Shown here: piece after piece, positions 1 to 64,000 of the stretch
Position numbering within the stretch: position 1 is the first letter of the stretch
Layout: each line of letters opens with the position of its first letter
IMG/VR virus record: IMGVR_UViG_3300027518_000007
Coordinates: 575 to 64,574 of that record
Reading direction: 5' to 3' (one strand)
Source: a virus
DNA length: 64,000 bases
Position numbers and translations under genes: made by a program
The notes under the pieces: generated by a model
Database searches by the model: none
What the model was told of the DNA's origin: nothing
Seen by the model: the letters and a program-made list of their open reading frames with translations, nothing else

Positions 1-1533
1 TCCCAAAGTATTGGAGCTAACAGGATAATATGGTGTTCCACTAACTGCTAATCCGAAAGATGTTGATGATCCATTAAAAGATGAACTTATATTATCTAGT
101 TTGGTATAATTAGAAGAAGATACTGAAGCTCCCAAACTAATATATTCTAAAACCGTTCCAGATGGTACACTGTTACTTAAAGTTACCGAAGTTCCATCAG
201 TTGCAGTAAAATCACTACCAACTAATAATTTAACACCGTTTTGAAATAAATCTAAATAACCAGCAGAATAACCTTCAGGAATATTGAAAGAAGATAGTGT
301 TCCTGTGGTGGTAATATTTCCCCTTGCCGACGCCGATCCTCCACCGCCACCCGCTGTACTATTAATAGTATAAATTCCACTAGTAGACGATACTGTTACG
401 TTACTACCAGCAATTATATTCTTAACTGGAAGTAAACCACTAATACTACTATTAAAATCTGTAATTTGAGAAGACGTATGAGTGTGTCCACTAACACTTA
501 CGGGTGTTCCGTTAACCAATAGATTTTGGCTAAAATTACCGCTCCCAATAACATCTAATTGATACGATGGATTATTGGTACCTATTCCTAATTTACCTTC
601 TAATAAATGTTTTTTATGAGATCCCTGTATATAAATACCATATGCATTATTTATAACGCCATAGTCTTCGATAATGTATGCGTTAGGTCGTGCAAAAATA
701 TCATAACTATTATTAATAGTCCCATAACCATTGTATGGCTCAATATATAAGCCGTAAATATTGTTTGTTTGTGGAGTAACACCAGAATCTAAAATATTAT
801 GACCATATTGTATAGCTATGCCGTATAAGGCATTGAGATAACCAGCGTCTCCGCTAGAAGAAAAATTTCTCATACCCGCAAATTGCATAGCAACAGAGTT
901 ACCGCTATTAGCTACTCCACTAGCAATTAAATGTTTATTTTCCCCATAAAAAGCGCGAGAGTACTGAAGAGTGTTTTGATCAATATTACTATTAGTAACA
1001 ATTTGTAATCCAATAATATTACTATCTATAGCAAAAGATGAGTCACCTATATTAGAAATGTTTATCGACGGCTTGGATATTGTAATCCCAGACTGTACCA
1101 CGCCGGTAGATTCTACTATTATTTGTTCATTACTTGTTATTCTATCAGCTATAATATTATTAATTTCCCCTGTTCCATTAACTTGTAAAGAATCAATGAA
1201 ATTACCAGAATTTGCATAAACGATAGTGCCAGACAAATCACTATAAACATAGTCGCAAGTAATATTTCCATTAATATTAATGTTTCCACTATTTATAATG
1301 TTATAACTGTTTAAATCTAAATCTCCACCAAGTTGAGGAGAAAGATCTTCTACCAAATTATTTAATCCTACTCCAACAGGAGGCAAACCACTCCAGTTAG
1401 AAATACCATCTCCTATTTTTAAAATCTCATTAGTTAAATCATATCCAGGCTCACCACTAGCTAAAATAGGATTAGCAGAATTCCATTGTTCAGATGTTCC
1501 TTTGCGAAATGTTATTAGGTCATTTACTGCCAT
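1..1533 (-). CDS. Tail fibre/spike-like virion protein, runs off the window start (partial; absent from the ORF track)
   Basis: Manual translation from ATG at 1533 is open to base 1: MAVNDLITFRKGTSEQWNSANPILASGEPGYDLTNEILKIGDGISNW. This N-terminal anchor resembles major tropism determinant/hyaluronidase-type fibres; also GIGTNNPSYQLDV and HTHTSSQITDFN fibre motifs. Confidence 0.75.
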   Translation of the reverse strand, partial: MAVNDLITFRKGTSEQWNSANPILASGEPGYDLTNEILKIGDGISNWSGLPPVGVGLNNLVEDLSPQLGGDLDLNSYNIINSGNININGNITCDYVYSDLSGTIVYANSGNFIDSLQVNGTGEINNIIADRITSNEQIIVESTGVVQSGITISKPSINISNIGDSSFAIDSNIIGLQIVTNSNIDQNTLQYSRAFYGENKHLIASGVANSGNSVAMQFAGMRNFSSSGDAGYLNALYGIAIQYGHNILDSGVTPQTNNIYGLYIEPYNGYGTINNSYDIFARPNAYIIEDYGVINNAYGIYIQGSHKKHLLEGKLGIGTNNPSYQLDVIGSGNFSQNLLVNGTPVSVSGHTHTSSQITDFNSSISGLLPVKNIIAGSNVTVSSTSGIYTINSTAGGGGGSASARGNITTTGTLSSFNIPEGYSAGYLDLFQNGVKLLVGSDFTATDGTSVTLSNSVPSGTVLEYISLGASVSSSNYTKLDNISSSFNGSSTSFGLAVSGTPYYPVSSNTLG

Positions 1534-1646
1534 CTTGAAATATTGATCCTATTTATAGGGTTATTATCTATGCTATAATAATGGTTAATACACCCATTGA
1601 CAAATGTTGAATTTAAGCAAATATCAGACTATGTTAAGAAAATATT

Positions 1647-2984
1647 TTATGGAGTACCGCCATCAATAAGACAGTTGTATAAAGCTGTTGGAGAGCCTGT
1701 ACTCGTACCACTAATAGATGTCAATCCAACAATACTAGATATGGTGGTGCCTAGAACGGCGGTTGTAGAACCGATAGTAATACCACTACTAGCTAGTTTA
1801 GTAACGCTTATACCTGCGGAATTACTAATATCACTATTTTGAATAGAACTTGATAGATTTAATTTACTATAATCAATTGCAGCACTACTATTAATATCTG
1901 CATTAACAATTGTATTATTAGCAATCATTAAACTAGTTACTGTTCCGCTATCACTAGTATAAACTCCATTAGTTACTGTGCTAGCATTTCCACTTAATGA
2001 TCCAATAAAATATCCACTAGTATAAACATTTCCTCCAGTAAACTCCCATCTACTATCGTCTGTATCCCAAACTAATTGAGTTATGCCAGCTGTTGATGTG
2101 TTTTTAACTTCTAAACCACCCTGAGTGGCCGCACCAGAAACATTAACTCTAATAATATTATCTCCAATATCAACAGTAGTACTATTAACAGTAGTAGTAG
2201 TTCCATTAACTGTTAAATTGCCACCAACTGTAATATCTCCAGTTGTAGAAATTGATCCAATACCAGAGATATCTTTGTTGGCGTCTAATACAATAGCCCT
2301 ATTAGGAGATGCTGTTCCAGCACTTACTCCAGATAAATATGCTAATTCACCGAGAGTTGCTCTTACAGAAGCGTCTGTAATTTCACTCCACGTATGATTA
2401 TGACTAGATGGTGTGAAGGTAGCTGGTTTACTAGTTATGTTATCCCAGTGAACTTGACCACCACTACCACTAGTATTTAGTTCTGTCTCAGTATAGTATC
2501 TATCATCATGAGTATGATTTGAATATGAATATCCGCTAACATTAACAGTTAAATAATTACTACTATCATTATAATTTAATACTATACCCGTACCATTTCT
2601 TAAAAATCCTGTGGACGTATGATCTCCGCTACCAATAATATCTTGTATACCTTCTGCATCAATAGTAGCGTTGGCGATTCTATTATCAACAGCAGTATTA
2701 AAATCTGTAATTTGTGATGATACTATTCCTGTAACAGCAATGGTAACAGGGATTCCTGTGGTTGCTGCAAACGTTATTCCTATGCCACTAGCACCAACAA
2801 GATCGTCCGATGATGGTCTTATGGAGGAGTATAGTAAGCTATTCCACGAGGTTAATCCGTCTCCCAGCTTATATCTTTTAGTTATTGTGTCGTAACCCCA
2901 TTCTCCAGCATTTAGTGTTGGATTGACTGAGGACCACTCTGATGTGGTTCCTCTTCTAATTTGAATTAATGTTTGAACTGACAT
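1647..2984 (-). CDS. Tail fibre-like virion protein
   Basis: Same N-terminal module (IQIRRGTTSEWSSVNPTLNAGEWGYDTITKRYKLGDGLTSWNSL), Ser/Thr/Gly-rich, HTHDDRYYTETE and HNHTWSEITD repeats. Confidence 0.75.
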   Translation of the reverse strand: MSVQTLIQIRRGTTSEWSSVNPTLNAGEWGYDTITKRYKLGDGLTSWNSLLYSSIRPSSDDLVGASGIGITFAATTGIPVTIAVTGIVSSQITDFNTAVDNRIANATIDAEGIQDIIGSGDHTSTGFLRNGTGIVLNYNDSSNYLTVNVSGYSYSNHTHDDRYYTETELNTSGSGGQVHWDNITSKPATFTPSSHNHTWSEITDASVRATLGELAYLSGVSAGTASPNRAIVLDANKDISGIGSISTTGDITVGGNLTVNGTTTTVNSTTVDIGDNIIRVNVSGAATQGGLEVKNTSTAGITQLVWDTDDSRWEFTGGNVYTSGYFIGSLSGNASTVTNGVYTSDSGTVTSLMIANNTIVNADINSSAAIDYSKLNLSSSIQNSDISNSAGISVTKLASSGITIGSTTAVLGTTISSIVGLTSISGTSTGSPTALYNCLIDGGTP

Positions 2985-3020
2985 TGGTCTTCTCCGTTAA
3001 ACTTTAAAAGCGTTGAATAA

Positions 3021-3242
3021 TTAGGGTGAGCCACAATCTATTTCGTATTGATCTATAAAATTAGATAGATAATTATCTAATCCAACAACATCACTAGCAT
3101 AAACAATCATACTAGCATAACCAGCGGTAATATCAACAGATCCAAAATTAGAGGATGTAATCTCTATATTATTAGTTTCTGTTCCAATAGACGATTCAAT
3201 TTCTAAGTATGTAATATTCTCTATTATGTCTAAGCTTGTCAT
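3021..3242 (-). CDS. Hypothetical virion-associated protein
   Basis: 73-aa ORF coupled to neighbours; ends IDCGSP like the DGGTP end of the adjacent fibre. Confidence 0.55.
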   Translation of the reverse strand: MTSLDIIENITYLEIESSIGTETNNIEITSSNFGSVDITAGYASMIVYASDVVGLDNYLSNFIDQYEIDCGSP

Positions 3243-3643
3243 GTATTACACTCCAATATATCAGATGTCTCACTGAATCTTTTCATTATCGATGTTTTGC
3301 CATATAAAAGTCTGATAATAGATTTACCTCCACCAACATATAAGTCGTCATCACTTTGTAGTTCTAGATCATATTTTGCAGTATTGAACGTGAAACTATT
3401 TGTTGTATTTGCTGGGATTAGTAATGTAATTTTTCCTAAAAGAGGTTCTATAGTGAATTTATAAACACTATAATCCAGGTTCTCTGTAGAGAATACTTGT
3501 GTGGTGGCAATATTCGTTTTCCAAACTAATCTAGCACACCAGTTTGTTAAGTCTATTGGGTCTCCATTAGCGTCTTTATAAACTAATGATAGTTTAAAAG
3601 ATGACCCTTGCTCTATAACAAAGTCATACTTACTAGCTGCCAT
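3239..3643 (-). CDS. Virion structural protein (BppU N-terminal-like Ig fold, tentative)
   Basis: YDFVIEQGSSF...DANGDPIDLT...AKYDLEL pattern typical of phage baseplate/adaptor domains. Confidence 0.5.
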   Translation of the reverse strand: MAASKYDFVIEQGSSFKLSLVYKDANGDPIDLTNWCARLVWKTNIATTQVFSTENLDYSVYKFTIEPLLGKITLLIPANTTNSFTFNTAKYDLELQSDDDLYVGGGKSIIRLLYGKTSIMKRFSETSDILECNT

Positions 3644-3715
3644 AATTAAAGCCTATTGTGGTATGTTGTTAGTATATGAGAATATACACCCTTAATGAGG
3701 TATCTTATTGTATAT

Positions 3716-3746
3716 AAAAAAAGAAAGGCCAGTATTGCTACTGGCC
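3716..3746 (-). terminator. Intrinsic terminator after major capsid gene
   Basis: Minus strand GGCCAGTA-GCAA-TACTGGCC hairpin followed by TTTCTTTTTT. Confidence 0.85.
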
Positions 3747-3777
3747 GATCTTCTTTTAATTGTATCAATCTAAATTA

Positions 3778-4788
3778 TTAGAGAGAACCAACTAGAACTC
3801 TACGGTTATCTAGAACAGCAAAGCCGAGTTCAGCCCATCCATAGAAACCAGCTCTCTTCTGACGATGAAGAGTATCGTCTTCGAAGATCTGAACTTCTTG
3901 ACGAACTGGCATAATGAAGCTATCTCTCTTTCTTAGATCTAAACCAACAACTACTTCTGTGTCTCCACTTGGAAGAGAAGCTGATAGAGTGTCGGTATAG
4001 AATAGCTGGTATTCTTGACCAACACCTAGTTCGTCTAGATCATGAAGATTTACGCCGAAAACACGGTTAAGGGTGCCATCAGCAGCTGTATAAATTTCAC
4101 GACGAGTTACTTCGTCTACCTGATCGATACCCCAGTTGCGAATGTCTTCCATTGCTTCTGGAGAAACGTATAGATCTGTTAGTAAGCCACGATTGTTACT
4201 AGCTGAGTTACCACCACCGTTACGACGCATAACGGTCTTCATGAGACTAACGAGACGCTTTGTGAACTGACTTGCATTGGCATCACTATCGTAAACAACG
4301 ATGTTACGATCAACACCAGCAGCAAGAATGGTGTGCCAGCCGTCATCATTCATCTTCTTAACGAAAGAAGCTTCGAGAACTTCCATAGCACGACCCACAA
4401 CGTCCCAACGGGCATCGCGAGCATACTTTAGAAGATAATCGATTGAAGAACCAACGTCATAGGTTGGAACCATGACGTAATCGCCTTCAACATGACGCTC
4501 TGGAACATAGCCATGATTAGGAATTGTGTAGGCCACAAAATCCTTCTCTGTGCCAGGAGCAAGGAAGTCTAAAGGAAACTCAGGAGTAGCACTTTGAGCA
4601 AGTTGAATTGGCTCGAAAATACCATCTAGAACGTCACCGTTTAGCACACCTTGACGTAGAGGTAGTTCTAGGGCTTTTGCAATTTCTGCATTAGCTGCTA
4701 GAGCTACTTCTCTGTTAGCTGAACCAGAACGCATCAAAAGATCTGTTAATTCTGGTGTTGGTTGGAATCTTTCGGTTTTAGCTGACAT
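3778..4788 (-). CDS. Major capsid protein (HK97-fold)
   Basis: 336 aa, canonical position after portal, protease and decoration genes, followed by a strong terminator; C-terminal GFYGWAELGFAVLD resembles HK97-type capsids. Confidence 0.8.
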   Translation of the reverse strand: MSAKTERFQPTPELTDLLMRSGSANREVALAANAEIAKALELPLRQGVLNGDVLDGIFEPIQLAQSATPEFPLDFLAPGTEKDFVAYTIPNHGYVPERHVEGDYVMVPTYDVGSSIDYLLKYARDARWDVVGRAMEVLEASFVKKMNDDGWHTILAAGVDRNIVVYDSDANASQFTKRLVSLMKTVMRRNGGGNSASNNRGLLTDLYVSPEAMEDIRNWGIDQVDEVTRREIYTAADGTLNRVFGVNLHDLDELGVGQEYQLFYTDTLSASLPSGDTEVVVGLDLRKRDSFIMPVRQEVQIFEDDTLHRQKRAGFYGWAELGFAVLDNRRVLVGSL

Positions 4789-4812
4789 ATATTTTCTCCC
4801 TATGATTAAAAA

Positions 4813-5259
4813 TTATAGATTAACTGATACTTTTGCGTAACCGTCGGCGTCTACAGCACTTAAGAACTGGCCAATCTTAACAGAGTTTGTTGAGCTTGTA
4901 CCAATTAAGCCGCTTACACCAACATAAGCATCAACACCAGCAGCTGGACTACCTGTGACCTTGTTGGTTGTAACCTGTCCGTTACGGAGCAATGTTACCT
5001 TACCACCAAGTTGCACTTCGTCTTTGTGCCAGTTGATGTGCTGTCTTGTTAGATCAATATTTACAACATCGTTAAGTAAAACGCCTACGGGCTTTGAGCC
5101 AGAAACAGTTGCGGCATATGCTACAACAGCATTGGCATCGTCCATAGAGATACCAGAACCACCTGTGCTAACACAGGCAACACCACCGCGCTCGGCTGTG
5201 GAGTTCATGAAAAATGATACATCAGTTAGTAATTCGATACGATCTGGTTTTAGAGCCAT
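4813..5259 (-). CDS. Head decoration/cement protein
   Basis: 148 aa, Gly/Val-rich, between scaffold and capsid genes. Confidence 0.55.
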   Translation of the reverse strand: MALKPDRIELLTDVSFFMNSTAERGGVACVSTGGSGISMDDANAVVAYAATVSGSKPVGVLLNDVVNIDLTRQHINWHKDEVQLGGKVTLLRNGQVTTNKVTGSPAAGVDAYVGVSGLIGTSSTNSVKIGQFLSAVDADGYAKVSVNL

Positions 5260-5287
5260 GTTAGTTCTCTCCGTATAATTAAGTTAG

Positions 5288-6778
5288 TTATTTGACCTTT
5301 TTACCGATTTTGCTGCGCACGAAATCAACAAGAGCCGCTCTAGTTGAGTCTATTTCAGATTCAATTTCTCTACCAACGCCAAGATTAACTTCTTCTGCGA
5401 TCTCAACAGTTTCTAGAACAGCTGGATCCGAAATTTCTTCTGAAGCCTTCTTCTTTGATTTCATATCTTCTTCTTTATTCTCGTCTTTTTTGCTTTTATC
5501 TAGCCAAGGAGGCATCTTGCCAGCAAAAATGACTGTCATAGCTTCAAAAGCTTCATCTTCCATTGAATCAAATTTCTCAATGATATTAGCAGCAATTTCA
5601 GCATCTACTCCCTGCTCGATTAAAGAAGCTTTTCTTTTCATAGTCTTAGCCTTCTTTTCCATTTCTGCTTCTTTCATTTTATAGCCAGCGATGGCTTCGA
5701 GAGCAGCATCTAGTTCTGCTTTCATTTTCTTCTTTTCTTCTTCCATCTCTTTTGTCTTGTTAGCTGCTTCTTCTTTCAAAGCAGTAATTTCAGACTCTTT
5801 TGTCTGAGCGAGATCAGATAGATCTGCTTCGAGTTTTTCTTTGACAAGTTTTAGTTCTGCAACCTCAGAAGATAAAGCTGTAAACTCAACATTGACGTTT
5901 TCAACTTCTGTTTTTTGCATTTCTGTTTCTTGATTATCTGAACTCATAATTAGTTTCTCCGAATTAATATTGGACTGTGAAATAAATACACCCGATTGAA
6001 CCATTTCTGGATTTTTTTCTTCAATATTATCTTTATTTGTCTCAGGAAATAAGTTTTTGATAAAAATAATACTGTCGATATTTGCTGGACGGTCAACGAA
6101 ACCTTTACCAGTAAATGTAATATTACGTAAGACTCTACCAATTTTATAGTCTTGGTGTTGTCCCATTCCGCCGTATGATCTAAGAAATTTTGTTAAATAT
6201 GCTGTTTCTTCATTTCTAGCTAATACTTTATATTCATTAGTCTGAGTATTTAAAACGCCATAATCAAAACCCTTAAAAAAGCATTCCATACTAACATACT
6301 TAGTACCAGCTTGTATTTGTGAAATAAGATTTTCCGATCTTTCTTTTAGATCTGGATTACTAAATCCTCTATAAATAACTGAACCTGTTAATATGTGAAA
6401 TTTATTAGGAAGATCTTCAATAGGAGTATTTTCATCAATCAAATCTCCATCTTCTGTAATAGGCCAATTAGAAATAATATGACCTATGATAATATCTTCA
6501 TTATGTTCTAGATTCGTTGGTTTATGTTCTGGAGTATGTTTAGCTTTCCAAACCTCTGTCTTATCAAATATATCATCGTTCTTATTCCAAGAAGATGTTA
6601 CCAGAATAGACTGAACATAATATAGATCTTCATCACTATAGGATGCGATACTTTTTATTTTAGGTGGCTTTTTGTAGGTTAATGAACAGGGTTCTGCAAC
6701 ACAAGCATAAGAAATTGATGCAGATGTGCTCATTAGGTCTGCCAAGCCGTCGATTTTTTCTTGTTCAAAAATATGCAT
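5288..6778 (-). CDS. Prohead protease/scaffold fusion
   Basis: N-terminal globular domain (HKPTNLEH, YVSMEC) plus long Glu/Lys coiled-coil C-terminus; between portal and capsid. Confidence 0.65.
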   Translation of the reverse strand: MHIFEQEKIDGLADLMSTSASISYACVAEPCSLTYKKPPKIKSIASYSDEDLYYVQSILVTSSWNKNDDIFDKTEVWKAKHTPEHKPTNLEHNEDIIIGHIISNWPITEDGDLIDENTPIEDLPNKFHILTGSVIYRGFSNPDLKERSENLISQIQAGTKYVSMECFFKGFDYGVLNTQTNEYKVLARNEETAYLTKFLRSYGGMGQHQDYKIGRVLRNITFTGKGFVDRPANIDSIIFIKNLFPETNKDNIEEKNPEMVQSGVFISQSNINSEKLIMSSDNQETEMQKTEVENVNVEFTALSSEVAELKLVKEKLEADLSDLAQTKESEITALKEEAANKTKEMEEEKKKMKAELDAALEAIAGYKMKEAEMEKKAKTMKRKASLIEQGVDAEIAANIIEKFDSMEDEAFEAMTVIFAGKMPPWLDKSKKDENKEEDMKSKKKASEEISDPAVLETVEIAEEVNLGVGREIESEIDSTRAALVDFVRSKIGKKVK

Positions 6779-6790
6779 AGTTTTGACCTC

Positions 6791-8992
6791 TTAGGTTGGA
6801 TCCAAATTACCATACACCATAGAATAATAAGAAGCTTTAGCTTGTTTATATTCGTCCATAGATAATTCTCTGCTTAAATCTGATCGTAACGCTTTAATCC
6901 AATTACGGAAGTTGACAACAATATCGGTTAATGATTCATTAGAGTTACATGCCAATAAAACATTGTCTTGATCTATTTTAGAGTACGGGGACATGTTGAG
7001 CAGTATATTAGTTTTAAGGGATTCTAATTCTTCTGCTTCTGCGCTAGATAATGTTCTGAGATTTTTTTTGGTATAGAATTCCAAAACCATGGGGTTGACT
7101 ATCTCGCTAATTTTTTCTTGGGCATTGGTTGCCCAGATCAAAAGTTTTGCGCCAGTTCTGGGTGAAAATTTTCTATCTGCTCTTTTCTCAGTATCTTTGG
7201 ACAGTTTGGGTCTGCCTTCTCCAGGTTCTTTGGGCAACGAATCCGAAGACGGATCGTTTGCCAACTTCGTTGAAGGAGGAACTACGGGCATCTTCATTTC
7301 GAGGACAGTTTTTTCTCCAGGTTTTTTCTTTTCGAGTTGCAGACCAACTTGACTCGGAGTTGCTGCTCCCAACTGTAAAGAAATCTTTTTAAGAGAATTT
7401 TCAAACTCTGGATCATACCACGGTCCAGCTTTTTTGACCATACGATCACCCTTCCTGTCTCTGGACTCTCTATTGAGTCTACTCTTTTCCATTTCTGGAT
7501 CAAAACCAAATCTGGTTTGTAGCAATTCGTCACTAATAAGGTTTCTATCAGCTAATTGAATTAGAAGAGCTTTTTCTGTATCCTCATTACTTAAATCCAT
7601 TCTATCAAATTCTATTCTTGCTGGATATCTAAATCCCATAGCTTTCTGTACTAGTTCTATTTCTTTTTCCCAAAAATTTACTAACATATCACGACCATAT
7701 TGAAGTCTTTGTGTTAGTGTTTTTAAAGAAATAAAGTTGTTGGTAGTTCCAGCAGCACCAAAGGTACCGGTTAATGTAGGAGGAATACCTAAGCCAGCAT
7801 ATACTGAGTTTAAGTGAGGAATATACTTTCCTTCTCCAAGGAATTGATGTACATTTGTTTTAGATTCTAGAAGCTCAATATCCGGACCCCATACTAGATC
7901 CATAGTTCCTCCACCAACGTTATTTCCTAGGATCTGAGCTAGTTTAGCTGTTGCTGCTTTAGTTGGAGCAATTTTATGTTCAAGACTACCAAGTTTAAAA
8001 ATACGAATATTTGAAATAGCTCCGTCAAGAGCTGCCATATCAGCTAATTTGAGTTTTTCTATAACTGTAATATCATCCATAATAGCATACATCATAGGAA
8101 AAGCCCATGTTTGCCAATCGTCTTTTTTATAGTGATATACAATAATCTTATCTGGATCTAGAGGATATGCTGTCTTCTTCTTTGCTGCTTCTACGATCTG
8201 AGGAGGTAACTTGTCTATAATCTGTTTTTCTGCATCTGTTTTTGGACTATTAATAGTTTTACGAAGAGAGGCTGGTAATACTAATTCATATCTTTTTTCT
8301 GTGACGAAAGAAGATAAAGAACCGGCTGCTACCTCAACAAATACAGGATCAATAAAAGTATATCTCCACGGAATTTCTCTTTTTTCTAATATGGTATTGT
8401 TTAAATCTGTAATATCTAAGTCAGGAGCGGCAACTGCTCTGTAAAGCTTATCTGTAACCTTAAGGCTTAATTTTCCTGTTTGTTTATGTACAACAACATT
8501 ACCTACTTTATAGATATTGTTTAAAAATCTTTCGCTACGATCTTTACCAGATATTTTCTTAAACCACTGTCTATAGAATCTTTCTATCCTTTTATTCTGA
8601 TGAACAATTTTAATACCTTGTACTCCGAAATCTCCCATGAGATCAATAACGTTTTTGACTAGACCAACCCTTTGATAAATATCTTCAGCCCTGCGCATAA
8701 TTAACTTAATACTGCGTCTAGGTACTGCTTCATCTGGTCTAAAAAAGTCGTAATCGGTACGAGTTAATCCTGGACGACCACCAGTGATTCCGTCCAAGTT
8801 CGAATAGTCAAGACTATATCTACGACCAGCCGCTTCTGCCTTTTGGATTCCGGTATATTCGTCTAAAGACTCAGAAGCTCTCTTTAGTGCATCTTGTTTG
8901 CTGGATAGGTCTTCACCCCAAGCGATATATGCTTCCTGGTTACCTATTTCGGCATCTTTAATAACTTGACTTCTAGGATATTTTTTAGCCAT
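6791..8992 (-). CDS. Portal protein
   Basis: 733 aa directly downstream of terminase; helical portal-like segments (VKNVIDLMGDFG, YAGLGIPPTL). Confidence 0.75.
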   Translation of the reverse strand: MAKKYPRSQVIKDAEIGNQEAYIAWGEDLSSKQDALKRASESLDEYTGIQKAEAAGRRYSLDYSNLDGITGGRPGLTRTDYDFFRPDEAVPRRSIKLIMRRAEDIYQRVGLVKNVIDLMGDFGVQGIKIVHQNKRIERFYRQWFKKISGKDRSERFLNNIYKVGNVVVHKQTGKLSLKVTDKLYRAVAAPDLDITDLNNTILEKREIPWRYTFIDPVFVEVAAGSLSSFVTEKRYELVLPASLRKTINSPKTDAEKQIIDKLPPQIVEAAKKKTAYPLDPDKIIVYHYKKDDWQTWAFPMMYAIMDDITVIEKLKLADMAALDGAISNIRIFKLGSLEHKIAPTKAATAKLAQILGNNVGGGTMDLVWGPDIELLESKTNVHQFLGEGKYIPHLNSVYAGLGIPPTLTGTFGAAGTTNNFISLKTLTQRLQYGRDMLVNFWEKEIELVQKAMGFRYPARIEFDRMDLSNEDTEKALLIQLADRNLISDELLQTRFGFDPEMEKSRLNRESRDRKGDRMVKKAGPWYDPEFENSLKKISLQLGAATPSQVGLQLEKKKPGEKTVLEMKMPVVPPSTKLANDPSSDSLPKEPGEGRPKLSKDTEKRADRKFSPRTGAKLLIWATNAQEKISEIVNPMVLEFYTKKNLRTLSSAEAEELESLKTNILLNMSPYSKIDQDNVLLACNSNESLTDIVVNFRNWIKALRSDLSRELSMDEYKQAKASYYSMVYGNLDPT

Positions 8993-9050
8993 AATTTATA
9001 TTAGTATTGTAATAGGATTATAATAGAAACGTCAAAAAGATATACACTAA

Positions 9051-11072
9051 TTATCTGTATACTCCCTTATAAATATCATCATTTGCAGCGGAAGTAAACC
9101 ATTCTGGGCCTTTATACATTGTTCCATCGTTCTTGACTATTTCTCTTCTGTTACCTCCAACAACGTCATATGTTATTGGTTGTAGTGCTCTTTGAGCTTG
9201 ACGAGCTATCATATTAGCTATCAATAGAGAACTATATCTATCTTTTCTTAGCCTGCCCTTTTTCCCGTTTTGTAGTTTGACTTCTGGGGTATCCCATCGA
9301 TCTCTAGCATTTGCTCCAGTACTGGTTTGGGTCATTACTATTGTTGTCAATTCATTTTTTAGTTCTTCTATTTCTAAAATACATTCACTAACGCTATCAT
9401 AGATTGGATTGAGATCTGTGCTTAAAATATCTTTACCTTCTTGATCTAAAGCTAGTCCTAATGTTAAGTTATCAAATCTTGGAAATAGTAATACTTTATC
9501 TTCTAAGTCTTTTCTTAAACCATGGTTGGCTTGGGCTGTCCATTCTGCTTTAGCGAATTGTACTAGTTCTAAAATATGAAGACCAGCTTGGTCATCTGTA
9601 TCTTTTGATCTATTTGGATCTATAATTGGCCAAATAACTAGTTCTCCGTCTTCAAGCTTACTAGGATCGTGTAAAGCTTCTTCAATAGAAACGCCTCCAC
9701 CCTGAGCATCTAAACCTATCTTAACTGGAGGAAAGGTTTTCATTAGGTTTCGAATTTTTCTAGCACAAAATCCGTAGAAATCATGTTCCTTAATTAAGCC
9801 TGTTTTTTGACGTTCTTTAAAATTACTACGATTAGTAGTCCAACAATATACAATACGACTATGATCATTATGTAGTTCTAAAACTACGATACTGAAATTG
9901 TCTTGTTCTGACGCTGGGTCAATACCATAAACATATTTGTGTTCACTAGAACCCCTAGTTACTGCATCAAAAATAATCTTTTTATTTCCTATAACTATTG
10001 GCTTATTATCATTGACAACACAGCTTTCAATTAAACTTCTTCTGAAGAACCCTTCACTATCACTAACGAAGCAAGCCGCATATTCCATGTTATATATTCC
10101 ATTATGGATAGTAGCTTTGGCGCGAGATACTTGTTTATCGTCCATGAATCCTTTTGGAATTAATTCATAAGGTATTCTGATGATACTATAATCTTTCCAA
10201 TTAAAATTACTTGGCACATCACCTTTAAACATTTCTTCTAGTTTATTAGGATCTCCCTTGCTTTCAATAATTGTTTTGTATCTTCTCCAATAACTAGCAA
10301 AGTGTTTAAACGCATAATCTGCGGTACCAGAGATTATAGCTTGATTACCCATCTTTTTATTTAAAACTTCTAATTCTTCATTCCATAATCCAGCAGCTCT
10401 CATAGCGTCTTTTTTAGCTTCTTCTTTGACGTTTTGTATAGGACTAGCAGAAACAGCCGCGAAGCCTGATACTACTGTTTCATAAATGTCTGGAGATATG
10501 GAAGCAAATTCGTCAGCTATAATAATATGTGCTCTAAGACCTCTGATTTTGCTACCATCACCCATGGGAATAGCAATAGTCCAACTGTCTCCTAGTCTCA
10601 TAGTGCATCTATCTACGTCTCGTCTGGGACCATCATCGTTGCTATTAAAAATACTGCGTAAGATAGGACTATTTCTCCAAATAGTTTCCATATATTCAAA
10701 AATAATCTTACTTTGTCTAAATGCTGCTCCAACAACAACAATCTTGGTTCCAGGATAAAAAGAACATCTTAATACACAATATAAAGCTAATAGAAAAGAC
10801 TTACCCCAACCACGACTAGCTATATACATAGGAAATGCTCGTATCCAAAATTCTTGAATAATAGCAATTTGAATAGGATGTAGTTCTATATTGAATAGAA
10901 GTTTACATGTAGATCCAATGTACTCTGGATTTCTTAATATCTTAATTAAATGTAAATCTGGTTGTTCTATATCAATCTTAGACCGATGAATCATAAGATT
11001 CTTATCGATCTGGAGTTTGGATAGATCACCTAGACCTAACCAGGAATCATCGAAGTCGAAGTTCTTGGTCAT
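9051..11072 (-). CDS. terL: Terminase large subunit
   Basis: Walker A-like ASRGWGKS, Walker B IIIADE, RNase H-like nuclease YGIDPA, C-terminal KDRYSS. Confidence 0.9.
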   Translation of the reverse strand: MTKNFDFDDSWLGLGDLSKLQIDKNLMIHRSKIDIEQPDLHLIKILRNPEYIGSTCKLLFNIELHPIQIAIIQEFWIRAFPMYIASRGWGKSFLLALYCVLRCSFYPGTKIVVVGAAFRQSKIIFEYMETIWRNSPILRSIFNSNDDGPRRDVDRCTMRLGDSWTIAIPMGDGSKIRGLRAHIIIADEFASISPDIYETVVSGFAAVSASPIQNVKEEAKKDAMRAAGLWNEELEVLNKKMGNQAIISGTADYAFKHFASYWRRYKTIIESKGDPNKLEEMFKGDVPSNFNWKDYSIIRIPYELIPKGFMDDKQVSRAKATIHNGIYNMEYAACFVSDSEGFFRRSLIESCVVNDNKPIVIGNKKIIFDAVTRGSSEHKYVYGIDPASEQDNFSIVVLELHNDHSRIVYCWTTNRSNFKERQKTGLIKEHDFYGFCARKIRNLMKTFPPVKIGLDAQGGGVSIEEALHDPSKLEDGELVIWPIIDPNRSKDTDDQAGLHILELVQFAKAEWTAQANHGLRKDLEDKVLLFPRFDNLTLGLALDQEGKDILSTDLNPIYDSVSECILEIEELKNELTTIVMTQTSTGANARDRWDTPEVKLQNGKKGRLRKDRYSSLLIANMIARQAQRALQPITYDVVGGNRREIVKNDGTMYKGPEWFTSAANDDIYKGVYR

Positions 11073-11632
11073 TAGCCTTGTAGTTTTCTAGACTTAGAGA
11101 TAGCTCTGTTGACCATCATACGACCTACTGTTTCTACGAAAGGCAAACCTCTCTTAGAGCTTTCGTCCTTAAGCCAAGAAACAATAGTGTCGATATTCTG
11201 TTCACACCAATCATTGCCTTTTTCGTTCATCTCTAAAGCATGTCTCCTACAAGAACATGTGCTACTACTCTTAATACCCAAAGCACTAATCATGCCAGTT
11301 AAAATAGTACCAGCACCATTCGGATTTTCTTCTAAAGTCTTAGGAAACAAGCTTCGTAATGTAACAGCAGGATCATTTCCTAGATATTGACGTAGTTTGT
11401 TTTCGATAAACTCTTGAGAATAGTCTCCGGCAGCATCATAATCTGCACCATGTAACAAACCAATTACACTTGGTACATTCTTGATATTTGCTATAACACT
11501 TTTATTTAACGGATTGTCACTATATGTAACATCTAAAACATCCATAACAATAGGAGGTGGAGTAATAACTTTATTTGTATTAGTATCTGTATATGGTGGT
11601 GGATTAAGAGTTATTGTTTGATTAAGATTCAT
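11072..11632 (-). CDS. Hypothetical protein with Cys-rich C-terminal domain
   Basis: 186-aa ORF coupled to terL; TCSC...WCEQN motif. Confidence 0.6.
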   Translation of the reverse strand: MNLNQTITLNPPPYTDTNTNKVITPPPIVMDVLDVTYSDNPLNKSVIANIKNVPSVIGLLHGADYDAAGDYSQEFIENKLRQYLGNDPAVTLRSLFPKTLEENPNGAGTILTGMISALGIKSSSTCSCRRHALEMNEKGNDWCEQNIDTIVSWLKDESSKRGLPFVETVGRMMVNRAISKSRKLQG

Positions 11633-12114
11633 GATTGTTTCTCCTTTTTGATTACTTCTAAATAATAAACCTTGTTTAGTATAAACTCTGCCACGCTTTC
11701 GGCATCGCTAGATGATCCGCAAAACATGACTTTAATATTATGTTCAGTTTGCCACTCCAAAATATGTTTCATTAAGAATGCTGGACTAATCTTAATCTTA
11801 TCCCAAAGCCTTTTAGGTAAATTACTTCCAATAGGATAATTTAATACGTTTTGAATATCAAATTCTAATAGCAAAAAAGCATACTTATGTTGTGCTAGTC
11901 TTGCTATGGCGTCCTTGAATCTGCTCTCAATAATATTATTAGCAATTTCATTTACACTTTTTTTTCTTTCAATAGCCAAAATATTTTCGAGCCCCTCAAT
12001 ACTATAGTCACCAGCATCAAGCTTTCTATGAGCTACAGCATAGTTATCAAACGTCCAGGGTTGTTGTTCTCGTGTGTCTACGATTATAGTAAAGTCGTTA
12101 TGATTTGTTGTCAT
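11629..12114 (-). CDS. ERCC4-domain nuclease
   Basis: IVDTREQ...GDY...IERK motif series of ERCC4/XPF nucleases. Confidence 0.85.
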   Translation of the reverse strand: MTTNHNDFTIIVDTREQQPWTFDNYAVAHRKLDAGDYSIEGLENILAIERKKSVNEIANNIIESRFKDAIARLAQHKYAFLLLEFDIQNVLNYPIGSNLPKRLWDKIKISPAFLMKHILEWQTEHNIKVMFCGSSSDAESVAEFILNKVYYLEVIKKEKQS

Positions 12115-12373
12115 TGTTATTTGCTGCTATTTTTAAAAAAATTGCTTCATAATAAGATTCTAAGCCAGTTACCATTTTATGATGATTTTTACATAAAGTA
12201 ATACCGTTTAAAGTATTATATCTTAACCCAGGATTATCTGCCCATCTTCTAATATGATGAGCATTTAATTTTTTAGTAATATTACATCCTGGCCATTGAC
12301 ACTTAAATTTATCTCTTTCATAAATATCAAGTCTCCATTTCTTGTATATTGGATCGTCATAATTTCTAGACAT
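12098..12373 (-). CDS. Small HNH endonuclease
   Basis: RDKFKCQWPGC...LNAHH...NGITLCKNHH zinc-HNH pattern; near terminase like HK97 gp74. Confidence 0.85.
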   Translation of the reverse strand: MSRNYDDPIYKKWRLDIYERDKFKCQWPGCNITKKLNAHHIRRWADNPGLRYNTLNGITLCKNHHKMVTGLESYYEAIFLKIAANNNDNKS

Positions 12374-13361
12374 GAGATACTGTTCCTACGTCGTTATCCA
12401 CCATGTCTTTAATAAGAGCATTGAAATGTATTTCTGGTTCCCAGTTTAATTGTTGATGAGCTTTTGTATTACGTCCTCTCAGATAATCAACCTCTGCTGG
12501 ACGACATAATGCTGGGTCGATCTCTAGATATTTTGCGTAATCTAAATTCACGTATTCAAATGCTGTTTTAACAAAATCCAAAACACTCCAAGTTTGACCT
12601 GTACAAATAACAAAGTCGTCTGGAATATCTTGTTGTAGCATTAGCCACATAGCTCTAACATAATCTTTGGCGTGTCCCCAGTCTCGTTGTGCTCTAAGAT
12701 TTCCTAGTTTTAAATTATCTGAATATCCATTATTAATTAAATTACCAATATATTTAGTGATTTTGCGAGTAACAAAGTTTTCTCCTCGTCTGGGACTTTC
12801 ATGATTGAATAAAATACCACTAGTAGCAAATAAACCATAACCATCTCGATAAATTTGTACCATTCGATGACTAGCAACTTTGGCTACGCCATAAGGACTT
12901 TGAGGTAAAAGTTCAGTATTTTCATCCTGATATTTAATATTAGTATCAGGACAAATACTAAAATTACGACCAAACATTTCGCTAGTGCTAGCTTGATAAA
13001 ATTTCGTAGATAGTGAATAGTGTCGAATAGCCTCTAGAATATTGATGACTCCTATGGTATCAATTTCAAATGTTGTGGTCGGTTGTCGAAAACTAGTTTC
13101 CACATGACTTTGTGCAGCTAGATTATAGAATTCATCCGGTTGGTATTTATCAATAGTATTAATAACATTAGAAGGATCTGTTAAATCGAATTCTTCTAAA
13201 ACGAGGTTGGAATTCTGAACCAAATGTTTTATTCTATCAAAGTGATCAATACTGGTTCTTCTATATAGGCCTACTACGGTATAATCTTTTTGAAGTAACA
13301 GTTCTGCTAAGTATGATCCATCTTGTCCTGTTATTCCTGTTATAAGAGCTGTTTTGGTCAT
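12366..13361 (-). CDS. gmd: GDP-mannose 4,6-dehydratase
   Basis: ALITGITGQDGSYLAE, YNLAAQSHV, QASTSEMFG, PQSPYGVAK, FNHESPRRG, RDWGHAKDYV. Confidence 0.95.
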   Translation of the reverse strand: MTKTALITGITGQDGSYLAELLLQKDYTVVGLYRRTSIDHFDRIKHLVQNSNLVLEEFDLTDPSNVINTIDKYQPDEFYNLAAQSHVETSFRQPTTTFEIDTIGVINILEAIRHYSLSTKFYQASTSEMFGRNFSICPDTNIKYQDENTELLPQSPYGVAKVASHRMVQIYRDGYGLFATSGILFNHESPRRGENFVTRKITKYIGNLINNGYSDNLKLGNLRAQRDWGHAKDYVRAMWLMLQQDIPDDFVICTGQTWSVLDFVKTAFEYVNLDYAKYLEIDPALCRPAEVDYLRGRNTKAHQQLNWEPEIHFNALIKDMVDNDVGTVSHV

Positions 13362-14185
13362 GAGTCTTCCTCAACTGTTTCTGGAGTTAAAAATGGTCTG
13401 TCTACAGTATTGTCCTGAAATGTATGTAAAGAACTGAGTTGCTTCATGGTCTTTTCTGTGGCCATGCTTAAAATTTCCATCTCGCGTCCTTCTTTCTCTC
13501 TTATCTGTTCATCTTCTAACATTCGAATTAATCCTGTCCAACTGCTTTTACCATCTTCTATTCGTTTGATTCTTTGCTCTCTTGTTGCTTTAAGATCTTT
13601 GCTAATTTTTTGCTGTTCATTAAGAAGCTTGGTATATTCATTAGTATAATTAGCGATACTGTTACGGGCAAATGAAAGCTGTGTCTCAAGATTAGCCAGT
13701 TTAGGAATATCTCGTTCTGATTCAGGTCTCTCATATTCTTTGTCAACCTGTTTTTGAAGTTTTTCAGTTTCTGCGATATGTCTTTTGCGTTCTTTCATGC
13801 TTCGATTAATGAGAATATCAATTGTGATAAATTGTTTGATTTGTAGTTCTTCGGCTGGTAAAACGTCTTCTCTAAACTGTTTTATAAGACCAATCCATGT
13901 GTCTTCAAAATATTTTAATTCGCCAGTATCTTCATCAAACTGTCTTTTAATTTCTCCCCAAAAGGTTTTACTATATAGTTTATATCTTAAAAATTCATTA
14001 CTACTTTTATCTTCATCTGTTATTAATAGTTGATTTTCATTAATATATCGTTTAATTGGAGCAGTATTTCTATTGAGATTTTCTGCTATATCTTCCATGG
14101 AAAGCTTAGTAACATTATCTCGAATAAATTTTTCTTCGTCTAAACTTAGTTGTCCTCGTTTTCGTGGAGCTGATGGTTTTTCCAC
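13358..14185 (-). CDS. Hypothetical protein, N-terminal HTH plus coiled coil
   Basis: LSMEDIAENLNRNTAPIKRYI HTH-like segment; long coiled coil. Confidence 0.55.
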   Translation of the reverse strand: MEKPSAPRKRGQLSLDEEKFIRDNVTKLSMEDIAENLNRNTAPIKRYINENQLLITDEDKSSNEFLRYKLYSKTFWGEIKRQFDEDTGELKYFEDTWIGLIKQFREDVLPAEELQIKQFITIDILINRSMKERKRHIAETEKLQKQVDKEYERPESERDIPKLANLETQLSFARNSIANYTNEYTKLLNEQQKISKDLKATREQRIKRIEDGKSSWTGLIRMLEDEQIREKEGREMEILSMATEKTMKQLSSLHTFQDNTVDRPFLTPETVEEDS

Positions 14186-14883
14186 TTTGTATTCTCCATA
14201 AGTTTAAGGATATGATTTTGAAGTTTATTGAGCTGTTGCTTTGGAATCTTCGTTCCGTGTTTAAGTTTAAGGTATGATTCTCTATATTCATTACGAATAT
14301 TTGCATCCAAAAAGTTAATAATTTCTTGATTTTGTATTATGTCTGTAATATTAGAGCTTTTATCCACATGGTGATTATCGTCTTCAATATATGAAGGTTG
14401 AATAATATTCTTTTTAGTTTCGTTGCGTTTGCTCCAAGCAGCATAAAGTTCACAGTCTTTTTTGTTTGTATAAGCAGAACATTGATTATTGGAGCATTTA
14501 TAGGTCTTATCAAAAAGTGGACAAGAGAAACAGGGCTTATCTGGTCTTTGATAGTTATTTCGTTTGTAATTAAATAGTCTATTTCTTACGTGGGTCCATA
14601 GAAAATTTTCTAATGGTCTGCTTCTGTCATATTTTTCTAATCCTTCAAGAGCAAAAATAGCAGCTTGTTGCTTCATATCGTCAAAGCTATGATAAGCAAA
14701 TTTGAATTTATGAGCTAGTCTTCTACTAATATTGTCTAAAACTAATAAAAACTCTTCTTCACTAACATTATTAGATAAGGTTTGTGGAGCGCTTTTACTT
14801 GGTTTCGTTTTAGTCTTCTTTAGTGTTGTCGGTTTCTTCTTGCTCTGTTTCTTCTGTTTGTCTGGCGATGTTTTTTTTGTCAT
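14146..14883 (-). CDS. Phage sigma70-family factor (candidate late sigma)
   Basis: Region-2-like FDDMKQQAAIFALEGLEKYDRSRPLENFLWTHVRNRLFNYKR; C-terminal helical region-4-like segment; Cys-rich insert between them. Confidence 0.7.
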   Translation of the reverse strand: MTKKTSPDKQKKQSKKKPTTLKKTKTKPSKSAPQTLSNNVSEEEFLLVLDNISRRLAHKFKFAYHSFDDMKQQAAIFALEGLEKYDRSRPLENFLWTHVRNRLFNYKRNNYQRPDKPCFSCPLFDKTYKCSNNQCSAYTNKKDCELYAAWSKRNETKKNIIQPSYIEDDNHHVDKSSNITDIIQNQEIINFLDANIRNEYRESYLKLKHGTKIPKQQLNKLQNHILKLMENTKWKNHQLHENEDN

Positions 14884-15013
14884 CTAATAATTCTGCTATG
14901 GTTTTTCCTTCGGGAAGATTTAGGTCTTTAGCAACGTCAGAATTTGCTTGTTCTGATGCTTTTACTGTTAATATTGAATTTATAAGATTATGATCAAAAT
15001 TTGAATTTGACAT
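14810..15013 (-). CDS. Hypothetical protein
   Basis: 67-aa ORF preceded by AAGGAG on the minus strand. Confidence 0.55.
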   Translation of the reverse strand: MSNSNFDHNLINSILTVKASEQANSDVAKDLNLPEGKTIAELLDDKKNIARQTEETEQEETDNTKED

Positions 15014-15102
15014 TTTTTCTCCTTGCGCTTAACTTGCCAAGATGTAATATAATATGATCTTTTGAAAGATTTGTCAATATTAATAACACCAAAGGAGAGT
15101 TT

Positions 15103-15354
15103 ATGGGAAATTATAAAAAGTGGACAGATAGCGAAATTGACTATATTCGCAATAATCATACCTCTATCCCTGATGAAGAACTAGCTGTTAAACTTAGCCA
15201 AATTACCAGCCAAAATATCACAATGGCTATGATTCGTCGTCAACGACGCAAGCTAAGACTAAGTAAGCCAAGAGGACGACCAAATAAGTCAAAGAGTTCT
15301 CCTGTTGTACAAAGTGTTGTTGGTAATGTTTCAACAGAACAGACAACCACTTGA
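15103..15354 (+). CDS. Small HTH/Myb-like DNA-binding protein
   Basis: KKWTDSEIDYIRNN...DEELAVKL...MIRRQRRKLRL; RBS GGAGAG. Confidence 0.6.
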   Translation: MGNYKKWTDSEIDYIRNNHTSIPDEELAVKLSQITSQNITMAMIRRQRRKLRLSKPRGRPNKSKSSPVVQSVVGNVSTEQTTT

Positions 15355-15388
15355 AATAGTTCGTAATTAAAATTTAATGCTGTATAAG

Positions 15389-15424
15389 AGGAGTAAGTTT
15401 ATTTAGTTAAGCTTGCTCCTTTTA
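15389..15424 (+). terminator. Intrinsic terminator
   Basis: AGGAGTAAGTTTA...TAAGCTTGCTCCT stem followed by a T tract. Confidence 0.65.
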
Positions 15425-15459
15425 TATTAAATAGGCCAAACCCACATAAAGAATCATCT

Positions 15460-16380
15460 ATGAAAATATTAGTTACCGGAGGAGCAGGATTTTTAGGACA
15501 AAATGTAGTTAAGAAACTATTGTCCCAAGGATACCAAGATGTTGTTGTTGTTAGAAAAGCTGATTGTGATTTGACCAATTTTGAACAAACAGGATCTTAT
15601 CTGAAAAGAATATCTCCAGATGTTATTCTTCATTTGGCTGCTGATGTTGGAGGTATAGGGGCGAATATGGTCAATCCTGGAAGGTTCTTCTATAATAATA
15701 TTAGTATGGGAATTAATTTGGTAGAACATGCCCGGTTGATGAATATTAAAAAGTTTGTGTTTGTTAGTACAGTTTGTTGTTATCCTAAGTTTTGTCCGGC
15801 CCCTTTTCAAGAAAGTGAAATTTGGAACGGATATCCAGAAGAAACTAATGCTCCTTATGGAATAGCCAAAAAGAGTATTATGGTCATGATGCAGAGTTAT
15901 AAAGCTCAATATGGGCTAAATGGTTGTGTGGTTATACCAACTAATTTATATGGGCCAAATGATAGTTTTGATGATGATAAGAGTCATGTTATTCCGGCTT
16001 TGATTAAGAAGTTGGTGGGGGCTAAGAGAGATAATTTACCAAGCATACAATGTTGGGGGTCTGGAAATGCTACTAGGGAATTTTTATATGTTAAAGACGC
16101 TTCATGTGGGATAGTTAGGGGCTTGGAAAAAATAGATGATCCATATCCTATTAATTTGGGTAGTGGGTTTGAGATTAGTATACGGGATCTTGTGTATAAA
16201 ATTAAAGATATGGTTGGATATGAAGGAATTATTCAGTGGGATTGTAATAAGCCCGATGGACAACCACGAAGATTTCTGGATATTTCTAGGGCGAAAAATT
16301 TGTTGGATTGGGAGGCTAAGACAGATTTTGACGCTGGATTAAAGAATACTATAGAATATTATCTCTCAACATTAAAGTAG
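15460..16380 (+). CDS. fcl: GDP-L-fucose synthase
   Basis: ILVTGGAGFLG, HLAADVGGIGAN, NAPYGIAKK, PTNLYGPND, SHVIPALIKK, WGSGNATREFLYVKD, KPDGQPRR. Confidence 0.92.
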   Translation: MKILVTGGAGFLGQNVVKKLLSQGYQDVVVVRKADCDLTNFEQTGSYLKRISPDVILHLAADVGGIGANMVNPGRFFYNNISMGINLVEHARLMNIKKFVFVSTVCCYPKFCPAPFQESEIWNGYPEETNAPYGIAKKSIMVMMQSYKAQYGLNGCVVIPTNLYGPNDSFDDDKSHVIPALIKKLVGAKRDNLPSIQCWGSGNATREFLYVKDASCGIVRGLEKIDDPYPINLGSGFEISIRDLVYKIKDMVGYEGIIQWDCNKPDGQPRRFLDISRAKNLLDWEAKTDFDAGLKNTIEYYLSTLK

Positions 16381-16386
16381 ATTCCA

Positions 16387-16941
16387 ATGGACATAACATC
16401 AGAAATGCAAATTAATCTATTCATTTTTTTGTATTTATTTATTTGTTTTTTTTGGTCTACATCTAATACTTTCCATATTGACCAGGTATTGAAGAACTAT
16501 TTGGGAAATTTTGTGAGATATATTGGATTGTGGCATCAATGGTCGATGTATACAAGTCCTTATAAAGTTAATCATTCCATGTTAGCAAAGGTTACTTTTG
16601 AAAATGGAGAAATTAACATTATTAACGTGTGGGATCCAGATATTAAATTAAAGTTCTTAGAAAAGTCAAAATACTCTAGATTACAAAAAATAATTGAAAA
16701 TATAATAACAGAAGATGCTAGTTTTGGTATTAGAAAGTTTTTTGCTCATTTTTTATATCTAGAATATAGTCGAATAGATAATAGAATAGTTTTAGTAGAA
16801 CTAATACAAGAAAATGAAGCTATACCAGACTTTTTCCAAAAAAATAATTTGAATTTGAGTAACCATTTAAGTACTAATGTACTATATACTTATAGGATTC
16901 CAGATGATACAATCACAAGATCTCATACATTTATGGAATAA
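16387..16941 (+). CDS. SdpA/DUF5819-like membrane-anchored partner of HTTM protein
   Basis: N-terminal hydrophobic helix, GLWHQWSMYTSP resembling the QxWxLFAP motif; overlaps the start of the HTTM gene. Confidence 0.55.
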   Translation: MDITSEMQINLFIFLYLFICFFWSTSNTFHIDQVLKNYLGNFVRYIGLWHQWSMYTSPYKVNHSMLAKVTFENGEINIINVWDPDIKLKFLEKSKYSRLQKIIENIITEDASFGIRKFFAHFLYLEYSRIDNRIVLVELIQENEAIPDFFQKNNLNLSNHLSTNVLYTYRIPDDTITRSHTFME

Positions 16942-17800
16942 TTTTTTCTTTAATCCAGAGCCAGCATCAACGATGGGGCTTTTTAGAATACTATTTGGAT
17001 TAATAGTTTTTATAGATAGTATTAGATTATTAAAGACAGCAAAATATTGTTTCGGAATAAATGGTTGTTATCCATTCGATTATTGGATTATTAGTAATCA
17101 CGCTTTAAAAAGATTTAGTCTATTAAAGTGGTTACCAAAAAGCGATAGATCTTTATATTTTGTATTATATTCATTGATCTTGTCTTCATTCTTTTTGACG
17201 GTTGGATGTTTTACTACTCTTTCAGCCATAGTTGTTTGGGTGTGCTTAACATCATTAGCCCATAGAAACATTTATGTATTACATTCTGGTGACACATTAA
17301 TGAGACTGTTGAGTTTTCTATTAATATTTTCTTCATCAGGATATGGATTGTCTGTGGACAATTATTTAAACGATAGGTATCAATATTCGTCTATGATATC
17401 TCCATGGGCACATAGACTAATGATGGTGCAGATGAGCGTGGTATATTTATGGTCATTGAAATCTAAGTTATTATCTAAAGACTGGATTAATGGTTCGGCG
17501 GTTTACTATGCGTTATGTTATAATTCTCTTAGTCGGAGATTATTCTCTTCTAAATATTTAAAAAGCATGTGTACCGGAATACAATTATCTTCATGGATAA
17601 CTTTGTTTTTAGAGTTTTTTATATCTGTTGGAGTTTGGTTTAAAGAATTTAATGTGTGGGCTATATTAGCTGGTATAGTGTTTCATTTATGGTTAGAAAT
17701 GAATCTTAGGTTGGGGACTTTTAGTTGGATAATGATAGTGGGATTATTATTATTTGTGGATCCTGTAATGTTGTCAGAATGGCTGTATAGAATTCTCTAA
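16904..17800 (+). CDS. HTTM-domain (SdpB / vitamin K-dependent carboxylase-like) membrane protein
   Basis: MGLFRILFG, SGDTLMRLL, QMSVVYLWS, DWINGSAVYYAL, GIVFHL motifs with multiple TM helices; start 16904 chosen (track start 16877). Confidence 0.8.
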   Translation: MIQSQDLIHLWNNFFFNPEPASTMGLFRILFGLIVFIDSIRLLKTAKYCFGINGCYPFDYWIISNHALKRFSLLKWLPKSDRSLYFVLYSLILSSFFLTVGCFTTLSAIVVWVCLTSLAHRNIYVLHSGDTLMRLLSFLLIFSSSGYGLSVDNYLNDRYQYSSMISPWAHRLMMVQMSVVYLWSLKSKLLSKDWINGSAVYYALCYNSLSRRLFSSKYLKSMCTGIQLSSWITLFLEFFISVGVWFKEFNVWAILAGIVFHLWLEMNLRLGTFSWIMIVGLLLFVDPVMLSEWLYRIL

Positions 17801-17872
17801 AGTCTGGTCGATGCTTGTGACGATACTTATGGGGGAAACTGGTCAATTCATTTTTAACTCGTAGGAAAATTT

Positions 17873-18160
17873 ATGAAAAAGCTATTAGCGGGATTGTTAA
17901 TGAGTGTTGCAGGAATGAGCGCTCATGGTGGTGAGTGGGTGCCTTATGTTTATCAGGCTCCGGTAATGGTTCAACCAGCTCCGGTGGTTCCGGTTCCATA
18001 TTATTATGCTCCTATGGTAACTATGGTTCCTGTGGCTCCACAGTATGTTCCTGTGACGTTGTATCAAAATGTTCTGGTTGAACGTAGGTGCTGGACTCTT
18101 TTAAAAAAAACCGAGGTAGTGTCGGTACCTCAAACCGTTTATGTGCCAGTAAGATATTAA
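17873..18160 (+). CDS. Small secreted Pro/Val/Tyr-rich protein
   Basis: Signal peptide MKKLLAGLLMSVAGMSAHG; RBS AGGAAA. Confidence 0.7.
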   Translation: MKKLLAGLLMSVAGMSAHGGEWVPYVYQAPVMVQPAPVVPVPYYYAPMVTMVPVAPQYVPVTLYQNVLVERRCWTLLKKTEVVSVPQTVYVPVRY

Positions 18161-18270
18161 TAAATGGCTAATAAACTGGCTAATTTATTCTATGGGGGTG
18201 CCTATTGTGTTTGTACCTCCCCGAGTTTTTTGCCCAAACTACCATAGTATATCTCGAAACGAAAAAACCC

Positions 18271-18352
18271 CCTAACCTTATACGAGGTAAGGACTTAGGG
18301 CGAATATACTCCGCCCGATTGAACGTAAGTTCTTATCTAGTAAGGGTTTAGG
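18271..18352. repeat. Repeat A unit 1/15 (82 bp: 11-7-11 site, 24-bp GC linker, 11-7-11 site)
   Basis: CCTAACCTTAT-ACGAGGT-AAGGACTTAGG ... CGTAAGTTCTT-ATCTAGT-AAGGGTTTAGG. Confidence 0.85.
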
Positions 18353-18418
18353 GCAAGTTTTCAAATTGGCACGGTATTTGTCCTAGAAACCTTACGAAAA
18401 TGTAAGGAAAGAATTCTC

Positions 18419-18446
18419 TTGCAATTAAAGTTTGGGTTGGTATAAT
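18419..18446 (+). promoter_or_regulatory. sigma70-type early promoter
   Basis: TTGCAA-16bp-TATAAT, followed by GTCGATATAAG; CCTTAC-N6-GTAAGG palindrome at 18390-18407. Confidence 0.75.
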
Positions 18447-18482
18447 GTCGATATAAGAACAAGAGAAAGAAAAGAGGAAAAA

Positions 18483-18743
18483 ATGGAAAATCTGAATTAC
18501 GATCTGATTTCTGACTGCTGTGGTGCTGCTTGTGCTTTTGAAACCGGTGAGGGTAAGGATAGAATCGGAATTTGCATGGATTGCAAGGAATGGTGTGGTG
18601 TGGTGGAAGATATTCCGGAAGCCGATCATATTCCGGGATACGATGATGGTGAATGGGATCCCATTATGGGAGATGCTGAGGATCATATCGAAACGGATGA
18701 TCAGTGGCTTGACGATTTCTGTGGTGAAGAGGATTTTGCCTGA
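18483..18743 (+). CDS. Small Cys-cluster protein with acidic tail
   Basis: SDCCGAAC...CMDCKEWC then D/E-rich C-terminus; start 18483 after RBS GAGG. Confidence 0.65.
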   Translation: MENLNYDLISDCCGAACAFETGEGKDRIGICMDCKEWCGVVEDIPEADHIPGYDDGEWDPIMGDAEDHIETDDQWLDDFCGEEDFA

Positions 18744-18839
18744 ACCTTACGAAAATGTAAGGAAACTTTTCGCTTGCAACCTACAGAATACTCTGTATAA
18801 TGTCGATATAAGAGAAAAGGGAACGATAAAGAAAAGGGA

Positions 18840-19088
18840 ATGAAAATGATCACCATCAACAACCGAAATGAACTCGAAAACTTCCTCTATGGTGCTGATT
18901 CGACCAGCCCCGATACCTTGGTAGGTGTTGCTCGTATCGGTGGTGAGTTGCTCGCTGAGGCTGTTGCTAGCGACATTGCTAACGACGTTACCGGATATAT
19001 CGAGCATTTCTTCCCGATGGGTGATGAGGGAGAGTACATTGAAGTTGCTCGCGATGGTGAGGTTGTGCGAGACTTCCTGTACTACTAA
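18840..19088 (+). CDS. Hypothetical early protein
   Basis: ORF directly after promoter (-10 TATAAT at 18796). Confidence 0.7.
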   Translation: MKMITINNRNELENFLYGADSTSPDTLVGVARIGGELLAEAVASDIANDVTGYIEHFFPMGDEGEYIEVARDGEVVRDFLYY

Positions 19089-19160
19089 GGTATTGACAGC
19101 CATCTAGCTGATACTGTATAATACAGAAACAAGAGAAACGATAACGCAAAGGAAAGAATC

Positions 19161-19310
19161 ATGACCATCCAAGTACAACACACCATTCGCCGCCTAGTTG
19201 CTCATCACGGATATTCCGCTACATTTGTTCAGCATATGGGCGAGGGTATAAGCTTGTACAGTATCGGTGGTATCTATTACCGTATTCGTGGTGATGGTAC
19301 GATCATTTAA
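19161..19310 (+). CDS. Small hypothetical protein (49 aa, not in track)
   Basis: MTIQVQHTIRRLVAHHGYSATF...; RBS AAGGA; own TTGACA promoter upstream. Confidence 0.55.
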   Translation: MTIQVQHTIRRLVAHHGYSATFVQHMGEGISLYSIGGIYYRIRGDGTII

Positions 19311-19317
19311 GCATAAT

Positions 19318-19399
19318 CGTAAAGACTTGTCCCATAAAGACTTACGACAAATCCGGCCCGCCCCTTTTGACGTAACTCCTTGGTGCGTATATACTTACA
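19318..19399. repeat. Repeat A unit 2/15
   Basis: CGTAAAGACTT-GTCCCAT-AAAGACTTACG ... CGTAACTCCTT-GGTGCGT-ATATACTTACA. Confidence 0.9.
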
Positions 19400-19529
19400 G
19401 CAAATATAAAAAATATTATGTTTGGCATGAAAATATATTCGACAAAATCCAAAGATTTCTCTTGCAATGGCCGATAACTACTGTATAATGAAAGCACAAG
19501 AGAAAATGAAAGAAGAAAAGGATAAGAAA

Positions 19530-19727
19530 ATGACTTACGGTTTTGAAACTTGGCACACGATGAAGTTTGGCAATACCACTGCAACCTTTAAGGTTTATCC
19601 TAGTGGTTCTTTTGTGATTCAGACCATTCTCCGTGATGGTAAGAATGTTACCGATAGCCTCTTGGCTAATCGTAGTGTGTCTGGATTGATTCGGTTCAAT
19701 GTTGCAAATAATCTTATCAAGTATTGA
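19530..19727 (+). CDS. Hypothetical early protein
   Basis: MTYGFETWHTMKFG..., downstream of promoter at 19462. Confidence 0.6.
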   Translation: MTYGFETWHTMKFGNTTATFKVYPSGSFVIQTILRDGKNVTDSLLANRSVSGLIRFNVANNLIKY

Positions 19728-19874
19728 GAGACCCTAATGATTACGACTATCGACTATATCGAATTGGCTGGCCTGTTGAGCTTCTGTGCTTTTTTCACCT
19801 ATACTGTGCATGAGATTGGTAATGCTATCCATTCCATGCTGAACGACTAATTCCCAACAAAGAAAGAAAAGAAT

Positions 19875-20192
19875 ATGACACACTTTGAAGCAGTGAAGAT
19901 GGTTCGTGGTAAGACTAATAAGGATACCCGTAAGGTAGGCAACAATACCTATGCGGAAATTCTTCCCGATGGTAGCGTAGGGATCATGCTGCACAGTACC
20001 TATGTGGTGAAGATTCATCCCGATAACTCTGCTACCCTTAATAGTGGGGGGTGGCACACGGTAACGACTAAGGATCGAATCAATCAGTATTCACCTGTAC
20101 GTGTGTATCAGCGTAAGGGACAATGGTACCTCGAAAGTGGGGAAGAGTACGAAGATGGGGTGGTGGTAGCGGACATGAATCTGGTCTACTAG
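19875..20192 (+). CDS. Conserved-looking phage protein
   Basis: LNSGGWHTVTTKDRIN motif; stop abuts repeat A unit 3. Confidence 0.65.
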   Translation: MTHFEAVKMVRGKTNKDTRKVGNNTYAEILPDGSVGIMLHSTYVVKIHPDNSATLNSGGWHTVTTKDRINQYSPVRVYQRKGQWYLESGEEYEDGVVVADMNLVY

Positions 20193-20193
20193 A

Positions 20194-20275
20194 CGTAAGT
20201 CCTTGACCCTAAAGCACTTAGGGCAAGGCGGGCGGGCCGGGCGTGACGTAAGTGCTTATGCTCCAACGACTTACG
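20194..20275. repeat. Repeat A unit 3/15
   Basis: CGTAAGTCCTT-GACCCTA-AAGCACTTAGG ... CGTAAGTGCTT-ATGCTCC-AACGACTTACG. Confidence 0.92.
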
Positions 20276-20437
20276 GCGAATTAGCAAAAGCTGTGCCAAA
20301 ACTCAACAAAATCGAAAAAAGTTTTGTCAAAATCTCTTGACAATAAAATCTCTGGATTTCTCTTGCAAACTCAAGAAAGCTGTGGTATAATGACGATATA
20401 AGAGATAGAGAAGAAAGAAAGAAAGAGAGAGTTAGAG

Positions 20438-20656
20438 ATGGAAAAGGTTATGAGTGTGAATGGTTTCATTGGTTCGCTTCCCAAGATTGTTGAGAAGAAA
20501 GTTTGGAAAGTGACCGATCAGAATGGTACGGTTGTTCAGTATGTTGGTGCTACCGATAATCGGGAAAGCACTGCACAAGCGTACATTGATGAAAAGTATG
20601 TTGGTCAAAATCTTATCCTGACGTTCTCACACTTCAAGGGATTGATGGCCCTCTAA
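20438..20656 (+). CDS. Hypothetical early protein
   Basis: First ORF after promoter TTGCAA(20363)-17-TATAAT. Confidence 0.65.
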   Translation: MEKVMSVNGFIGSLPKIVEKKVWKVTDQNGTVVQYVGATDNRESTAQAYIDEKYVGQNLILTFSHFKGLMAL

Positions 20657-20718
20657 TAGAGGGGGTTGACAGAACAAAAAACTTTGATAAAATACTGGAA
20701 AGAGAAAGAGAGAAAAGA

Positions 20719-20928
20719 ATGTACGAAATTGGTGACAGTGTGACGCTCAAGGGATTCGATAGCCAGATTACTGGAAAGATTGTTTCCTATCATTACGATG
20801 AGGGTAACGTGTGGACGGTTAGGATGCCTGGTGGACAGGAATGGGATTTTGGCGACCATGAACTGGCTCCCGCAGTTGATGCGTACGGCCATCCTTGGAC
20901 TTATCGACCCACCCATAGTGGGGGTTGA
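20719..20928 (+). CDS. Small SH3/KOW-like beta protein
   Basis: YEIGDSVTLK...TGKIV...WTVR pattern. Confidence 0.55.
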   Translation: MYEIGDSVTLKGFDSQITGKIVSYHYDEGNVWTVRMPGGQEWDFGDHELAPAVDAYGHPWTYRPTHSGG

Positions 20929-20994
20929 TGCTTGGCGATGACATTCTGTATAATGCACACACAAGAGAACGATAGACCTAAGAGAGAAAAGAAA

Positions 20995-21375
20995 ATGAAA
21001 ACCAAGTTCCCCATCATCGAAAATGCCAAGCGTCAAGCCCGTATGTGCTTCAAGGGTATCGCAATCCCTGTTCGCCACGAAGTGACCGACGAACAGTTTA
21101 TCATCGACGTTGACTACGTTCATGGTGTGGCTGACCACAAGCGTTACGTTGTGAGTGAAAAGGTTCTCAAGTTCAATCGTACCGCTCTGAAAAATATCGG
21201 TAAGATTCGCAAGGAAAAGGCCGATCCCCGCTATGTAGGGGGTGAGGATACCATGATCGTTCCTGTTGGCAAGCCGGGTTCTCGCGAACGTGTGGAAGAA
21301 CTTGCCAAGCAGTATGCCGCTATTGCTGCTTGTGGTGAAGAAATCAGCCCGTTCAGCTTCAAGAGTGATGAATGA
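20995..21375 (+). CDS. Hypothetical early protein
   Basis: Start MKTKF chosen after own promoter; track start 20932. Confidence 0.65.
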   Translation: MKTKFPIIENAKRQARMCFKGIAIPVRHEVTDEQFIIDVDYVHGVADHKRYVVSEKVLKFNRTALKNIGKIRKEKADPRYVGGEDTMIVPVGKPGSRERVEELAKQYAAIAACGEEISPFSFKSDE

Positions 21376-21408
21376 GCGTACACTACTGCACAAAAGTATA
21401 GCAGTTGA

Positions 21409-21490
21409 CGTAAAGCGTTACCCTATAAGGACTTAGGGCAAACGCGGTCCGCCCCGCGAAGCGTAAGTATTTGTCAGATATAGACTTACG
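21409..21490. repeat. Repeat A unit 4/15
   Basis: CGTAAAGCGTT-ACCCTAT-AAGGACTTAGG ... CGTAAGTATTT-GTCAGAT-ATAGACTTACG. Confidence 0.9.
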
Positions 21491-21544
21491 TATCATTCCT
21501 CGAACCTTACGATATTGTAAGGAAACTTTTTCTGGTCTAACCTA

Positions 21545-21573
21545 TTGACTTTGGACGATAATAGTGGTATAAT
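21545..21573 (+). promoter_or_regulatory. sigma70-type early promoter with CGATA spacer motif
   Basis: TTGACT-TTGGACGATAATAGTGG-TATAAT. Confidence 0.8.
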
Positions 21574-21788
21574 GATAGAACAAGAAAGAGAGAATGAGAA
21601 TGAAAGAATTTTCCACTAGAGTTTTGCAGGACAACTTGTGGCTAGAGCAGGTCCGCCTCGCTAGGGATACCGATCCCGAAATGATCGAACTAAGGAAACA
21701 GCATATTTCCTATCTTGCAACAGAATTGCTTCGTCGCTATCGTGAAGAATCTGTATTGCTCGCTACTAAGTAAAGGATCGAAAGAAAA

Positions 21789-22118
21789 ATGCACAGTTCA
21801 AAAAATTATCCGTTGCACAGGGTTGGAGAAAATTGGCTAGTATGGTATATGTCGGATTATTATAATCGTGCGTACTATAACGGTAACACTCCAACTGCAA
21901 AAAATGCACGTATCGAAACTTTTGAGGGTACGGTAGTCAGTTCAAAATGGATGGATAATAAAAAAACTGGACACCCATATGGGTGGCTAGTTGTTATTAA
22001 ACTTGCCGATGGTTCATATCGTTCGCTCTATGAGTGTAAGTGTCAGATGATTAGTTCGCCCAAGAATAAAACTTGGTCGCAGACTATTAAAAATGAATCT
22101 GTAGTTGGTCTCGCCTAA
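21789..22118 (+). CDS. Hypothetical early protein
   Basis: 109-aa ORF; stop lies within repeat B copy 1. Confidence 0.6.
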   Translation: MHSSKNYPLHRVGENWLVWYMSDYYNRAYYNGNTPTAKNARIETFEGTVVSSKWMDNKKTGHPYGWLVVIKLADGSYRSLYECKCQMISSPKNKTWSQTIKNESVVGLA

Positions 22119-22152
22119 TCCTCCGGATTTGGGATGGATGGGTATAGACAGC
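22113..22152 (+). repeat. Repeat B copy 1/6 (40 bp)
   Basis: GCCTAATCCTCCGGATTTGGGATGGATGGGTATAGACAGC. Confidence 0.85.
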
Positions 22153-22589
22153 CTAAAGTTTGCTCCCTTGACGAACCGATAATAATAGTGTAGAATGGTG
22201 CAAAGAAAGAGGTACTGTATGTTGGGAGATTTTATTATGGTGTGGGTCTGGATGGGTGTCATGTGTGGGGTTTTGTTCTTTGCTTATTTTCTCTCTATTG
22301 TAGGAGAAGTTTGGCAAAGGATAAATGAATATGAGAATATGAAATCTAGGGGTTATACTCTTATGAAAAGTGATAAGGGTGATGATTTCTGGGTAGGATA
22401 CGGGGATTGACCGAATAACAATGGAGATGCAAGGATGTGTCAACTGGATTTCGTTAGTGTCGCTTTTGGTTATATTTGTGGTATCGTACTGTACGCTAGT
22501 ATGTCAAATATCATGTATATGGAGGAAAATGATGAGAGCGAGTGACTACATATTGTGGGGGGTGTGTTTTGTTATCGGTTGTGCTATGA

Positions 22590-22671
22590 CGTATCTCCTT
22601 CACCTGTAAGGACTTACGTCGAGTCCGGCCGCCCCCGCGAAGCGTAAGTGCTTATCCTGCAACACTTTACG
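22590..22671. repeat. Repeat A unit 5/15
   Basis: CGTATCTCCTT-CACCTGT-AAGGACTTACG ... CGTAAGTGCTT-ATCCTGC-AACACTTTACG. Confidence 0.9.
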
Positions 22672-22800
22672 TCAACTAAAAGATTTTTCATCTTTGGCAT
22701 GAAATTATATTCTGAAATTTTCCAAGTTCATGCTTGACACTGGCCGATAATAAGTGTAGAATCACAGCATCACGAACGGAAACCACCAAGGAACAGAATC

Positions 22801-22974
22801 ATGCTGAACTTCGACGAGATCAACGACATTCTGAACGACATGGCCGAAGCGGGGATTGTGGAGCCGATGGTTGAGCCGATTGACGACCCCAGCGTGGAAG
22901 TTAATTTTTGGGATTGGGCTGACGTTGTAGGTGCTGTTGACGATTTTGTTCCCGAGGAGTATGATCATGCTTAG
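22801..22974 (+). CDS. Small acidic protein (57 aa, not in track)
   Basis: MLNFDEINDILNDMAEAGIVEPMVEPIDDPSVEVNFWDWADVVGAVDDFVPEEYDHA; RBS AAGGA; promoter at 22734. Confidence 0.65.
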   Translation: MLNFDEINDILNDMAEAGIVEPMVEPIDDPSVEVNFWDWADVVGAVDDFVPEEYDHA

Positions 22975-23034
22975 TGCGATTGCGTTTGTTGCGTCTTACG
23001 TTGGTTTGCTTTACATTACTACCATTGTGAGGGA

Positions 23035-23298
23035 TTGACCATGGGCTACGAGTATGACGATGTTGAAGATTTTTACGGTGAGTGCATGGACACTGACCTT
23101 TCCGATTATGAGGTTGAGGATGATTCGTTTGATGATAGTATGGATGGTGATGCTGAATCTGCGTTGGCTTCCGCAGGACACGGAATGGATGAGTCCTACG
23201 GCTATTACGGGGAAGATTTAGACTATCAGGAAGATTTCCACGCCGATGAGGCTGTGGGATTCGTAGACTATAACGAGGATGGACCATACGACGATTGA
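23035..23298 (+). CDS. Extremely acidic protein (DNA-mimic candidate)
   Basis: 32 of 87 residues D/E, no K or R. Confidence 0.65.
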   Translation: MTMGYEYDDVEDFYGECMDTDLSDYEVEDDSFDDSMDGDAESALASAGHGMDESYGYYGEDLDYQEDFHADEAVGFVDYNEDGPYDD

Positions 23299-23306
23299 GA
23301 ATTCGC

Positions 23307-23388
23307 CGTAAACCCTTTGTGCATAAGCACTTAGGGCTTGCGCGGCCCGCCCGGTTTGCTCTAAGTCTATATGCTGCAATACTTTGCG
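23307..23388. repeat. Repeat A unit 6/15
   Basis: CGTAAACCCTT-TGTGCAT-AAGCACTTAGG ... TCTAAGTCTAT-ATGCTGC-AATACTTTGCG. Confidence 0.9.
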
Positions 23389-23796
23389 TCAACCTTACGA
23401 GATTGTAAGAAAACTTTCTTCTTGACACCTAAATATTCTCTGCTATACTTGTCGATATAAGAGATAGAGAAAGAGAGTGAATGATGAGTCGATATGATGA
23501 CTGGGATGATGAGGATTCGGACGACGGCTATGATGCTGCTCGTGATGCTTACTTGACGGGTGAAGGCCCGGCAGTTACCCGTAAGCAACGTGAAGAAGTA
23601 GAAGTTTGGAATGAAGAATGTCGTCGTAACGGGTGGTAGTCCATTGAGGAAATAAAATGAAAACAAAAAAGAAAGAGTTGACAGCACATCAGAAAGCTGT
23701 TATACTCATGAATCGTGAAGCTAATCGTGCAGTGAATCGTGTGAAGATGTTAGAACAGTTGTATATTGAAACCATGAAAGCAAAGGAAATTGTTAA

Positions 23797-24027
23797 ATGA
23801 AGTGCGTTGTTACCCATACGGATACTTTTGGCGGCGAAGCTAACTTTGGCTGGGTGAATCGTTATGAGTTCATCCCCAAGAAGAATGCTAGCCAGCGTAG
23901 CGTTGTCCGTAAGGCTAAGGCTCTGGCCGGTATGACAGCGGTCAAGGCCGATACTCTTGACTATGGCGATGGTTATACCGTTAGGCCGCGTGGCTATGCT
24001 CAAATCATCTTTGTTGATTTTGAGTAA
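23797..24027 (+). CDS. Hypothetical early protein
   Basis: TDTFGGEANFGWVNR motif. Confidence 0.65.
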   Translation: MKCVVTHTDTFGGEANFGWVNRYEFIPKKNASQRSVVRKAKALAGMTAVKADTLDYGDGYTVRPRGYAQIIFVDFE

Positions 24028-24042
24028 AAAATAATCTCTCGT

Positions 24043-24124
24043 CGTAAACCCTTTGTGCTCAAACACTTAGGGCCGACAGGGCGGGCCGCGCTCGTTGTAA
24101 GTTCTTATACTGCAATACTTTACG
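24043..24124. repeat. Repeat A unit 7/15
   Basis: CGTAAACCCTT-TGTGCTC-AAACACTTAGG ... TGTAAGTTCTT-ATACTGC-AATACTTTACG. Confidence 0.9.
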
Positions 24125-24220
24125 TCAATCCTTACAATCTCGTAAGATTCAAGTTTACCCCTTGCAATTGACGATAATAGATAGTAGAATGAGGTATAGA
24201 AGAAAGGCAAGAGTGAACAC

Positions 24221-24484
24221 ATGAGTCCCGACGGAAGCTATAACGGTTATCAAAACTATCAGACGTGGAATGTTTGCTTGTGGATCAGCAATGATGAAGG
24301 TTTGTATAGTCTGGCCAAACAGTGTGGCTCTTACGATCATTTCAAGATTTTGATTCGTGAGATTTTTACCACGGCTCCTATCCGATTTGAAACGCCCGAT
24401 TGTGTGGCGTGGAATGATAGTGGTATCAACATGGCTGAAATGGTAGAGTATTGGGAAGAAAATTTTTCTAAAGTTCCCGCTTGA
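24221..24484 (+). CDS. Conserved-looking phage early protein
   Basis: YNGYQNYQTWNVCLWISNDEGLY motif; promoter at 24162. Confidence 0.7.
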   Translation: MSPDGSYNGYQNYQTWNVCLWISNDEGLYSLAKQCGSYDHFKILIREIFTTAPIRFETPDCVAWNDSGINMAEMVEYWEENFSKVPA

Positions 24485-24554
24485 CAAATGACGATAAATA
24501 GTGTAGACTTGTGGCATGGATGTTGTGATTAGTTTTCAATTTGAAAGGGTTTCT

Positions 24555-24959
24555 ATGAACGATGCGTTTTTGTTTGGTGCGATTTTTGCGGCTGCTGCCG
24601 TTGCTGTTGTGGGTTTCGTCTTCTATTCGGTCTATGGTGGATCGAAGGCTAGCTTGGCGAATGCCCAAGAGGGTCAGGTTTTCAACTTTGTTTACGAGCA
24701 GCCTTTGCACGGAACGCATGAGCGTTTTCTTGCTAAGGTGATTGGCAAGCAGACGTTGACTGCCGATCAGATTGCGAAACTGAATCGCAAGAGTCGGTAT
24801 CGTATCAATGATCCTGAGTTTGTGCGTACCAGCAATCTGGTAACGTGTCGAACTGCGGATGGTAAGGTGCGTAATTTCTACGCAGAACGTGTAACGAAGT
24901 GCCGAAAGCCGTTGCTGGCCGGTGCTTTGTTCAAGAGCGGGTTTGCTAACCTGTTCTAA
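24555..24959 (+). CDS. Membrane-anchored hypothetical protein
   Basis: N-terminal TM helix; start MNDAF after RBS AAGGG. Confidence 0.65.
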   Translation: MNDAFLFGAIFAAAAVAVVGFVFYSVYGGSKASLANAQEGQVFNFVYEQPLHGTHERFLAKVIGKQTLTADQIAKLNRKSRYRINDPEFVRTSNLVTCRTADGKVRNFYAERVTKCRKPLLAGALFKSGFANLF

Positions 24960-24993
24960 AAACTAGCAGTCTCTGCCTACTAACTGACCAACC

Positions 24994-25075
24994 CCTAACC
25001 CTTTGACACCAAAGGACTTAGGGCGAGGTCGGCCCGCCCGCGTCGTCGTAAGTCTTTATGCACCAACACTTTACG
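24994..25075. repeat. Repeat A unit 8/15
   Basis: CCTAACCCTTT-GACACCA-AAGGACTTAGG ... CGTAAGTCTTT-ATGCACC-AACACTTTACG. Confidence 0.9.
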
Positions 25076-25104
25076 ACAATCTTTTTTTGCTCAAGTTTTT
25101 CCTC

Positions 25105-25133
25105 TTGACAGGCCGATAATAGTAGTGTAGAAT
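25105..25133 (+). promoter_or_regulatory. sigma70-type early promoter with CGATA spacer motif
   Basis: TTGACA-GGCCGATAATAGTAGTG-TAGAAT. Confidence 0.85.
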
Positions 25134-25157
25134 ACAGGGAATCAAAAGGAGAAAAAG

Positions 25158-25421
25158 ATGCTGTTTACGCCATATGCTTTGACCGATTCTGTGACTCGTA
25201 CTGTGAGTGATGAAAACATGGTTACTTTTAGTGGACTATCCACTGGTGGTCGTGAGTTTTCCATAGTCACGCATCTTGACGATGCCAATCGTTGGATCAA
25301 TGGAGAGTTGATTCAAGTTGCTTTCCCTTATCTCAATGCTGATCAGCGTGAGGTTTTGAAGACAGGAATCGATAGTCAGAGTTGGGAAGAAATGTTTGCT
25401 GGATCGGAGGATGATGAATGA
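25158..25421 (+). CDS. Hypothetical early protein
   Basis: RWINGELIQVAFPYLNADQREVLKTGI; RBS AGGAG. Confidence 0.7.
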   Translation: MLFTPYALTDSVTRTVSDENMVTFSGLSTGGREFSIVTHLDDANRWINGELIQVAFPYLNADQREVLKTGIDSQSWEEMFAGSEDDE

Positions 25422-25561
25422 ATACCGATACCTATATAGTCATGAAGGGTAATAAGGTTGTAGGTTATGTTCAAGCGTACAGTACCTATCATGCGTTGTG
25501 TCAGGCTGAGAAACTTTATGGGAAAAATTTGCTAATCGAGCGAATTACCCATTCTTGTCCT

Positions 25562-25601
25562 GCCTAATCCTTCGGATTTGGGCTGAGTGGGTATAGTCAG
25601 C
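25562..25601 (+). repeat. Repeat B copy 2/6
   Basis: GCCTAATCCTTCGGATTTGGGCTGAGTGGGTATAGTCAGC. Confidence 0.85.
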
Positions 25602-25663
25602 CAATAGTCGGGATTTGACAAAGAGCCTTTAATAGAGTATATTGAGCAGAAAGGGAGAGTTTT

Positions 25664-25867
25664 ATGTTGACAGATGATGAGCGTATGGCTGTTTGTGATT
25701 GTGTGGCTGATTTTTCCATTCGTCTGTTCAGTGCTGCTACTGTGGATGAGCAGGCTATTCATGATGAGTTGGATATTTTCTTTGAGTTCTTTTGTAGGGC
25801 TCTTGAGATTGCCAAGAGGGATGGGGTAGTTAGGGTTCGTGAGTCTATTGGGGCTAGTAATAACTAA
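25664..25867 (+). CDS. Hypothetical early protein
   Basis: RBS GGGAG; stop abuts repeat A unit 9. Confidence 0.65.
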   Translation: MLTDDERMAVCDCVADFSIRLFSAATVDEQAIHDELDIFFEFFCRALEIAKRDGVVRVRESIGASNN

Positions 25868-25868
25868 T

Positions 25869-25950
25869 CGTAAGTCCTTATCCTTAAAGAACTTAGGGAT
25901 AGGGCGGCGGGCCGGATTTGATGTAAGTGCTTGTGTATCATAGGGTTACA
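25869..25950. repeat. Repeat A unit 9/15
   Basis: CGTAAGTCCTT-ATCCTTA-AAGAACTTAGG ... TGTAAGTGCTT-GTGTATC-ATAGGGTTACA. Confidence 0.9.
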
Positions 25951-25989
25951 TCAACTCTAAAAAATTTTTGGAATTCCTACAGATAGCTC

Positions 25990-26018
25990 TTGACAAGTGA
26001 CGATAATAGATGTATACT
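25990..26018 (+). promoter_or_regulatory. sigma70-type promoter upstream of candidate ncRNA
   Basis: TTGACA-AGTGACGATAATAGATG-TATACT. Confidence 0.85.
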
Positions 26019-26024
26019 TAGCAC

Positions 26025-26340
26025 ATAAGCAGATGAGGGCCGCTGGCAGAATGATATCAAAGAAGCCACGGTTAAATGGCTGTCGAGTATGGCTCAACCC
26101 TATCTGTTTTATAATACAATTCGCGTGGGTCCATGCCTTGGACTAGGTTAGGTAACTCATTACGATAAGCCCCGCATGTCGCGGCAGCGATGGGGCTGAC
26201 AGTACCGGTTACGTACTGGATAGTAGTGCTAATCTATGGGGGATCGCGTCCTCACCACGTTTAAACTATGCACTGGTAGTTTCCTTAGATAAGGTAAAAC
26301 CTTGAGGTTGTAATAGCACATACCAAGTAGTTATTACGTA
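26025..26340 (+). ncRNA. Candidate structured non-coding RNA(s)
   Basis: ORF-free ~350 nt after a strong promoter; multiple nested stems (see findings). Confidence 0.55.
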
Positions 26341-26542
26341 AAACTATCAGTGCTTGGTAACAATATAAAGGATAAGAGATGAATAAAAACGAAGCTATAC
26401 TTAAGATTCTTAGAGTGTTGAGAAGTCAAGCGGCTGCGGTTAATAAAGCTAATAGAGAAGAAGCATTGACTTTAGCAGATGAATATGGTATAACTGCCAA
26501 AGAATTGATTGACACTTGGGTTGAAATCTGTAGGAATATATA

Positions 26543-26803
26543 ATGGAATGGATTAGTTTTCACGGGCCTCGTCGCCCTATTAATGGTCAAAAGATTATCT
26601 ATTATGGTGAGCCTATTGGTGTGTGGCGTGGAAAGTATAGAATAAACTATGAGGATGAGTTCTGTATTCATAATATTGATTGTGGTGAAGCTCCCGGTAA
26701 TGTTGATTATTTCGATGCTCCGTACTGGCAACCCGATGAGGGACAGCCCAAACCACCACCACCAGAACAGCCCTACCCACCAGATTATCCTTGGAAAAAC
26801 TGA
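26543..26803 (+). CDS. Hypothetical protein
   Basis: 86-aa ORF coupled to a 54-aa ORF at 26379-26543. Confidence 0.6.
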   Translation: MEWISFHGPRRPINGQKIIYYGEPIGVWRGKYRINYEDEFCIHNIDCGEAPGNVDYFDAPYWQPDEGQPKPPPPEQPYPPDYPWKN

Positions 26804-27342
26804 TCGCTTTTCTTGATATTCTCTATCGCCCACAGCGGTTGTAAATTAGAATAGTGAAAACATTCTTTTTGTTGGTCAGAATCGGACAGATCGAATAGAG
26901 CACAAGGTTTTATGTGGTCGATATGCCACTTTCCGTAATTATCCCAATTCATACCTTCTGTAAACATTGCCGATAAATAAACTTTTAATGCCTCGATAGA
27001 GCATCCTATTAAGACCATCGTTGATACAGATTTGCTGTTGTTTTTGATAGCTTTGTAAATTCTACCTCTCAAATTAATTTTAATCTTGTAATTTACGTCT
27101 GTTTGTCTACGTTCTTTTGAGCGTTCTCTTTTACGAGCATTGACTTTGTCACTATTCAGTTTTTCTAACTCTCTTTGTCTGTCTTTATATTTTAAGTAAT
27201 ATGCAGCTTTGTATTCTTTATCTTTGCCTTTACGAGATATAGAGCGACATTCTTTACACTGATGAGCATAGCCGGTCCTTCTTTTATGAAATTGAGATAC
27301 TGATAATTCTTGTTTGCATTTATTACAAATTTTTATATCCAT
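26785..27342 (-). CDS. HNH homing-type endonuclease (paralog of 41704 and 60333 genes)
   Basis: CNKC...CKEC N-terminal Zn motif; WHIDHIKP...CFHYSNLQPLWAIENIKKS. Confidence 0.85.
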   Translation of the reverse strand: MDIKICNKCKQELSVSQFHKRRTGYAHQCKECRSISRKGKDKEYKAAYYLKYKDRQRELEKLNSDKVNARKRERSKERRQTDVNYKIKINLRGRIYKAIKNNSKSVSTMVLIGCSIEALKVYLSAMFTEGMNWDNYGKWHIDHIKPCALFDLSDSDQQKECFHYSNLQPLWAIENIKKSDQFFQG

Positions 27343-27425
27343 TTCTACCTCCTGAAATTAAGCTGGAATATAGTATTATACACCAAAATAATCCGTAGTG
27401 GATGCCAAATTATCCTAGTGGTTGA

Positions 27426-27507
27426 CATAAGTCCTTGCTGCTAAAAGACTTAGCTCAAGGGAGGGCGGCCGGGTTTGACGTAAGTCCTTATCTCTAAAGA
27501 CTTTACG
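27426..27507. repeat. Repeat A unit 10/15
   Basis: CATAAGTCCTT-GCTGCTA-AAAGACTTAGC ... CGTAAGTCCTT-ATCTCTA-AAGACTTTACG. Confidence 0.9.
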
Positions 27508-27588
27508 ATTAGCAATATTTTTTCAAGATTTCCTCTTGACTTGTCGATAATAGTAGTGTAAGATAGTGGTAACACGAAAGGGAATAAA

Positions 27589-27813
27589 ATGACTGTTGCT
27601 GAACTGATTGAGCAATTGCAGAGTTACCCATCTGATATGAAGGTTTTGACCCTTGGTTATGAGGGTGGATATAATGATGTTAAGCTGAATACAGAAGAGA
27701 TTGTATTCAATTTCTCCAAAAATGACGCTTGGTATTATGGGCCTCATGAGTGCGTAAAGCATACTGATTACGATAATGGTACACAATGTTTAGTTGTTAT
27801 GAGGACAAAATGA
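27589..27813 (+). CDS. Hypothetical phage protein
   Basis: MTVAELIEQLQSYPSDMKV pattern; promoter at 27536. Confidence 0.7.
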   Translation: MTVAELIEQLQSYPSDMKVLTLGYEGGYNDVKLNTEEIVFNFSKNDAWYYGPHECVKHTDYDNGTQCLVVMRTK

Positions 27814-28223
27814 AACAAAATAAGTTCCATGCTGAAGTAAGATTTCATCTAGGCAAGGGTGAACACTTTCGACATTGGCAGATTAAGGTGATGCGAGGAA
27901 GAAAGAAAGTTGACGAGTATTACTACAATCCGGGCCATTATCAGTTAGTGATGATTGGGTGTAAGCTGGTCAACAACCTGAAGAAAGCTCAGAAGGTTCA
28001 TAAGGCTGGTAAGAAGGATGTTAGTGGGTGGGTAAAGTGTGAAGAGGTTCAAATAAATAACGAGATTAGTATTGACAATCTTGAAAAGCTCTACTATAAT
28101 CCCATTCGCGACCCGCAGTGGCGTAGGGAAAGTGATTGTGGCGAATTTGCTTGGGACGATTCCCAGTATGCCACGCTGATAACACAAGATCGACAAGTCT
28201 ACATTTTGGAGGAAAGAGAATGA
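27810..28223 (+). CDS. Hypothetical protein
   Basis: ATGA overlap with upstream gene. Confidence 0.65.
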   Translation: MKQNKFHAEVRFHLGKGEHFRHWQIKVMRGRKKVDEYYYNPGHYQLVMIGCKLVNNLKKAQKVHKAGKKDVSGWVKCEEVQINNEISIDNLEKLYYNPIRDPQWRRESDCGEFAWDDSQYATLITQDRQVYILEERE

Positions 28224-28594
28224 TTAAGGTTGAGATGAGCGTTCGTGAGGCTCTGAACATGGTGTCGAATGGTTGCAATCTGGATATTTATGAAAAGATC
28301 GTATGTGCGTTTGAGGTTGCATTGGGCGTGAACCAACGTCGTTCTGTCACTATCACTGGAGGGATGAATACGGACAACCGTATTCCTTGTATCAAAGCTA
28401 TTCGTCTGCACACTGGATGGGGTCTCAAAGAGGCCAAGGATTGGAGTGATTATCTGGTTGGTGGTTGGAAGTATGATAAGTGGTATCCTGCTCCATCTGG
28501 CACCAAGCATAGCCTTACTCTGAAAACGCCGGAAGCGGCAGAGGCATTGTTGCGTGACCTGACCACCTTGGGTTGTGAGGGTTTTCTCTCATGA
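28220..28594 (+). CDS. Protein with ribosomal bL12 C-terminal-like domain
   Basis: NRIPCIKAIRLHTGWGLKEAKDW matches the L7/L12 CTD signature KIxxIKxxRxxTGLGLKEAK; start 28220. Confidence 0.7.
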   Translation: MIKVEMSVREALNMVSNGCNLDIYEKIVCAFEVALGVNQRRSVTITGGMNTDNRIPCIKAIRLHTGWGLKEAKDWSDYLVGGWKYDKWYPAPSGTKHSLTLKTPEAAEALLRDLTTLGCEGFLS

Positions 28595-28676
28595 CCTAAA
28601 GCCTTGTCCCTAAAGAACTTAGGGCGAGGCTGGGCCGCCGAATTTGACGTAAGTCCTTATCAGCAAACAACTTAGG
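28595..28676. repeat. Repeat A unit 11/15
   Basis: CCTAAAGCCTT-GTCCCTA-AAGAACTTAGG ... CGTAAGTCCTT-ATCAGCA-AACAACTTAGG. Confidence 0.9.
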
Positions 28677-28715
28677 ACAAAATCAAAAATTTTTGAGGGA
28701 CACTCAAGTTCCGGC

Positions 28716-28744
28716 TTGACAATGACGATACTATACTGTAGAAT
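28716..28744 (+). promoter_or_regulatory. sigma70-type early promoter with CGATA spacer motif
   Basis: TTGACA-ATGACGATACTATACTG-TAGAAT. Confidence 0.85.
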
Positions 28745-28879
28745 GAGAGTATCACGAGACAAGACTCCGCGATGATGCCAACAACAGAAACCATCACGAC
28801 GGACTTGACAAGTGGGTAACAGTAGCGTATACTGATACTAGAATGATTGGTAACTGTAACACTTTTTGGAGAAGATAAG

Positions 28880-29134
28880 ATGAAGAAGTTTAGTTTTACT
28901 GTTGATGTGGTGTCTGAGGACTTGGATCGTGAAGCTACTGCCCAGACTCTTAATTCGTGTCTGACCGATTCCCTCCCCGAAGATGCTCATGCTCATGTGA
29001 AGATTGGTGAGGTTAAGGCGTTTTCTGAACAAGGTTGGAAGGTTTTCCGTGCTAGGGTTATGGGTATCACGGCGAAGCAAGCCGGAGATGCACATAATGG
29101 CAAGGTAGAAAACGAAGTAGAAGCCGTTGCGTGA
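28880..29134 (+). CDS. Hypothetical protein
   Basis: Start MKKFSF after promoter TTGACA(28805)-17-TATACT. Confidence 0.65.
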   Translation: MKKFSFTVDVVSEDLDREATAQTLNSCLTDSLPEDAHAHVKIGEVKAFSEQGWKVFRARVMGITAKQAGDAHNGKVENEVEAVA

Positions 29135-29229
29135 TAATGAGTGAGGAGTCATAATGGCTGCGAGCCTCCACGGGACGCCGTGGGGGCTTGCGGTATTGAG
29201 AGGATGTGTTATTATAGTATACAGCCTAT

Positions 29230-29303
29230 GACCCCGTAGCTCAACGGATCAGAGCGAGCGGTTTCTACCCGCTAGGTTGGGGGTTCGAATCCCTCCGGGG
29301 TTA
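29230..29303 (+). tRNA. tRNA-Arg(TCT)
   Basis: Cloverleaf GACCCCG/CGGGGTT, anticodon arm AGCGG-TTTCTAC-CCGCT, T-loop TTCGAAT; no encoded CCA. Confidence 0.92.
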
Positions 29304-29304
29304 T

Positions 29305-29802
29305 TTATATGTGCTGCCATTGTTGATTAGAAACTATTCGTTTAATATGCTGATAAGAAACATCATATTTTCTTCCTAAATCAGCTAATGTATATTTACC
29401 AGAACTATAAAGTATTCTAATCTCTTTAATATCCTCTTCTGAGAGTTTTGCTCTGCCGTGATCAATGCCTAGTCTAGGTTTTGTTTTGTGAGATTTAGCA
29501 GTATTTGACGATCTTTCTAACCATTGTAGATTATCTATATGGTTATTAGACATATCCCCATCAATATGGTCTATGGTAGGATGGATCATATCATTAGGTT
29601 TAGGCTCGCCCCAAACGTCCATAACTAATTGATAGGTTTTTCTTCTATATCCATTGCCAGTATTAATGGTTAGATAGCCGTCTTGATCTTTAAAACCGAT
29701 AAACTTTTGATATCTAAGACTAAAAATACGGCCATCTTTATAAACTAGATAATTGGTATAAACTGGGTGTGTTTTTGCTTCATTGTTCATAATTTCCTCC
29801 AT
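29305..29802 (-). CDS. HNH endonuclease (NUMOD4/HNH_3-like) with C-terminal HTH
   Basis: TIDHIDGDMSNNHIDNLQWL; AKLSEEDIKEIR...LGRKYDVS. Confidence 0.85.
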   Translation of the reverse strand: MEEIMNNEAKTHPVYTNYLVYKDGRIFSLRYQKFIGFKDQDGYLTINTGNGYRRKTYQLVMDVWGEPKPNDMIHPTIDHIDGDMSNNHIDNLQWLERSSNTAKSHKTKPRLGIDHGRAKLSEEDIKEIRILYSSGKYTLADLGRKYDVSYQHIKRIVSNQQWQHI

Positions 29803-29816
29803 ACCTTATAATACAC

Positions 29817-29898
29817 CACAAGTCTTTATTTGGCAAGCACTTAGGTAAAATCCGCCCGGCCGCCCGCGTCGTAAGTCCTTATACCATAAGGCTTTGCG
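29817..29898. repeat. Repeat A unit 12/15
   Basis: CACAAGTCTTT-ATTTGGC-AAGCACTTAGG ... CGTAAGTCCTT-ATACCAT-AAGGCTTTGCG. Confidence 0.88.
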
Positions 29899-29980
29899 TC
29901 ATAAATAATTTCTTCAAGATTATCCCTTGACACTCCGATACTAATGGTATAGAATCAGGGTATCACTAGGAGAAAACGCT

Positions 29981-30694
29981 ATGCAATTCAGTAAGGGTAA
30001 TGAGAAGTTGGGCGACGGCTGTTTGGTCGTGAGTCGTGCGGTTGGAGATACTTGTCCACCGTCTTGCGATTTCTTGGGCGACGGCTGCTATGCCGAAGCT
30101 ACAGAAAATGTTTTCAAGAATAGCCGAGCGGTTGGTTTGCGAAATATTATTACCGACAAGAATCTGATTCGTGTTATGATTCTGGAAGCTATAAAAAAAG
30201 ATGTGTCGATCCGATTTCAAGAAAGAGGCGATTTCTTCAAGGATGGACAGCTTGACCTAGACTATATTGAAAATATCGTTTGGGCTTGTGAGAGTATTCT
30301 TGCCGATGGTAAGACTCTCCCCGAGATGTGGGTTTATACTCATATCTATGATGAACGGATTGTTACCATGCTTGGAAAGTATATGGTGGTATATGCTAGT
30401 GTTCATAATCGAGATCATAAAGAGGCAGCAAGCCGAGCGGGATTCAAATATTTTGCATGGTGTGACACTGAAAACGTCTACAGTGAAAAAAAGCCAAGAG
30501 GAAAAGCCAAGATTGAAGCATGGAGAAAAGCACTGCCAAAACTTGCTATTATCGACAATGAACGATATATCACTTGTCCGGAAATGCGACGGGGCCGACA
30601 AGCCGGTGGTGTCACTTGCACCGGGACGAAAGATTCGATAGAATGTAATCTCTGCGTCAAGGGACTTGCGAATGTTTTGTTTTTAAATCATTGA
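29981..30694 (+). CDS. Cys-rich phage protein (Gp88-like, tentative)
   Basis: DTCPPSC...GCYA, RFQERGDF, TCPEM...CTG...CNLC. Confidence 0.55.
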   Translation: MQFSKGNEKLGDGCLVVSRAVGDTCPPSCDFLGDGCYAEATENVFKNSRAVGLRNIITDKNLIRVMILEAIKKDVSIRFQERGDFFKDGQLDLDYIENIVWACESILADGKTLPEMWVYTHIYDERIVTMLGKYMVVYASVHNRDHKEAASRAGFKYFAWCDTENVYSEKKPRGKAKIEAWRKALPKLAIIDNERYITCPEMRRGRQAGGVTCTGTKDSIECNLCVKGLANVLFLNH

Positions 30695-30706
30695 AAGGAT
30701 TTTGGC

Positions 30707-31276
30707 ATGAGTTACGTTGGATTGTATGATGATGCAGGAAGCAAGAATGCTTTCTATATTATTAAAGACAAAAAGATTGGCCGTAAACGTGTGGGCTTTA
30801 AAGAATTTGAGAATAAACAAGAAGCAGAGTTTGCCCATCGGGTTCAAAAATATCTGGCCGAGTTTAATTTGGCTCCTATGGTATATGGGGATGTTGGTAT
30901 GATTCGTAGGCATGATGGTGAATTAACTTGTTATGGTTATTTGACCGAAGTTGCTCGACCTATGCCAGTATGTCATGACGATGATTGTGATGGTGAATGT
31001 TTTCAGAGTGAATGTGGTAATGGTACTACTATTTGTGAAGTAGTTTATGATTTGAGTGAACATGGATTAGAATATAACGATGCCCATAAGGGTAATTTTG
31101 GTTATGTTCGACGTAAGGGTTCATGGGTTCCGGTTGCTATCGACCTTGGGGTTGAGAGTTTTACTGATTGGGATGAGAGTATTTATGGACAATTTGATTA
31201 CGATGCTGATGACGATGTTGATAGTTATGGGGCGTGTAATTGTTTTCAATGTCAAAAGTTCCGGGAGGAACAATAA
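30707..31276 (+). CDS. Minimal protein-kinase-like fold protein
   Basis: Catalytic-loop-like NDAHKGNFG and Mg-binding AIDLG; LAPMVYG and YLTEVA subdomain-like segments. Confidence 0.6.
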   Translation: MSYVGLYDDAGSKNAFYIIKDKKIGRKRVGFKEFENKQEAEFAHRVQKYLAEFNLAPMVYGDVGMIRRHDGELTCYGYLTEVARPMPVCHDDDCDGECFQSECGNGTTICEVVYDLSEHGLEYNDAHKGNFGYVRRKGSWVPVAIDLGVESFTDWDESIYGQFDYDADDDVDSYGACNCFQCQKFREEQ

Positions 31277-31817
31277 TGAGCAAATACTATATCAAGTGTG
31301 GAACACTAGAACTAATTTATTCCTGCAACAAATGCCCAAGGGATGCTGCGATGGATGCTATATGGGAAACAAATGAAAACGATACACTAGATGAGCATAT
31401 CTATCTTGATGAACGTGGATATAAAGACTATACAAATGCTGATGGATTAACTTGTGTGTTACACACTACCCATATTCTCAAAGATGCAGGATGGAGTATA
31501 GAATGAATATATCAGAATTGAGGCGTATTATTACTGCTATCTGTCCAAACTCTGAAATAGAGTGGGATAATGAGAATCAAATTATTATCTATACTGGATT
31601 GACGGACGACGAGAATGGCGAACTGAGGGAGATAGAATAATGTGGATTATTATTGACGAGAAAAAAGTAAGACATAAGTGGGAATGTCCCGAGTGCGACA
31701 ATAAAGTTTATGTAGAACCTTGGTGGTATTCAGAAAATGGAACACCTATGTGTGATAGGTGTGATATAGATACTGAATACGTCCATACACAAATAGATAT
31801 TGAATCATAAGAATCGC

Positions 31818-31899
31818 CGCAAACCCTTGGTGTGTAAGCACTTAGGGCAAGCGGGGCGGGCCGTATTTGACATAACTCGTTGTACAGCAACACTTTAGA
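31818..31899. repeat. Repeat A unit 13/15
   Basis: CGCAAACCCTT-GGTGTGT-AAGCACTTAGG ... CATAACTCGTT-GTACAGC-AACACTTTAGA. Confidence 0.88.
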
Positions 31900-31935
31900 A
31901 CAAATCCAAAAATCTTCTAAAGTTCGCTGTGTCGC

Positions 31936-32349
31936 ATGGTCGATAATAGAAGTATGAAGATTAGACGAGAACAAACGAGGAATGAGAAGATGATCCAGTG
32001 GGTTGGGATTGTGATTACGATTTTGGGTCTGGCCTATACGGGAATCAAAGATTATCAAAAGGGTGATATAAAATTCCCTCCCATGCCTCAAAAACCGGCC
32101 TTGACAAAAGTAGTTTATCCGGTACAATACTGTCTGATGGCTTACGACCCTAATGTTGACAAAGTTTTTTACCTACACGAAAATGGACAATGGCATGATT
32201 ACGCTCCACAACAACGACGATATGAGACCACGCCGCAACCATATCAAACTCAAGGTGCGACCGCAGTGGCAAGTTCCTACGGGTCACAAGGAACACCGGC
32301 ATACCGTTATGGACAATCGCCCCAAGCGTATGCGAACCCGATCCGCTGA
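31936..32349 (+). CDS. Membrane-anchored hypothetical protein
   Basis: TM helix IQWVGIVITILGLAYTGI; Gln/Pro/Tyr-rich tail. Confidence 0.6.
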   Translation: MVDNRSMKIRREQTRNEKMIQWVGIVITILGLAYTGIKDYQKGDIKFPPMPQKPALTKVVYPVQYCLMAYDPNVDKVFYLHENGQWHDYAPQQRRYETTPQPYQTQGATAVASSYGSQGTPAYRYGQSPQAYANPIR

Positions 32350-32399
32350 AAACCGCAGGGCTTGCGACAATGGAGACTATTGAGTATAATAGGTTGATT

Positions 32400-32472
32400 G
32401 CCAGTGTAGCTCAGTCAGCAGAGCGTCAAATTTGTAATTTGAATGTCACGGGTGCAACTCCTGTCACTGGCT
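32400..32472 (+). tRNA. tRNA-Thr(TGT), atypical D/T loops
   Basis: GCCAGTG/CACTGGC, TCAAA-TTTGTAA-TTTGA, T-loop TGCAACT. Confidence 0.85.
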
Positions 32473-32477
32473 TTTAT

Positions 32478-32549
32478 TGCCCGATAGCACAATGGTACTG
32501 CAACGGATTTTGGTTCCGTCGTTTCTAGGTTCGAATCCTAGTCGGGCAT
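32478..32549 (+). tRNA. tRNA-Gln(TTG)
   Basis: TGCCCGA/TCGGGCA (U1-A72), ACGGA-TTTTGGT-TCCGT, TTCGAAT. Confidence 0.9.
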
Positions 32550-32556
32550 ATAATAT

Positions 32557-32628
32557 TGGCTCGTAGCTCAATGGTCGAGCTGTCGGCTGTTAACCGACCG
32601 GTTGTAGGTTCGAGTCCTACCGAGCCAG
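32557..32628 (+). tRNA. tRNA-Asn(GTT)
   Basis: TGGCTCG/CGAGCCA, GTCGG-CTGTTAA-CCGAC, TTCGAGT, G73. Confidence 0.93.
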
Positions 32629-32639
32629 TTTAAGTTTAA

Positions 32640-32726
32640 GGAAGAATGGCAGAGTGGTCTAATGCATCTGATTACTAATCAGAAGAAGTGTAAAAACTTC
32701 CGTGGGTTCGAATCCTACTTCTTCCG
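32640..32726 (+). tRNA. tRNA-Ser(ACT), rare anticodon
   Basis: GGAAGAA/TTCTTCC, TCTGA-TTACTAA-TCAGA, long variable arm GAAGT-GTAAAA-ACTTC, G73. Confidence 0.85.
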
Positions 32727-32756
32727 TTCGGAGGCTGATGTTTGAGTTACGAGTGC

Positions 32757-32828
32757 GGCCCCATAGTATAGTAGTTAGTATGCTGGCCTTTCACGCCGGA
32801 GACCTGGGAGCGTAACCCAGTGGGGTCA
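32757..32828 (+). tRNA. tRNA-Glu(TTC), atypical D/T loops
   Basis: GGCCCCA/TGGGGTC, CTGGC-CTTTCAC-GCCGG, T-arm CTGGG-AGCGTAA-CCCAG. Confidence 0.8.
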
Positions 32829-32836
32829 TTTGTTTC

Positions 32837-32876
32837 TGCTAATCCTGCGGATTTGGTGGTCTTGGCGATAGTCAGC
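32837..32876 (+). repeat. Repeat B copy 3/6
   Basis: TGCTAATCCTGCGGATTTGGTGGTCTTGGCGATAGTCAGC. Confidence 0.85.
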
Positions 32877-33135
32877 GAGAATCCTAAAGTTTTGGGTGTT
32901 GACAGGACGATATTGGTATGGTAGACTGTTGGAACAAGAAAGGAAAGTGATGATGAAGAACCTTCGCATCTATGATATTCTGACTGAGGATGGTAAAACT
33001 CTGGCCGACATTACTCTCTCTATGCAAGAGGATTTTGATTGGGCCGATGTTTTTGATAAGCTGTATGATTTTACAACCGAGAATATTCAAAGTTATTCTT
33101 ACGAGGAAATTACTGTAAACGCCGAATAGGTTGAT

Positions 33136-33208
33136 GCGCCTCTAGCTCAATTGGCAGAGCACGAAACTTTTAATTTTGGGGTTCTGGGTTCGATTCCCAG
33201 GGGGCGCA
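33136..33208 (+). tRNA. tRNA-Lys(TTT)
   Basis: GCGCCTC/GGGGCGC, CGAAA-CTTTTAA-TTTTG, TTCGATT. Confidence 0.9.
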
Positions 33209-33261
33209 CTTGACAGGGTTGATTGTTGGTGTAGAATAGAGGTAAGAAAGGGAGTAGAAAT

Positions 33262-33441
33262 ATGAGATATGAAGATTACTATGACGGCTATAACTATGAC
33301 TACGATGAATTGGTAGAAAATACCGAAGATCTTGGTCTAGATGAAGAACCTTGGATGAATGATCTTGAGGAAGAAGAAGATGACGAGGTTCCATCTTATG
33401 GCAAGAACTATTATCCTAGTATTGAGGAAGATGAAGATTGA
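33262..33441 (+). CDS. Extremely acidic Tyr-rich small protein (59 aa, not in track)
   Basis: MRYEDYYDGYNYDYDELVENTEDLGLDEEPWMNDLEEEEDDEVPSYGKNYYPSIEEDED; RBS GGGAG; own TTGACA...TAGAAT promoter. Confidence 0.65.
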   Translation: MRYEDYYDGYNYDYDELVENTEDLGLDEEPWMNDLEEEEDDEVPSYGKNYYPSIEEDED

Positions 33442-33447
33442 TTTTTT

Positions 33448-33530
33448 GTGTGTGCATCTAGGTGGGACTAGACCCTAATATATTTATCCTTTCTTGTAAC
33501 GGGCTGTTGGTTCAAATCCAACCACACACT
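33448..33530 (+). ncRNA. tRNA-like element with non-canonical anticodon arm
   Basis: Perfect acceptor GTGTGTG/CACACAC, D-arm TCTAG-GTGGGA-CTAGA, T-arm GTTGG-TTCAAAT-CCAAC; no standard anticodon stem-loop. Confidence 0.65.
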
Positions 33531-33532
33531 TT

Positions 33533-34030
33533 ATGAACGCTTTCCAGCAAGAGCTTGATGACTTCCGGCGTACCCCAGACGGTAAGATTATCCAAGGGGC
33601 TGCTCATACCTGTATGGTATTAAATCACAAGGTTCGCAATAAGATTATTATTAAAGCTGTTTGTGATTTGAGAAAAATCGATAATGAGTTTGATAGTATT
33701 GTTTGCTCTGGCGTAAGCGGATTAATTATAACTCCACAAGTATCCGAAATTCTGAATAAACATCTAATAATTGTTAGAAAAAAAAATGAAGAAAGATACA
33801 GCGAGTTTACTGTAGAAGGAACAAATCCTGGAAGATATATTATATTAGACGATTTAATATGTAGTAATAATACAGTAAAACATATTATGAAAAGTATTAA
33901 AGAAGAATCGACAAGATCGATATGTATTGGAGCTTATTTTTATCTACCACAAGAATGTAGCTATAAACATAATGGGGATGGGGATAAATTGTTTAAAAAA
34001 GATTTAGGAATTAAGCTTCTTAATATCTGA
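33533..34030 (+). CDS. Type I phosphoribosyltransferase-domain protein
   Basis: PRPP-binding loop YIILDDLICSNNT; IVCSGVSG...IIVRK. Confidence 0.8.
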   Translation: MNAFQQELDDFRRTPDGKIIQGAAHTCMVLNHKVRNKIIIKAVCDLRKIDNEFDSIVCSGVSGLIITPQVSEILNKHLIIVRKKNEERYSEFTVEGTNPGRYIILDDLICSNNTVKHIMKSIKEESTRSICIGAYFYLPQECSYKHNGDGDKLFKKDLGIKLLNI

Positions 34031-34489
34031 TAAAAATATCGTATCCGGATGTATGGTTCCGTACCAATGAAATTTCCCGTGTGCTATCTGATCTGGAAAT
34101 ATCCATAAATTCTCTGGCCTATTGTCTGTTTTGATCTCATTAACATGATGTATAACTTCTTTACGAAACAATTGTCTGCCGATTATTTCTTCTGCTATTA
34201 TTCTATGAATCATTACTCTTTTTTTATTAATAGTAGTTCTATTATATCCTCCACCATTTAATCCGTGTTTATAGCTGTGGTGATCTGTTCCGGATTTAGA
34301 ATTTAAACCATTTGCTTCTTTGATACCTCTAATTGGAATATTATGTTTTCTTAATTGATATCTAATGGTTTCATCGCTACAATTTTTAATTTTAGCAATT
34401 TTGCTAGCTGATAGCTTTTGATTAAGATATAGATCTTTTAGCTCTTCTATGTTTAGGTTTAAATATGGTCTAGTTTTACGGTTTTTCAT
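34004..34489 (-). CDS. HNH endonuclease with N-terminal HTH
   Basis: HRIIAE...VIHHVNEIKTDNRPENL. Confidence 0.85.
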   Translation of the reverse strand: MKNRKTRPYLNLNIEELKDLYLNQKLSASKIAKIKNCSDETIRYQLRKHNIPIRGIKEANGLNSKSGTDHHSYKHGLNGGGYNRTTINKKRVMIHRIIAEEIIGRQLFRKEVIHHVNEIKTDNRPENLWIFPDQIAHGKFHWYGTIHPDTIFLSDIKKLNS

Positions 34490-34545
34490 AGTATAGCCCT
34501 CCTGATCTATAATACACCACTCGACCAGAGATTGCAGAATCTTTT

Positions 34546-34627
34546 TTTAAAGTATTGCCATGTAAGGACTTAGAGCAAGCTGGGGCGGCCCCGGTCGCCG
34601 TAAGTCCTTATCTGCCAACGACTTGCG
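34546..34627. repeat. Repeat A unit 14/15
   Basis: TTTAAAGTATT-GCCATGT-AAGGACTTAGA ... CGTAAGTCCTT-ATCTGCC-AACGACTTGCG. Confidence 0.88.
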
Positions 34628-34655
34628 ACATGCGGAATTTTTCCAAAGTTTTCGC

Positions 34656-34684
34656 TTGACACTGCCGATAATATAGTGTAGAAT
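34656..34684 (+). promoter_or_regulatory. sigma70-type early promoter upstream of DUF932 gene
   Basis: TTGACA-CTGCCGATAATATAGTG-TAGAAT. Confidence 0.85.
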
Positions 34685-34727
34685 CAGTGAACGAGAACGA
34701 TTGAACAGTAACACGAAAGGGATGATT

Positions 34728-35678
34728 ATGGCTCATGCAGTTGAACAGATGATGTTTGTTGGTGCGACTCCGTGGCACGGTCTGGGTAACCAGCTCGACG
34801 AAGCTCCAACGGTTTCGGAGGCGATGACTGCCGCCGGTTTGGATTGGGAAGTTGGTCTGAAGGATTTGGTCACGGTGGATGGTCAGCCCGTTCCGGCCCG
34901 TGCGACCTATCGCAAAACGGATGATAGCATTTTGGGTGTTGTCGGCCCACGATATACTCCGCTGCAAAACAGCGAGGCGTTCGATTGGTTCCAGCCGTTT
35001 CTGGACGCTGGCGAGTGTGCGTTGCATACTGCCGGTTCGCTCCACAGAGGTCAGAAGGTTTGGGTGCTGGCCCAACTGAACCGCGACAATAGCGAGATCG
35101 TGAAGGGTGACGAGGTTGGGAAGTTCATTCTTCTCAGCAACTCGCACGATGGCACGACCGCTATCCGGGTTGGCTATACGCCGATCCGCGTTGTGTGTGC
35201 AAACACTATGGCGATGGCCCATAGCAAGAGCAGTGGTTCCAAGTTGATCCGTATTCGTCACACACGTTCCAGCAAGACCAATCTGGAAAACGTGCGAGAC
35301 ATTATGGACAACATTAACATGGAGTTTGAGGCGACTGCGGAGCAGTTCAAGTTCCTCGCGTCAAAGAACTTCAATCAGGCCGACGTTCGTCGCTATGTCA
35401 AGGTGATGCTCGACATTGACGGTACGCCGGACGATCAGATCAAGACTCGTACCAGAAATATCATGGACGAGATTCTGAATCTGGTCGAAGGTCCGAAGCA
35501 GAGTGCTACTGGCGTGAGAGGCACATGGTGGGCCGCAATGAACGGATATAATGAGTATCTAAATTATCACAAGGGTCGCACGGAAGATAACCGTCTCGAC
35601 TCACTGTGGTTCGGGCTTAATGCTAACGATAATATCAAGGCGTTAAATACCGCAATGCAATTTGCTAGTGCAGTCTAA
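34728..35678 (+). CDS. DUF932 (phage/plasmid-like TIGR03299 family) protein
   Basis: TPWHGLG, YTPLQN, TAGSL...VWVLA, LLSNSHDG, PIRVVCANT, IRHT, GTWWAA.N...EY. Confidence 0.85.
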   Translation: MAHAVEQMMFVGATPWHGLGNQLDEAPTVSEAMTAAGLDWEVGLKDLVTVDGQPVPARATYRKTDDSILGVVGPRYTPLQNSEAFDWFQPFLDAGECALHTAGSLHRGQKVWVLAQLNRDNSEIVKGDEVGKFILLSNSHDGTTAIRVGYTPIRVVCANTMAMAHSKSSGSKLIRIRHTRSSKTNLENVRDIMDNINMEFEATAEQFKFLASKNFNQADVRRYVKVMLDIDGTPDDQIKTRTRNIMDEILNLVEGPKQSATGVRGTWWAAMNGYNEYLNYHKGRTEDNRLDSLWFGLNANDNIKALNTAMQFASAV

Positions 35679-35696
35679 CTTTTCTTCACCATTAGC

Positions 35697-35739
35697 AAAA
35701 CGAATTCGCCGCTCAGAAATGGGTGGCGATTTTGTTTTT
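35697..35739. terminator. Bidirectional-type intrinsic terminator after DUF932 gene
   Basis: AAAAC..TCGCCGCTC-AGAAAT-GGGTGGCGA..TTTTGTTTT. Confidence 0.7.
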
Positions 35740-35790
35740 ATGGTGTATATATTTATGTGTCAAAAATACGTTACCCAAAAGGATTATTCA

Positions 35791-36315
35791 ATGCCAAGAT
35801 TTAAAAAAGAAGAATCATATCTTACCGTTATAAAAGAAGATGGTAATATTGATAATTATAAAGCCGTTATTTGTAAGTGCAAGTGCGGGAGAATGATTAG
35901 ATGCAAAAAAACATTAATTAATAGCGGAAGGAAAAAATCGTGTGGATGCATGATTACTGAGTCGGAATTTGTATCAAAAAATATTATTAGGATGTATTGG
36001 GTTGCTATTATAGCTAATGCAGATTCTAGGAATATCGAGTTTAAGATTACTCCAGAAAATCTAGAGAAACAAATAACTAAACAAAATTTTAAGTGTGCTC
36101 TTTCTGGCTTAGACATATCATTACCATATTCTAGCGATGAATTTTTGATTAAGAGGAAATGGACAGCTTCTGTTGATAGAATAGACTCTAGTAAGCCTTA
36201 TACGAAAAATAATATTCAATTCCTGCATAAAGATATAAATAGAATGAAGCTAGATTTAGATGAGCAAGTATTCGTGGCATATTGCAAGGCTGTCTCTACC
36301 TGTCACTTGACGTAA
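35791..36315 (+). CDS. HNH-like homing endonuclease
   Basis: CKCKCG...KKSCGC N-terminal Zn/AP2-associated motif; SVDRIDSSKPYTKNNIQFLHKDINRMK; start 35755 or 35791. Confidence 0.75.
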   Translation: MPRFKKEESYLTVIKEDGNIDNYKAVICKCKCGRMIRCKKTLINSGRKKSCGCMITESEFVSKNIIRMYWVAIIANADSRNIEFKITPENLEKQITKQNFKCALSGLDISLPYSSDEFLIKRKWTASVDRIDSSKPYTKNNIQFLHKDINRMKLDLDEQVFVAYCKAVSTCHLT

Positions 36316-36392
36316 ATCCTTATCAGCAAAGGACTTAGGTCGAGCCGGGCCGCGAAATCTTGTCCTAAGTATAATGATACCAACGACTTACG
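36311..36392. repeat. Repeat A unit 15/15
   Basis: CGTAAATCCTT-ATCAGCA-AAGGACTTAGG ... CCTAAGTATAA-TGATACC-AACGACTTACG. Confidence 0.88.
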
Positions 36393-36463
36393 GCAAAATT
36401 GTCAAAGAATCTCACAAGCTCCCTATTCCCTAGGGTGTGGAGTGACGATATACTGTATATGGA

Positions 36464-36492
36464 CGTAAGGTGTTATCTGGCAAAGGGTTAGG
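36464..36492. repeat. Solo repeat A site (11-7-11)
   Basis: CGTAAGGTGTT-ATCTGGC-AAAGGGTTAGG. Confidence 0.7.
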
Positions 36493-36541
36493 ATAAAATA
36501 GTAATGAATAATGTAAAAATAAGATTATCATTATCTGTCTC

Positions 36542-36581
36542 GCCTAATCCAACGGATTTGCTGGCGTTGCTGGTAGTCAGC
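36542..36581 (+). repeat. Repeat B copy 4/6
   Basis: GCCTAATCCAACGGATTTGCTGGCGTTGCTGGTAGTCAGC. Confidence 0.85.
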
Positions 36582-36615
36582 CGGAATTATGACTATAGTA
36601 ATAAGTTCCGCTTAT

Positions 36616-36644
36616 CCTAAGTTCTTATGTTTCAACCACTTGCG
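36616..36644. repeat. Solo repeat A site (11-7-11)
   Basis: CCTAAGTTCTT-ATGTTTC-AACCACTTGCG. Confidence 0.7.
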
Positions 36645-36785
36645 TCAACTCTGGCATGTGGTATACTAGAGAGTGTAACAACAATAGTAATACTCTGATG
36701 AATTATTAGAAGTATTCTTCAGATTATAAAAAGAGGTATAATTAGTAGTCCCCATATCATAGTCAGGCCAATACTGGAGCCCTTT

Positions 36786-37016
36786 GTGATGCAGAAGGAA
36801 AAGATAAGAGTAACCCAGAAAAATAGAAAGGATATAATTCACAACCATGCCATGGATGTTTCTAACTCTATGGATATGGGTACTCTGATTGCTTTTGTTA
36901 GGGATACTATTGAGAAGAATTTTAGTAAGTTGAGTAATAAAGAAATAGAAAGAATGATTGACGAATATAACCCCCAGATATTGGAGACTATAGATGACCA
37001 CAGTAAAAGTTACTAA
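36786..37016 (+). CDS. Small paralog family member (with 36994 and 38007 genes)
   Basis: MDMGTLIAFVRD...IDEYNPQILE. Confidence 0.6.
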   Translation: MMQKEKIRVTQKNRKDIIHNHAMDVSNSMDMGTLIAFVRDTIEKNFSKLSNKEIERMIDEYNPQILETIDDHSKSY

Positions 37017-37191
37017 TGAAAATAGGGCCGATGTTACTAGCGTCTATTGCCACAGACTTTTAGATGATATGGACTTTGATACTCTCTACTCTTTTGCTTA
37101 TGATATGTTGAAGGATAATAAAGAGGGATTGACCAATAAACAATTAGAGGATCAGATTTCTGACTACTACCCTGACATTCTGGAGAACTAA
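36994..37191 (+). CDS. Small paralog family member
   Basis: MDFDTLYSFAYD...ISDYYPDILEN. Confidence 0.6.
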   Translation: MTTVKVTNENRADVTSVYCHRLLDDMDFDTLYSFAYDMLKDNKEGLTNKQLEDQISDYYPDILEN

Positions 37192-37363
37192 TGGAAATAG
37201 ATATTACAAAACAAGAAGCATGGAAACTAATGGATGCTATTAGTGCCTATATGAAGGACTATACTGTTACTGGGCCTGTACATAAGACCTTTGACAGTAT
37301 TACCAAGAAACTTAAGCAGGTTGTAAAAGAACAATAACAGGATGTGAGAGGTCCGGTTAGTCT

Positions 37364-37392
37364 TGTAAGTTGTTTGCTTTCAAGGATTTGCG
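37364..37392. repeat. Solo repeat A site (11-7-11)
   Basis: TGTAAGTTGTT-TGCTTTC-AAGGATTTGCG. Confidence 0.6.
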
Positions 37393-37802
37393 TCGATGTG
37401 ACGATATGGTATAATACGGCCGTTGGCCCCTGTAGCACTTTTCTTTTCTTATCCTAACCCACACGGAGGCTGTTAATGGTTCTTATTATTCTTGTGATGA
37501 TCTGGTGCATAGACTGAGGAAGGATGCACTCTATTGTATCTTACCCTTCTCTAACTTCTTAACTCTTATTTATCATACGCACCTGCATAATATATACCAT
37601 TCCAGCAGGGGTATGTCAAGAAAGAAAAATCTTATGGACGGCTATTACATTGTTGGTTGTATTCTGATTGTGTTCTTTACTGGCTCATTGTTCATGTTCA
37701 TGGACATGGTATGTAATACTGAAGAGGAAATTGTAATACATAAACCCAAACGAATTTCAAATGGTTATTATCAAGATGAAATTATTGATGATTGATTGTT
37801 CC

Positions 37803-37842
37803 ACCTAATGCTTCAAATTTGGCGTGGATGGCGATAGTCAGT
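37803..37842 (+). repeat. Repeat B copy 5/6 (degenerate)
   Basis: ACCTAATGCTTCAAATTTGGCGTGGATGGCGATAGTCAGT. Confidence 0.7.
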
Positions 37843-38006
37843 CAATTATGGGGGTCAGTTAAAAATTGGTTAACAACTAATGTTTGGTCCTTCAAGTCTC
37901 CTATGGTATAATGCAATAGTCAACGGAGCTGATAGTCAGTCGTCTTGGTGAGAAAAGACGAGGGAGTATCGGAATCATGGGCAAAAAGTGTTTTTAACTT
38001 TTAACC

Positions 38007-38273
38007 ATGAGGTGTATTATGCGTACTCGATATGTTAGTGAGATTAACCGTAAGGAAGTTCAAAGAAAGTATATTGATGTTATCTTGGGTGAATTAGATT
38101 TCATGCAAATCAAAGATAGACTAAGAGACTATCTTGAGCATGAGAAAGATAAAGAATCTAATTATGCCTTAGAAGCAGAGATACGAAAAGAAGCACCAGA
38201 AGTATTGGTGGAGAATTGGGAGGATTTCAATGGTCCTGCTACTCTCACAGAAGAGGAGCATTATCATGCCTAA
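38007..38273 (+). CDS. Small paralog family member (distant)
   Basis: LDFMQIKDRLRD...IRKEAPEVLVEN. Confidence 0.55.
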   Translation: MRCIMRTRYVSEINRKEVQRKYIDVILGELDFMQIKDRLRDYLEHEKDKESNYALEAEIRKEAPEVLVENWEDFNGPATLTEEEHYHA

Positions 38274-38680
38274 GAAATTTCATAGAATAATTTCTTTTGA
38301 AGTAGAGGGTGAAATTTATGATCATTCTACTACTCCAGAAGATATTCTAAAAAGCTATGACTGGAAGTTTAAAGGTTTTCACGATAATCATGAAGATAAA
38401 TGTTTCTTAGAATCATCTCATGATGATCATCGTGGACGTATTACTAAAATCATTCGAAAGAATAAGATTAGTAAAACCGATAAGGCAGATACAGAAACTT
38501 TTACAATTAACCAATGAGGTGCTTTATGAATTATACATTAGTTTATTGGAGCGTTGGAACATTAGTAACATTGTTAGCATTAGTATCATTATACTATTAC
38601 TCTTGCCATTGTTCTACTCCAATTATTAAATAGTAAACAATAGTAATTTGGTATTAAATTAATCCGGTAGGGTTAGTCTC

Positions 38681-38720
38681 GGCTAATCCTCCGGATTTGG
38701 TTTTAGTGGTAATAGTCAGC
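38681..38720 (+). repeat. Repeat B copy 6/6
   Basis: GGCTAATCCTCCGGATTTGGTTTTAGTGGTAATAGTCAGC. Confidence 0.85.
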
Positions 38721-38830
38721 GGGATTGTGGGGTCAGTAAGAAATGATATCTTGTCTGGAACATGGATTGATCTATTATACTGTAAATAACGGTCGCATGG
38801 ACGCGACATACTTTCAAAGGAGAAATTTTT

Positions 38831-39046
38831 ATGAAGAAGATTGCATTTGTTTTTGCTCTGATGGTTCTTGGTTCGTCAGCTTATGCTGGTGAGTGTGCTA
38901 GTGGCAATTGTACCCTACGAAGTAGAGTTGTCAATGTAACTAGGGAAGTAATTGCTGTACCAGTTACAGTAACACGCCGAACTGTTGAGGCCACTCGTAA
39001 TGTTGGCCGCAGAACTGTGGCTCGCGTTCGCAGCGTTGTTCGTTAA
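38831..39046 (+). CDS. Small secreted Arg/Val-rich protein
   Basis: Signal peptide MKKIAFVFALMVLGSSAYA then GECASGNC; RBS AGGAG. Confidence 0.75.
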   Translation: MKKIAFVFALMVLGSSAYAGECASGNCTLRSRVVNVTREVIAVPVTVTRRTVEATRNVGRRTVARVRSVVR

Positions 39047-39191
39047 TATTCATGGTTGATAATCTAAAGGATCATGAATGATTTGTTAGGTTATAGATCA
39101 AAGAAAAGATAACCCCCCGATGCCTCTTAACAATGCACACTTTCGGGGGTCTTTTCTTAAAATAGGATTTAATTTATTCAAGGAGGAATTT

Positions 39192-39536
39192 ATGAAAATT
39201 TTTATGATTGCAATTGCCCTAGTTTTTGTCACTACTTTTACCGCAGAGGCGGCTCGACCCAAATACTATAGTCAGCCAAATACTGTGGTCCAAAGTTATA
39301 CCAGTAGTTATACATCAAGCAGTGATCAGGATCGTTGTCAAGCAGAAGCTAATCATATGGCAGCTAATAACATTACTGGTCATGTATGGAGTTGTATTGG
39401 AAGTTTTGAAGGAGTAGGTTATGGTTCTAGTCCAAATTGTAACACCTGTACCCCAGGTAACAATATGAGACTAACAGGAGATGCGTCAGCACAAGGTCGA
39501 AATGGTATGTGGTATAGAGTAAGGTCGTGGAGGTAA
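39192..39536 (+). CDS. Secreted Cys-containing protein
   Basis: Signal peptide MKIFMIAIALVFVTTFTAEA; RBS AGGAGG; start 39192. Confidence 0.75.
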   Translation: MKIFMIAIALVFVTTFTAEAARPKYYSQPNTVVQSYTSSYTSSSDQDRCQAEANHMAANNITGHVWSCIGSFEGVGYGSSPNCNTCTPGNNMRLTGDASAQGRNGMWYRVRSWR

Positions 39537-39545
39537 TCTCTACTG

Positions 39546-39618
39546 GCAAGAGTAGCTCAATTGGCAGAGCGTCAGGTTTCCAACCTGAATGTTGAGGGTT
39601 CGATTCCCTTCTCTTGCT
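39546..39618 (+). tRNA. tRNA-Gly(TCC)
   Basis: GCAAGAG/CTCTTGC, TCAGG-TTTCCAA-CCTGA, TTCGATT, U73. Confidence 0.92.
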
Positions 39619-39749
39619 TTTAAGTAATAAATAATAATACAAATGTTTTTCCTAAACCACCCCTTTGCGGACTATAGAGACAGTCAGTTGGATTTCGTCT
39701 TGACAGAGATTATTTTCAAAATAATATTAGTTATACAAGGAATATAGCT

Positions 39750-40295
39750 ATGGCAAATGAAAAAATAGATTTTATCGCTCCAACCAAAATTCAAGTACAA
39801 CAATCTGCTGTTGAGGGTCGTGGAGTATTTGCCACAGTAGATATTAAAGAGGGTGATATTATTGAACGATGTCCCATGGTAAGATTAGGTTATCGGTCTC
39901 ATTATCATCATGATCCCATAATCTGGAAGTATGTTTATACTCAACCAAAGTGTGATTGTAATGATTGTAAAAATCACGGCAAATATCTCTGGATGGTTCT
40001 TGGATATGGTATGGTTTATAATCATCAAGATATTCCAAATACAAAATGGGAATTTAAATACAACCTAGAGTATGCTGACGTTGTAGCATCAAAGGATATT
40101 AAAAAGGGTCAAGAAATTTTTGTTACCTATGGTACAGAGTATTTCAAAAATAGACCCAAGATAGTAGCGGATACTAATGCTCCAGCCCCAGTTCCGGTAG
40201 TTACTCCTGTTCCTAAGATAGAGGAGGAACTAGAGGACGATGATACATTCATGGCTAAGATTGCTAAGTTAATGGAAGATTCTAATAAGCAATAA
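39750..40295 (+). CDS. SET-domain protein (lysine methyltransferase-like)
   Basis: GRGVFATVDIKEGDIIE; YNHQDIPN; ASKDIKKGQEIFVTYG. Confidence 0.88.
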   Translation: MANEKIDFIAPTKIQVQQSAVEGRGVFATVDIKEGDIIERCPMVRLGYRSHYHHDPIIWKYVYTQPKCDCNDCKNHGKYLWMVLGYGMVYNHQDIPNTKWEFKYNLEYADVVASKDIKKGQEIFVTYGTEYFKNRPKIVADTNAPAPVPVVTPVPKIEEELEDDDTFMAKIAKLMEDSNKQ

Positions 40296-41703
40296 TGTTT
40301 TACCTAATCTAACCCTTTTGATTTTATGGATACAGTCAGTTGGAATTCGTTTTTTAGCATATCACTTAATGAGTCAAATATTAGGTGCGAAAAAATTTGT
40401 GAGCAGGTACAAAAATTAATCACAAAATTTACTAATGAACACCCTAATACTAACGCTGATCTTGTTATTAGAATTCATCCCATAGTTGATAGTGATCAGG
40501 AAAGTAAAGTATTAAATATTGAATATAAATCCCCAGAGGTTTAATTATGGCCAAAAAGAAATCTTGTGCTAAAAGTAAGTGCTGCAAAAAATCATGTGGC
40601 AAGAAAAAGACTGAGGCCACTTTACCAGAAAATAAAGTTGAAGAAATTCAAACTCCACCTCCTACCAAATCTAATTTCTTCTTAGAATTGATCAGGAAAA
40701 CCTTTGGCTATTATAATGGATAATTTATTAAGTAGCTTAGGGTTCTTTATGCTAGGATTGATCCTAGTAGAATCAGTAGTATATATTGGCGGGCTATATT
40801 TTATTTCTTACTTATCCAAGAAAGATGATAATGATAGCTCAAATAATTTCCATAGTTAAACGGCCCATTTGTCCCACCTTCATTCATGATGATTCATCAA
40901 GAATATTCATTTTCCTCATAGGACTACTACTACTCTCAGCCATACTTTACAGAATTTTGAGATATTATAATGGTTGAAAATAATAATCTCATTATATATG
41001 GCCCACACATCATTCTTTCCTGCATCATAATTCGATCACTGTTGATCTGGTATTTAGAGCATTTTTTGTATGAGGACTATAATGAGTAGAATTTCAAAAA
41101 AAGAAGATTTTCATATCCCTTTCATTAAGAACCTAGCTTTTGTGGGGCTAGTTACTATAGTTTCTATGATTTCTGTACGGTATTTTCTATCTTTCACATT
41201 AAAAACCCACCAAAATACCCCGGTTATTCACTATACCGAAAGTCAGATCAAGCCATAATAGGACTTTTCTTAGCTTATATGAGCTATTTATCGGTCAATT
41301 GAATTAAAATTCACTTATTATCTTGCGCCGTGGTGAAATTTGTGGGATAACAGGCTAATTGTACAGGATTTGAATAAAGTTGTCAACCCCCATAGTCCGA
41401 TACTTGACAATACCCTTACCTCTTGGTATACTGCTACTATGGATACGGGTAGGAAAAGTAATAAAATAGGGGAAATTTGAGGTTTTAGGATGTATAAAAC
41501 GATTCAATTGACTGACAAGGAACTAGAACTTTTAGCCTCTATGATCCAGTATTATATTGACCAAAAGAAGGACAAACCGGGCTTTTCAGTTAATAATGCT
41601 CATATTATGCTACGTCATATCTGTGGTGTGAATTCACGAAAAGGCACTAATCAAATAGTGTTTAGTGGCAAATGAGGATGAAATCCCACTGAAATCAAAA
41701 GAA

Positions 41704-42318
41704 TTAAGTATTGTCTGGGTCTTGTACCCACGAATTTGATTTTTTCAAATTATCTATAGCCCATAATGGTTGTAAATTGCTGTAATGAAAACATTGTTTA
41801 ACCTGTTCTGGGTCAGATAAATCAAAAGACGATATTGGGCGAATATGGTCAATATGCCAACCATTTAATGACCAATTATCCCAACTCATCCCTTCTTGAA
41901 ATTGAGATTCTAAATATTGTATTAATTCCTGTTTGGAACAACCTAATAAACTTATGGCTGAATTAGAATCATTTGTATCTTTATCTTTAAGTGATTGCCA
42001 AAGTCTAAATCTTAATATTCCTCCTAATTTATATTCAAGATTATTGTAATAATATTTCTTGTTATTCTTTCTTTTATTTTTTAGATAATTTTTCCTGTTT
42101 TTACCATACCTACTTTTTTGACTATATTCTTTTGCTTTTTCTGGATGTTTTTGAAAATACTTTCTACATCTTTCTTTATTTTGTTCTTTTCTTTTTGGAT
42201 TATCTTCTCTAGCTCTCCAATATAGTTTGCGATATTCTTTATTACAAATATCACATCTTTTTCTAGGGCGACCTTTAGTTTGTAGTAAATCTTGATTACA
42301 ATCTAAACATTTTCTCAT
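41704..42318 (-). CDS. HNH homing-type endonuclease
   Basis: CLDC...CDIC; WHIDHIRP...CFHYSNLQPLWAIDNLKKS; start MRKCLD at 42318. Confidence 0.85.
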   Translation of the reverse strand: MRKCLDCNQDLLQTKGRPRKRCDICNKEYRKLYWRAREDNPKRKEQNKERCRKYFQKHPEKAKEYSQKSRYGKNRKNYLKNKRKNNKKYYYNNLEYKLGGILRFRLWQSLKDKDTNDSNSAISLLGCSKQELIQYLESQFQEGMSWDNWSLNGWHIDHIRPISSFDLSDPEQVKQCFHYSNLQPLWAIDNLKKSNSWVQDPDNT

Positions 42319-42413
42319 TATAAATACTCTAATATTATGTGATTTATATCTATAGTAAAATACACCAAAACCCACAAAAAGTGCATAAACCCACAAAAAG
42401 TTCAAGTCTAGTC

Positions 42414-42442
42414 TTGACAATTGCCGATAACAATGGTATACT
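42414..42442 (+). promoter_or_regulatory. sigma70-type promoter with CGATA spacer motif
   Basis: TTGACA-ATTGCCGATAACAATGG-TATACT. Confidence 0.8.
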
Positions 42443-45400
42443 TACGCTAAAGGAAATTTTTATGAAAAATGACCCGTTGGGCGAGGCTTGTCGGCATCTG
42501 GCTAATTCTCAGACTATCATTGAGAAGAAAAATGCAGAAATTGAGAGACTAAGATTAACAGACGATGAACGAGATGCTATAAATTGGGCTGCTGAACTTG
42601 CTTGTGCTGATGATGACGACGAATACTCACTGAGAAAAGCATGGGTGCTTCAATCATTGCTTGAAAGAACAAAGAATCAAAATGAAATCAAATAACCTCT
42701 CTTTTAATCAATTTATGTTGGCTGTTGCTGACTATATTGATGATGAATATGGGGGAAATCGGTCATCTTCATTACGGGATTTGACTAATGACGAAAGATA
42801 CTTTATAAAGCATATGTTGCATATGTCTTATGAGAATAATAATAGTATAAATAATACGGCTAATGATATAATGAAATATTTGTCAGACAATAAAGCTTGG
42901 AAGAGTGATAATCAAATCAAATGAATAATTTTAATATGAGCAACAAAAGTTGGGATAAGTTGCTAAATTTCAGAATGAGAGTTGTAAATTATATGATGAA
43001 AGAATATGATGTGGGTTATTCTGTAAATATTCCAATATCTGATGATATTGCTAAAATGATCAACGATAAGATAACAGAATGTTACAGTAGGGATGTTAAT
43101 GTACCAAATACGGCTAATCTCTTTGCTAGTTATATTAAGGAGATTTTCCCAAATGGATAGAATTATGGTCAAAGAGACTCTTGATGTTGATGAGAGAACT
43201 CTTGCAAGTAATTTACAAGATGTTATTGACAGTTTGAAATATTATCAAAGTCAAGGATGGCAAGGCTTACAAGTAAATTATTGTGGCGATTATATGGGTT
43301 TTGAATTGTATAAAGAAAGACCCGAAACTGATACTGAATACAATAGCAGATTAAAATCAGAAAAACTTTCTAAAGAACGTAGACGACAAAAATATGAAGA
43401 ACTCAAGAAAGAATTTGAGTCATGAAATCTGATTATGCTAATTTGCACGATCACTTTGTAGAGATGCTTCATAATCCTAACATTAGTAATAAGTGCTATA
43501 TGATTAGGACTACTAATTATTCTGGTGAAAGATATGAGATGGTAATTAATAAAGAGGATTTGGGGAAACTGGCTAACTTAATCAATAACTTTCTGGTGCA
43601 GGAATGACTAAAGATACAATTACATTAACTAGAGCGGAAATCGGCTATTTACTCCAGATTGCCTATGAGAGTAGGGATGAGGGTAGTTATTGGGGAAATA
43701 GGAAAGATTTTATTAAACGACAAAATAGTGTGATAGAGAAGTTAGAAAAATCATATTGTAAAGTTAATGATATTGTGGAGAATAATTAATGGACGATAAG
43801 ATTAAACTAGAGACTATTGTTAGTGAGTATGAGAAGTCTCAAAAGAATATTCCACCAATATGGGTAGGTGAGGGATGGTACAAAAGTGTTCCAAATTCCT
43901 TTAATTATTTTGCATCTGGATTTGAAGCAGGACTCAAATATCAAACTCTGACCACAGAAGAAATTGAGGCAATAGAATGGGCATCGCAATGGGTAGAACA
44001 ACTTCATCATGAACGAGCCGCCACGCTTCACAATTTACTTGAAAGAACAAAACAATGAATAATCTAGTTAACTATCTAATGGGGCGAATGGGCAAGAAAA
44101 CTTGTCCTATAATTGGTTTGGATAGGGTCTATGATACTGGTTTTAATAGTCCATGGAAAGAGTGGATTGAAATAAGGTTTAAGGATGGGACGGTGATTAA
44201 ATTAATGGAAAAACCGGAATGACTAAATCTTGGACAGAATTATTGGGACAGCCTCAAAAATATGACCAAATTATGGACAATGAAATTGTTAGACCAACAA
44301 ACTATTTTTCTTTTGGGGATTTTGGTCATAAACAAAGGATTTGGGTAACTTTGTGGAAATTTGATACAAAAGAAAAAGCTAAAGAAGTATTTGAAGTTTG
44401 GATGAAGGAGAATAAATAATGACTAACCTACCAGAAATAGATAAAATATCAGTAATGAATCTGAAACCAGATGATATACTGGTTTTTAGTACCTATGATA
44501 AAATACCTAGTGCTGATTATTCAAGAATAGATCAAAAAATAACAGACTGGAAGATTCAGAGTAATATAACAAACAAACATTTGATACTAACCTCTCTAAA
44601 ACTAGAAGTATTGTCAAAAGAACAAGATGAAGGAAAAAAGAAATGACAAAATACAATAGTGTTCAAGAAATGCTGGACGATACCGGAGAGCCAGATTTTG
44701 CCGAAGATTTTCGTAAACATATGGCAAAACCATTTGTAAGACTCAAGAAATTTTTTTCAATTAATTGGGCTGTATTGGTTGCATTTGTTTGCAGAAAGAA
44801 TAAAGGATAAATAATGAAAGTCTATGCTATAATTTCTGAACATGGGGCGTGTTCTATTCGTGAACAACTAGAGATGATTTGTGCATCTAGAGAAGTTGCA
44901 GAGTCATATATAGAAGCAGAAGATGATTACTGGAGAAATGCCCATATTGAGGAAATGGAAGTGGTTTGTGAAAAATATCAGAAGATTGTAAAGAAAAAGA
45001 AAAAGGTTAATAAATGACTAAATCACAAAAACTCATACTAGTTTATAGTGTTACTGCTATTTTTATAGGTTGTTGTTTTTATCAAGAACAACATAGTCCT
45101 AATCTAGCTTTATTGTCTGCCGGATTTATTCTGGGCTTCTTAGCTAACGAAAATCTCTCTATAGAAAGAAAATATGATTAATGATTCTATTTTTATGTTG
45201 AGAAAAAATAATGAGTGATCAAGATTTTCAAGTTAATATTGAAGGAACACAAATTATTATCCCAAAAGATCTTACAAGACTGTTTAAGATGGTAATTGAA
45301 AAAGCATATAATGAAGGATATGATCAAGGATATAGCGATGGAAAATATGGTGGATAATGTGGAGAAATAATGATAGTCATTAAAAAGCTTCTTAGTTACG

Positions 45401-45807
45401 GTGGTGCTTGTCCATATCAATTAGAAGCTATAACTTCTGATGATAAATGGTTGTATATTCGTTATCGTCATGGTTTTTTAAGTTATGTTGTTGCCGATAA
45501 TATTGATAGTTGGGCTAATAGCGATTATCTTTATGATTATGGAGTTCGTATTGGACATGAAAATGATGGATATGCCAAGCATGACTTGATTTTTCCGCAC
45601 CTGTGTGATAGAATACAATTTCCAGAGAATTTTAGATTGGAATCTGGAAGATGAATCTAAGTTTTACTGCTCAATTTGACTGGATCAGTATTGAGGCAGA
45701 TGGGTCTGTGTGTTATAATTGTGGGGATCAATGTTTTTTGAAAATGTTTAAACTTGTTGTAACAATCAAAGAAATCAAATCAAGAATAAATCTTAATCTT
45801 GTAAGTT

Positions 45808-46128
45808 GTGAATCGTGTCTATAAAATATTTGGAGAAGAAATAATGAGAGTAAGAGTCACTACTAAAGGTGGTAGACCAGCAAGAGAACATATTCTTGAA
45901 AGGAATATTGAGCAAGAAAGTGCAAGGAAAAATCGTCCAATAACAGACGAGGTTAAAAAGATAACATTTGGCAAGTATAAAGGTATTTCTATTACAGATG
46001 TAGATTCAGATTATCTGTTGTGGTGTTCTGAAAATCTTGATAAATGTCCATCATATATTACTGACGAACTCAAATATAGAGGATATAATCCTCCAGAGGA
46101 TCCTCCGTGGGAAGATCGTATACATTAA
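45808..46128 (+). CDS. DUF3820-like (TFGKYKG motif) protein
   Basis: ITFGKYKGISITDVDSDYLLWC. Confidence 0.65.
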   Translation: MNRVYKIFGEEIMRVRVTTKGGRPAREHILERNIEQESARKNRPITDEVKKITFGKYKGISITDVDSDYLLWCSENLDKCPSYITDELKYRGYNPPEDPPWEDRIH

Positions 46129-49047
46129 TATTTCTAACTTTATGAGGAGACTTTATGACTAAGTTTATTCGTGTGGTAATGTTCGCTATTGTTATGAGTG
46201 GTTTTATTGGTGATATTATGGTTCATCCTAATGTTGCAGTAGCTATTGATGACAATGAGATTAATAAGATTTTGAAGGCGAAGGAGATTGTAAGGGGCAT
46301 GGTTAATTATCCTGACACTCTTGTATTCCATGAGTTTTATACTAAGGTGAGTGGAAATACTGTTACTCTTAAGTTTACTGCTAAAAATGCTTTTGGAGTT
46401 CCAGAAACGCACACTAAAGATATTAAGGTTAACTAATGAAAGTAATACCAACACTAGCAGAAGATATTAGTGTCGCTATCTCTTGTATGCAGGACTATAG
46501 AGATACTATAGATGGGAATAGTGAACAGTGGTATGAAATTAGTGAAAGAATTGAACGATTGTTTAAGTTTCATTATCAACTAACCGGATTTCTCCTAATG
46601 GAGAATAATAATGACTAACCTACCAGAACACGTAGTGGCAATGCTGACGAGGGCATTTTACGAGGGCTTTAACTTCACCCGTGAAGGATTTAACGGGGAA
46701 TGTGCATTTGACCACCTAGCCCCAGACGGGTTGACGCTTGAGGAAAAGTCAGCTATTACCGCCAGAGAGATACTGTCAGATCATGACGCTAAACTAATGA
46801 CTAAACCCATAATTTTAACAGATAAAGAAATTGAGGCGATGGCGTATTTTGCACATTTTTTCCCAGTATGTGCAGCAGAGATTGATGCAGCATCAGACAT
46901 TCTTCGTAACCTATTAGAAAGAATAAAGGATAAATAATGAAAGTCTATGCTATACTTTGTGAGCATCATAGTGCTGGGGTTGCTTATGAAGGAGTTGAAA
47001 AGATTTGTAAAACTTACAAGATCGCTGAGTCTCATTTTTTAAATGGAGAGTTTCTTGGGCATCCTTGTCGAATTAGAGAGATGGTTTTTACTGATAAGAT
47101 GTGGACTGAGCCAAAACCAAAAAAGAAAAAGATCAAAAAATGAGTGTACCGTACAAAGGAAACTGCGAACATCTTAAAGAAGGATATTGTATAGCTTGTA
47201 TGTCTAAAATTTGCGATAATTGGGGTGCTACTGCTATGAGTTTCTCGAAAAATTCAAAATGCTACATTAATGTATGGGATGGCGATTATCCAAAGTGGAT
47301 TGAGGTCACTAATGACTCTTCTAAGAACTCTGAATCTTGAATATGATACTATCGAGATTCATTACAATGAGCTTTTGAAAAATAAACCTTACTTAGTGAG
47401 AGTTTTTAGCTATAATAATACTGACCCTAGCGAATTACGGCTGAGTGAAAAAGAAGTAAAAAATCTATACCAAACTCTTAAAAAACATAACCTATTATGA
47501 AAATTCAAAATAAACAAGAAATTGTTCTTAGTGTCCAAGACGTTCAAGATATTTTGTTTGACTATCTGACTAAAGAACATAAATTGAGCGGGGACTTTAA
47601 TTTTGATTTTGTTGTTGTCAATAAACCATTCCGTAGTGGTATTCATGATTCTTGTGATCGTCATGAATTTGACGGAGTGAAAGTGGTGGTAACAACATGA
47701 AACTTAGAGATATAGTACCATATTGTTTAGATTCTTACAAACATACAAGTAAATACTATTGGGTTATAGGCGGACTAATGTATAGTATTGAATCTCTAGA
47801 ACGATATAGTCCAGCACCATCTTTATATCATCATTATTATGATCCATATCCTAGTTTTTTTAATCATGACAATCAATTGTGTGATTATATAAAACTAAAT
47901 AGGCATACCTTATCTAATGATAAAAAAGACAAATATCCAAATTCTCTATCATTAAATCTTAATCATGAGATTACTATTTTTAAGAATTTTATCATGGTTC
48001 ATAAAACAGATGATATAGCAAATGATGATGAGAATGAAATTTTTGAAAGAATGAATTATTTTGTAGCAAATGGACACGAATGTAATGCTCATTACTATAC
48101 CATAGGACTGTATTCTATGGACTCAATAGGGGGTATGGCAACCAATTTGCGAGACTTATTTAAGGACTTGATCAACCCGCCCGTCCAACCTAAACCAGCG
48201 GAATTGACGCTTGATGAAAAACTAGACGATCTTATTGATGAGCTTATGAAAGATAGTAGAACTATGGCTGTTAAGAAATTAAAGAGGATGTTAAATGAAC
48301 GACTCTAATAAGTTAAGTTACGATGAATTATTTCAAATAAATGATGAGCTAAGACATATAATAGCTGATTTAAAAAAAGACAATAAAGAACTAAAGCAAA
48401 CTATTAACGAACTTAGAACTTATCAACAAAATATGGAAAAATTTACTCATAGAGTTTATACTCCAGATAAAAGCTATAAGGACTTGGAAAAGAAATTAGA
48501 TGAATTAACAACCAATAATGCTTCTTTAGTTGGAATAAAAGCTCATCTAGAAAATAAGTTGGCCGCACTAGAACATTCTAATGAATTATTGGACGATATG
48601 ATTGTCCCACTGAAGGACGAAATCAAAGATAAAAAGATTCAACTAGAATCAGCATATAAAGCTAGTGAATCTCAAAAGGATAGGATTAAAGCATTAGAAA
48701 TGGCTGTCGCTGCCCTTAAAAGTAAAATAGATTATGCTATTGGTTATATTAGTGCTACTCCATATATGAGAGACAAACACCCAGACGAAGTTAAGAGATG
48801 GCTATTCAAGGAGTTTGAATGAAATACAAAATCTGTAAATTTGTTAATGGTAATGGAGAAGAATGGTATCAGATTCAGAAAAAATGCTTATTCTTTTGGT
48901 ATTATTTGTGGGCCTATAAAGGCGGTTTTCCACAATTTTCTCCCCGTAAAATTATACTAAAGTTCTATACAATAGAACAAGCTCAACAATATATCAAAGA
49001 ACATATAGCCCATGGTAAAGAGTATAATATCAAGAAAGTAGAGTGTT

Positions 49048-49545
49048 TTGATTATGTTCCTTAAAAAAGAAACCATAGATAGTCTTATAGTAGTATTCTC
49101 TTTAGCTCTTATAGTAGTGTTGTTCTCTCCAATACTACCTTGGGATAAGTATAACTTATATGATTATCTTAAAAAGAAAAGACTAGAACATTATTACCAG
49201 CAACAGTTTGAGACGCATAAGATAACTTGCAATCAATGTAAAGGTTCTGGAGAATATCCAACAGATGTTAATAAACTTATGATGGATGCTAGTTTGGCAT
49301 TATTCATAAATCATCATCTAATGGTTGACAAATGTGAAAAGTGTGTTAAGCTGCCCTACGGTGATGGTTACGATTATTGCGACATTGTTCAGAACAAGTA
49401 CAAGATTTTGCTTCAAGAATATGGTGCTGCTGGGCCGAAAATAGACATGGCGTCTTGTGAAAAATGTATGGGTATGGGCCAATTTACTTCCAGAAAAAAA
49501 GATGGGTCTTATATGACTCAGGAAGAATATAATGAAACCCATTGA
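49048..49545 (+). CDS. Membrane-anchored DnaJ-type zinc-finger protein
   Basis: TM helix then CNQCKGSG and CEKCMGMG. Confidence 0.6.
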   Translation: MIMFLKKETIDSLIVVFSLALIVVLFSPILPWDKYNLYDYLKKKRLEHYYQQQFETHKITCNQCKGSGEYPTDVNKLMMDASLALFINHHLMVDKCEKCVKLPYGDGYDYCDIVQNKYKILLQEYGAAGPKIDMASCEKCMGMGQFTSRKKDGSYMTQEEYNETH

Positions 49546-51195
49546 AGTTGGATTTGATGGAACTATACAGATTTATAATGGAACTAGTAGTCCATATCAA
49601 ATCATATTTGCACGATCAACACATGATGATAAGGGGCCAGATGTTTGGTCAGCTAGTTGGAATCCGAACATAAATAACAAAATTAAGAATACATTTATTT
49701 GGTGGACAAAAAAAGATGGGCCAGAATTATTTTATCGAAATAAAGATGGTAAACTATTTACTGTAAACTTTGAGCCTTGGGAGGATTAATGATGAGATGG
49801 GTTTTTATTGTTGTTAGAAATTCAACAGTCGAACAAGTCAAAGTGTTTGACGATTATTTTGTAGGGGAAGCTCATACTAATGAATATCTTAGGATAGCAT
49901 TTGGAGTCAATGAAGTTGATTTCCCAGAATATCGCAAAGGAATTCACTATAGAACAGAGGATGGCTTGACGGTGGGACTTTATAAGGACAATCCCTAAAA
50001 TTCAAGTTGACCGCTGGATCATGACGATGTATAATGCAAGGGTATCGAACAGTTATTTTAACAAACACAAACCGGAGTTTTATCATGAGCGTATTTAAGA
50101 TTAGTGTTTTGGTTGCTGCTTTTTTGAGCTTTGCTCTTAGTGTTGGTCTTTGGTTCAGTGGTATGCCAGAGGCTAAAGATAGTGGACTTTTTGTAGGTTT
50201 GTGGGTTCCTAGTATTCTTAGTCTTGGTAATCTATTCTCTTATAAGGGAGATTAATCATGGAAATGTTTATTTTTTTTGCAGGACTGATTATTGTTTTGA
50301 TTGTTAGTTCTGGTTTAGCTATTAGTATTTTGTTTTTGGGTGACATGAATCCAGACTCTAAACAAAATCGAAGAGTTAATTATACGTTGGCTGATCTGAA
50401 AGACAGTGATAATCTTAAAAAACTCATAGCAGAAATAAAGGACTACAAAGAAAAAGTTCCTAGTTGATTTTTAAAGTTGGTTGTTGACAAAAACCGATAC
50501 TCTAGTATAGTAGGGCATACCTTGGAGAAAATCTAATGAGTCCAACAGTTAAACAAAAAGTTCAAAATTTACTTGATAAGTATTTTATTGGTCAGAACAA
50601 CTGCGAGTTGGTTATTAAACAAGATGATCTGAATAGTTTTTTGTCAGAGTATAATACTATTATTATCGCTCGCACAGTGGAAGTTTGTGGTCTACACTAA
50701 TTATATTGGAGAAAAACATGACAGTTCAACAGCTTCGTAATAGCGGATATAAGGTTCGGGTTCTTCACAATCGTCTTTACAACGGCTATTATAAATGGCA
50801 AGTAGGAAGCAAGCCTAGTGGTGATCATGGTTATGGGCCTATTGATCCAGATACTAAGGGTGGATCAACCCAAATTATAATTGATGGCCCATCTGGTGAT
50901 CATTATGATGGACTCGCTATTTGTAGTAAGAAAGAGAACTATAATAAAAAGCTGGGCGTTAGAATTGCTCTTGGGCGTTGTAACATTAAACAGCCAGTAT
51001 ATATTCCAGTCGAGGCAGAAAATGACTAAAGAAGAAAAATTGGAAGAAATTAGGCGAATGTGCTTGGGTATTATGCAATGTTGGAGTCAAAAATCTAGTT
51101 ACAATGATCCTTATGAGGATGGACGAATTGTTGGACGAGCAGTATTGGCTGAGTCAATACTTGAAATACTCAATACGAATTAGTTTTGTAGAGAT

Positions 51196-51894
51196 ATGAA
51201 CATAGCGATCACTGGAGCTAATGGTTTCTTGGGTAAGAATTTATACAAAAGACTATTTGGTTTATTCCATATAGAAAAAATTACCAGACATACTCCAGAA
51301 AGAGAAATGTTTAGAATACTAGAAAATGCACAAATAGTATTTCATTTAGCAGGTATTTGCGATGATCCATCCAAAACACATATAGACTTTTATAACTCTA
51401 ATGTAAGGCTAACACAAGACGTATGTAATGTACTAATAAGTAGTCAAAATTTAGTTCCTATAATATATCCATCTACTCTAGATATAGATAATGAAGATTC
51501 TCTGTTTTCTTTGAGTAAGAGAGATGCTGAGAATACCTTATCGTCATATGGACTATCTATTGTATATCGCTTACCTTTAATGGTTGGAAAATACTGTAAC
51601 AATCAACACTCGATAGTTTCTCAGATTTTTTCTAATATTCTTTGTAATAAGCAGACAACAATAAATAATCAGCTAATAAAACTAATGTTTGTGGACGATC
51701 TTACCAACTTATTCAGTTCTATCACAACAGGCATTACAGAATTCTCCATCGTTGAACCACAACCGGTCTATACTATAGAGACTAATGAATTAATACAAAC
51801 TATTCAACAGATTCATGATGGTTATCAAACAGACAATACTAATGAATTAAGTAAAAATTTATATAAGACTTATCTGAACCTTTTAAATAAATGA
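51196..51894 (+). CDS. NAD-dependent epimerase/dehydratase (WbjC/CapF-like SDR)
   Basis: IAITGANGFLGKNL, FHLAG, SKRDAE, YRLP; the catalytic YxxxK tyrosine appears replaced (FSLSK). Confidence 0.75.
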   Translation: MNIAITGANGFLGKNLYKRLFGLFHIEKITRHTPEREMFRILENAQIVFHLAGICDDPSKTHIDFYNSNVRLTQDVCNVLISSQNLVPIIYPSTLDIDNEDSLFSLSKRDAENTLSSYGLSIVYRLPLMVGKYCNNQHSIVSQIFSNILCNKQTTINNQLIKLMFVDDLTNLFSSITTGITEFSIVEPQPVYTIETNELIQTIQQIHDGYQTDNTNELSKNLYKTYLNLLNK

Positions 51895-54800
51895 AAGATT
51901 ATTATGGCTAAGAGTTTTGAAGATTTGTTGAAGAAAACTTGTTCCAAAGATGTTATTATTGATGGATATAAGAAAACTATGGACTACTGGGCAGAGTATA
52001 TTGGTCTTTCTAAAAATCAATATAATGTAGTACCATCCGGTTGGTCTATGACTAAAATTAAACCAAAGAAAGCAAAGAGGCGTGATCCTGCACGACGTTG
52101 GAAATGAGAACATTTAAAGAAAAAACTGTAAAAGTTCTTGATACTATCATGTGTGATGCTTGTGGGAACAATTGCACAGATGATTATGGTAATCATGAAA
52201 ATGCTACGCTTGAGGCCGTATGGGGTTATTGGAGTACGAGAGATGGTCAAAAATTTGAAGTTCATCTTTGTTCCAGTTGTTTTGATGAAACTATACAATT
52301 TCTAAAAAGAATTAGACATAGTGTTTTAGGGCCGTTTAAGTATCCGCATGACGAAGACCCTCTTATGGGGTCAGATTATCCAATAGTAGGTTAAAATATG
52401 AAACAAGAACTACAAGATAAACTATACGAAAAGTATCCAGAACTCTTTAGTAATAAAGATAATAAGTCCAGCCCCATGATCTATGGGTGTGAGATTGGTG
52501 ATGGCTGGTATAATTTGCTAAATTCTTTATGCTGGAGAATTAATCAGCATAAACAACAGATGACTGATCGTTTTAGGTATCTTATTAAAAATGATCCAGA
52601 AAAGCTAAAGACTGAACCAGATTATCCCGATGTTAAGTTTGACCAAATTAAGCAGAAGTTCGGGGTTTTAAGGATTTATTATTCTGGTGGAGATGAATAT
52701 ATTCGTGGGGCTGTAAGTGTGATTGAAGATTGTTCTAGTACAATTTGCGAACAGTGCGGTAATAGTGGAAGCATAAGAAAAGGTGGATGGGCTGTGGTTT
52801 TGTGTGATCAATGTTTTGAAAAGAATAAATAAATATGTGGCATTATTATTTGGTACAAGAACTAATCATGAATAATGAATGGTTAGAGAAAAATGGAACT
52901 AACTGGATGGCTGGTCGAGTAGAATGTCACAGCGAAGATTCTATTGGCTATTCTGAAAGAGAATATTGGTTAATGATTGATAGAAAAGATTGGAATAAGT
53001 TTGATGACTATCTTAGAAGTTTAAATACAGAGTCTTTACAAAGTTTAGACCAACTGATACAATCTAGTCAGTTACCTATAGTCCAATTCCAGAGCCAAAC
53101 ATGATTAAACATTTTCCAATTACGAATACTGAAACTATTATTAAGCACTATTCTCAAAAAGATGGTGTTCCTATCAAGTATGTTTGCACAACCGATTTTG
53201 GTGCTAGTGATCGTCCTGTGGATATTTTCTACAGAGATACTCCTCATCCAGAATTTGGTAATAAATACTTTGGAATTGCACTCAGTCGTGATAGTGATGA
53301 TTTTGTTATTTTTAGTGCCGATAAGGTGGAAGATTTTACTTTTGGTATGGTAGAAGATGATGATGGAAATTTGCAGTATAGTGAGTATCATCATAGGTGT
53401 AAATTTTTTGAAAACGGTAATATGATTGATGGTGGACGACAATATGTTCGTTCGTCTCTTAATGCAAAAACTTATGTTATTCGTGATGGAACAATGGTAA
53501 TTAAGGAATAAAAATATGCACGGTTTTGAAGATTGGCTGAACAGTATTGAAGGATTCTCATTAAGGAGTGAAAGAGCTTATGATGATCTTGTTTTAAATA
53601 CTTCTGAAGAACCCACAACCAAGTGGAGAGAGATTAAAACGTGGCTGGAGGCGGCTTATATCGCAGGCTGGGATGATGCTAGAACGGCGATTAAGGAGAG
53701 ATTGAAGTAATGGAATGCCCAAACTGTATTACTCCATGGAAATGTAACGGGCCACATTTAGAGATTATAAGTGATTCTGTATACAAAAGTGAACATGGAT
53801 ATTTTATGAGACAAGAATCTGGAAAATGGATATTTACTCCTATAGAAAAAGAATTCGACAGTTATACTTTACTAGGAATAGTAGATACTTTATGGAACTT
53901 CAATGAGCAAAATGATGAAGATTAAAGACAAAGAAAGATCAGCAAAAGAACAAGAAGAATACGAAGAATATCAAACCTATCTAAAACTAAAGAAGAAATA
54001 TAACAAATGAGTTATGAAGAATTTCTCAAAGAGATTGATAGAACTAGTAGTTATTTTAATTGGAGATATGGACAGGCTCTAATGAATGTGCTGCATACTG
54101 TTTGGCCGGAAAAATATGAAGAAATTACCAATCTAGAATTAGACTGCTACTATAGAGAAGATATTGTGCCAGCAACTTTAAAGTTCCTTAAAGGCGATTG
54201 GAAACCAACACATGATTCTAAATGATGAAGATATCAATGACATAAAAACTATTGCTGAAGAAGTTAAATCTATGGCAATAAAAGCAGAATATCGTGATGG
54301 TAAGTTTGCTGAATTTGCTTACGATGTTGATATGAGCATGAGAGTTATATTGGAAATAATCAATGGACCAAGCGGAGGAATAGAAAAGATAGTGGAAAGA
54401 AACGTATGAGTTCAAACGAACTAGATATTATCAAAGAAAGATATGAGAGTGCTAAAAAACTAGCAGAGGAATTGTGGCTAGACGGAGATCATGAAGGAAC
54501 CCCGAATGATTTTTATTATTTTCAGTGCGGATTTGTGGCGGGAATGAATTATAAATTGTATAAGGATTTTGCTGATGCGAACGAAGAAAAATAAGTTTAA
54601 CTGCGACGTTAATGGCAGCATTATGGTCGTGGCAGCATTACGATATGCTCTTAGTAGACATACTTATGTACCGGGAGCAGTTCAAGATTGGATTGGTCTT
54701 CACTGGGATAGTCTTGATAGTAATACTAAGATTGTTATTTTGAGAGATGTTTTTGAACACCTATATGATGACAGCAGACCTTCAGCATATAGAACCTCTA

Positions 54801-55232
54801 TGACTGATTATGACTTATCAACATGGAAAAAGTTTGGTATCGAACATTATTGGAAATTAAATTATAATGAGCGAAAAAGTGTTGATATGAATTTTACTGG
54901 AGATAAGTCTGTTTGGCTAGTTGAAAAATTATATGGAACACAACCAGTATGACAACACAGAATATGCCGAACTGGAAAAAGGGTGACATAATTGCTTTGC
55001 TGCATAGTAGCGGTGGAGTTATCCATATTTTTGAAGCAGAACATGATCCTTGGTATGGCAAAACCTTTTTTAGTTCAAATGAAGATTGGTATTATGGTTT
55101 AAGAAATTGCAAAGAATTAAGATTAGCAAATCAAAAAGATATAGATAGCAAAATAAAATATCAAAAAGAAAATGTAGAAAGAGAAACAGCAGTCTTAGAT
55201 CAGTTACTTAATTTTCGGGAGAGATTATCAAA

Positions 55233-55421
55233 ATGAAAACAACAGACGAACTTAAAGAAAGACTCAAAAGAATAGTGCAAGAAGAATTTATTGATTCTTG
55301 GTTGGATTCTCCTAATCCAGCATTTGGTAATAAAACTCCACGAGAAATAATTATAGAACAAAATAGTGATCAAATTGAAATGATGATGTATAGAATAGGT
55401 AGCGGCGAACCGTCAGGTTGA
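55233..55421 (+). CDS. Standalone Xre/MbcA/ParS-type antitoxin C-terminal domain protein
   Basis: WLDSPNPAFGNKTPREII. Confidence 0.65.
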   Translation: MKTTDELKERLKRIVQEEFIDSWLDSPNPAFGNKTPREIIIEQNSDQIEMMMYRIGSGEPSG

Positions 55422-56911
55422 CAAACCAAAAATTTTTGTTAAACTACAAGCACTATGAGTACCGATAAACAAATAAACGTAGGGCAAGAGTTGGTGACGA
55501 GGCTGCAAAATCTGAATAAGATGCTGGAATCTATTAGATCAGCACAAGTTGATGAGTTGTTTTTGCCAGAAATTACAGAACAAAATAGACCGACAGTAAA
55601 GCCTAAAAAGTTGCCCCAAAGGAAAGAAAAATGAGTTGGAATCATAGAATAATCCGACATATAGAACCAAGAACCCATATGGATGATGCTATTTATTATG
55701 CTATTCATGAGGTTTATTATGATGAGGATGGTAAGGTGAATGGTTGGACAGAAGAACCTATAAGGGTCATGGAAGAAAGTCTAGAAGATTTGAAGATTAC
55801 TCTGCAAAGACTAATAGAGTCTTTTGATAATCCGGTCATTGACTATGACACGGGGCAGGATATAATTAATCAAGAGCGGAATTAACCGCCGCCACCGACT
55901 TGATCACCGGGAGGCAATGTCCTGTTGCTCTAATATCCGTATTGTTGAGATTTCTCACGCAGGGTATTAAACAACGATAATTGGGGCATTTTCAATATAG
56001 GGAAAGTTTATGAGAGACCAAAAGATAATAGAAAAAGAGCTATACTCTCCAGTTACTTTAAAACAACTGTTACGAGAAGCAGAAGATTTTTGTTACGAAC
56101 ATGGTCTAAAGTATGACGAGCGAAAGATTATGATAACCACAGATTATGGCAGTCATGTAATGATATTTTATAAGGATAATAATTGACAATAGTTTGGGTA
56201 GGTTGGAGCATTACTAATTTTTTCTATTATGGAACACGATTTAATAGCGGAGTTCCATATAAGTTCGTTCGTATCGGCCCTTTAATGTTTAAAAAATACC
56301 TATGATAGTAAATATACCAAAAGAATTAGCCAATCTAGATAGAAATGATTTTACAAAGGTTTGTGAATTCGTAGATAAAATAGTGGCCGATATAGAAGAA
56401 ATTATTACCGAAATCGGTCACGAAGAAGCATTGGCTTTAACCAAAGACTATATGATAGACTTAATTAATCCAGACTTACTAGATTTTGAAAAGGAATAAA
56501 TAATATGAAAAAAGATATTGCTAAAAAGTGGGTCAAGGCTTTGCGTAGCGGAAAATATAAGCAAGGCAAGGGCTATCTGAAACAATTCAATAGTAAAAAT
56601 GAACCAAGACATTGTTGTTTGGGCGTTCTGTGCGAGTTGTATAATGATACCATGAAAAAAAACCATAAAAAAACATTGTATACTGAAGAAATGCAAGATA
56701 ATTCGTCGGGTACAAGTTTTATAAGATTTGATTTAGTAGATGGTGGTTTGCCAAAAGCAGTTAGAAAATGGGCGGATATTATAAATCCTCTAGGAGAATT
56801 TCAGGTCAGTTGTGGTGAATATGATATTGAAGAATGTCTAGCGGACTTGAACGATAGTGGCAAAAAGTTTTCAACTATTGCTGATATTATAGAAAAAAAC
56901 GTGGAGAACCT

Positions 56912-57211
56912 ATGAAGGGACCATTAATTTATTATGAAATTAAAGAAATGTATGGTAGTGATTTAAGTAGCACAAAATTGGCTTCTGAATTGCGTAAATC
57001 TATACTTGATGAAATAGACCTTGGCTTTAATGTTGAGGTTGATTTTAAAGATGTCCGTTCATTATCTAGTGGATGGACAAGAAATGCATTTGGGGTTATT
57101 GTAAAAGAAAAAGGTGAAAAATTTTTCAAGAATCATATATTGCTCAGTAATATGAGTAAGGGTGTTAGAAAAAGCGTGTTAGAAGGAATAGGAGAAATAT
57201 TAGAAGTATAA
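56912..57211 (+). CDS. STAS-like DUF4325 protein
   Basis: ASELRKSI...VEVDFKDVRSLSSGWTRNAFG. Confidence 0.65.
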   Translation: MKGPLIYYEIKEMYGSDLSSTKLASELRKSILDEIDLGFNVEVDFKDVRSLSSGWTRNAFGVIVKEKGEKFFKNHILLSNMSKGVRKSVLEGIGEILEV

Positions 57212-58578
57212 TGGTTACTGGCAAAACTCTTATAGACTTAGGATATAAACCCTCAAAGTGGTTTAAGAATGTTATAGATTATGCCAATACTAATAATCTA
57301 GAGAGTGACGCTATACATAAATATATAGATTCTATTGTTCCCAAAACACTAGAACCTCATAGTCAACCAATATCTTTTCATAAGAATATAGTGGCAGATA
57401 ATCAGCACGAACAATCTAATATAGATAGTGTTTGTGCTGCAATGAACAATATATTGACAATTCCTACTGTGGTCAATGCAGCCATTATGCCCGATGCTTG
57501 TCCTACGGGGCCGAATGATATTCCTGTTGGTGGAATTGTGGCTACAAAAAATGCTATTCATCCTAGTATGCACAGTGCGGATATTTGTTGCTCCATGATG
57601 GCTACTGATTTGGGTTTTACAACGCCTAGAATCGCTCTGGAGGCCGCTTTTAAAATTACGCACTTTGGAGTGGGTGGACGAATATCGAACCACAGATGGC
57701 TTCCTAGCGACCTCAAAGATAAAATAATCAGCAATTACTATTTGAGTAGTCCTAAAAGTATAAATTATGCTGAATATCATCTTGGTACTCAAGGCGATGG
57801 TAATCATTTCCTGTTTATAGGAATAAGACAAAGTGACGGTCATACTATGATGGTAACTCATCATGGTAGTAGAGGTTTTGGTGCGAATCTATATAAAGAG
57901 GGTTTGTATAAAGCCGAACAATTTAGACAAGAATTAAGTCCGAATAGTAATCCTAAGCATCCTTGGATTCCCTTTGATAGTAAAGAAGGTCAGGATTATT
58001 GGGAAGCCCTTCAAATAACAAGAGAATGGACAAAACTTAATCATGAAATAATTCATAGGCTAGTTAAACAAAAGGTATTTAGTTCAATTAATAATGAAAC
58101 TTTTTGGAACGAGCATAATTTTGTCTTTAAGAAAGATGATATTTTTTATCACGCTAAAGGAGCGACCCCATTAGAAGATATTTTTGTACCAGATTCTACA
58201 AATGGTTTACGTTTGATACCCATGAATATGAAAGACGGTATTTTAATCGTTAAAGGTGAAACAACACCAACTAATTTAGGGTTTGCTCCTCATGGTGCTG
58301 GGAGAAATCTTAGTAGATCAGAACATAGACGATTAAGATTAGGTATTACCGGCAAGACCAAAGAAGAAATCTTTAAAGATGAAACAGATGGTATTGATGT
58401 TAGATTTTTCTCTGGACAACCAGATATTACTGAGTTACCATCAGCATACAAAGATGCCAACAAAGTAAAAGAACAAATAAAACAATTTAATCTCGGAACT
58501 ATAGTAGACGAAATAGAACCCTATGGTTGTATTATGGCTGGAGAAATAGATAAGCCTTGGAGAAAAAAGAAATGCTAG
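57211..58578 (+). CDS. rtcB: RtcB-family RNA ligase
   Basis: MPDAC, ADICC, LGTQGDGNHF, THHGSRG, EHNF, HAKGATP, PHGAGR, ELPSAYK. Confidence 0.92.
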   Translation: MVTGKTLIDLGYKPSKWFKNVIDYANTNNLESDAIHKYIDSIVPKTLEPHSQPISFHKNIVADNQHEQSNIDSVCAAMNNILTIPTVVNAAIMPDACPTGPNDIPVGGIVATKNAIHPSMHSADICCSMMATDLGFTTPRIALEAAFKITHFGVGGRISNHRWLPSDLKDKIISNYYLSSPKSINYAEYHLGTQGDGNHFLFIGIRQSDGHTMMVTHHGSRGFGANLYKEGLYKAEQFRQELSPNSNPKHPWIPFDSKEGQDYWEALQITREWTKLNHEIIHRLVKQKVFSSINNETFWNEHNFVFKKDDIFYHAKGATPLEDIFVPDSTNGLRLIPMNMKDGILIVKGETTPTNLGFAPHGAGRNLSRSEHRRLRLGITGKTKEEIFKDETDGIDVRFFSGQPDITELPSAYKDANKVKEQIKQFNLGTIVDEIEPYGCIMAGEIDKPWRKKKC

Positions 58579-59555
58579 ATTTTGTAGGGAATTGATGTTA
58601 AGTACAGCATTGGCATGTGTAATATCCATTTTACTTTCTATGTTTATTACAATGTTATTAGGTAATATTGGTCATTTTCTTGAATGGAATCATAATAGAG
58701 ATATGTATTGGATTTTTAATGTCTCTATAATCACTTTGGTATTAACTTGGATAGTTAGTTTCGGATATTTTATGAGTACTATCAAATGATTACATTCAAT
58801 GAATTCTTAAAAAAAGTAGACGATACATTCTTGAGCCATCAAGCAGCAAGATCAAACGGTAAAATAAAAGCAGTAAATCAGTGGAGATATGGTCAAACAG
58901 TAATGAATGTTTTGTGGGAGGTTTGGCCGAACAAATATAGAGAAATTCAAGGTAGCGATTTTGATTGCTTTTACACAAACTCTACAGTTGATATAACTCT
59001 TGATAAACTAGAAAAAGAATGGCTATGATAGAAATTTGGAAAAAACGCAAAGAGATAGATGATGCAAGAAGAATCAAGGTGTTAGAATTGATAAAAGAAT
59101 ATGATGAGCAAATTTATAGACCAGCACTGTCTAGTTTAATAGAACAATGCTCAAATATTGGTCATGAATGGCATATAAAAGACTTAAATCCAGTAGGATA
59201 TCCGATTTATCGTTGTAATCAGTGTGGAAAAACTGAAATTAGGATAGAAAAATAATGAAAAAGAAAAAACTAGTATACTAGAGATCATGAAACTGTGCAA
59301 TCAAAAGATTAAAGCACAAAAAGATCACGAAGCTAGTGCTGGATATGGTGAAGATTATAATGATGGTAGGATTGTTGGCGGCGCTGCATTAGCACGACGA
59401 ATCTTAAATATCCTAAAAGAATTTCAATTTTAATTATGAGCACATTACCAGATAGCAAAATCCCTTGGTGGGACAACCACTACGAAGATACTTACAGTGA
59501 AGAAGTAGAAGATGGTTATCCTTATGATCTGGGAACTAAAGTACAGGAATAAATT

Positions 59556-60338
59556 ATGTGGTTAAGACCAAAATCAAGAATATATCACTGGAATTGTTCT
59601 AAATTCGCTGACTTTGTTCGCGGAGAGAAGAAACCCTATGCTTTAGAGTGGGGCAAATGGGATGAATGGAATAAAGAACAAAAAAAGAAAAGACCAGTAA
59701 GATATTGGCTTGCAGAGGAAGGATTACCTAAACTACAGGATTTGATCATGTTTCCTGTGGACGTTTACACTGAGATTAGATACTATATCAATAATCGCTG
59801 GATAACTAAAACCCACTACCTAAAAACCGGACTAAAGCCGGGACATTACTATGAGCTTGATTACAGAATTCTTCATGGGTTATTTAATGAGCTTGTAGAT
59901 TTTGTAGAGATTGAATATGCACACCTAGCAAAATGGTCACTTAAAAAGGGAACTAAAAACTACAAGTTCAAACGTGGTCGATCAATTGAAGCAGGATTAG
60001 CTTATCTAAAATGGGCTTGTTCTTTAAAGTATAACAAAGATTGGGGAGTAGATAAAAAAGACCCAAAGTATGGAAAACTAACCCACCAAGCTATTTCTGC
60101 TCAAAAGATCAAAGAACTTTATCTCTGGTGGAAAGATCGCCCAAATAGACCAGAACCAATGGCTGTCGCTGGATTATCTTGGAATCAAGACAAAGAAGAT
60201 AATTTGATGAACGGTAAAATAACAAGAAAAGAATTGTCTCAATTCAAAAAACTTGAAAAGATTGAAGCAGACTACGAAAAAGAAGATACAAAAATGCTCA
60301 TTGAACTTATTAAAATCCGTAAGGAGTTGTGGTCATGA
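59556..60338 (+). CDS. Hypothetical phage protein (Trp/Lys-rich)
   Basis: 260-aa ORF with RBS AGGA. Confidence 0.65.
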   Translation: MWLRPKSRIYHWNCSKFADFVRGEKKPYALEWGKWDEWNKEQKKKRPVRYWLAEEGLPKLQDLIMFPVDVYTEIRYYINNRWITKTHYLKTGLKPGHYYELDYRILHGLFNELVDFVEIEYAHLAKWSLKKGTKNYKFKRGRSIEAGLAYLKWACSLKYNKDWGVDKKDPKYGKLTHQAISAQKIKELYLWWKDRPNRPEPMAVAGLSWNQDKEDNLMNGKITRKELSQFKKLEKIEADYEKEDTKMLIELIKIRKELWS

Positions 60339-60995
60339 AAGTTTATCACTTTTCTGCAAGTTGTCTTTAGCCCATAAAGGCTGAGTGTTAGTATAATGAA
60401 ATAATTGAATTAATTCTTTTTCATTTTTGGCAGATGATAAAGGAACAATATGGTCTATGTGCCATTTACCATAATTATTCCAATTCATATTCTTATCAAA
60501 CATTTTAGATAGATATTCTTTATATTCCTCTAAAGATAATCCGAGATACTCTAGTGTTGATTTGTTTTTATTTTGAACGAAATGACTAAGCCTAGCACGA
60601 AGGCTACATTTGATTCTAAAAAGTATATCTTCTTGTCTTTTCTTTTTTATGTACTGCTTGTGATATTCGTTATTTTTTGATTTGTTCTTTTTATACCATT
60701 GTTGATAACTTGCACTGATCTTATCTTTATTTTTTAAATAACTTAGTTTTCGTTGATCTCTAATTTTGTTTTTATTATTACGTCTATATAATTTACGCTG
60801 TTTTGCAATTTTATTTGAATTAATTTGCCTGTATTTTTTTTGGTAATCATTCAAACACTCTTTACATTCTGCGGAAACTTGAAATTTGCCATTTGTCGAA
60901 AAATTAAAACATAAAATTGATTTGTCTATATAGCATTTTTTGCATCTCTTAATATTAAAAACTATCATCCTTGCACCTAAATACACAAAGCCCAA
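60333..60995 (-). CDS. HNH homing-type endonuclease
   Basis: CKKC...CKEC; WHIDHIVP...FHYTNTQPLWAKDNLQKS. Confidence 0.85.
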   Translation of the reverse strand: MGFVYLGARMIVFNIKRCKKCYIDKSILCFNFSTNGKFQVSAECKECLNDYQKKYRQINSNKIAKQRKLYRRNNKNKIRDQRKLSYLKNKDKISASYQQWYKKNKSKNNEYHKQYIKKKRQEDILFRIKCSLRARLSHFVQNKNKSTLEYLGLSLEEYKEYLSKMFDKNMNWNNYGKWHIDHIVPLSSAKNEKELIQLFHYTNTQPLWAKDNLQKSDKLS

Positions 60996-62566
60996 ACATC
61001 GTCAAATTAGGGTTGACAATGCTCAGGCTTCGTGATATAATTAAATTGTACGGTTTTATAGAAGTGGCCCTAATACACTCCTACAAAGATATAATACACC
61101 AAAAAACACTATGAATGAAAACAAACCAAGTTTAGAAAACGATTTATTAAACTCAGAATATATCAAAAATAAGTGTAAAACAAGCGATATTTATTCACAA
61201 AATTTGTATGCCGCTATGGCAAATAACTTATTCTATAAGAATGATGAAGAGTGGAGTTGTTCTTGGAGATATGCTGGGGGTGTTTTAGCAGACATACGAA
61301 GCAAGGGAGAGAGTTATATTGACTGGTATTGTTCTGGAATAGGCAGTAGCGATAATGAAGGATATGTAGGCGAAGGTTTTGTAACTGAAGAAGTTAGATC
61401 AGATTTATTAAAGCTAGGATGGGTGGTTAAACCATATCCAGATGACGAAACCTCTATCTAGGGACTACCTATTAAAAAGAGGGTACTGCTGCCACCTTGG
61501 TTGTATTAACTGCCCCTATAACGAGCAGCAAGATGGCTTGACAAACGAACCAGAGGACGCTACACTAAAGAAGTGTGACCCAACATCCGATAACAAGGAA
61601 AACCAATGAACGAACAAGCAAAACAAGCAATTTGTGATTTCTATAATAGTGTTTGGAATTATATGAAAGCTGAATATAAGCCAAAGTGGGCCAGACTCTA
61701 TAATGCCGAAGATACTTTGGACGAAATGATTCAGATTACCGGACAGTATTATCTTGGAGGGAACAATGTTGTTGATACTGCTGGAGATATTGTCTCTCTT
61801 CTTAAGAAGAAGAATCCGTGAGTAATGGAAATTATGACATTTAATGATTTTTTTGGTGAAATTTATCGTGTTAGTATGAACAATCCGAATCTTCGATTGG
61901 GTCAAATAATTATGAATTGTCTTTCTGAAATTCGACCAGATAAATATAATGAGATAACCGGAACTGAGCTAGACTGTTTTTATAGCAACTATAAAAAAGC
62001 AGGTAAAACTATGACATACTTACAAAATAACTGGACGAATAATGAAACAATTAGATAAAAAAGATCCATTTTTTGATATAGATACTTATATCAATCGTCT
62101 GGAAAAAACGATAGAACAGCAAAAATATACAATAGAATCTCTTAAAAATGAGATTAGAACTCAAAGACAAGAAATAGGTTCTTTACGAGAAGAACGCAGA
62201 TCTCTATTAGATAAAGATAAGCCACCAATGTTTGACCACAACCTATGGATAGAAAACGGAGATAATAATGAAAGATAAGACAGAAGTTTTTGCTATTGGT
62301 ACTGATGTTAAGTTGGCTGAAGATGTATTTGGTAAGGTAACTGGTATTAATATCAGAGGAAATAATTCAGTCAGCTATGAAATTGGCTGGTGGAATGGAC
62401 GAAGTTATGACTGTAAGAGTTTTGCTGACTATGAAATTGAAAGCACATTATCTACAACAAAGCAAAGAATTGGTTTTGCTTGAAGTATTGACAAGGACTG
62501 ACCGATAAGATAGAATGAGAGGTACGATGAAATGGGATTATACTTGGCTGATTGAGCTAAGTTTGA

Positions 62567-62950
62567 TTGTTATTGTATTTTTTGTTTTTGGCTATTTTTT
62601 GGGAGTTAATTTTGCCTACTATTTCTAGTAAAACCCAAGGAGATTTTCATACCCATATTCATATATGGCTAGATGCCCTTGAAATAAAAGCTAAACAGCA
62701 AACCTATGGAAATGAACAAACCGTTTATTATTTCTTTAAAGCCAATAAGAAATACTATAAGATTACTCAAGTTTGGGAAGGCGTTGAAACTATTCATGCC
62801 TTTGTAGATAAAATTAGCGGAGATGTCTATAAACCAGCAAGCTACTCTGCACCATATAAACATCCTAGATATAATCTAATTAATGATTTTGATAAACTTT
62901 TGAAAGAATGTGATTGGGCGGGGAGTTATTTATACAAGAGGAGAGGATGA
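62567..62950 (+). CDS. Conserved-looking phage protein
   Basis: IHAFVDKISGDVYKPASYSAP...RYNL. Confidence 0.6.
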   Translation: MLLYFLFLAIFWELILPTISSKTQGDFHTHIHIWLDALEIKAKQQTYGNEQTVYYFFKANKKYYKITQVWEGVETIHAFVDKISGDVYKPASYSAPYKHPRYNLINDFDKLLKECDWAGSYLYKRRG

Positions 62951-64000
62951 TTAATAAAGATCAAATTAAAAAAGCGTTAGAAGCAATAGGTACAGAAAAA
63001 GCATTACAGTGTTTGATTGAAAGTATTGATGAAAGTACAGACTGGAGTAATGCTCCTATCTGGAAATTTAAGCTTATTGAAAATTTAGAAGATGCTTATA
63101 ATTCATACATGGATCAATTTAGCAAGGAGATTACTAATGCGTCTTGATTTGGCTATGGGATTAAAGGTTGGAGACAAAATTGTTAATGTGTTTATGGACG
63201 AACTTGTTATATCGAAAATAGACCATAGCTATGATCCAAAACCACCAGTATTTATTGCTCTAGATACTATGCTACAAAAGCACTATTTGTGGTTTGACGA
63301 TATTTATTATCCAGATTTGTCTGATATTTGTGACGAAGAAAAGAGTTTTGTCCTTTGGGCTAAAGACAATAGGCAATTTATTGGAGAAAATTCTAGACTT
63401 CTTAAGACAGTTTATGTGCAAGGATTCTCTATGGGCTTTGAACATAAGAGAAGAATATCTCATGAAGAGGCTATGCAGAAATGACTGATCAAAAATACGA
63501 TCCAAACTGGAATCCAGATGATTATGATATGACTCTTAAGTATGAGCCAATGGATTTATCTAAAGTCAATAATATACTAACTCAGTACAAGGGACAACCA
63601 GTATTAGACTATATTATAGAACTTTACAAGCTCATAGAATATCAAAGACAAAGATTGTCTGAACAAGAGAAACAGATCATTGCTTTAAAACATACTGAAG
63701 CATGGAAGCATTATGATAAGTCTATAGATAATTACGATCCTGCCACAAGAAAATATCTTGACAAACCACCAAAGTCTGGTAACATGAGTTGTTAATATGA
63801 TGATCTCTGAAATCAAAAAGTGGGCTAAAACCAAAGGCTACGAAGTCATTAAAGACAAGGAAGATGGTCTTTATTATTGGGCTAAATTAGATGCTGGGCC
63901 AGATGCTAGTGGAGTAGCTAAAAGTGTTAGTAAAGTAGCTACCGCTATTTTTAATCATCTAACAGATGATAAGTGGGTTGAACATCAGATAAAGTTCAAA

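Follow-up and report, generated by a model that had tools for sequence, protein, structure and literature searches.

Promoter-early stem-loop (PeSL) cassettes have been described in T4-like phages, and their upstream element is a stem-loop that was demonstrated to terminate transcription (Arbiol et al. 2010, PMC2839356; Comeau et al. 2014, PMC4122927). In cluster A mycobacteriophages, the operator/stoperator network of L5 gp71 uses single asymmetric 13-mers, which are bound by a monomer and scattered over the genome of a temperate phage whose repressor is known (PMC9283540, PMC6550527). By comparison of their layouts, these two systems appear to be the closest analogues of an array of 15 intergenic 82-bp units in a 64,000-nucleotide stretch of viral DNA (IMGVR_UViG_3300027518_000007:575-64574), the whole of which is referred to as the window.

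Both the PeSL cassettes and the 82-bp units repeat a GC-rich element followed by an A/T-rich tract and a strong sigma70 early promoter, and in both the neighbouring genes are small, have no known function and belong to an early region that is plastic. In each case, the motif contains the junctions of insertions, deletions or replacements that distinguish relatives, and neither system has a dedicated recombinase. In contrast to the PeSL element, the unit is a pair of 29-bp palindromes with a fixed 53-bp spacing and near-invariant bases, is found in one contiguous array of 15-17 copies in an unrelated phage lineage and, judged from sequence, is not predicted to form a stable stem-loop, with no consistent fold, covariation or U-tract. 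The units share with the stoperators their high copy number, their location at gene ends where the intergenic gap is short, their co-orientation with transcription, their additional presence in promoters and the same proposed roles, a block of elongation at gene ends and of initiation at promoters. Unlike the asymmetric 13-mers, the sites described here are palindromic 29-mers that are paired and limited to a single early array in 230-kb phages that appear to be lytic, and no gene resembling a phage immunity repressor was found in the proteins scanned.

Global operator regulons on mobile replicons, such as the KorB OB sites of RK2 and the C1 operators of P1, likewise achieve coordinate control with one palindromic operator, present in at least a dozen copies upstream of many promoters and at distances that vary, but they consist of single 13-17 bp sites with no double-site module and do not lie at cassette boundaries or recombination junctions. 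In attC and pdif systems, imperfect palindromes bound the cassettes and the boundaries are chimeric between neighbouring cassettes, as is the case here. However, attC conserves structure rather than sequence or length and needs IntI, neither of which applies to the units, and pdif uses Xer sites with an 11-6-11 layout, whereas the layout of the units is 11-7-11. The cassettes of both systems are promoterless and change order or orientation, and neither property holds here.

Anatomy and distribution of the 82-bp unit

The 15 units listed in a preliminary description of the window were all recovered (Table 1). Each unit consists of two 11-7-11 sites at a distance of exactly 53 bp, with a GC-rich linker of 24 bp between them. 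With a PWM derived from the units, their scores are 68-107 bits versus a maximum of -16 in shuffled sequence, where nothing resembling a unit was found, and the degenerate pattern matches 94 times in the sequence versus 28.3 +/- 5.7 times in shuffles. The GC content of the array is 41-44%, versus 32-35% elsewhere. Arm bases are near-invariant at fixed positions in the four arms of the unit (TAAGT/ACTTA), and position-specific variants are retained among orthologous units. The spacer columns are barely conserved (0.03-0.75 bits in 479 distinct units); the N7 spacers, which had been called all different, do differ between the units of the window except for atcagca, which is present twice. The linker had once been read as present in two orientations; it lies on the dyad axis of the unit as a near-palindromic GGCCGGCC core, whose middle varies between CC and GG. 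Across the clade, 537 of 553 site pairs (97%) have the 53-bp spacing, and the length invariance proposed for the units is close but not absolute, with variants of 48-55 bp (49 bp among them) in a few divergent relatives.

A scan beyond the window yielded ~580 occurrences of the unit, of which 479 are distinct, spread over more than 80 contigs of uncultured viruses. The carriers form an uncultured group of giant freshwater phages that has no known cultured relative and whose terminase shares only 23-28% identity with that of any cultured phage. Each of four complete genomes of 230-238 kb contains one contiguous array of ~19 kb with 15-17 units and none elsewhere, and the sites observed in MAGs are located on phage-like contigs only, never on chromosomal contigs of the same MAGs. 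In total, 92% of the units share the orientation of the majority of their locus. The median difference between a unit and the nearest one in its own locus is 25 of 82 bases, versus 9 of 82 for the nearest, orthologous unit in another genome; a mobile repeat of the MITE or REP type was rejected because of this divergence pattern and the single contiguous array per genome.

Table 1. Positions of the units, single sites, promoters and mini-palindromes in the window
Feature	Position	Strand	Remark
Unit 1	18271..18352	+	array start; site 1 degenerate
Unit 2	19318..19399	+	pattern and PWM
Unit 3	20194..20275	+	nearest to consensus, 107 bits
Unit 4	21409..21490	+	pattern and PWM
Unit 5	22590..22671	+	TAA stop of upstream ORF within site 1
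Unit 6	23307..23388	+	pattern and PWM
Unit 7	24043..24124	+	pattern and PWM
Unit 8	24994..25075	+	pattern and PWM
Unit 9	25869..25950	+	59-aa ORF inserted precisely at 5' edge in relative L075
Unit 10	27426..27507	+	5' edge adjoined by reverse-strand HNH gene
Unit 11	28595..28676	+	stop codon of upstream ORF ends at position 0
Unit 12	29817..29898	+	5' edge adjoined by reverse-strand HNH gene
Unit 13	31818..31899	+	no strong promoter after unit
Unit 14	34546..34627	+	reverse-strand HNH gene adjoins; left arm degenerate
Unit 15	36311..36392	+	array end; site 2 degenerate; upstream TAA stop within site 1
Single 29-bp site	36464..36492	+	begins 3 bp after -10-like element; covers start region
Single 29-bp site	36616..36644	+	right arm (..CTTGCG) is the -35 of an extended -10 promoter
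Single 29-bp site	37364..37392	+	right arm is the -35 of a TGGTATAAT promoter
Promoter after unit 1	18419..18446	+	66 bp from unit end
Promoter after unit 2	19462..19489	+	62 bp
Promoter after unit 3	20363..20391	+	87 bp
Promoter after unit 4	21545..21573	+	54 bp
Promoter after unit 5	22734..22762	+	62 bp
Promoter after unit 6	23422..23449	+	33 bp
Promoter after unit 7	24162..24190	+	37 bp
Promoter after unit 8	25105..25133	+	29 bp
Promoter after unit 9	25990..26018	+	39 bp
Promoter after unit 10	27536..27564	+	28 bp
Promoter after unit 11	28716..28744	+	39 bp
Promoter after unit 12	29927..29955	+	28 bp
Promoter after unit 14	34656..34684	+	28 bp
Mini-palindrome CTTAC-N-GTAAG	18391..18406	.	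-35 lies 11 bp further on
Mini-palindrome	18746..18761	.	ahead of internal promoter
Mini-palindrome	21506..21521	.	unit 4/promoter interval
Mini-palindrome	23394..23409	.	unit 6/promoter interval
Mini-palindrome	24131..24146	.	unit 7/promoter interval

Base pairing, promoters and helical phasing

In the 479 distinct units, Watson-Crick pairing equals the expectation for independent columns in all four pairing schemes (observed versus expected, 7.47 versus 7.45 of 11, 7.19 versus 7.48 of 11, 13.9 versus 14.3 of 23 and 8.9 versus 9.2 of 18), in a test that would also miss a hairpin with conserved mismatches. The lack of covariation noted earlier at arm positions 6-9 thus holds on this larger set. 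The top mutual-information pairs are all adjacent columns, and the central four stem positions pair in 26-61% of cases at site 1 and 19-54% at site 2. Predicted RNA folds and minimum-energy structures vary from unit to unit, with a mean fold z-score of -1.8, and the units have no Rfam match. An intrinsic terminator, an RNase III site and a structured RNA were each judged very improbable on these sequence grounds, given that no compensatory stem change and no U-tract were observed.

In the window, 13 of the 15 units are followed by a promoter at a distance of 28-87 bp, close to the range of about 30-90 bp given before. Across the clade, a strong same-strand sigma70 promoter is located within 150 bp downstream of 77% of the units, versus 3-4% in upstream and reverse-strand controls. 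The array promoters match the consensus at 10-12 of 12 positions and carry a UP-like A/T tract upstream. The distance from the unit to the -35 element peaks at 18, 28-29, 39-40, 51 and 62 bp, which corresponds to a ladder with a period of about 10.5-11 bp. The signal persists after the units are collapsed into 115 groups by downstream sequence (R = 0.54, n = 90, best period 10.75-11 bp), and the ladder retains a p value of ~2e-6 without the main distance class. The units are positioned at about -64 to -145 and most array promoters have no second operator, so a simple occlusion mechanism is inapplicable there. Internal promoters without units also exist, and promoter activity therefore does not need the units.

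In addition to the 15 pairs, three single 29-bp sites, the only ones outside units in the 69.5-kb contig, are found directly after the array, where they overlap promoters at the -35 or at the start region (Table 1). These single-site/promoter architectures are kept in many relatives, and some relatives contain modules of a single site, an A/T tract and a promoter at the same distance of 27-31 bp. The absent covariation, the 53-bp spacing, the 10.5-11 bp ladder and the single sites over core promoter elements make a phased array of putative protein-binding sites in dsDNA, one of two functions proposed at the outset, well supported at the sequence level.

Cassette ends and exchange between relatives

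The units lie close to the ends of the upstream genes. An upstream ORF on the same strand precedes 13 units, and the distances from its stop codon to the unit are -5, 7, 1, 33, -20, 8, 15, 34, 1, 27, 0, 7 and -5 bp; 10 of the 13 overlap or fall within 16 bp, in line with the at least eight cases counted previously, and a TAA stop inside site 1 was confirmed for two units. Reverse-strand HNH genes precede the two units that have no such ORF. Clade-wide, the upstream stop ends at the unit or inside its first five bases in 198 of 440 cases. No intrinsic terminators and no U-tract were found at the cassette ends.

Alignment end-points between relatives are ~10-fold enriched at unit edges. In pairs of units that have the upstream cassette in common but not the downstream one, the fraction of differing positions is 0.18 in spacer 1 and 0.46 in spacer 2, relative to ~0.65 for random pairs and to 0.14 (spacer 1) and 0.27 (spacer 2) for orthologous controls. 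Units are often chimeric: the left half follows the cassette upstream of it, and the right half follows the one downstream. Among assembled contigs from lake metagenomes, HNH genes are missing and one cassette is inserted, with edges at units. The cassette order is conserved (in 23 of 26 cases, for example, the cassette after cassette 1 is cassette 0), and no cassette inversions were seen in the unit orientations across loci. The earlier idea of a cassette array thus stands with respect to breakpoints and chimeric units but not with respect to shuffling, and promoterless, order-shuffled cassettes were rejected given the conserved backbone order, the co-orientation of 92% of units and the promoter that 77% of them possess. 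Tyrosine and serine recombinases (PF00589, PF00239) gave no match in this contig, as expected from the earlier reading of the window, or in the four complete 230-238 kb genomes, to which the search for a tyrosine recombinase was extended; control genomes were positive in these searches.

A putative operator array and alternative readings

The units are best read, with a probability of about 0.6, as paired operators for a putative sequence-specific protein that insulates or regulates the early cassettes. Each 29-bp palindrome would serve as a dsDNA operator for a dimeric protein, probably phage-encoded. Because the two sites of a unit are five helical turns apart, they would present the same face across a stiff GC-rich core and allow two dimers to form one complex. 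Site 2 would belong to the downstream cassette, both functionally and evolutionarily, and would keep a constant helical phase relative to what follows it, a UP-like A/T tract and a near-consensus sigma70 promoter, and site 1 would cap the upstream cassette right at the stop codon. The bound complex may isolate the early cassettes as separate transcription units, as a roadblock or insulator replacing the absent intrinsic terminators, and one protein could coordinately control all 13-17 early promoters. Timed repression is slightly favoured over activation because the promoters are already near-consensus and single sites cover the -35 or start of three post-array promoters. Crossovers between co-infecting relatives would resolve inside the units, since nothing else is conserved in this rapidly changing region, so that cassettes would be replaced as modules of site 2, promoter, genes and site 1. 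Pfam and PHROG scans of ~60 window proteins revealed no regulator gene, and HU/IHF, XRE-type HTH and ParB had no match in the four complete genomes.

It is unlikely, but deserves weight, that the bound protein, instead of being a repressor or insulator, acts from upstream on early and middle promoters as an enhancer or class I-type activator. A helical distance ladder is a classic sign of face-dependent contact between an activator and RNA polymerase, and the post-array promoters with a site over the -35 combine a poor -35 (TTGCGT) with an extended -10, resembling activator-dependent middle promoters such as the MotA-box promoters of T4. However, activation should be unnecessary at array promoters with such consensus matches and a UP-like tract, it is not obvious what site 1 would contribute to activation, and one single site occupies a repressor position over the start region. 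Much less probable are dedicated site-specific recombination sites of the integron attC or pdif kind that capture, excise and shuffle cassettes. The 11-7-11 geometry is compatible with such sites, breakpoints cluster at the units, chimeric units place the exchange points between the two spacers, and small ORFs and HNH genes are inserted precisely at unit edges. The analogy to a tyrosine-recombinase core, attC or pdif, drawn in the preliminary description, is nevertheless not supported, in view of the lack of a recombinase in the four complete genomes and this contig, the differing N7 spacers, the conserved cassette order without inversions, the promoter owned by every cassette, the lower similarity of copies within a genome than between orthologues, and the conservation of sequence and length without covariation.

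Passive linkers that bind no protein and are kept as PeSL-like promoter-terminator composites only for homologous exchange and weak termination are likewise very improbable. A GC-rich element, an A/T tract and a sigma70 promoter bordering genes of unknown function reproduce the PeSL layout (PMC2839356, PMC4122927), and mosaic junctions coincide with units, but the near-invariant arm bases, the exact 53-bp spacing and the variants kept in orthologues require sequence-specific selection, no consistent hairpin or U-tract is present, and single sites cover core promoter elements. An action of the units as RNA, as terminators, RNase III processing sites or put-like anti-termination double hairpins in read-through early transcripts, has the faintest likelihood. 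The units do occupy the terminator position directly after stop codons, their palindromic arms could give two hairpins with the mean fold z-score above, and RNase III sites separate the early genes of phage T7. Against this, covariation is absent in every scheme, central stem pairing is low, minimum-energy structures are inconsistent, U-tract and Rfam family are lacking, and an RNA element would explain neither the promoter phasing nor the sites over the -35. A broader proposal, doubtful at best, regards the array as a self-contained cassette system with half a unit per cassette end, in which one putative phage protein would both control transcription and promote precise exchange at the GC core; if true, such a system would be a functional counterpart of the integron without any known integrase family.

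Against the operator reading, part of the helical ladder could stem from phased A-tracts or from inserted mini-palindromes, and the few spacing variants, 49 bp among them, speak against phase as an absolute requirement. As a separate observation, the mini-palindrome CTTAC-N-GTAAG was found five times versus 0.23 expected (Table 1).

Architecture and distribution of the units

In the window, the degenerate 11-7-11 pattern matches 94 times, compared with 28.3 ± 5.7 times in shuffled sequences, and the good matches form 15 pairs, each exactly 53 bp apart. Placed side by side, the 15 units (82-bp intergenic elements) share one layout consisting of site 1 (11-7-11), a 24-bp GC-rich linker and site 2 (11-7-11). 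A PWM trained on these copies scores them at 68–107 bits, whereas shuffled sequence reaches no more than −16. The pattern scan thus recovered all 15 unit starts and the 53-bp pairing of the preliminary description, and two of its further observations also held. The units lie close to or overlap upstream stop codons, with gaps of −5, 7, 1, 33, −20, 8, 15, 34, 1, 27, 0, 7 and −5 bp in the 13 units that have a same-strand upstream ORF, and 13 of the 15 units are followed by a promoter 28–87 bp downstream. The GC content of the array is 41–44%, compared with 32–35% for the genome. Between window positions 18000 and 37000, GC exceeds that of the rest of the contig by ∼10 percentage points in coding parts as well as linkers.

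The window lies within a viral contig of 69.6 kb, estimated to be approximately half complete. The minus strand carries a tail-fibre gene together with those for capsid, portal and terminase; also present on the contig are a sigma-like gene, sugar-nucleotide genes and the array, which precedes a long series of small plus-strand genes. Megablast of the array and the structural region returned no close cultured-phage relatives, sensitive blastn with one unit found no copy in cultured phages, and the terminase shares only 23–28% identity with any phage record (tblastn). The contig's DNA is present in subsurface and lake-water metagenomes; no RNA runs containing it were found.

A search with an exact pattern spanning both inner arms identified at least 120 matching stretches, distributed over more than 80 viral contigs with lengths of up to 244 kb. 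Among the matches listed, the PWM scan located 583 units (479 distinct) at a median interval of 1092 bp, 536 of which follow the majority orientation of their locus. Each of four complete genomes of 230–238 kb contains a single contiguous array of 15–17 units over ∼19 kb and none outside the array. The length of the unit had been described as invariant; in an unbiased scan with a single-site model, 537 of the 553 close pairs have sites spaced by 53 bp, but the rule is not absolute, with variants of 48–55 bp in a few divergent relatives. Spacings of 49, 52, 54 or 55 bp replace 53 bp in the divergent loci L049, L072, L092 and L100, which offer a natural series on the importance of spacing and its co-variation with a candidate binder. 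In bacterial genome collections, true units were confined to short MAG contigs from six unrelated taxa, and sites inside those MAGs lie on phage-like contigs alone. These contigs are most likely mis-binned phage fragments, and within these collections the distribution points to neither a host nor a host regulon.

Across the 479 distinct copies, the near-invariant bases are TAA (3–5), TT (10–11), AA (19–20) and ACTTA (23–27) at site 1 and TAAGT (56–60), TT (63–64), AA (72–73) and TTA (78–80) at site 2. The two inner arms are more conserved than the two outer arms, a TTGA/TCAA flank extends every arm, and the spacers have little information content. At its centre, the linker has a GGCCGGCC-like core that coincides with the dyad axis of the unit as a whole and varies between CC and GG in its middle; the linker had been noted in both orientations because of this position and variation. 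To our knowledge, the unit is among the most strictly built non-coding DNA modules in a phage.

Arm conservation and promoter coupling

A structured-RNA or hairpin element was rejected on covariation tests, inconsistent folds and an Rfam search. Four pairing schemes were compared with the expectation from independent columns. The observed and expected numbers of Watson–Crick pairs are 7.47 and 7.45 for the local hairpin of site 1 (11 positions), 7.19 and 7.48 for that of site 2 (11 positions), 13.9 and 14.3 for the inner arms paired through the linker (23 positions), and 8.9 and 9.2 for the outer arms (18 positions). Observed pairing equals expectation in all four schemes, bearing out the earlier remark that arm positions 6–9 do not covary. 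The four central stem positions are paired in 26–61% of copies at site 1 and 19–54% at site 2, and the 45 top mutual-information pairs are almost all adjacent columns and include no stem partners. RNA folds predicted for the units vary from copy to copy (mean z-score of −1.8), no U-tract was found after the units and no canonical terminator at any cassette end, and the Rfam search returned nothing but tRNAs and one unrelated small RNA. Each arm is therefore conserved in its own right, as protein recognition of duplex DNA would predict.

In 77% of units, a same-strand promoter matching 10 or more of the 12 consensus positions follows within 150 bp, compared with 3–4% in three controls (the upstream region and both reverse-strand regions). 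The promoter consensus consists of cTTGACA, a spacer with CGATAA, and tGTAgAAT, with an A/T-rich tract ahead. Unit ends and −35 elements are separated by discontinuous distances, with peaks at 18, 28–29, 39–40, 51 and 62 bp. This ladder persists when the units are collapsed into 115 groups by downstream sequence, which lessens the effect of shared ancestry. A Rayleigh scan of the distances peaks at 10.75–11 bp (R = 0.54, n = 90), and the ladder retains a significance of ∼2e-6 after removal of the dominant 25–33 bp class. The unit and its promoter are therefore positioned on a fixed helical face. Nearly all promoters in or just after the array contain CGATA(A/T) at approximately −25 to −21 within the spacer, which is unusual for sigma70 promoters and may represent a further recognition element.

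Outside the units, only three sites occur in the 69.6-kb contig, all within 1.1 kb after the array and with scores of 22–27 bits versus a shuffled maximum of 12. Their three architectures are found again in many relatives. Some relatives carry modules of a single site, an A/T tract and a promoter at 27–31 bp, often at the array start without an upstream cassette. Judged by placement, the single sites appear to behave like operators. Five mini-palindromes (CTTAC, 4–7 bases, GTAAG) are present only in the array, with a chance expectation of 0.23. They are composed of the six outermost arm bases of the unit, placed in reversed relative order.

Features of the window with their positions
Feature	Position	Remark
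ERCC4-type nuclease	11629-12114 (-)	
Weak sigma-70 region 2 match	14146-14883 (-)	
HTTM-domain membrane protein	16877-17800	
Mini-palindromes	18391-18406, 18746-18761, 21506-21521, 23394-23409, 24131-24146	11, 15 or 22 bp before a -35
Array promoters with CGATA(A/T), examples	25105-25133, 29927-29955, 34656-34684	
HNH endonuclease genes	26785-27342 (-), 29305-29802 (-), 34004-34489 (-), 35719-36315 (+)	Each abuts the 5' edge of a unit
tRNA-Ser	32640-32726	Anticodon ACT (ARAGORN)
Single site	36464	Start 3 bp after a -10-like element
Single sites	36616, 37364	Right arm (end CTTGCG, then T) provides the -35 hexamer, 16 bp ahead of the -10, in an extended -10 promoter
abiF Rfam match	39114-39150	38.3 bits, cut-off 37
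SET-domain protein	39750-40295	
RtcB RNA ligase	57211-58578	

Cassette exchange at the units

Clustering of 477 inter-unit segments revealed a conserved backbone order, which the window obeys with three positions holding cassettes absent elsewhere in the set. The cassettes are therefore not shuffled, and the shuffling idea of the preliminary description survives only as local exchange: alignment end-points between relatives are enriched approximately ten-fold at the 5' and 3' unit edges and units are chimeric, but the order is kept. In the relative L075, a 59-codon ORF is inserted precisely in the gap separating the stop codon from unit 9. The median mismatch to the nearest unit is 25/82 bases in the same locus and 9/82 in another genome; units are position-specific, and there is therefore neither concerted evolution nor recent transposition.

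In pairs of units with the same upstream cassette and different downstream cassettes, mismatch is 0.18 in spacer 1, 0.26 in the left linker, 0.26 in the core, 0.37 in the right linker and 0.46 in spacer 2, compared with 0.66, 0.53, 0.36, 0.55 and 0.64, respectively, in random pairs. Orthologous controls exhibit mismatches of 0.14 in spacer 1 and 0.27 in spacer 2, and the mirror-image comparison gives the same behaviour. Spacer 2 is unrelated (3–6 of 7 mismatches) in 35 of the 48 pairs that share an upstream cassette with at most one mismatch in spacer 1, versus 6 of 25 controls; therefore, most exchange points are located inside the unit. They are not confined to a single position, since the seven junctions that lack one cassette comprise one clearly chimeric case, one ambiguous case and others with the whole upstream unit. 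The evolutionary module runs from site 2 through the promoter and genes to site 1.

The four HNH genes comprise two with Pfam HNH_3 matches, one with PHROG endonuclease matches and one without a match, and the three on the reverse strand adjoin the units whose left arms are the most degenerate. At least two are missing in lake-water relatives, with near-zero depth over 33696-34349 and 35658-36311. In lake metagenome contigs, the edges of these absences fall in or near units, and one contig has a duplicated unit with an additional 378 bp inserted between the copies. The HNH genes look like free-standing homing genes landing at the conserved unit edge.

The preliminary description had also considered the sites, as one of two alternatives, to be possible recombinase core sites of an integron- or pdif-like system. 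That reading fails on its defining features because no tyrosine or serine recombinase is present in the four complete genomes or in the contig, the spacers differ, the cassettes carry their own promoters and their order is conserved. Ordinary recombination, resolved within the sole conserved islands, accounts best for exchange at the units, as proposed for the promoter-early stem-loops (PeSLs) of T4-like phages (PMC2839356, PMC4122927); a dedicated mechanism is less likely.

Paired operators as the proposed function

The unit would constitute paired operators for a predicted sequence-specific dimeric protein, an explanation to which a probability of roughly 0.6 is assigned as a whole. Two dimers would occupy the same DNA face of each unit. 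Site 2 would serve to control or insulate the promoter downstream, and site 1 would cap the upstream cassette at the usual terminator position. Protein recognition had been suggested previously, and the lack of covariation and the fixed promoter phase are consistent with it, with binding itself a candidate property. Negative control (shut-off or roadblock) is modestly favoured over activation, as the promoters are already near-consensus and single sites cover the −35/start region elsewhere. Pfam and PHROGs scans of ∼60 proteins identified no regulator or candidate binder, and the four complete genomes gave no match to the HU/IHF, XRE-type HTH or ParB families. On inspection, similarity to CIRCE, NtcA, IHF and dif sites and to the protelomerase target was rejected because of half-site order and spacing.

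The units resemble PeSL cassettes (PMC2839356, PMC4122927) in layout but lack their stem-loop terminator feature, and they resemble the operator/stoperator network of cluster A mycobacteriophages (PMC9283540) in logic but lack the asymmetric 13-mer/monomer feature of stoperators; they belong to neither system. Searches for the arm sequences in the searchable literature returned only unrelated primers, and a general literature search on intergenic repeats found nothing relevant. The unit, classed as a repeated regulatory boundary element of the phage early region, is unusually elaborate and rigid in architecture: four half-sites and a GC core at the dyad axis are combined in an element of fixed length in helical phase with the promoter. 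It is maintained in hundreds of copies throughout a clade of uncultured freshwater phages with 230-kb genomes. If the paired-operator reading is true, the units would allow the host-takeover genes of the clade, as a complete set, to be switched coordinately, and this set would be renewed via cassette swaps at the operators. As a simple sequence signature, the unit allows the clade and its early region to be recognised in metagenomes, the 29-mer site or the 82-mer could serve as bait for a new DNA-binding protein, and the array is a source of strong, modular and putatively insulated promoters.

Elsewhere in the window, the HTTM-domain membrane protein gene adjoins two GDP-mannose dehydratase/epimerase genes. 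The tRNA-Ser gene lies inside a cluster of eight phage tRNAs, and the abiF match, barely above threshold, is directly 5' of a 138-aa ORF.

Follow-up and report, generated by a model that had tools for sequence, protein, structure and literature searches.

Comparison of homologous sequences indicates that the region from 26029 to 26359 of the window (the whole 64,000-nucleotide stretch of viral DNA that was analysed) contains, downstream of a single promoter, not one RNA but three that fold independently, here called modules A, B and C; that their structures are real we regard as almost certain. The virus record from which the window comes is linear, 69.6 kb long and about half complete, and the window takes up the greater part of it. 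The window carries capsid and terminase genes, eight tRNA genes found with Rfam and ARAGORN, and many small cassettes in series, each consisting of a repeat unit and a sigma70-type promoter. The elements of the region are the following:

25990-26018, + strand: sigma70-type promoter, with the -35 box at 25990-25995 and the -10 box at 26013-26018
26029-26107, + strand: module A, a three-way junction RNA (79 distinct homologues)
26108-26122, + strand: A-rich linker of the AATACAA type, a candidate processing site; the same linker lies between modules across related arrays
26123-26260, + strand: module B, a tRNA-shaped four-way junction (145 distinct homologues)
26270-26359, + strand: module C, short form (distinct sequences: 12 of the short form, 16 of the long)
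26360-26378, + strand: last A-rich linker, with the ribosome-binding site for a 54-aa ORF at 26379, as read from the sequence

A preliminary description, made from the letters of the window, had placed a strong promoter after a repeat unit, followed by an ORF-free stretch, and both observations were borne out. The promoter matches 11 of 12 consensus bases with a 17-nt spacer and lies about 35 nt past the repeat unit at 25867-25955; other cassettes are headed by the same promoter family (family D8), and transcription would start near 26025. No credible ORF occurs between the promoter and the ATG at 26379. A 49-codon frame (25997-26146) is discounted because it begins within the promoter and because in the homologues the promoter sequence differs and module A has a 1-nt indel, and a 46-codon frame in the region is on the minus strand. 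Cleavage may take place at the A-rich linker 26108-26122, and the order of linker, ribosome-binding site and ORF seen at the 3′ side likewise closes arrays in relatives.

Homologues were gathered by scanning viral, metagenomic and genomic collections for sequence patterns, which gave 79 sequences of A, 145 of B and 28 of C (the copy in the window being of the short form); these counts refer to distinct sequences and not to independent genomes, since loci overlap between collections. The three families are absent from Rfam 15, and an Rfam scan of the region, one of the checks proposed in the preliminary description, gave no family match, the only hit at the gathering cut-off or at E<=10 being a chance snoRNA fragment. 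When folding energies were compared with those of shuffled controls, z was -1.42 for the whole region, -2.41 for B, -0.76 for A and -0.79 for C. Given this weak folding energy and the lack of any Rfam or ARAGORN match, the case depends on the homologues: it is covariation among them that argues for structure, energy alone being barely above chance. Compensatory changes were indeed found in the modules, and the idea of an unclassified structured phage RNA cargo occupying a cassette slot is supported by this strong covariation and by the silence of Rfam and ARAGORN.

Module B is the largest of the three and is predicted to fold as follows:

26123-26128/26255-26260, + strand: acceptor-like helix
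26129-26143, + strand: D-like hairpin
26144-26151/26229-26236, + strand: anticodon-like helix of 8 bp
26152-26228, + strand: pseudoknotted domain of 77 nt that replaces the anticodon loop
26152-26157/26207-26212, + strand: pseudoknot between a bulge and a hairpin loop
26158-26163/26223-26228, + strand: helix of the insert
26168-26197, + strand: variable hairpin of the insert
26200-26218, + strand: hairpin of the insert
26237-26254, + strand: T-like hairpin

The junction has no unpaired connector bases. When 54 copies were aligned with plain MAFFT, pairing held in 93.7% of cells and two-sided changes were found in 25 of the 53 pairs; no shuffle or slid register comes close, a comparison that favours the structure over the slid controls, the structure having been defined from the same sequences. 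An unbiased mutual-information scan of all 145 copies ranked the pair 26158-26228 first and the pair 26156-26208 second, both 100% paired, and their coupled changes on the tree amounted to 7/8/8 and 2/2/2 steps, respectively. By this sequence evidence the insert of B is under structural selection.

The outer limits that the preliminary description gave to its two domains, which correspond to A and B, hold across homologues. In the second domain its closing stem (26124-26128/26255-26259) is kept, as are the stems 26129-26132/26140-26143, 26168-26173/26192-26197, 26200-26205/26213-26218 and 26237-26242/26249-26254. However, a proposed ATAG/CTAT stem was paired in 79% of cells, no better than shuffles and with one-sided changes only, and is abandoned. 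The helices 26144-26151/26229-26236 and 26158-26163/26223-26228 and the pseudoknot 26152-26157/26207-26212 had not been noticed, nor had the palindrome of A (26052-26059) and the loop-tail pseudoknot of C described below.

The elements of module A are:

26029-26039/26099-26107, + strand: closing helix
26040-26047/26065-26071, + strand: hairpin
26052-26059, + strand: 8-nt palindrome in the hairpin loop, a candidate intermolecular kissing site (homodimer), present in 79 of 79 copies
26082-26084/26091-26093, + strand: small hairpin

Two-sided changes were observed in 14 of 22 tested pairs of A, and its covariation score was reached by none of 500 shuffles. The inner AGCCA/TGGCT hairpin drawn earlier for this domain is not retained (55% of cells paired, with no compensatory change). 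The 17-nt loop of A contains the palindrome, and although every one of the 79 copies is palindromic there, three different palindromes occur (in 71, 4 and 4 copies); the two halves always change together, with 2/2/2 and 3/3/3 steps on the tree. The central bases of the palindrome are adjacent and thus cannot pair within one strand. Palindrome-switching loops are known to pair between chains in the OLE and GOLLD RNAs (10.1101/2024.12.08.627333), and this same signature, found in all copies of A, makes it likely by analogy that A forms an RNA homodimer through its loop. It is possible that the palindrome is instead a DNA operator, but an operator would not require strict symmetry. We also considered A as a Pistol-like RNA (a hairpin with UUAAAU) and dropped the idea, as it has no pseudoknot partner and matches no model.

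Module C is made up of:

26270-26282/26341-26353, + strand: closing helix of 13 bp
26283-26307, + strand: arm
26310-26317/26330-26337, + strand: hairpin
26321-26327/26353-26359, + strand: pseudoknot between the hairpin loop and the 3′ tail

Small hairpins had been suspected at about 26290-26320; they belong to the third module, which runs to 26359. The pairs CCTT/AAGG and AACC/GGTT can form in the copy of the window, while every other variant forms a single arm. Complementarity between loop and tail is maintained in five sequence variants and the hairpin stem remains paired across varied sequences. The long form of C in relatives is built around the same core; it also has, enclosed within it, a tRNA look-alike with a score of 35-38 bits under the tRNA model. 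The support for C, which comes from the variants just described, is thinner than that for A and B.

In relatives the modules occur in arrays of up to five or six, joined by the common A-rich linker, and their order and content vary. Among 78 distinct copies of A, the next element is the 40-bp repeat in 45, B in 17 and a tRNA gene in 13, and A itself is usually kilobases away from B. Module B is found alone, in tandem pairs of paralogues and ahead of various modules, and downstream of B four loci (L012, L013, L017 and L022) have further structured modules absent from the window, the long form of C being one. On comparison across relatives, A, B and C prove to be separate, independently shuffled units under selection for structure, which accords with the plural "ncRNA(s)" of the preliminary description.

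The 40-bp repeat mentioned above is a two-hairpin element of 40-50 bp with six copies in the window (22108-22159, 25557-25608, 32832-32883, 36537-36588, 37798-37849 and 38676-38727). In relatives it directly follows A, as counted above, and accompanies both the RNA modules and the tRNA clusters; it is possibly a terminator or processing element.

By its capsid protein the phage is closely related to uncultured phages from IMG/VR, which reach 244 kb in size. Among those selected by this protein, A and B are present in four of five complete genomes, and the modules are accessory. The 40-bp repeat and 8-13 tRNA matches are found in relatives with A and B, whereas those that lack the two modules have 0-4 tRNA matches and no such repeat; in this set of 11 related genomes, several of them incomplete, the association of the modules with tRNA clusters is suggestive only. 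Against cultured phages, the capsid protein matched only Bacillus phage G, at 23%, so that no cultured relative or host can be assigned, and BLASTN of the region and of its most tRNA-like variant gave no match to cultured phages. A scan of GTDB returned three true copies, on MAG contigs of unrelated labels (including Planktophila and Methylococcaceae) that are probably mis-binned phage DNA, the other matches being due to chance. We found no description of the modules in the literature; an automated catalogue derived from IMG/VR, with 10,006 candidate RNAs of viruses (Fremin 2023, PMC10690425), may contain pieces of them.

The preliminary description had found no known RNA class in the region, and Rfam and ARAGORN agree; however, its second domain, our module B, has a tRNA-like cloverleaf outline. 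Like tRNA (RF00005), B shows the cloverleaf order of arms and a putative 12-bp acceptor/T helix, and its relatives have a T-like loop and a frequent CCA. In the subfamily with a short D loop, the acceptor stem and the T stem have 6 bp each, and the T loop, of 7 nt, departs from the tRNA consensus at one base. Unlike tRNA, B has 6+6 and not 7+5 pairs, no connectors, no anticodon loop and a pseudoknotted insert, and it gave no match to RF00005 even at E<=10, nor to ARAGORN. The D and T loops both contain a GC, complementary to each other, as a candidate for the elbow contact of tRNA, with 97% of cells paired and one-sided changes only. The T-like loop of the window copy is non-canonical. A CCA directly follows the stem of B in 63 of 119 and 9 of 23 distinct copies of two subfamilies; the window copy encodes none, and neither do any of the eight true tRNA genes of the window. 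This CCA and the beginning of the linker overlap, and a C precedes the linker in 9 of 18 contexts after B and in 11 of 85 elsewhere, counts that are not independent; the CCA may thus be incidental, through the overlap with the linker. Since the pseudoknotted domain stands in place of the anticodon loop, B is predicted to be unable to decode. A natural 67-nt variant of B (L335:1422-1488, minus strand), which lies in tandem after a full copy, has kept the cloverleaf and the CCA and lost the pseudoknotted domain; it has no 7-nt anticodon loop and fails tRNA models.

The best explanation of the whole, which we put forward tentatively as something just short of probable, is that the region is a small ncRNA operon of a phage tRNA toolkit with B as a tRNA mimic. 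The modules are very probably transcribed: the host-type promoter would yield one precursor early in infection. This precursor is probably cut into separate RNAs, presumably by host nucleases acting at the A-rich linkers. It also seems rather likely that B is handled as a tRNA mimic, in that enzymes of tRNA maturation (RNase P, 3′ trimming and CCA addition) would recognise its putative acceptor/T helix of 12 bp, and the stable, non-decoding RNA so released would occupy host tRNA-binding proteins. Module A would dimerise by its palindromic loop and act as a stable 5′ leader, and the loop-to-tail pseudoknot of C would shield the 3′ end.

Our best guess for the specific role of B, though a doubtful one, is that of an anti-defence decoy, which would draw off toxins directed at the acceptor end or elbow of tRNA and thereby protect translation. 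The decoy reading is favoured by the finding that tRNA-attacking toxins read no more than the CCA with the first five acceptor pairs, minihelices being accepted as well (10.1101/2024.07.05.602228), and by the fact that the modules travel with tRNA clusters. More doubtful still is the wider proposal that these phages possess a shuffled, multi-gene set of tRNA mimics that do not decode and of RNAs that pair with themselves, expressed first in infection, which would act as decoys against host defences that target tRNA and would constitute a kind of RNA counter-defence separate from both replacement tRNAs and RNA anti-CRISPRs.

The modules could also be cis-acting elements of long cassette or tRNA transcripts with no function in trans, a serious though unlikely alternative. 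In that case A would be a 5′ leader or antiterminator, B a punctuation mark for RNase P/Z, and C either a stabiliser of the 3′ end or a self-cleaving RNA of unrecognised type. The position of A, which in 60 of its 78 distinct copies is no more than about 18 nt from such a promoter and which is often ahead of tRNA genes, would fit these roles, as would the usual place of C at the end of the array and the Pistol ribozymes found near tRNA genes in some relatives. However, the genes downstream of the modules vary freely, arrays of the size reported above with their tandem B paralogues exceed what punctuation needs, and B retains an elaborate pseudoknot that is unnecessary for cleavage. In addition, neither Pistol nor any other self-cleaving ribozyme family of Rfam matches in the region, and there is no Pistol in this genome. 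In related phages we observed Pistol ribozymes upstream of tRNA genes, at L031:3618-3680 and G010:C1:16147-16209 (both on the minus strand).

A single uncut multi-domain RNA that forms an RNA-only multimer, with the palindrome of A bridging the chains, is decidedly unlikely. GOLLD and ROOL are likewise neighbours of phage tRNA islands, and tRNAs can occur in their linkers, and palindrome switching is the signature of intermolecular bridges in OLE and GOLLD (10.1101/2024.12.08.627333). Against this, module order and content differ between phages, with A and B usually far apart, no conserved pairing between modules was seen, and neither GOLLD nor ROOL was matched. Those three known RNAs resemble ours as ornate ncRNAs, and the palindrome-switching loop of A, with its three palindromes in 79 copies, suggests that it works alike, which is not membership of the class; GOLLD, ROOL and OLE each consist of one RNA several hundred bases long whose domains keep a fixed order, whereas here modules of 79-138 nt are shuffled and have no Rfam match.

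Type III antitoxin arrays are small pseudoknotted RNAs in tandem repeats of about 36 nt. An antitoxin mimic (type III or AbiF-like) or an RNA anti-CRISPR is very unlikely here. By analogy, small pseudoknotted RNAs with A-rich linkers behind a strong early-type promoter recall the layout of such arrays, but the region contains three unrelated folds of 79-138 nt, no repeat family among those listed lies inside it, and no ToxI, AbiF or CRISPR-repeat family matches there, so that the antitoxin mimic suggested in the preliminary description finds no support.

That B is a tRNA gene with an excised insertion, or a decaying tRNA remnant, is highly improbable: the insert does sit at the position of the anticodon loop, a 67-nt variant exists and an RtcB ligase is encoded in the window, but that variant is not a tRNA by the tests given above, the insert is under structural selection and matches no intron family, and RtcB is absent from the complete relatives that carry B. 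Indeed, RtcB, a CCA-adding enzyme and Ro60 were all sought in five complete relatives and none was found, and for this reason we consider the RtcB RNA ligase of the window (57211-58578, Pfam E 5e-38) to be unlinked to the modules. DNA-level elements (protein-binding palindromes or recombination sites) or chance hairpins are barely credible, for although the folding z of A and C is weak and the region is rich in DNA repeats, G-U pairs are tolerated only on the plus strand, covariation extends to the pseudoknots, and the fold of B is more stable than that of its shuffles on the plus strand (z -2.41) and not on the minus strand (z -0.29).

Returning to the reading as a small ncRNA operon with a tRNA mimic, the nearest parallels include the RNAC and RNAD of phage T4 (species 1 and 2 RNAs, of 139 and 119 nt), ncRNAs linked to a tRNA cluster, of unknown function (PMC3014915, PMC9697503). 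They share with the modules their nature as small phage ncRNAs, a similar size and the tie to a tRNA gene cluster, and RNAC resembles B in having a T-arm near its 3′ end; in contrast, we find several distinct folds in shuffled arrays with a common linker, and our models of A and B, run with filters off, gave nothing at the RNAC and RNAD genes. Module B recalls tmRNA in its tRNA-like ends and in the long helix at the anticodon position that leads into a pseudoknot; however, it has 138 nt, no tag reading frame and no G3-U70 alanine pair (the third acceptor-like pair is G-C), and neither ARAGORN nor Rfam matched it to tmRNA. The YrlA Y RNAs are non-decoding tRNA mimics of bacteria and phages, some of which are cut by RNase P and receive CCA (PMC4201824). 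Unlike B, with its open terminal acceptor helix, YrlA has a closed acceptor hairpin and lies beside the Ro60 gene; a Ro60/TROVE gene was found in none of the five complete relatives and Rfam gave no YrlA match to B. Thus, as far as sequence comparison goes, the modules appear to work like the small RNAs of phage tRNA regions (T4 RNAC and RNAD) and like tRNA mimics such as YrlA, and are members of none of these groups.

The function of the small RNAs of phage tRNA clusters (T4 RNAC and RNAD, GOLLD, ROOL) has been missing for decades. Here, three compact families have folds backed by covariation, natural deletion variants (the 67-nt core of B and the short and long forms of C) and sharp predictions (a dimer loop and tRNA-like ends) that make them readily testable in vitro. 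If B were indeed a decoy, it would represent a new RNA route by which phages protect translation.

We made several minor observations elsewhere in the window. A marginal Rfam match to abiF at 39114-39150 (38.3 bits against a cut-off of 37) resembles a plain GC hairpin followed by Ts and is probably a terminator. An Endonuclease VII/HNH gene on the minus strand (26785-27342) is missing at the same place in the relative L001 and would therefore be an optional insertion rather than a partner of the modules. The small protein encoded at 28220-28594 has a weak match to the C-terminal part of ribosomal L7/L12 (E 3.5e-5, below cut-off). A tRNA-shaped sequence at 33448-33530 has an acceptor and a T arm and an AT-rich, irregular anticodon region, and the tRNA-Ser at 32640-32726 was called with the unusual anticodon ACT.
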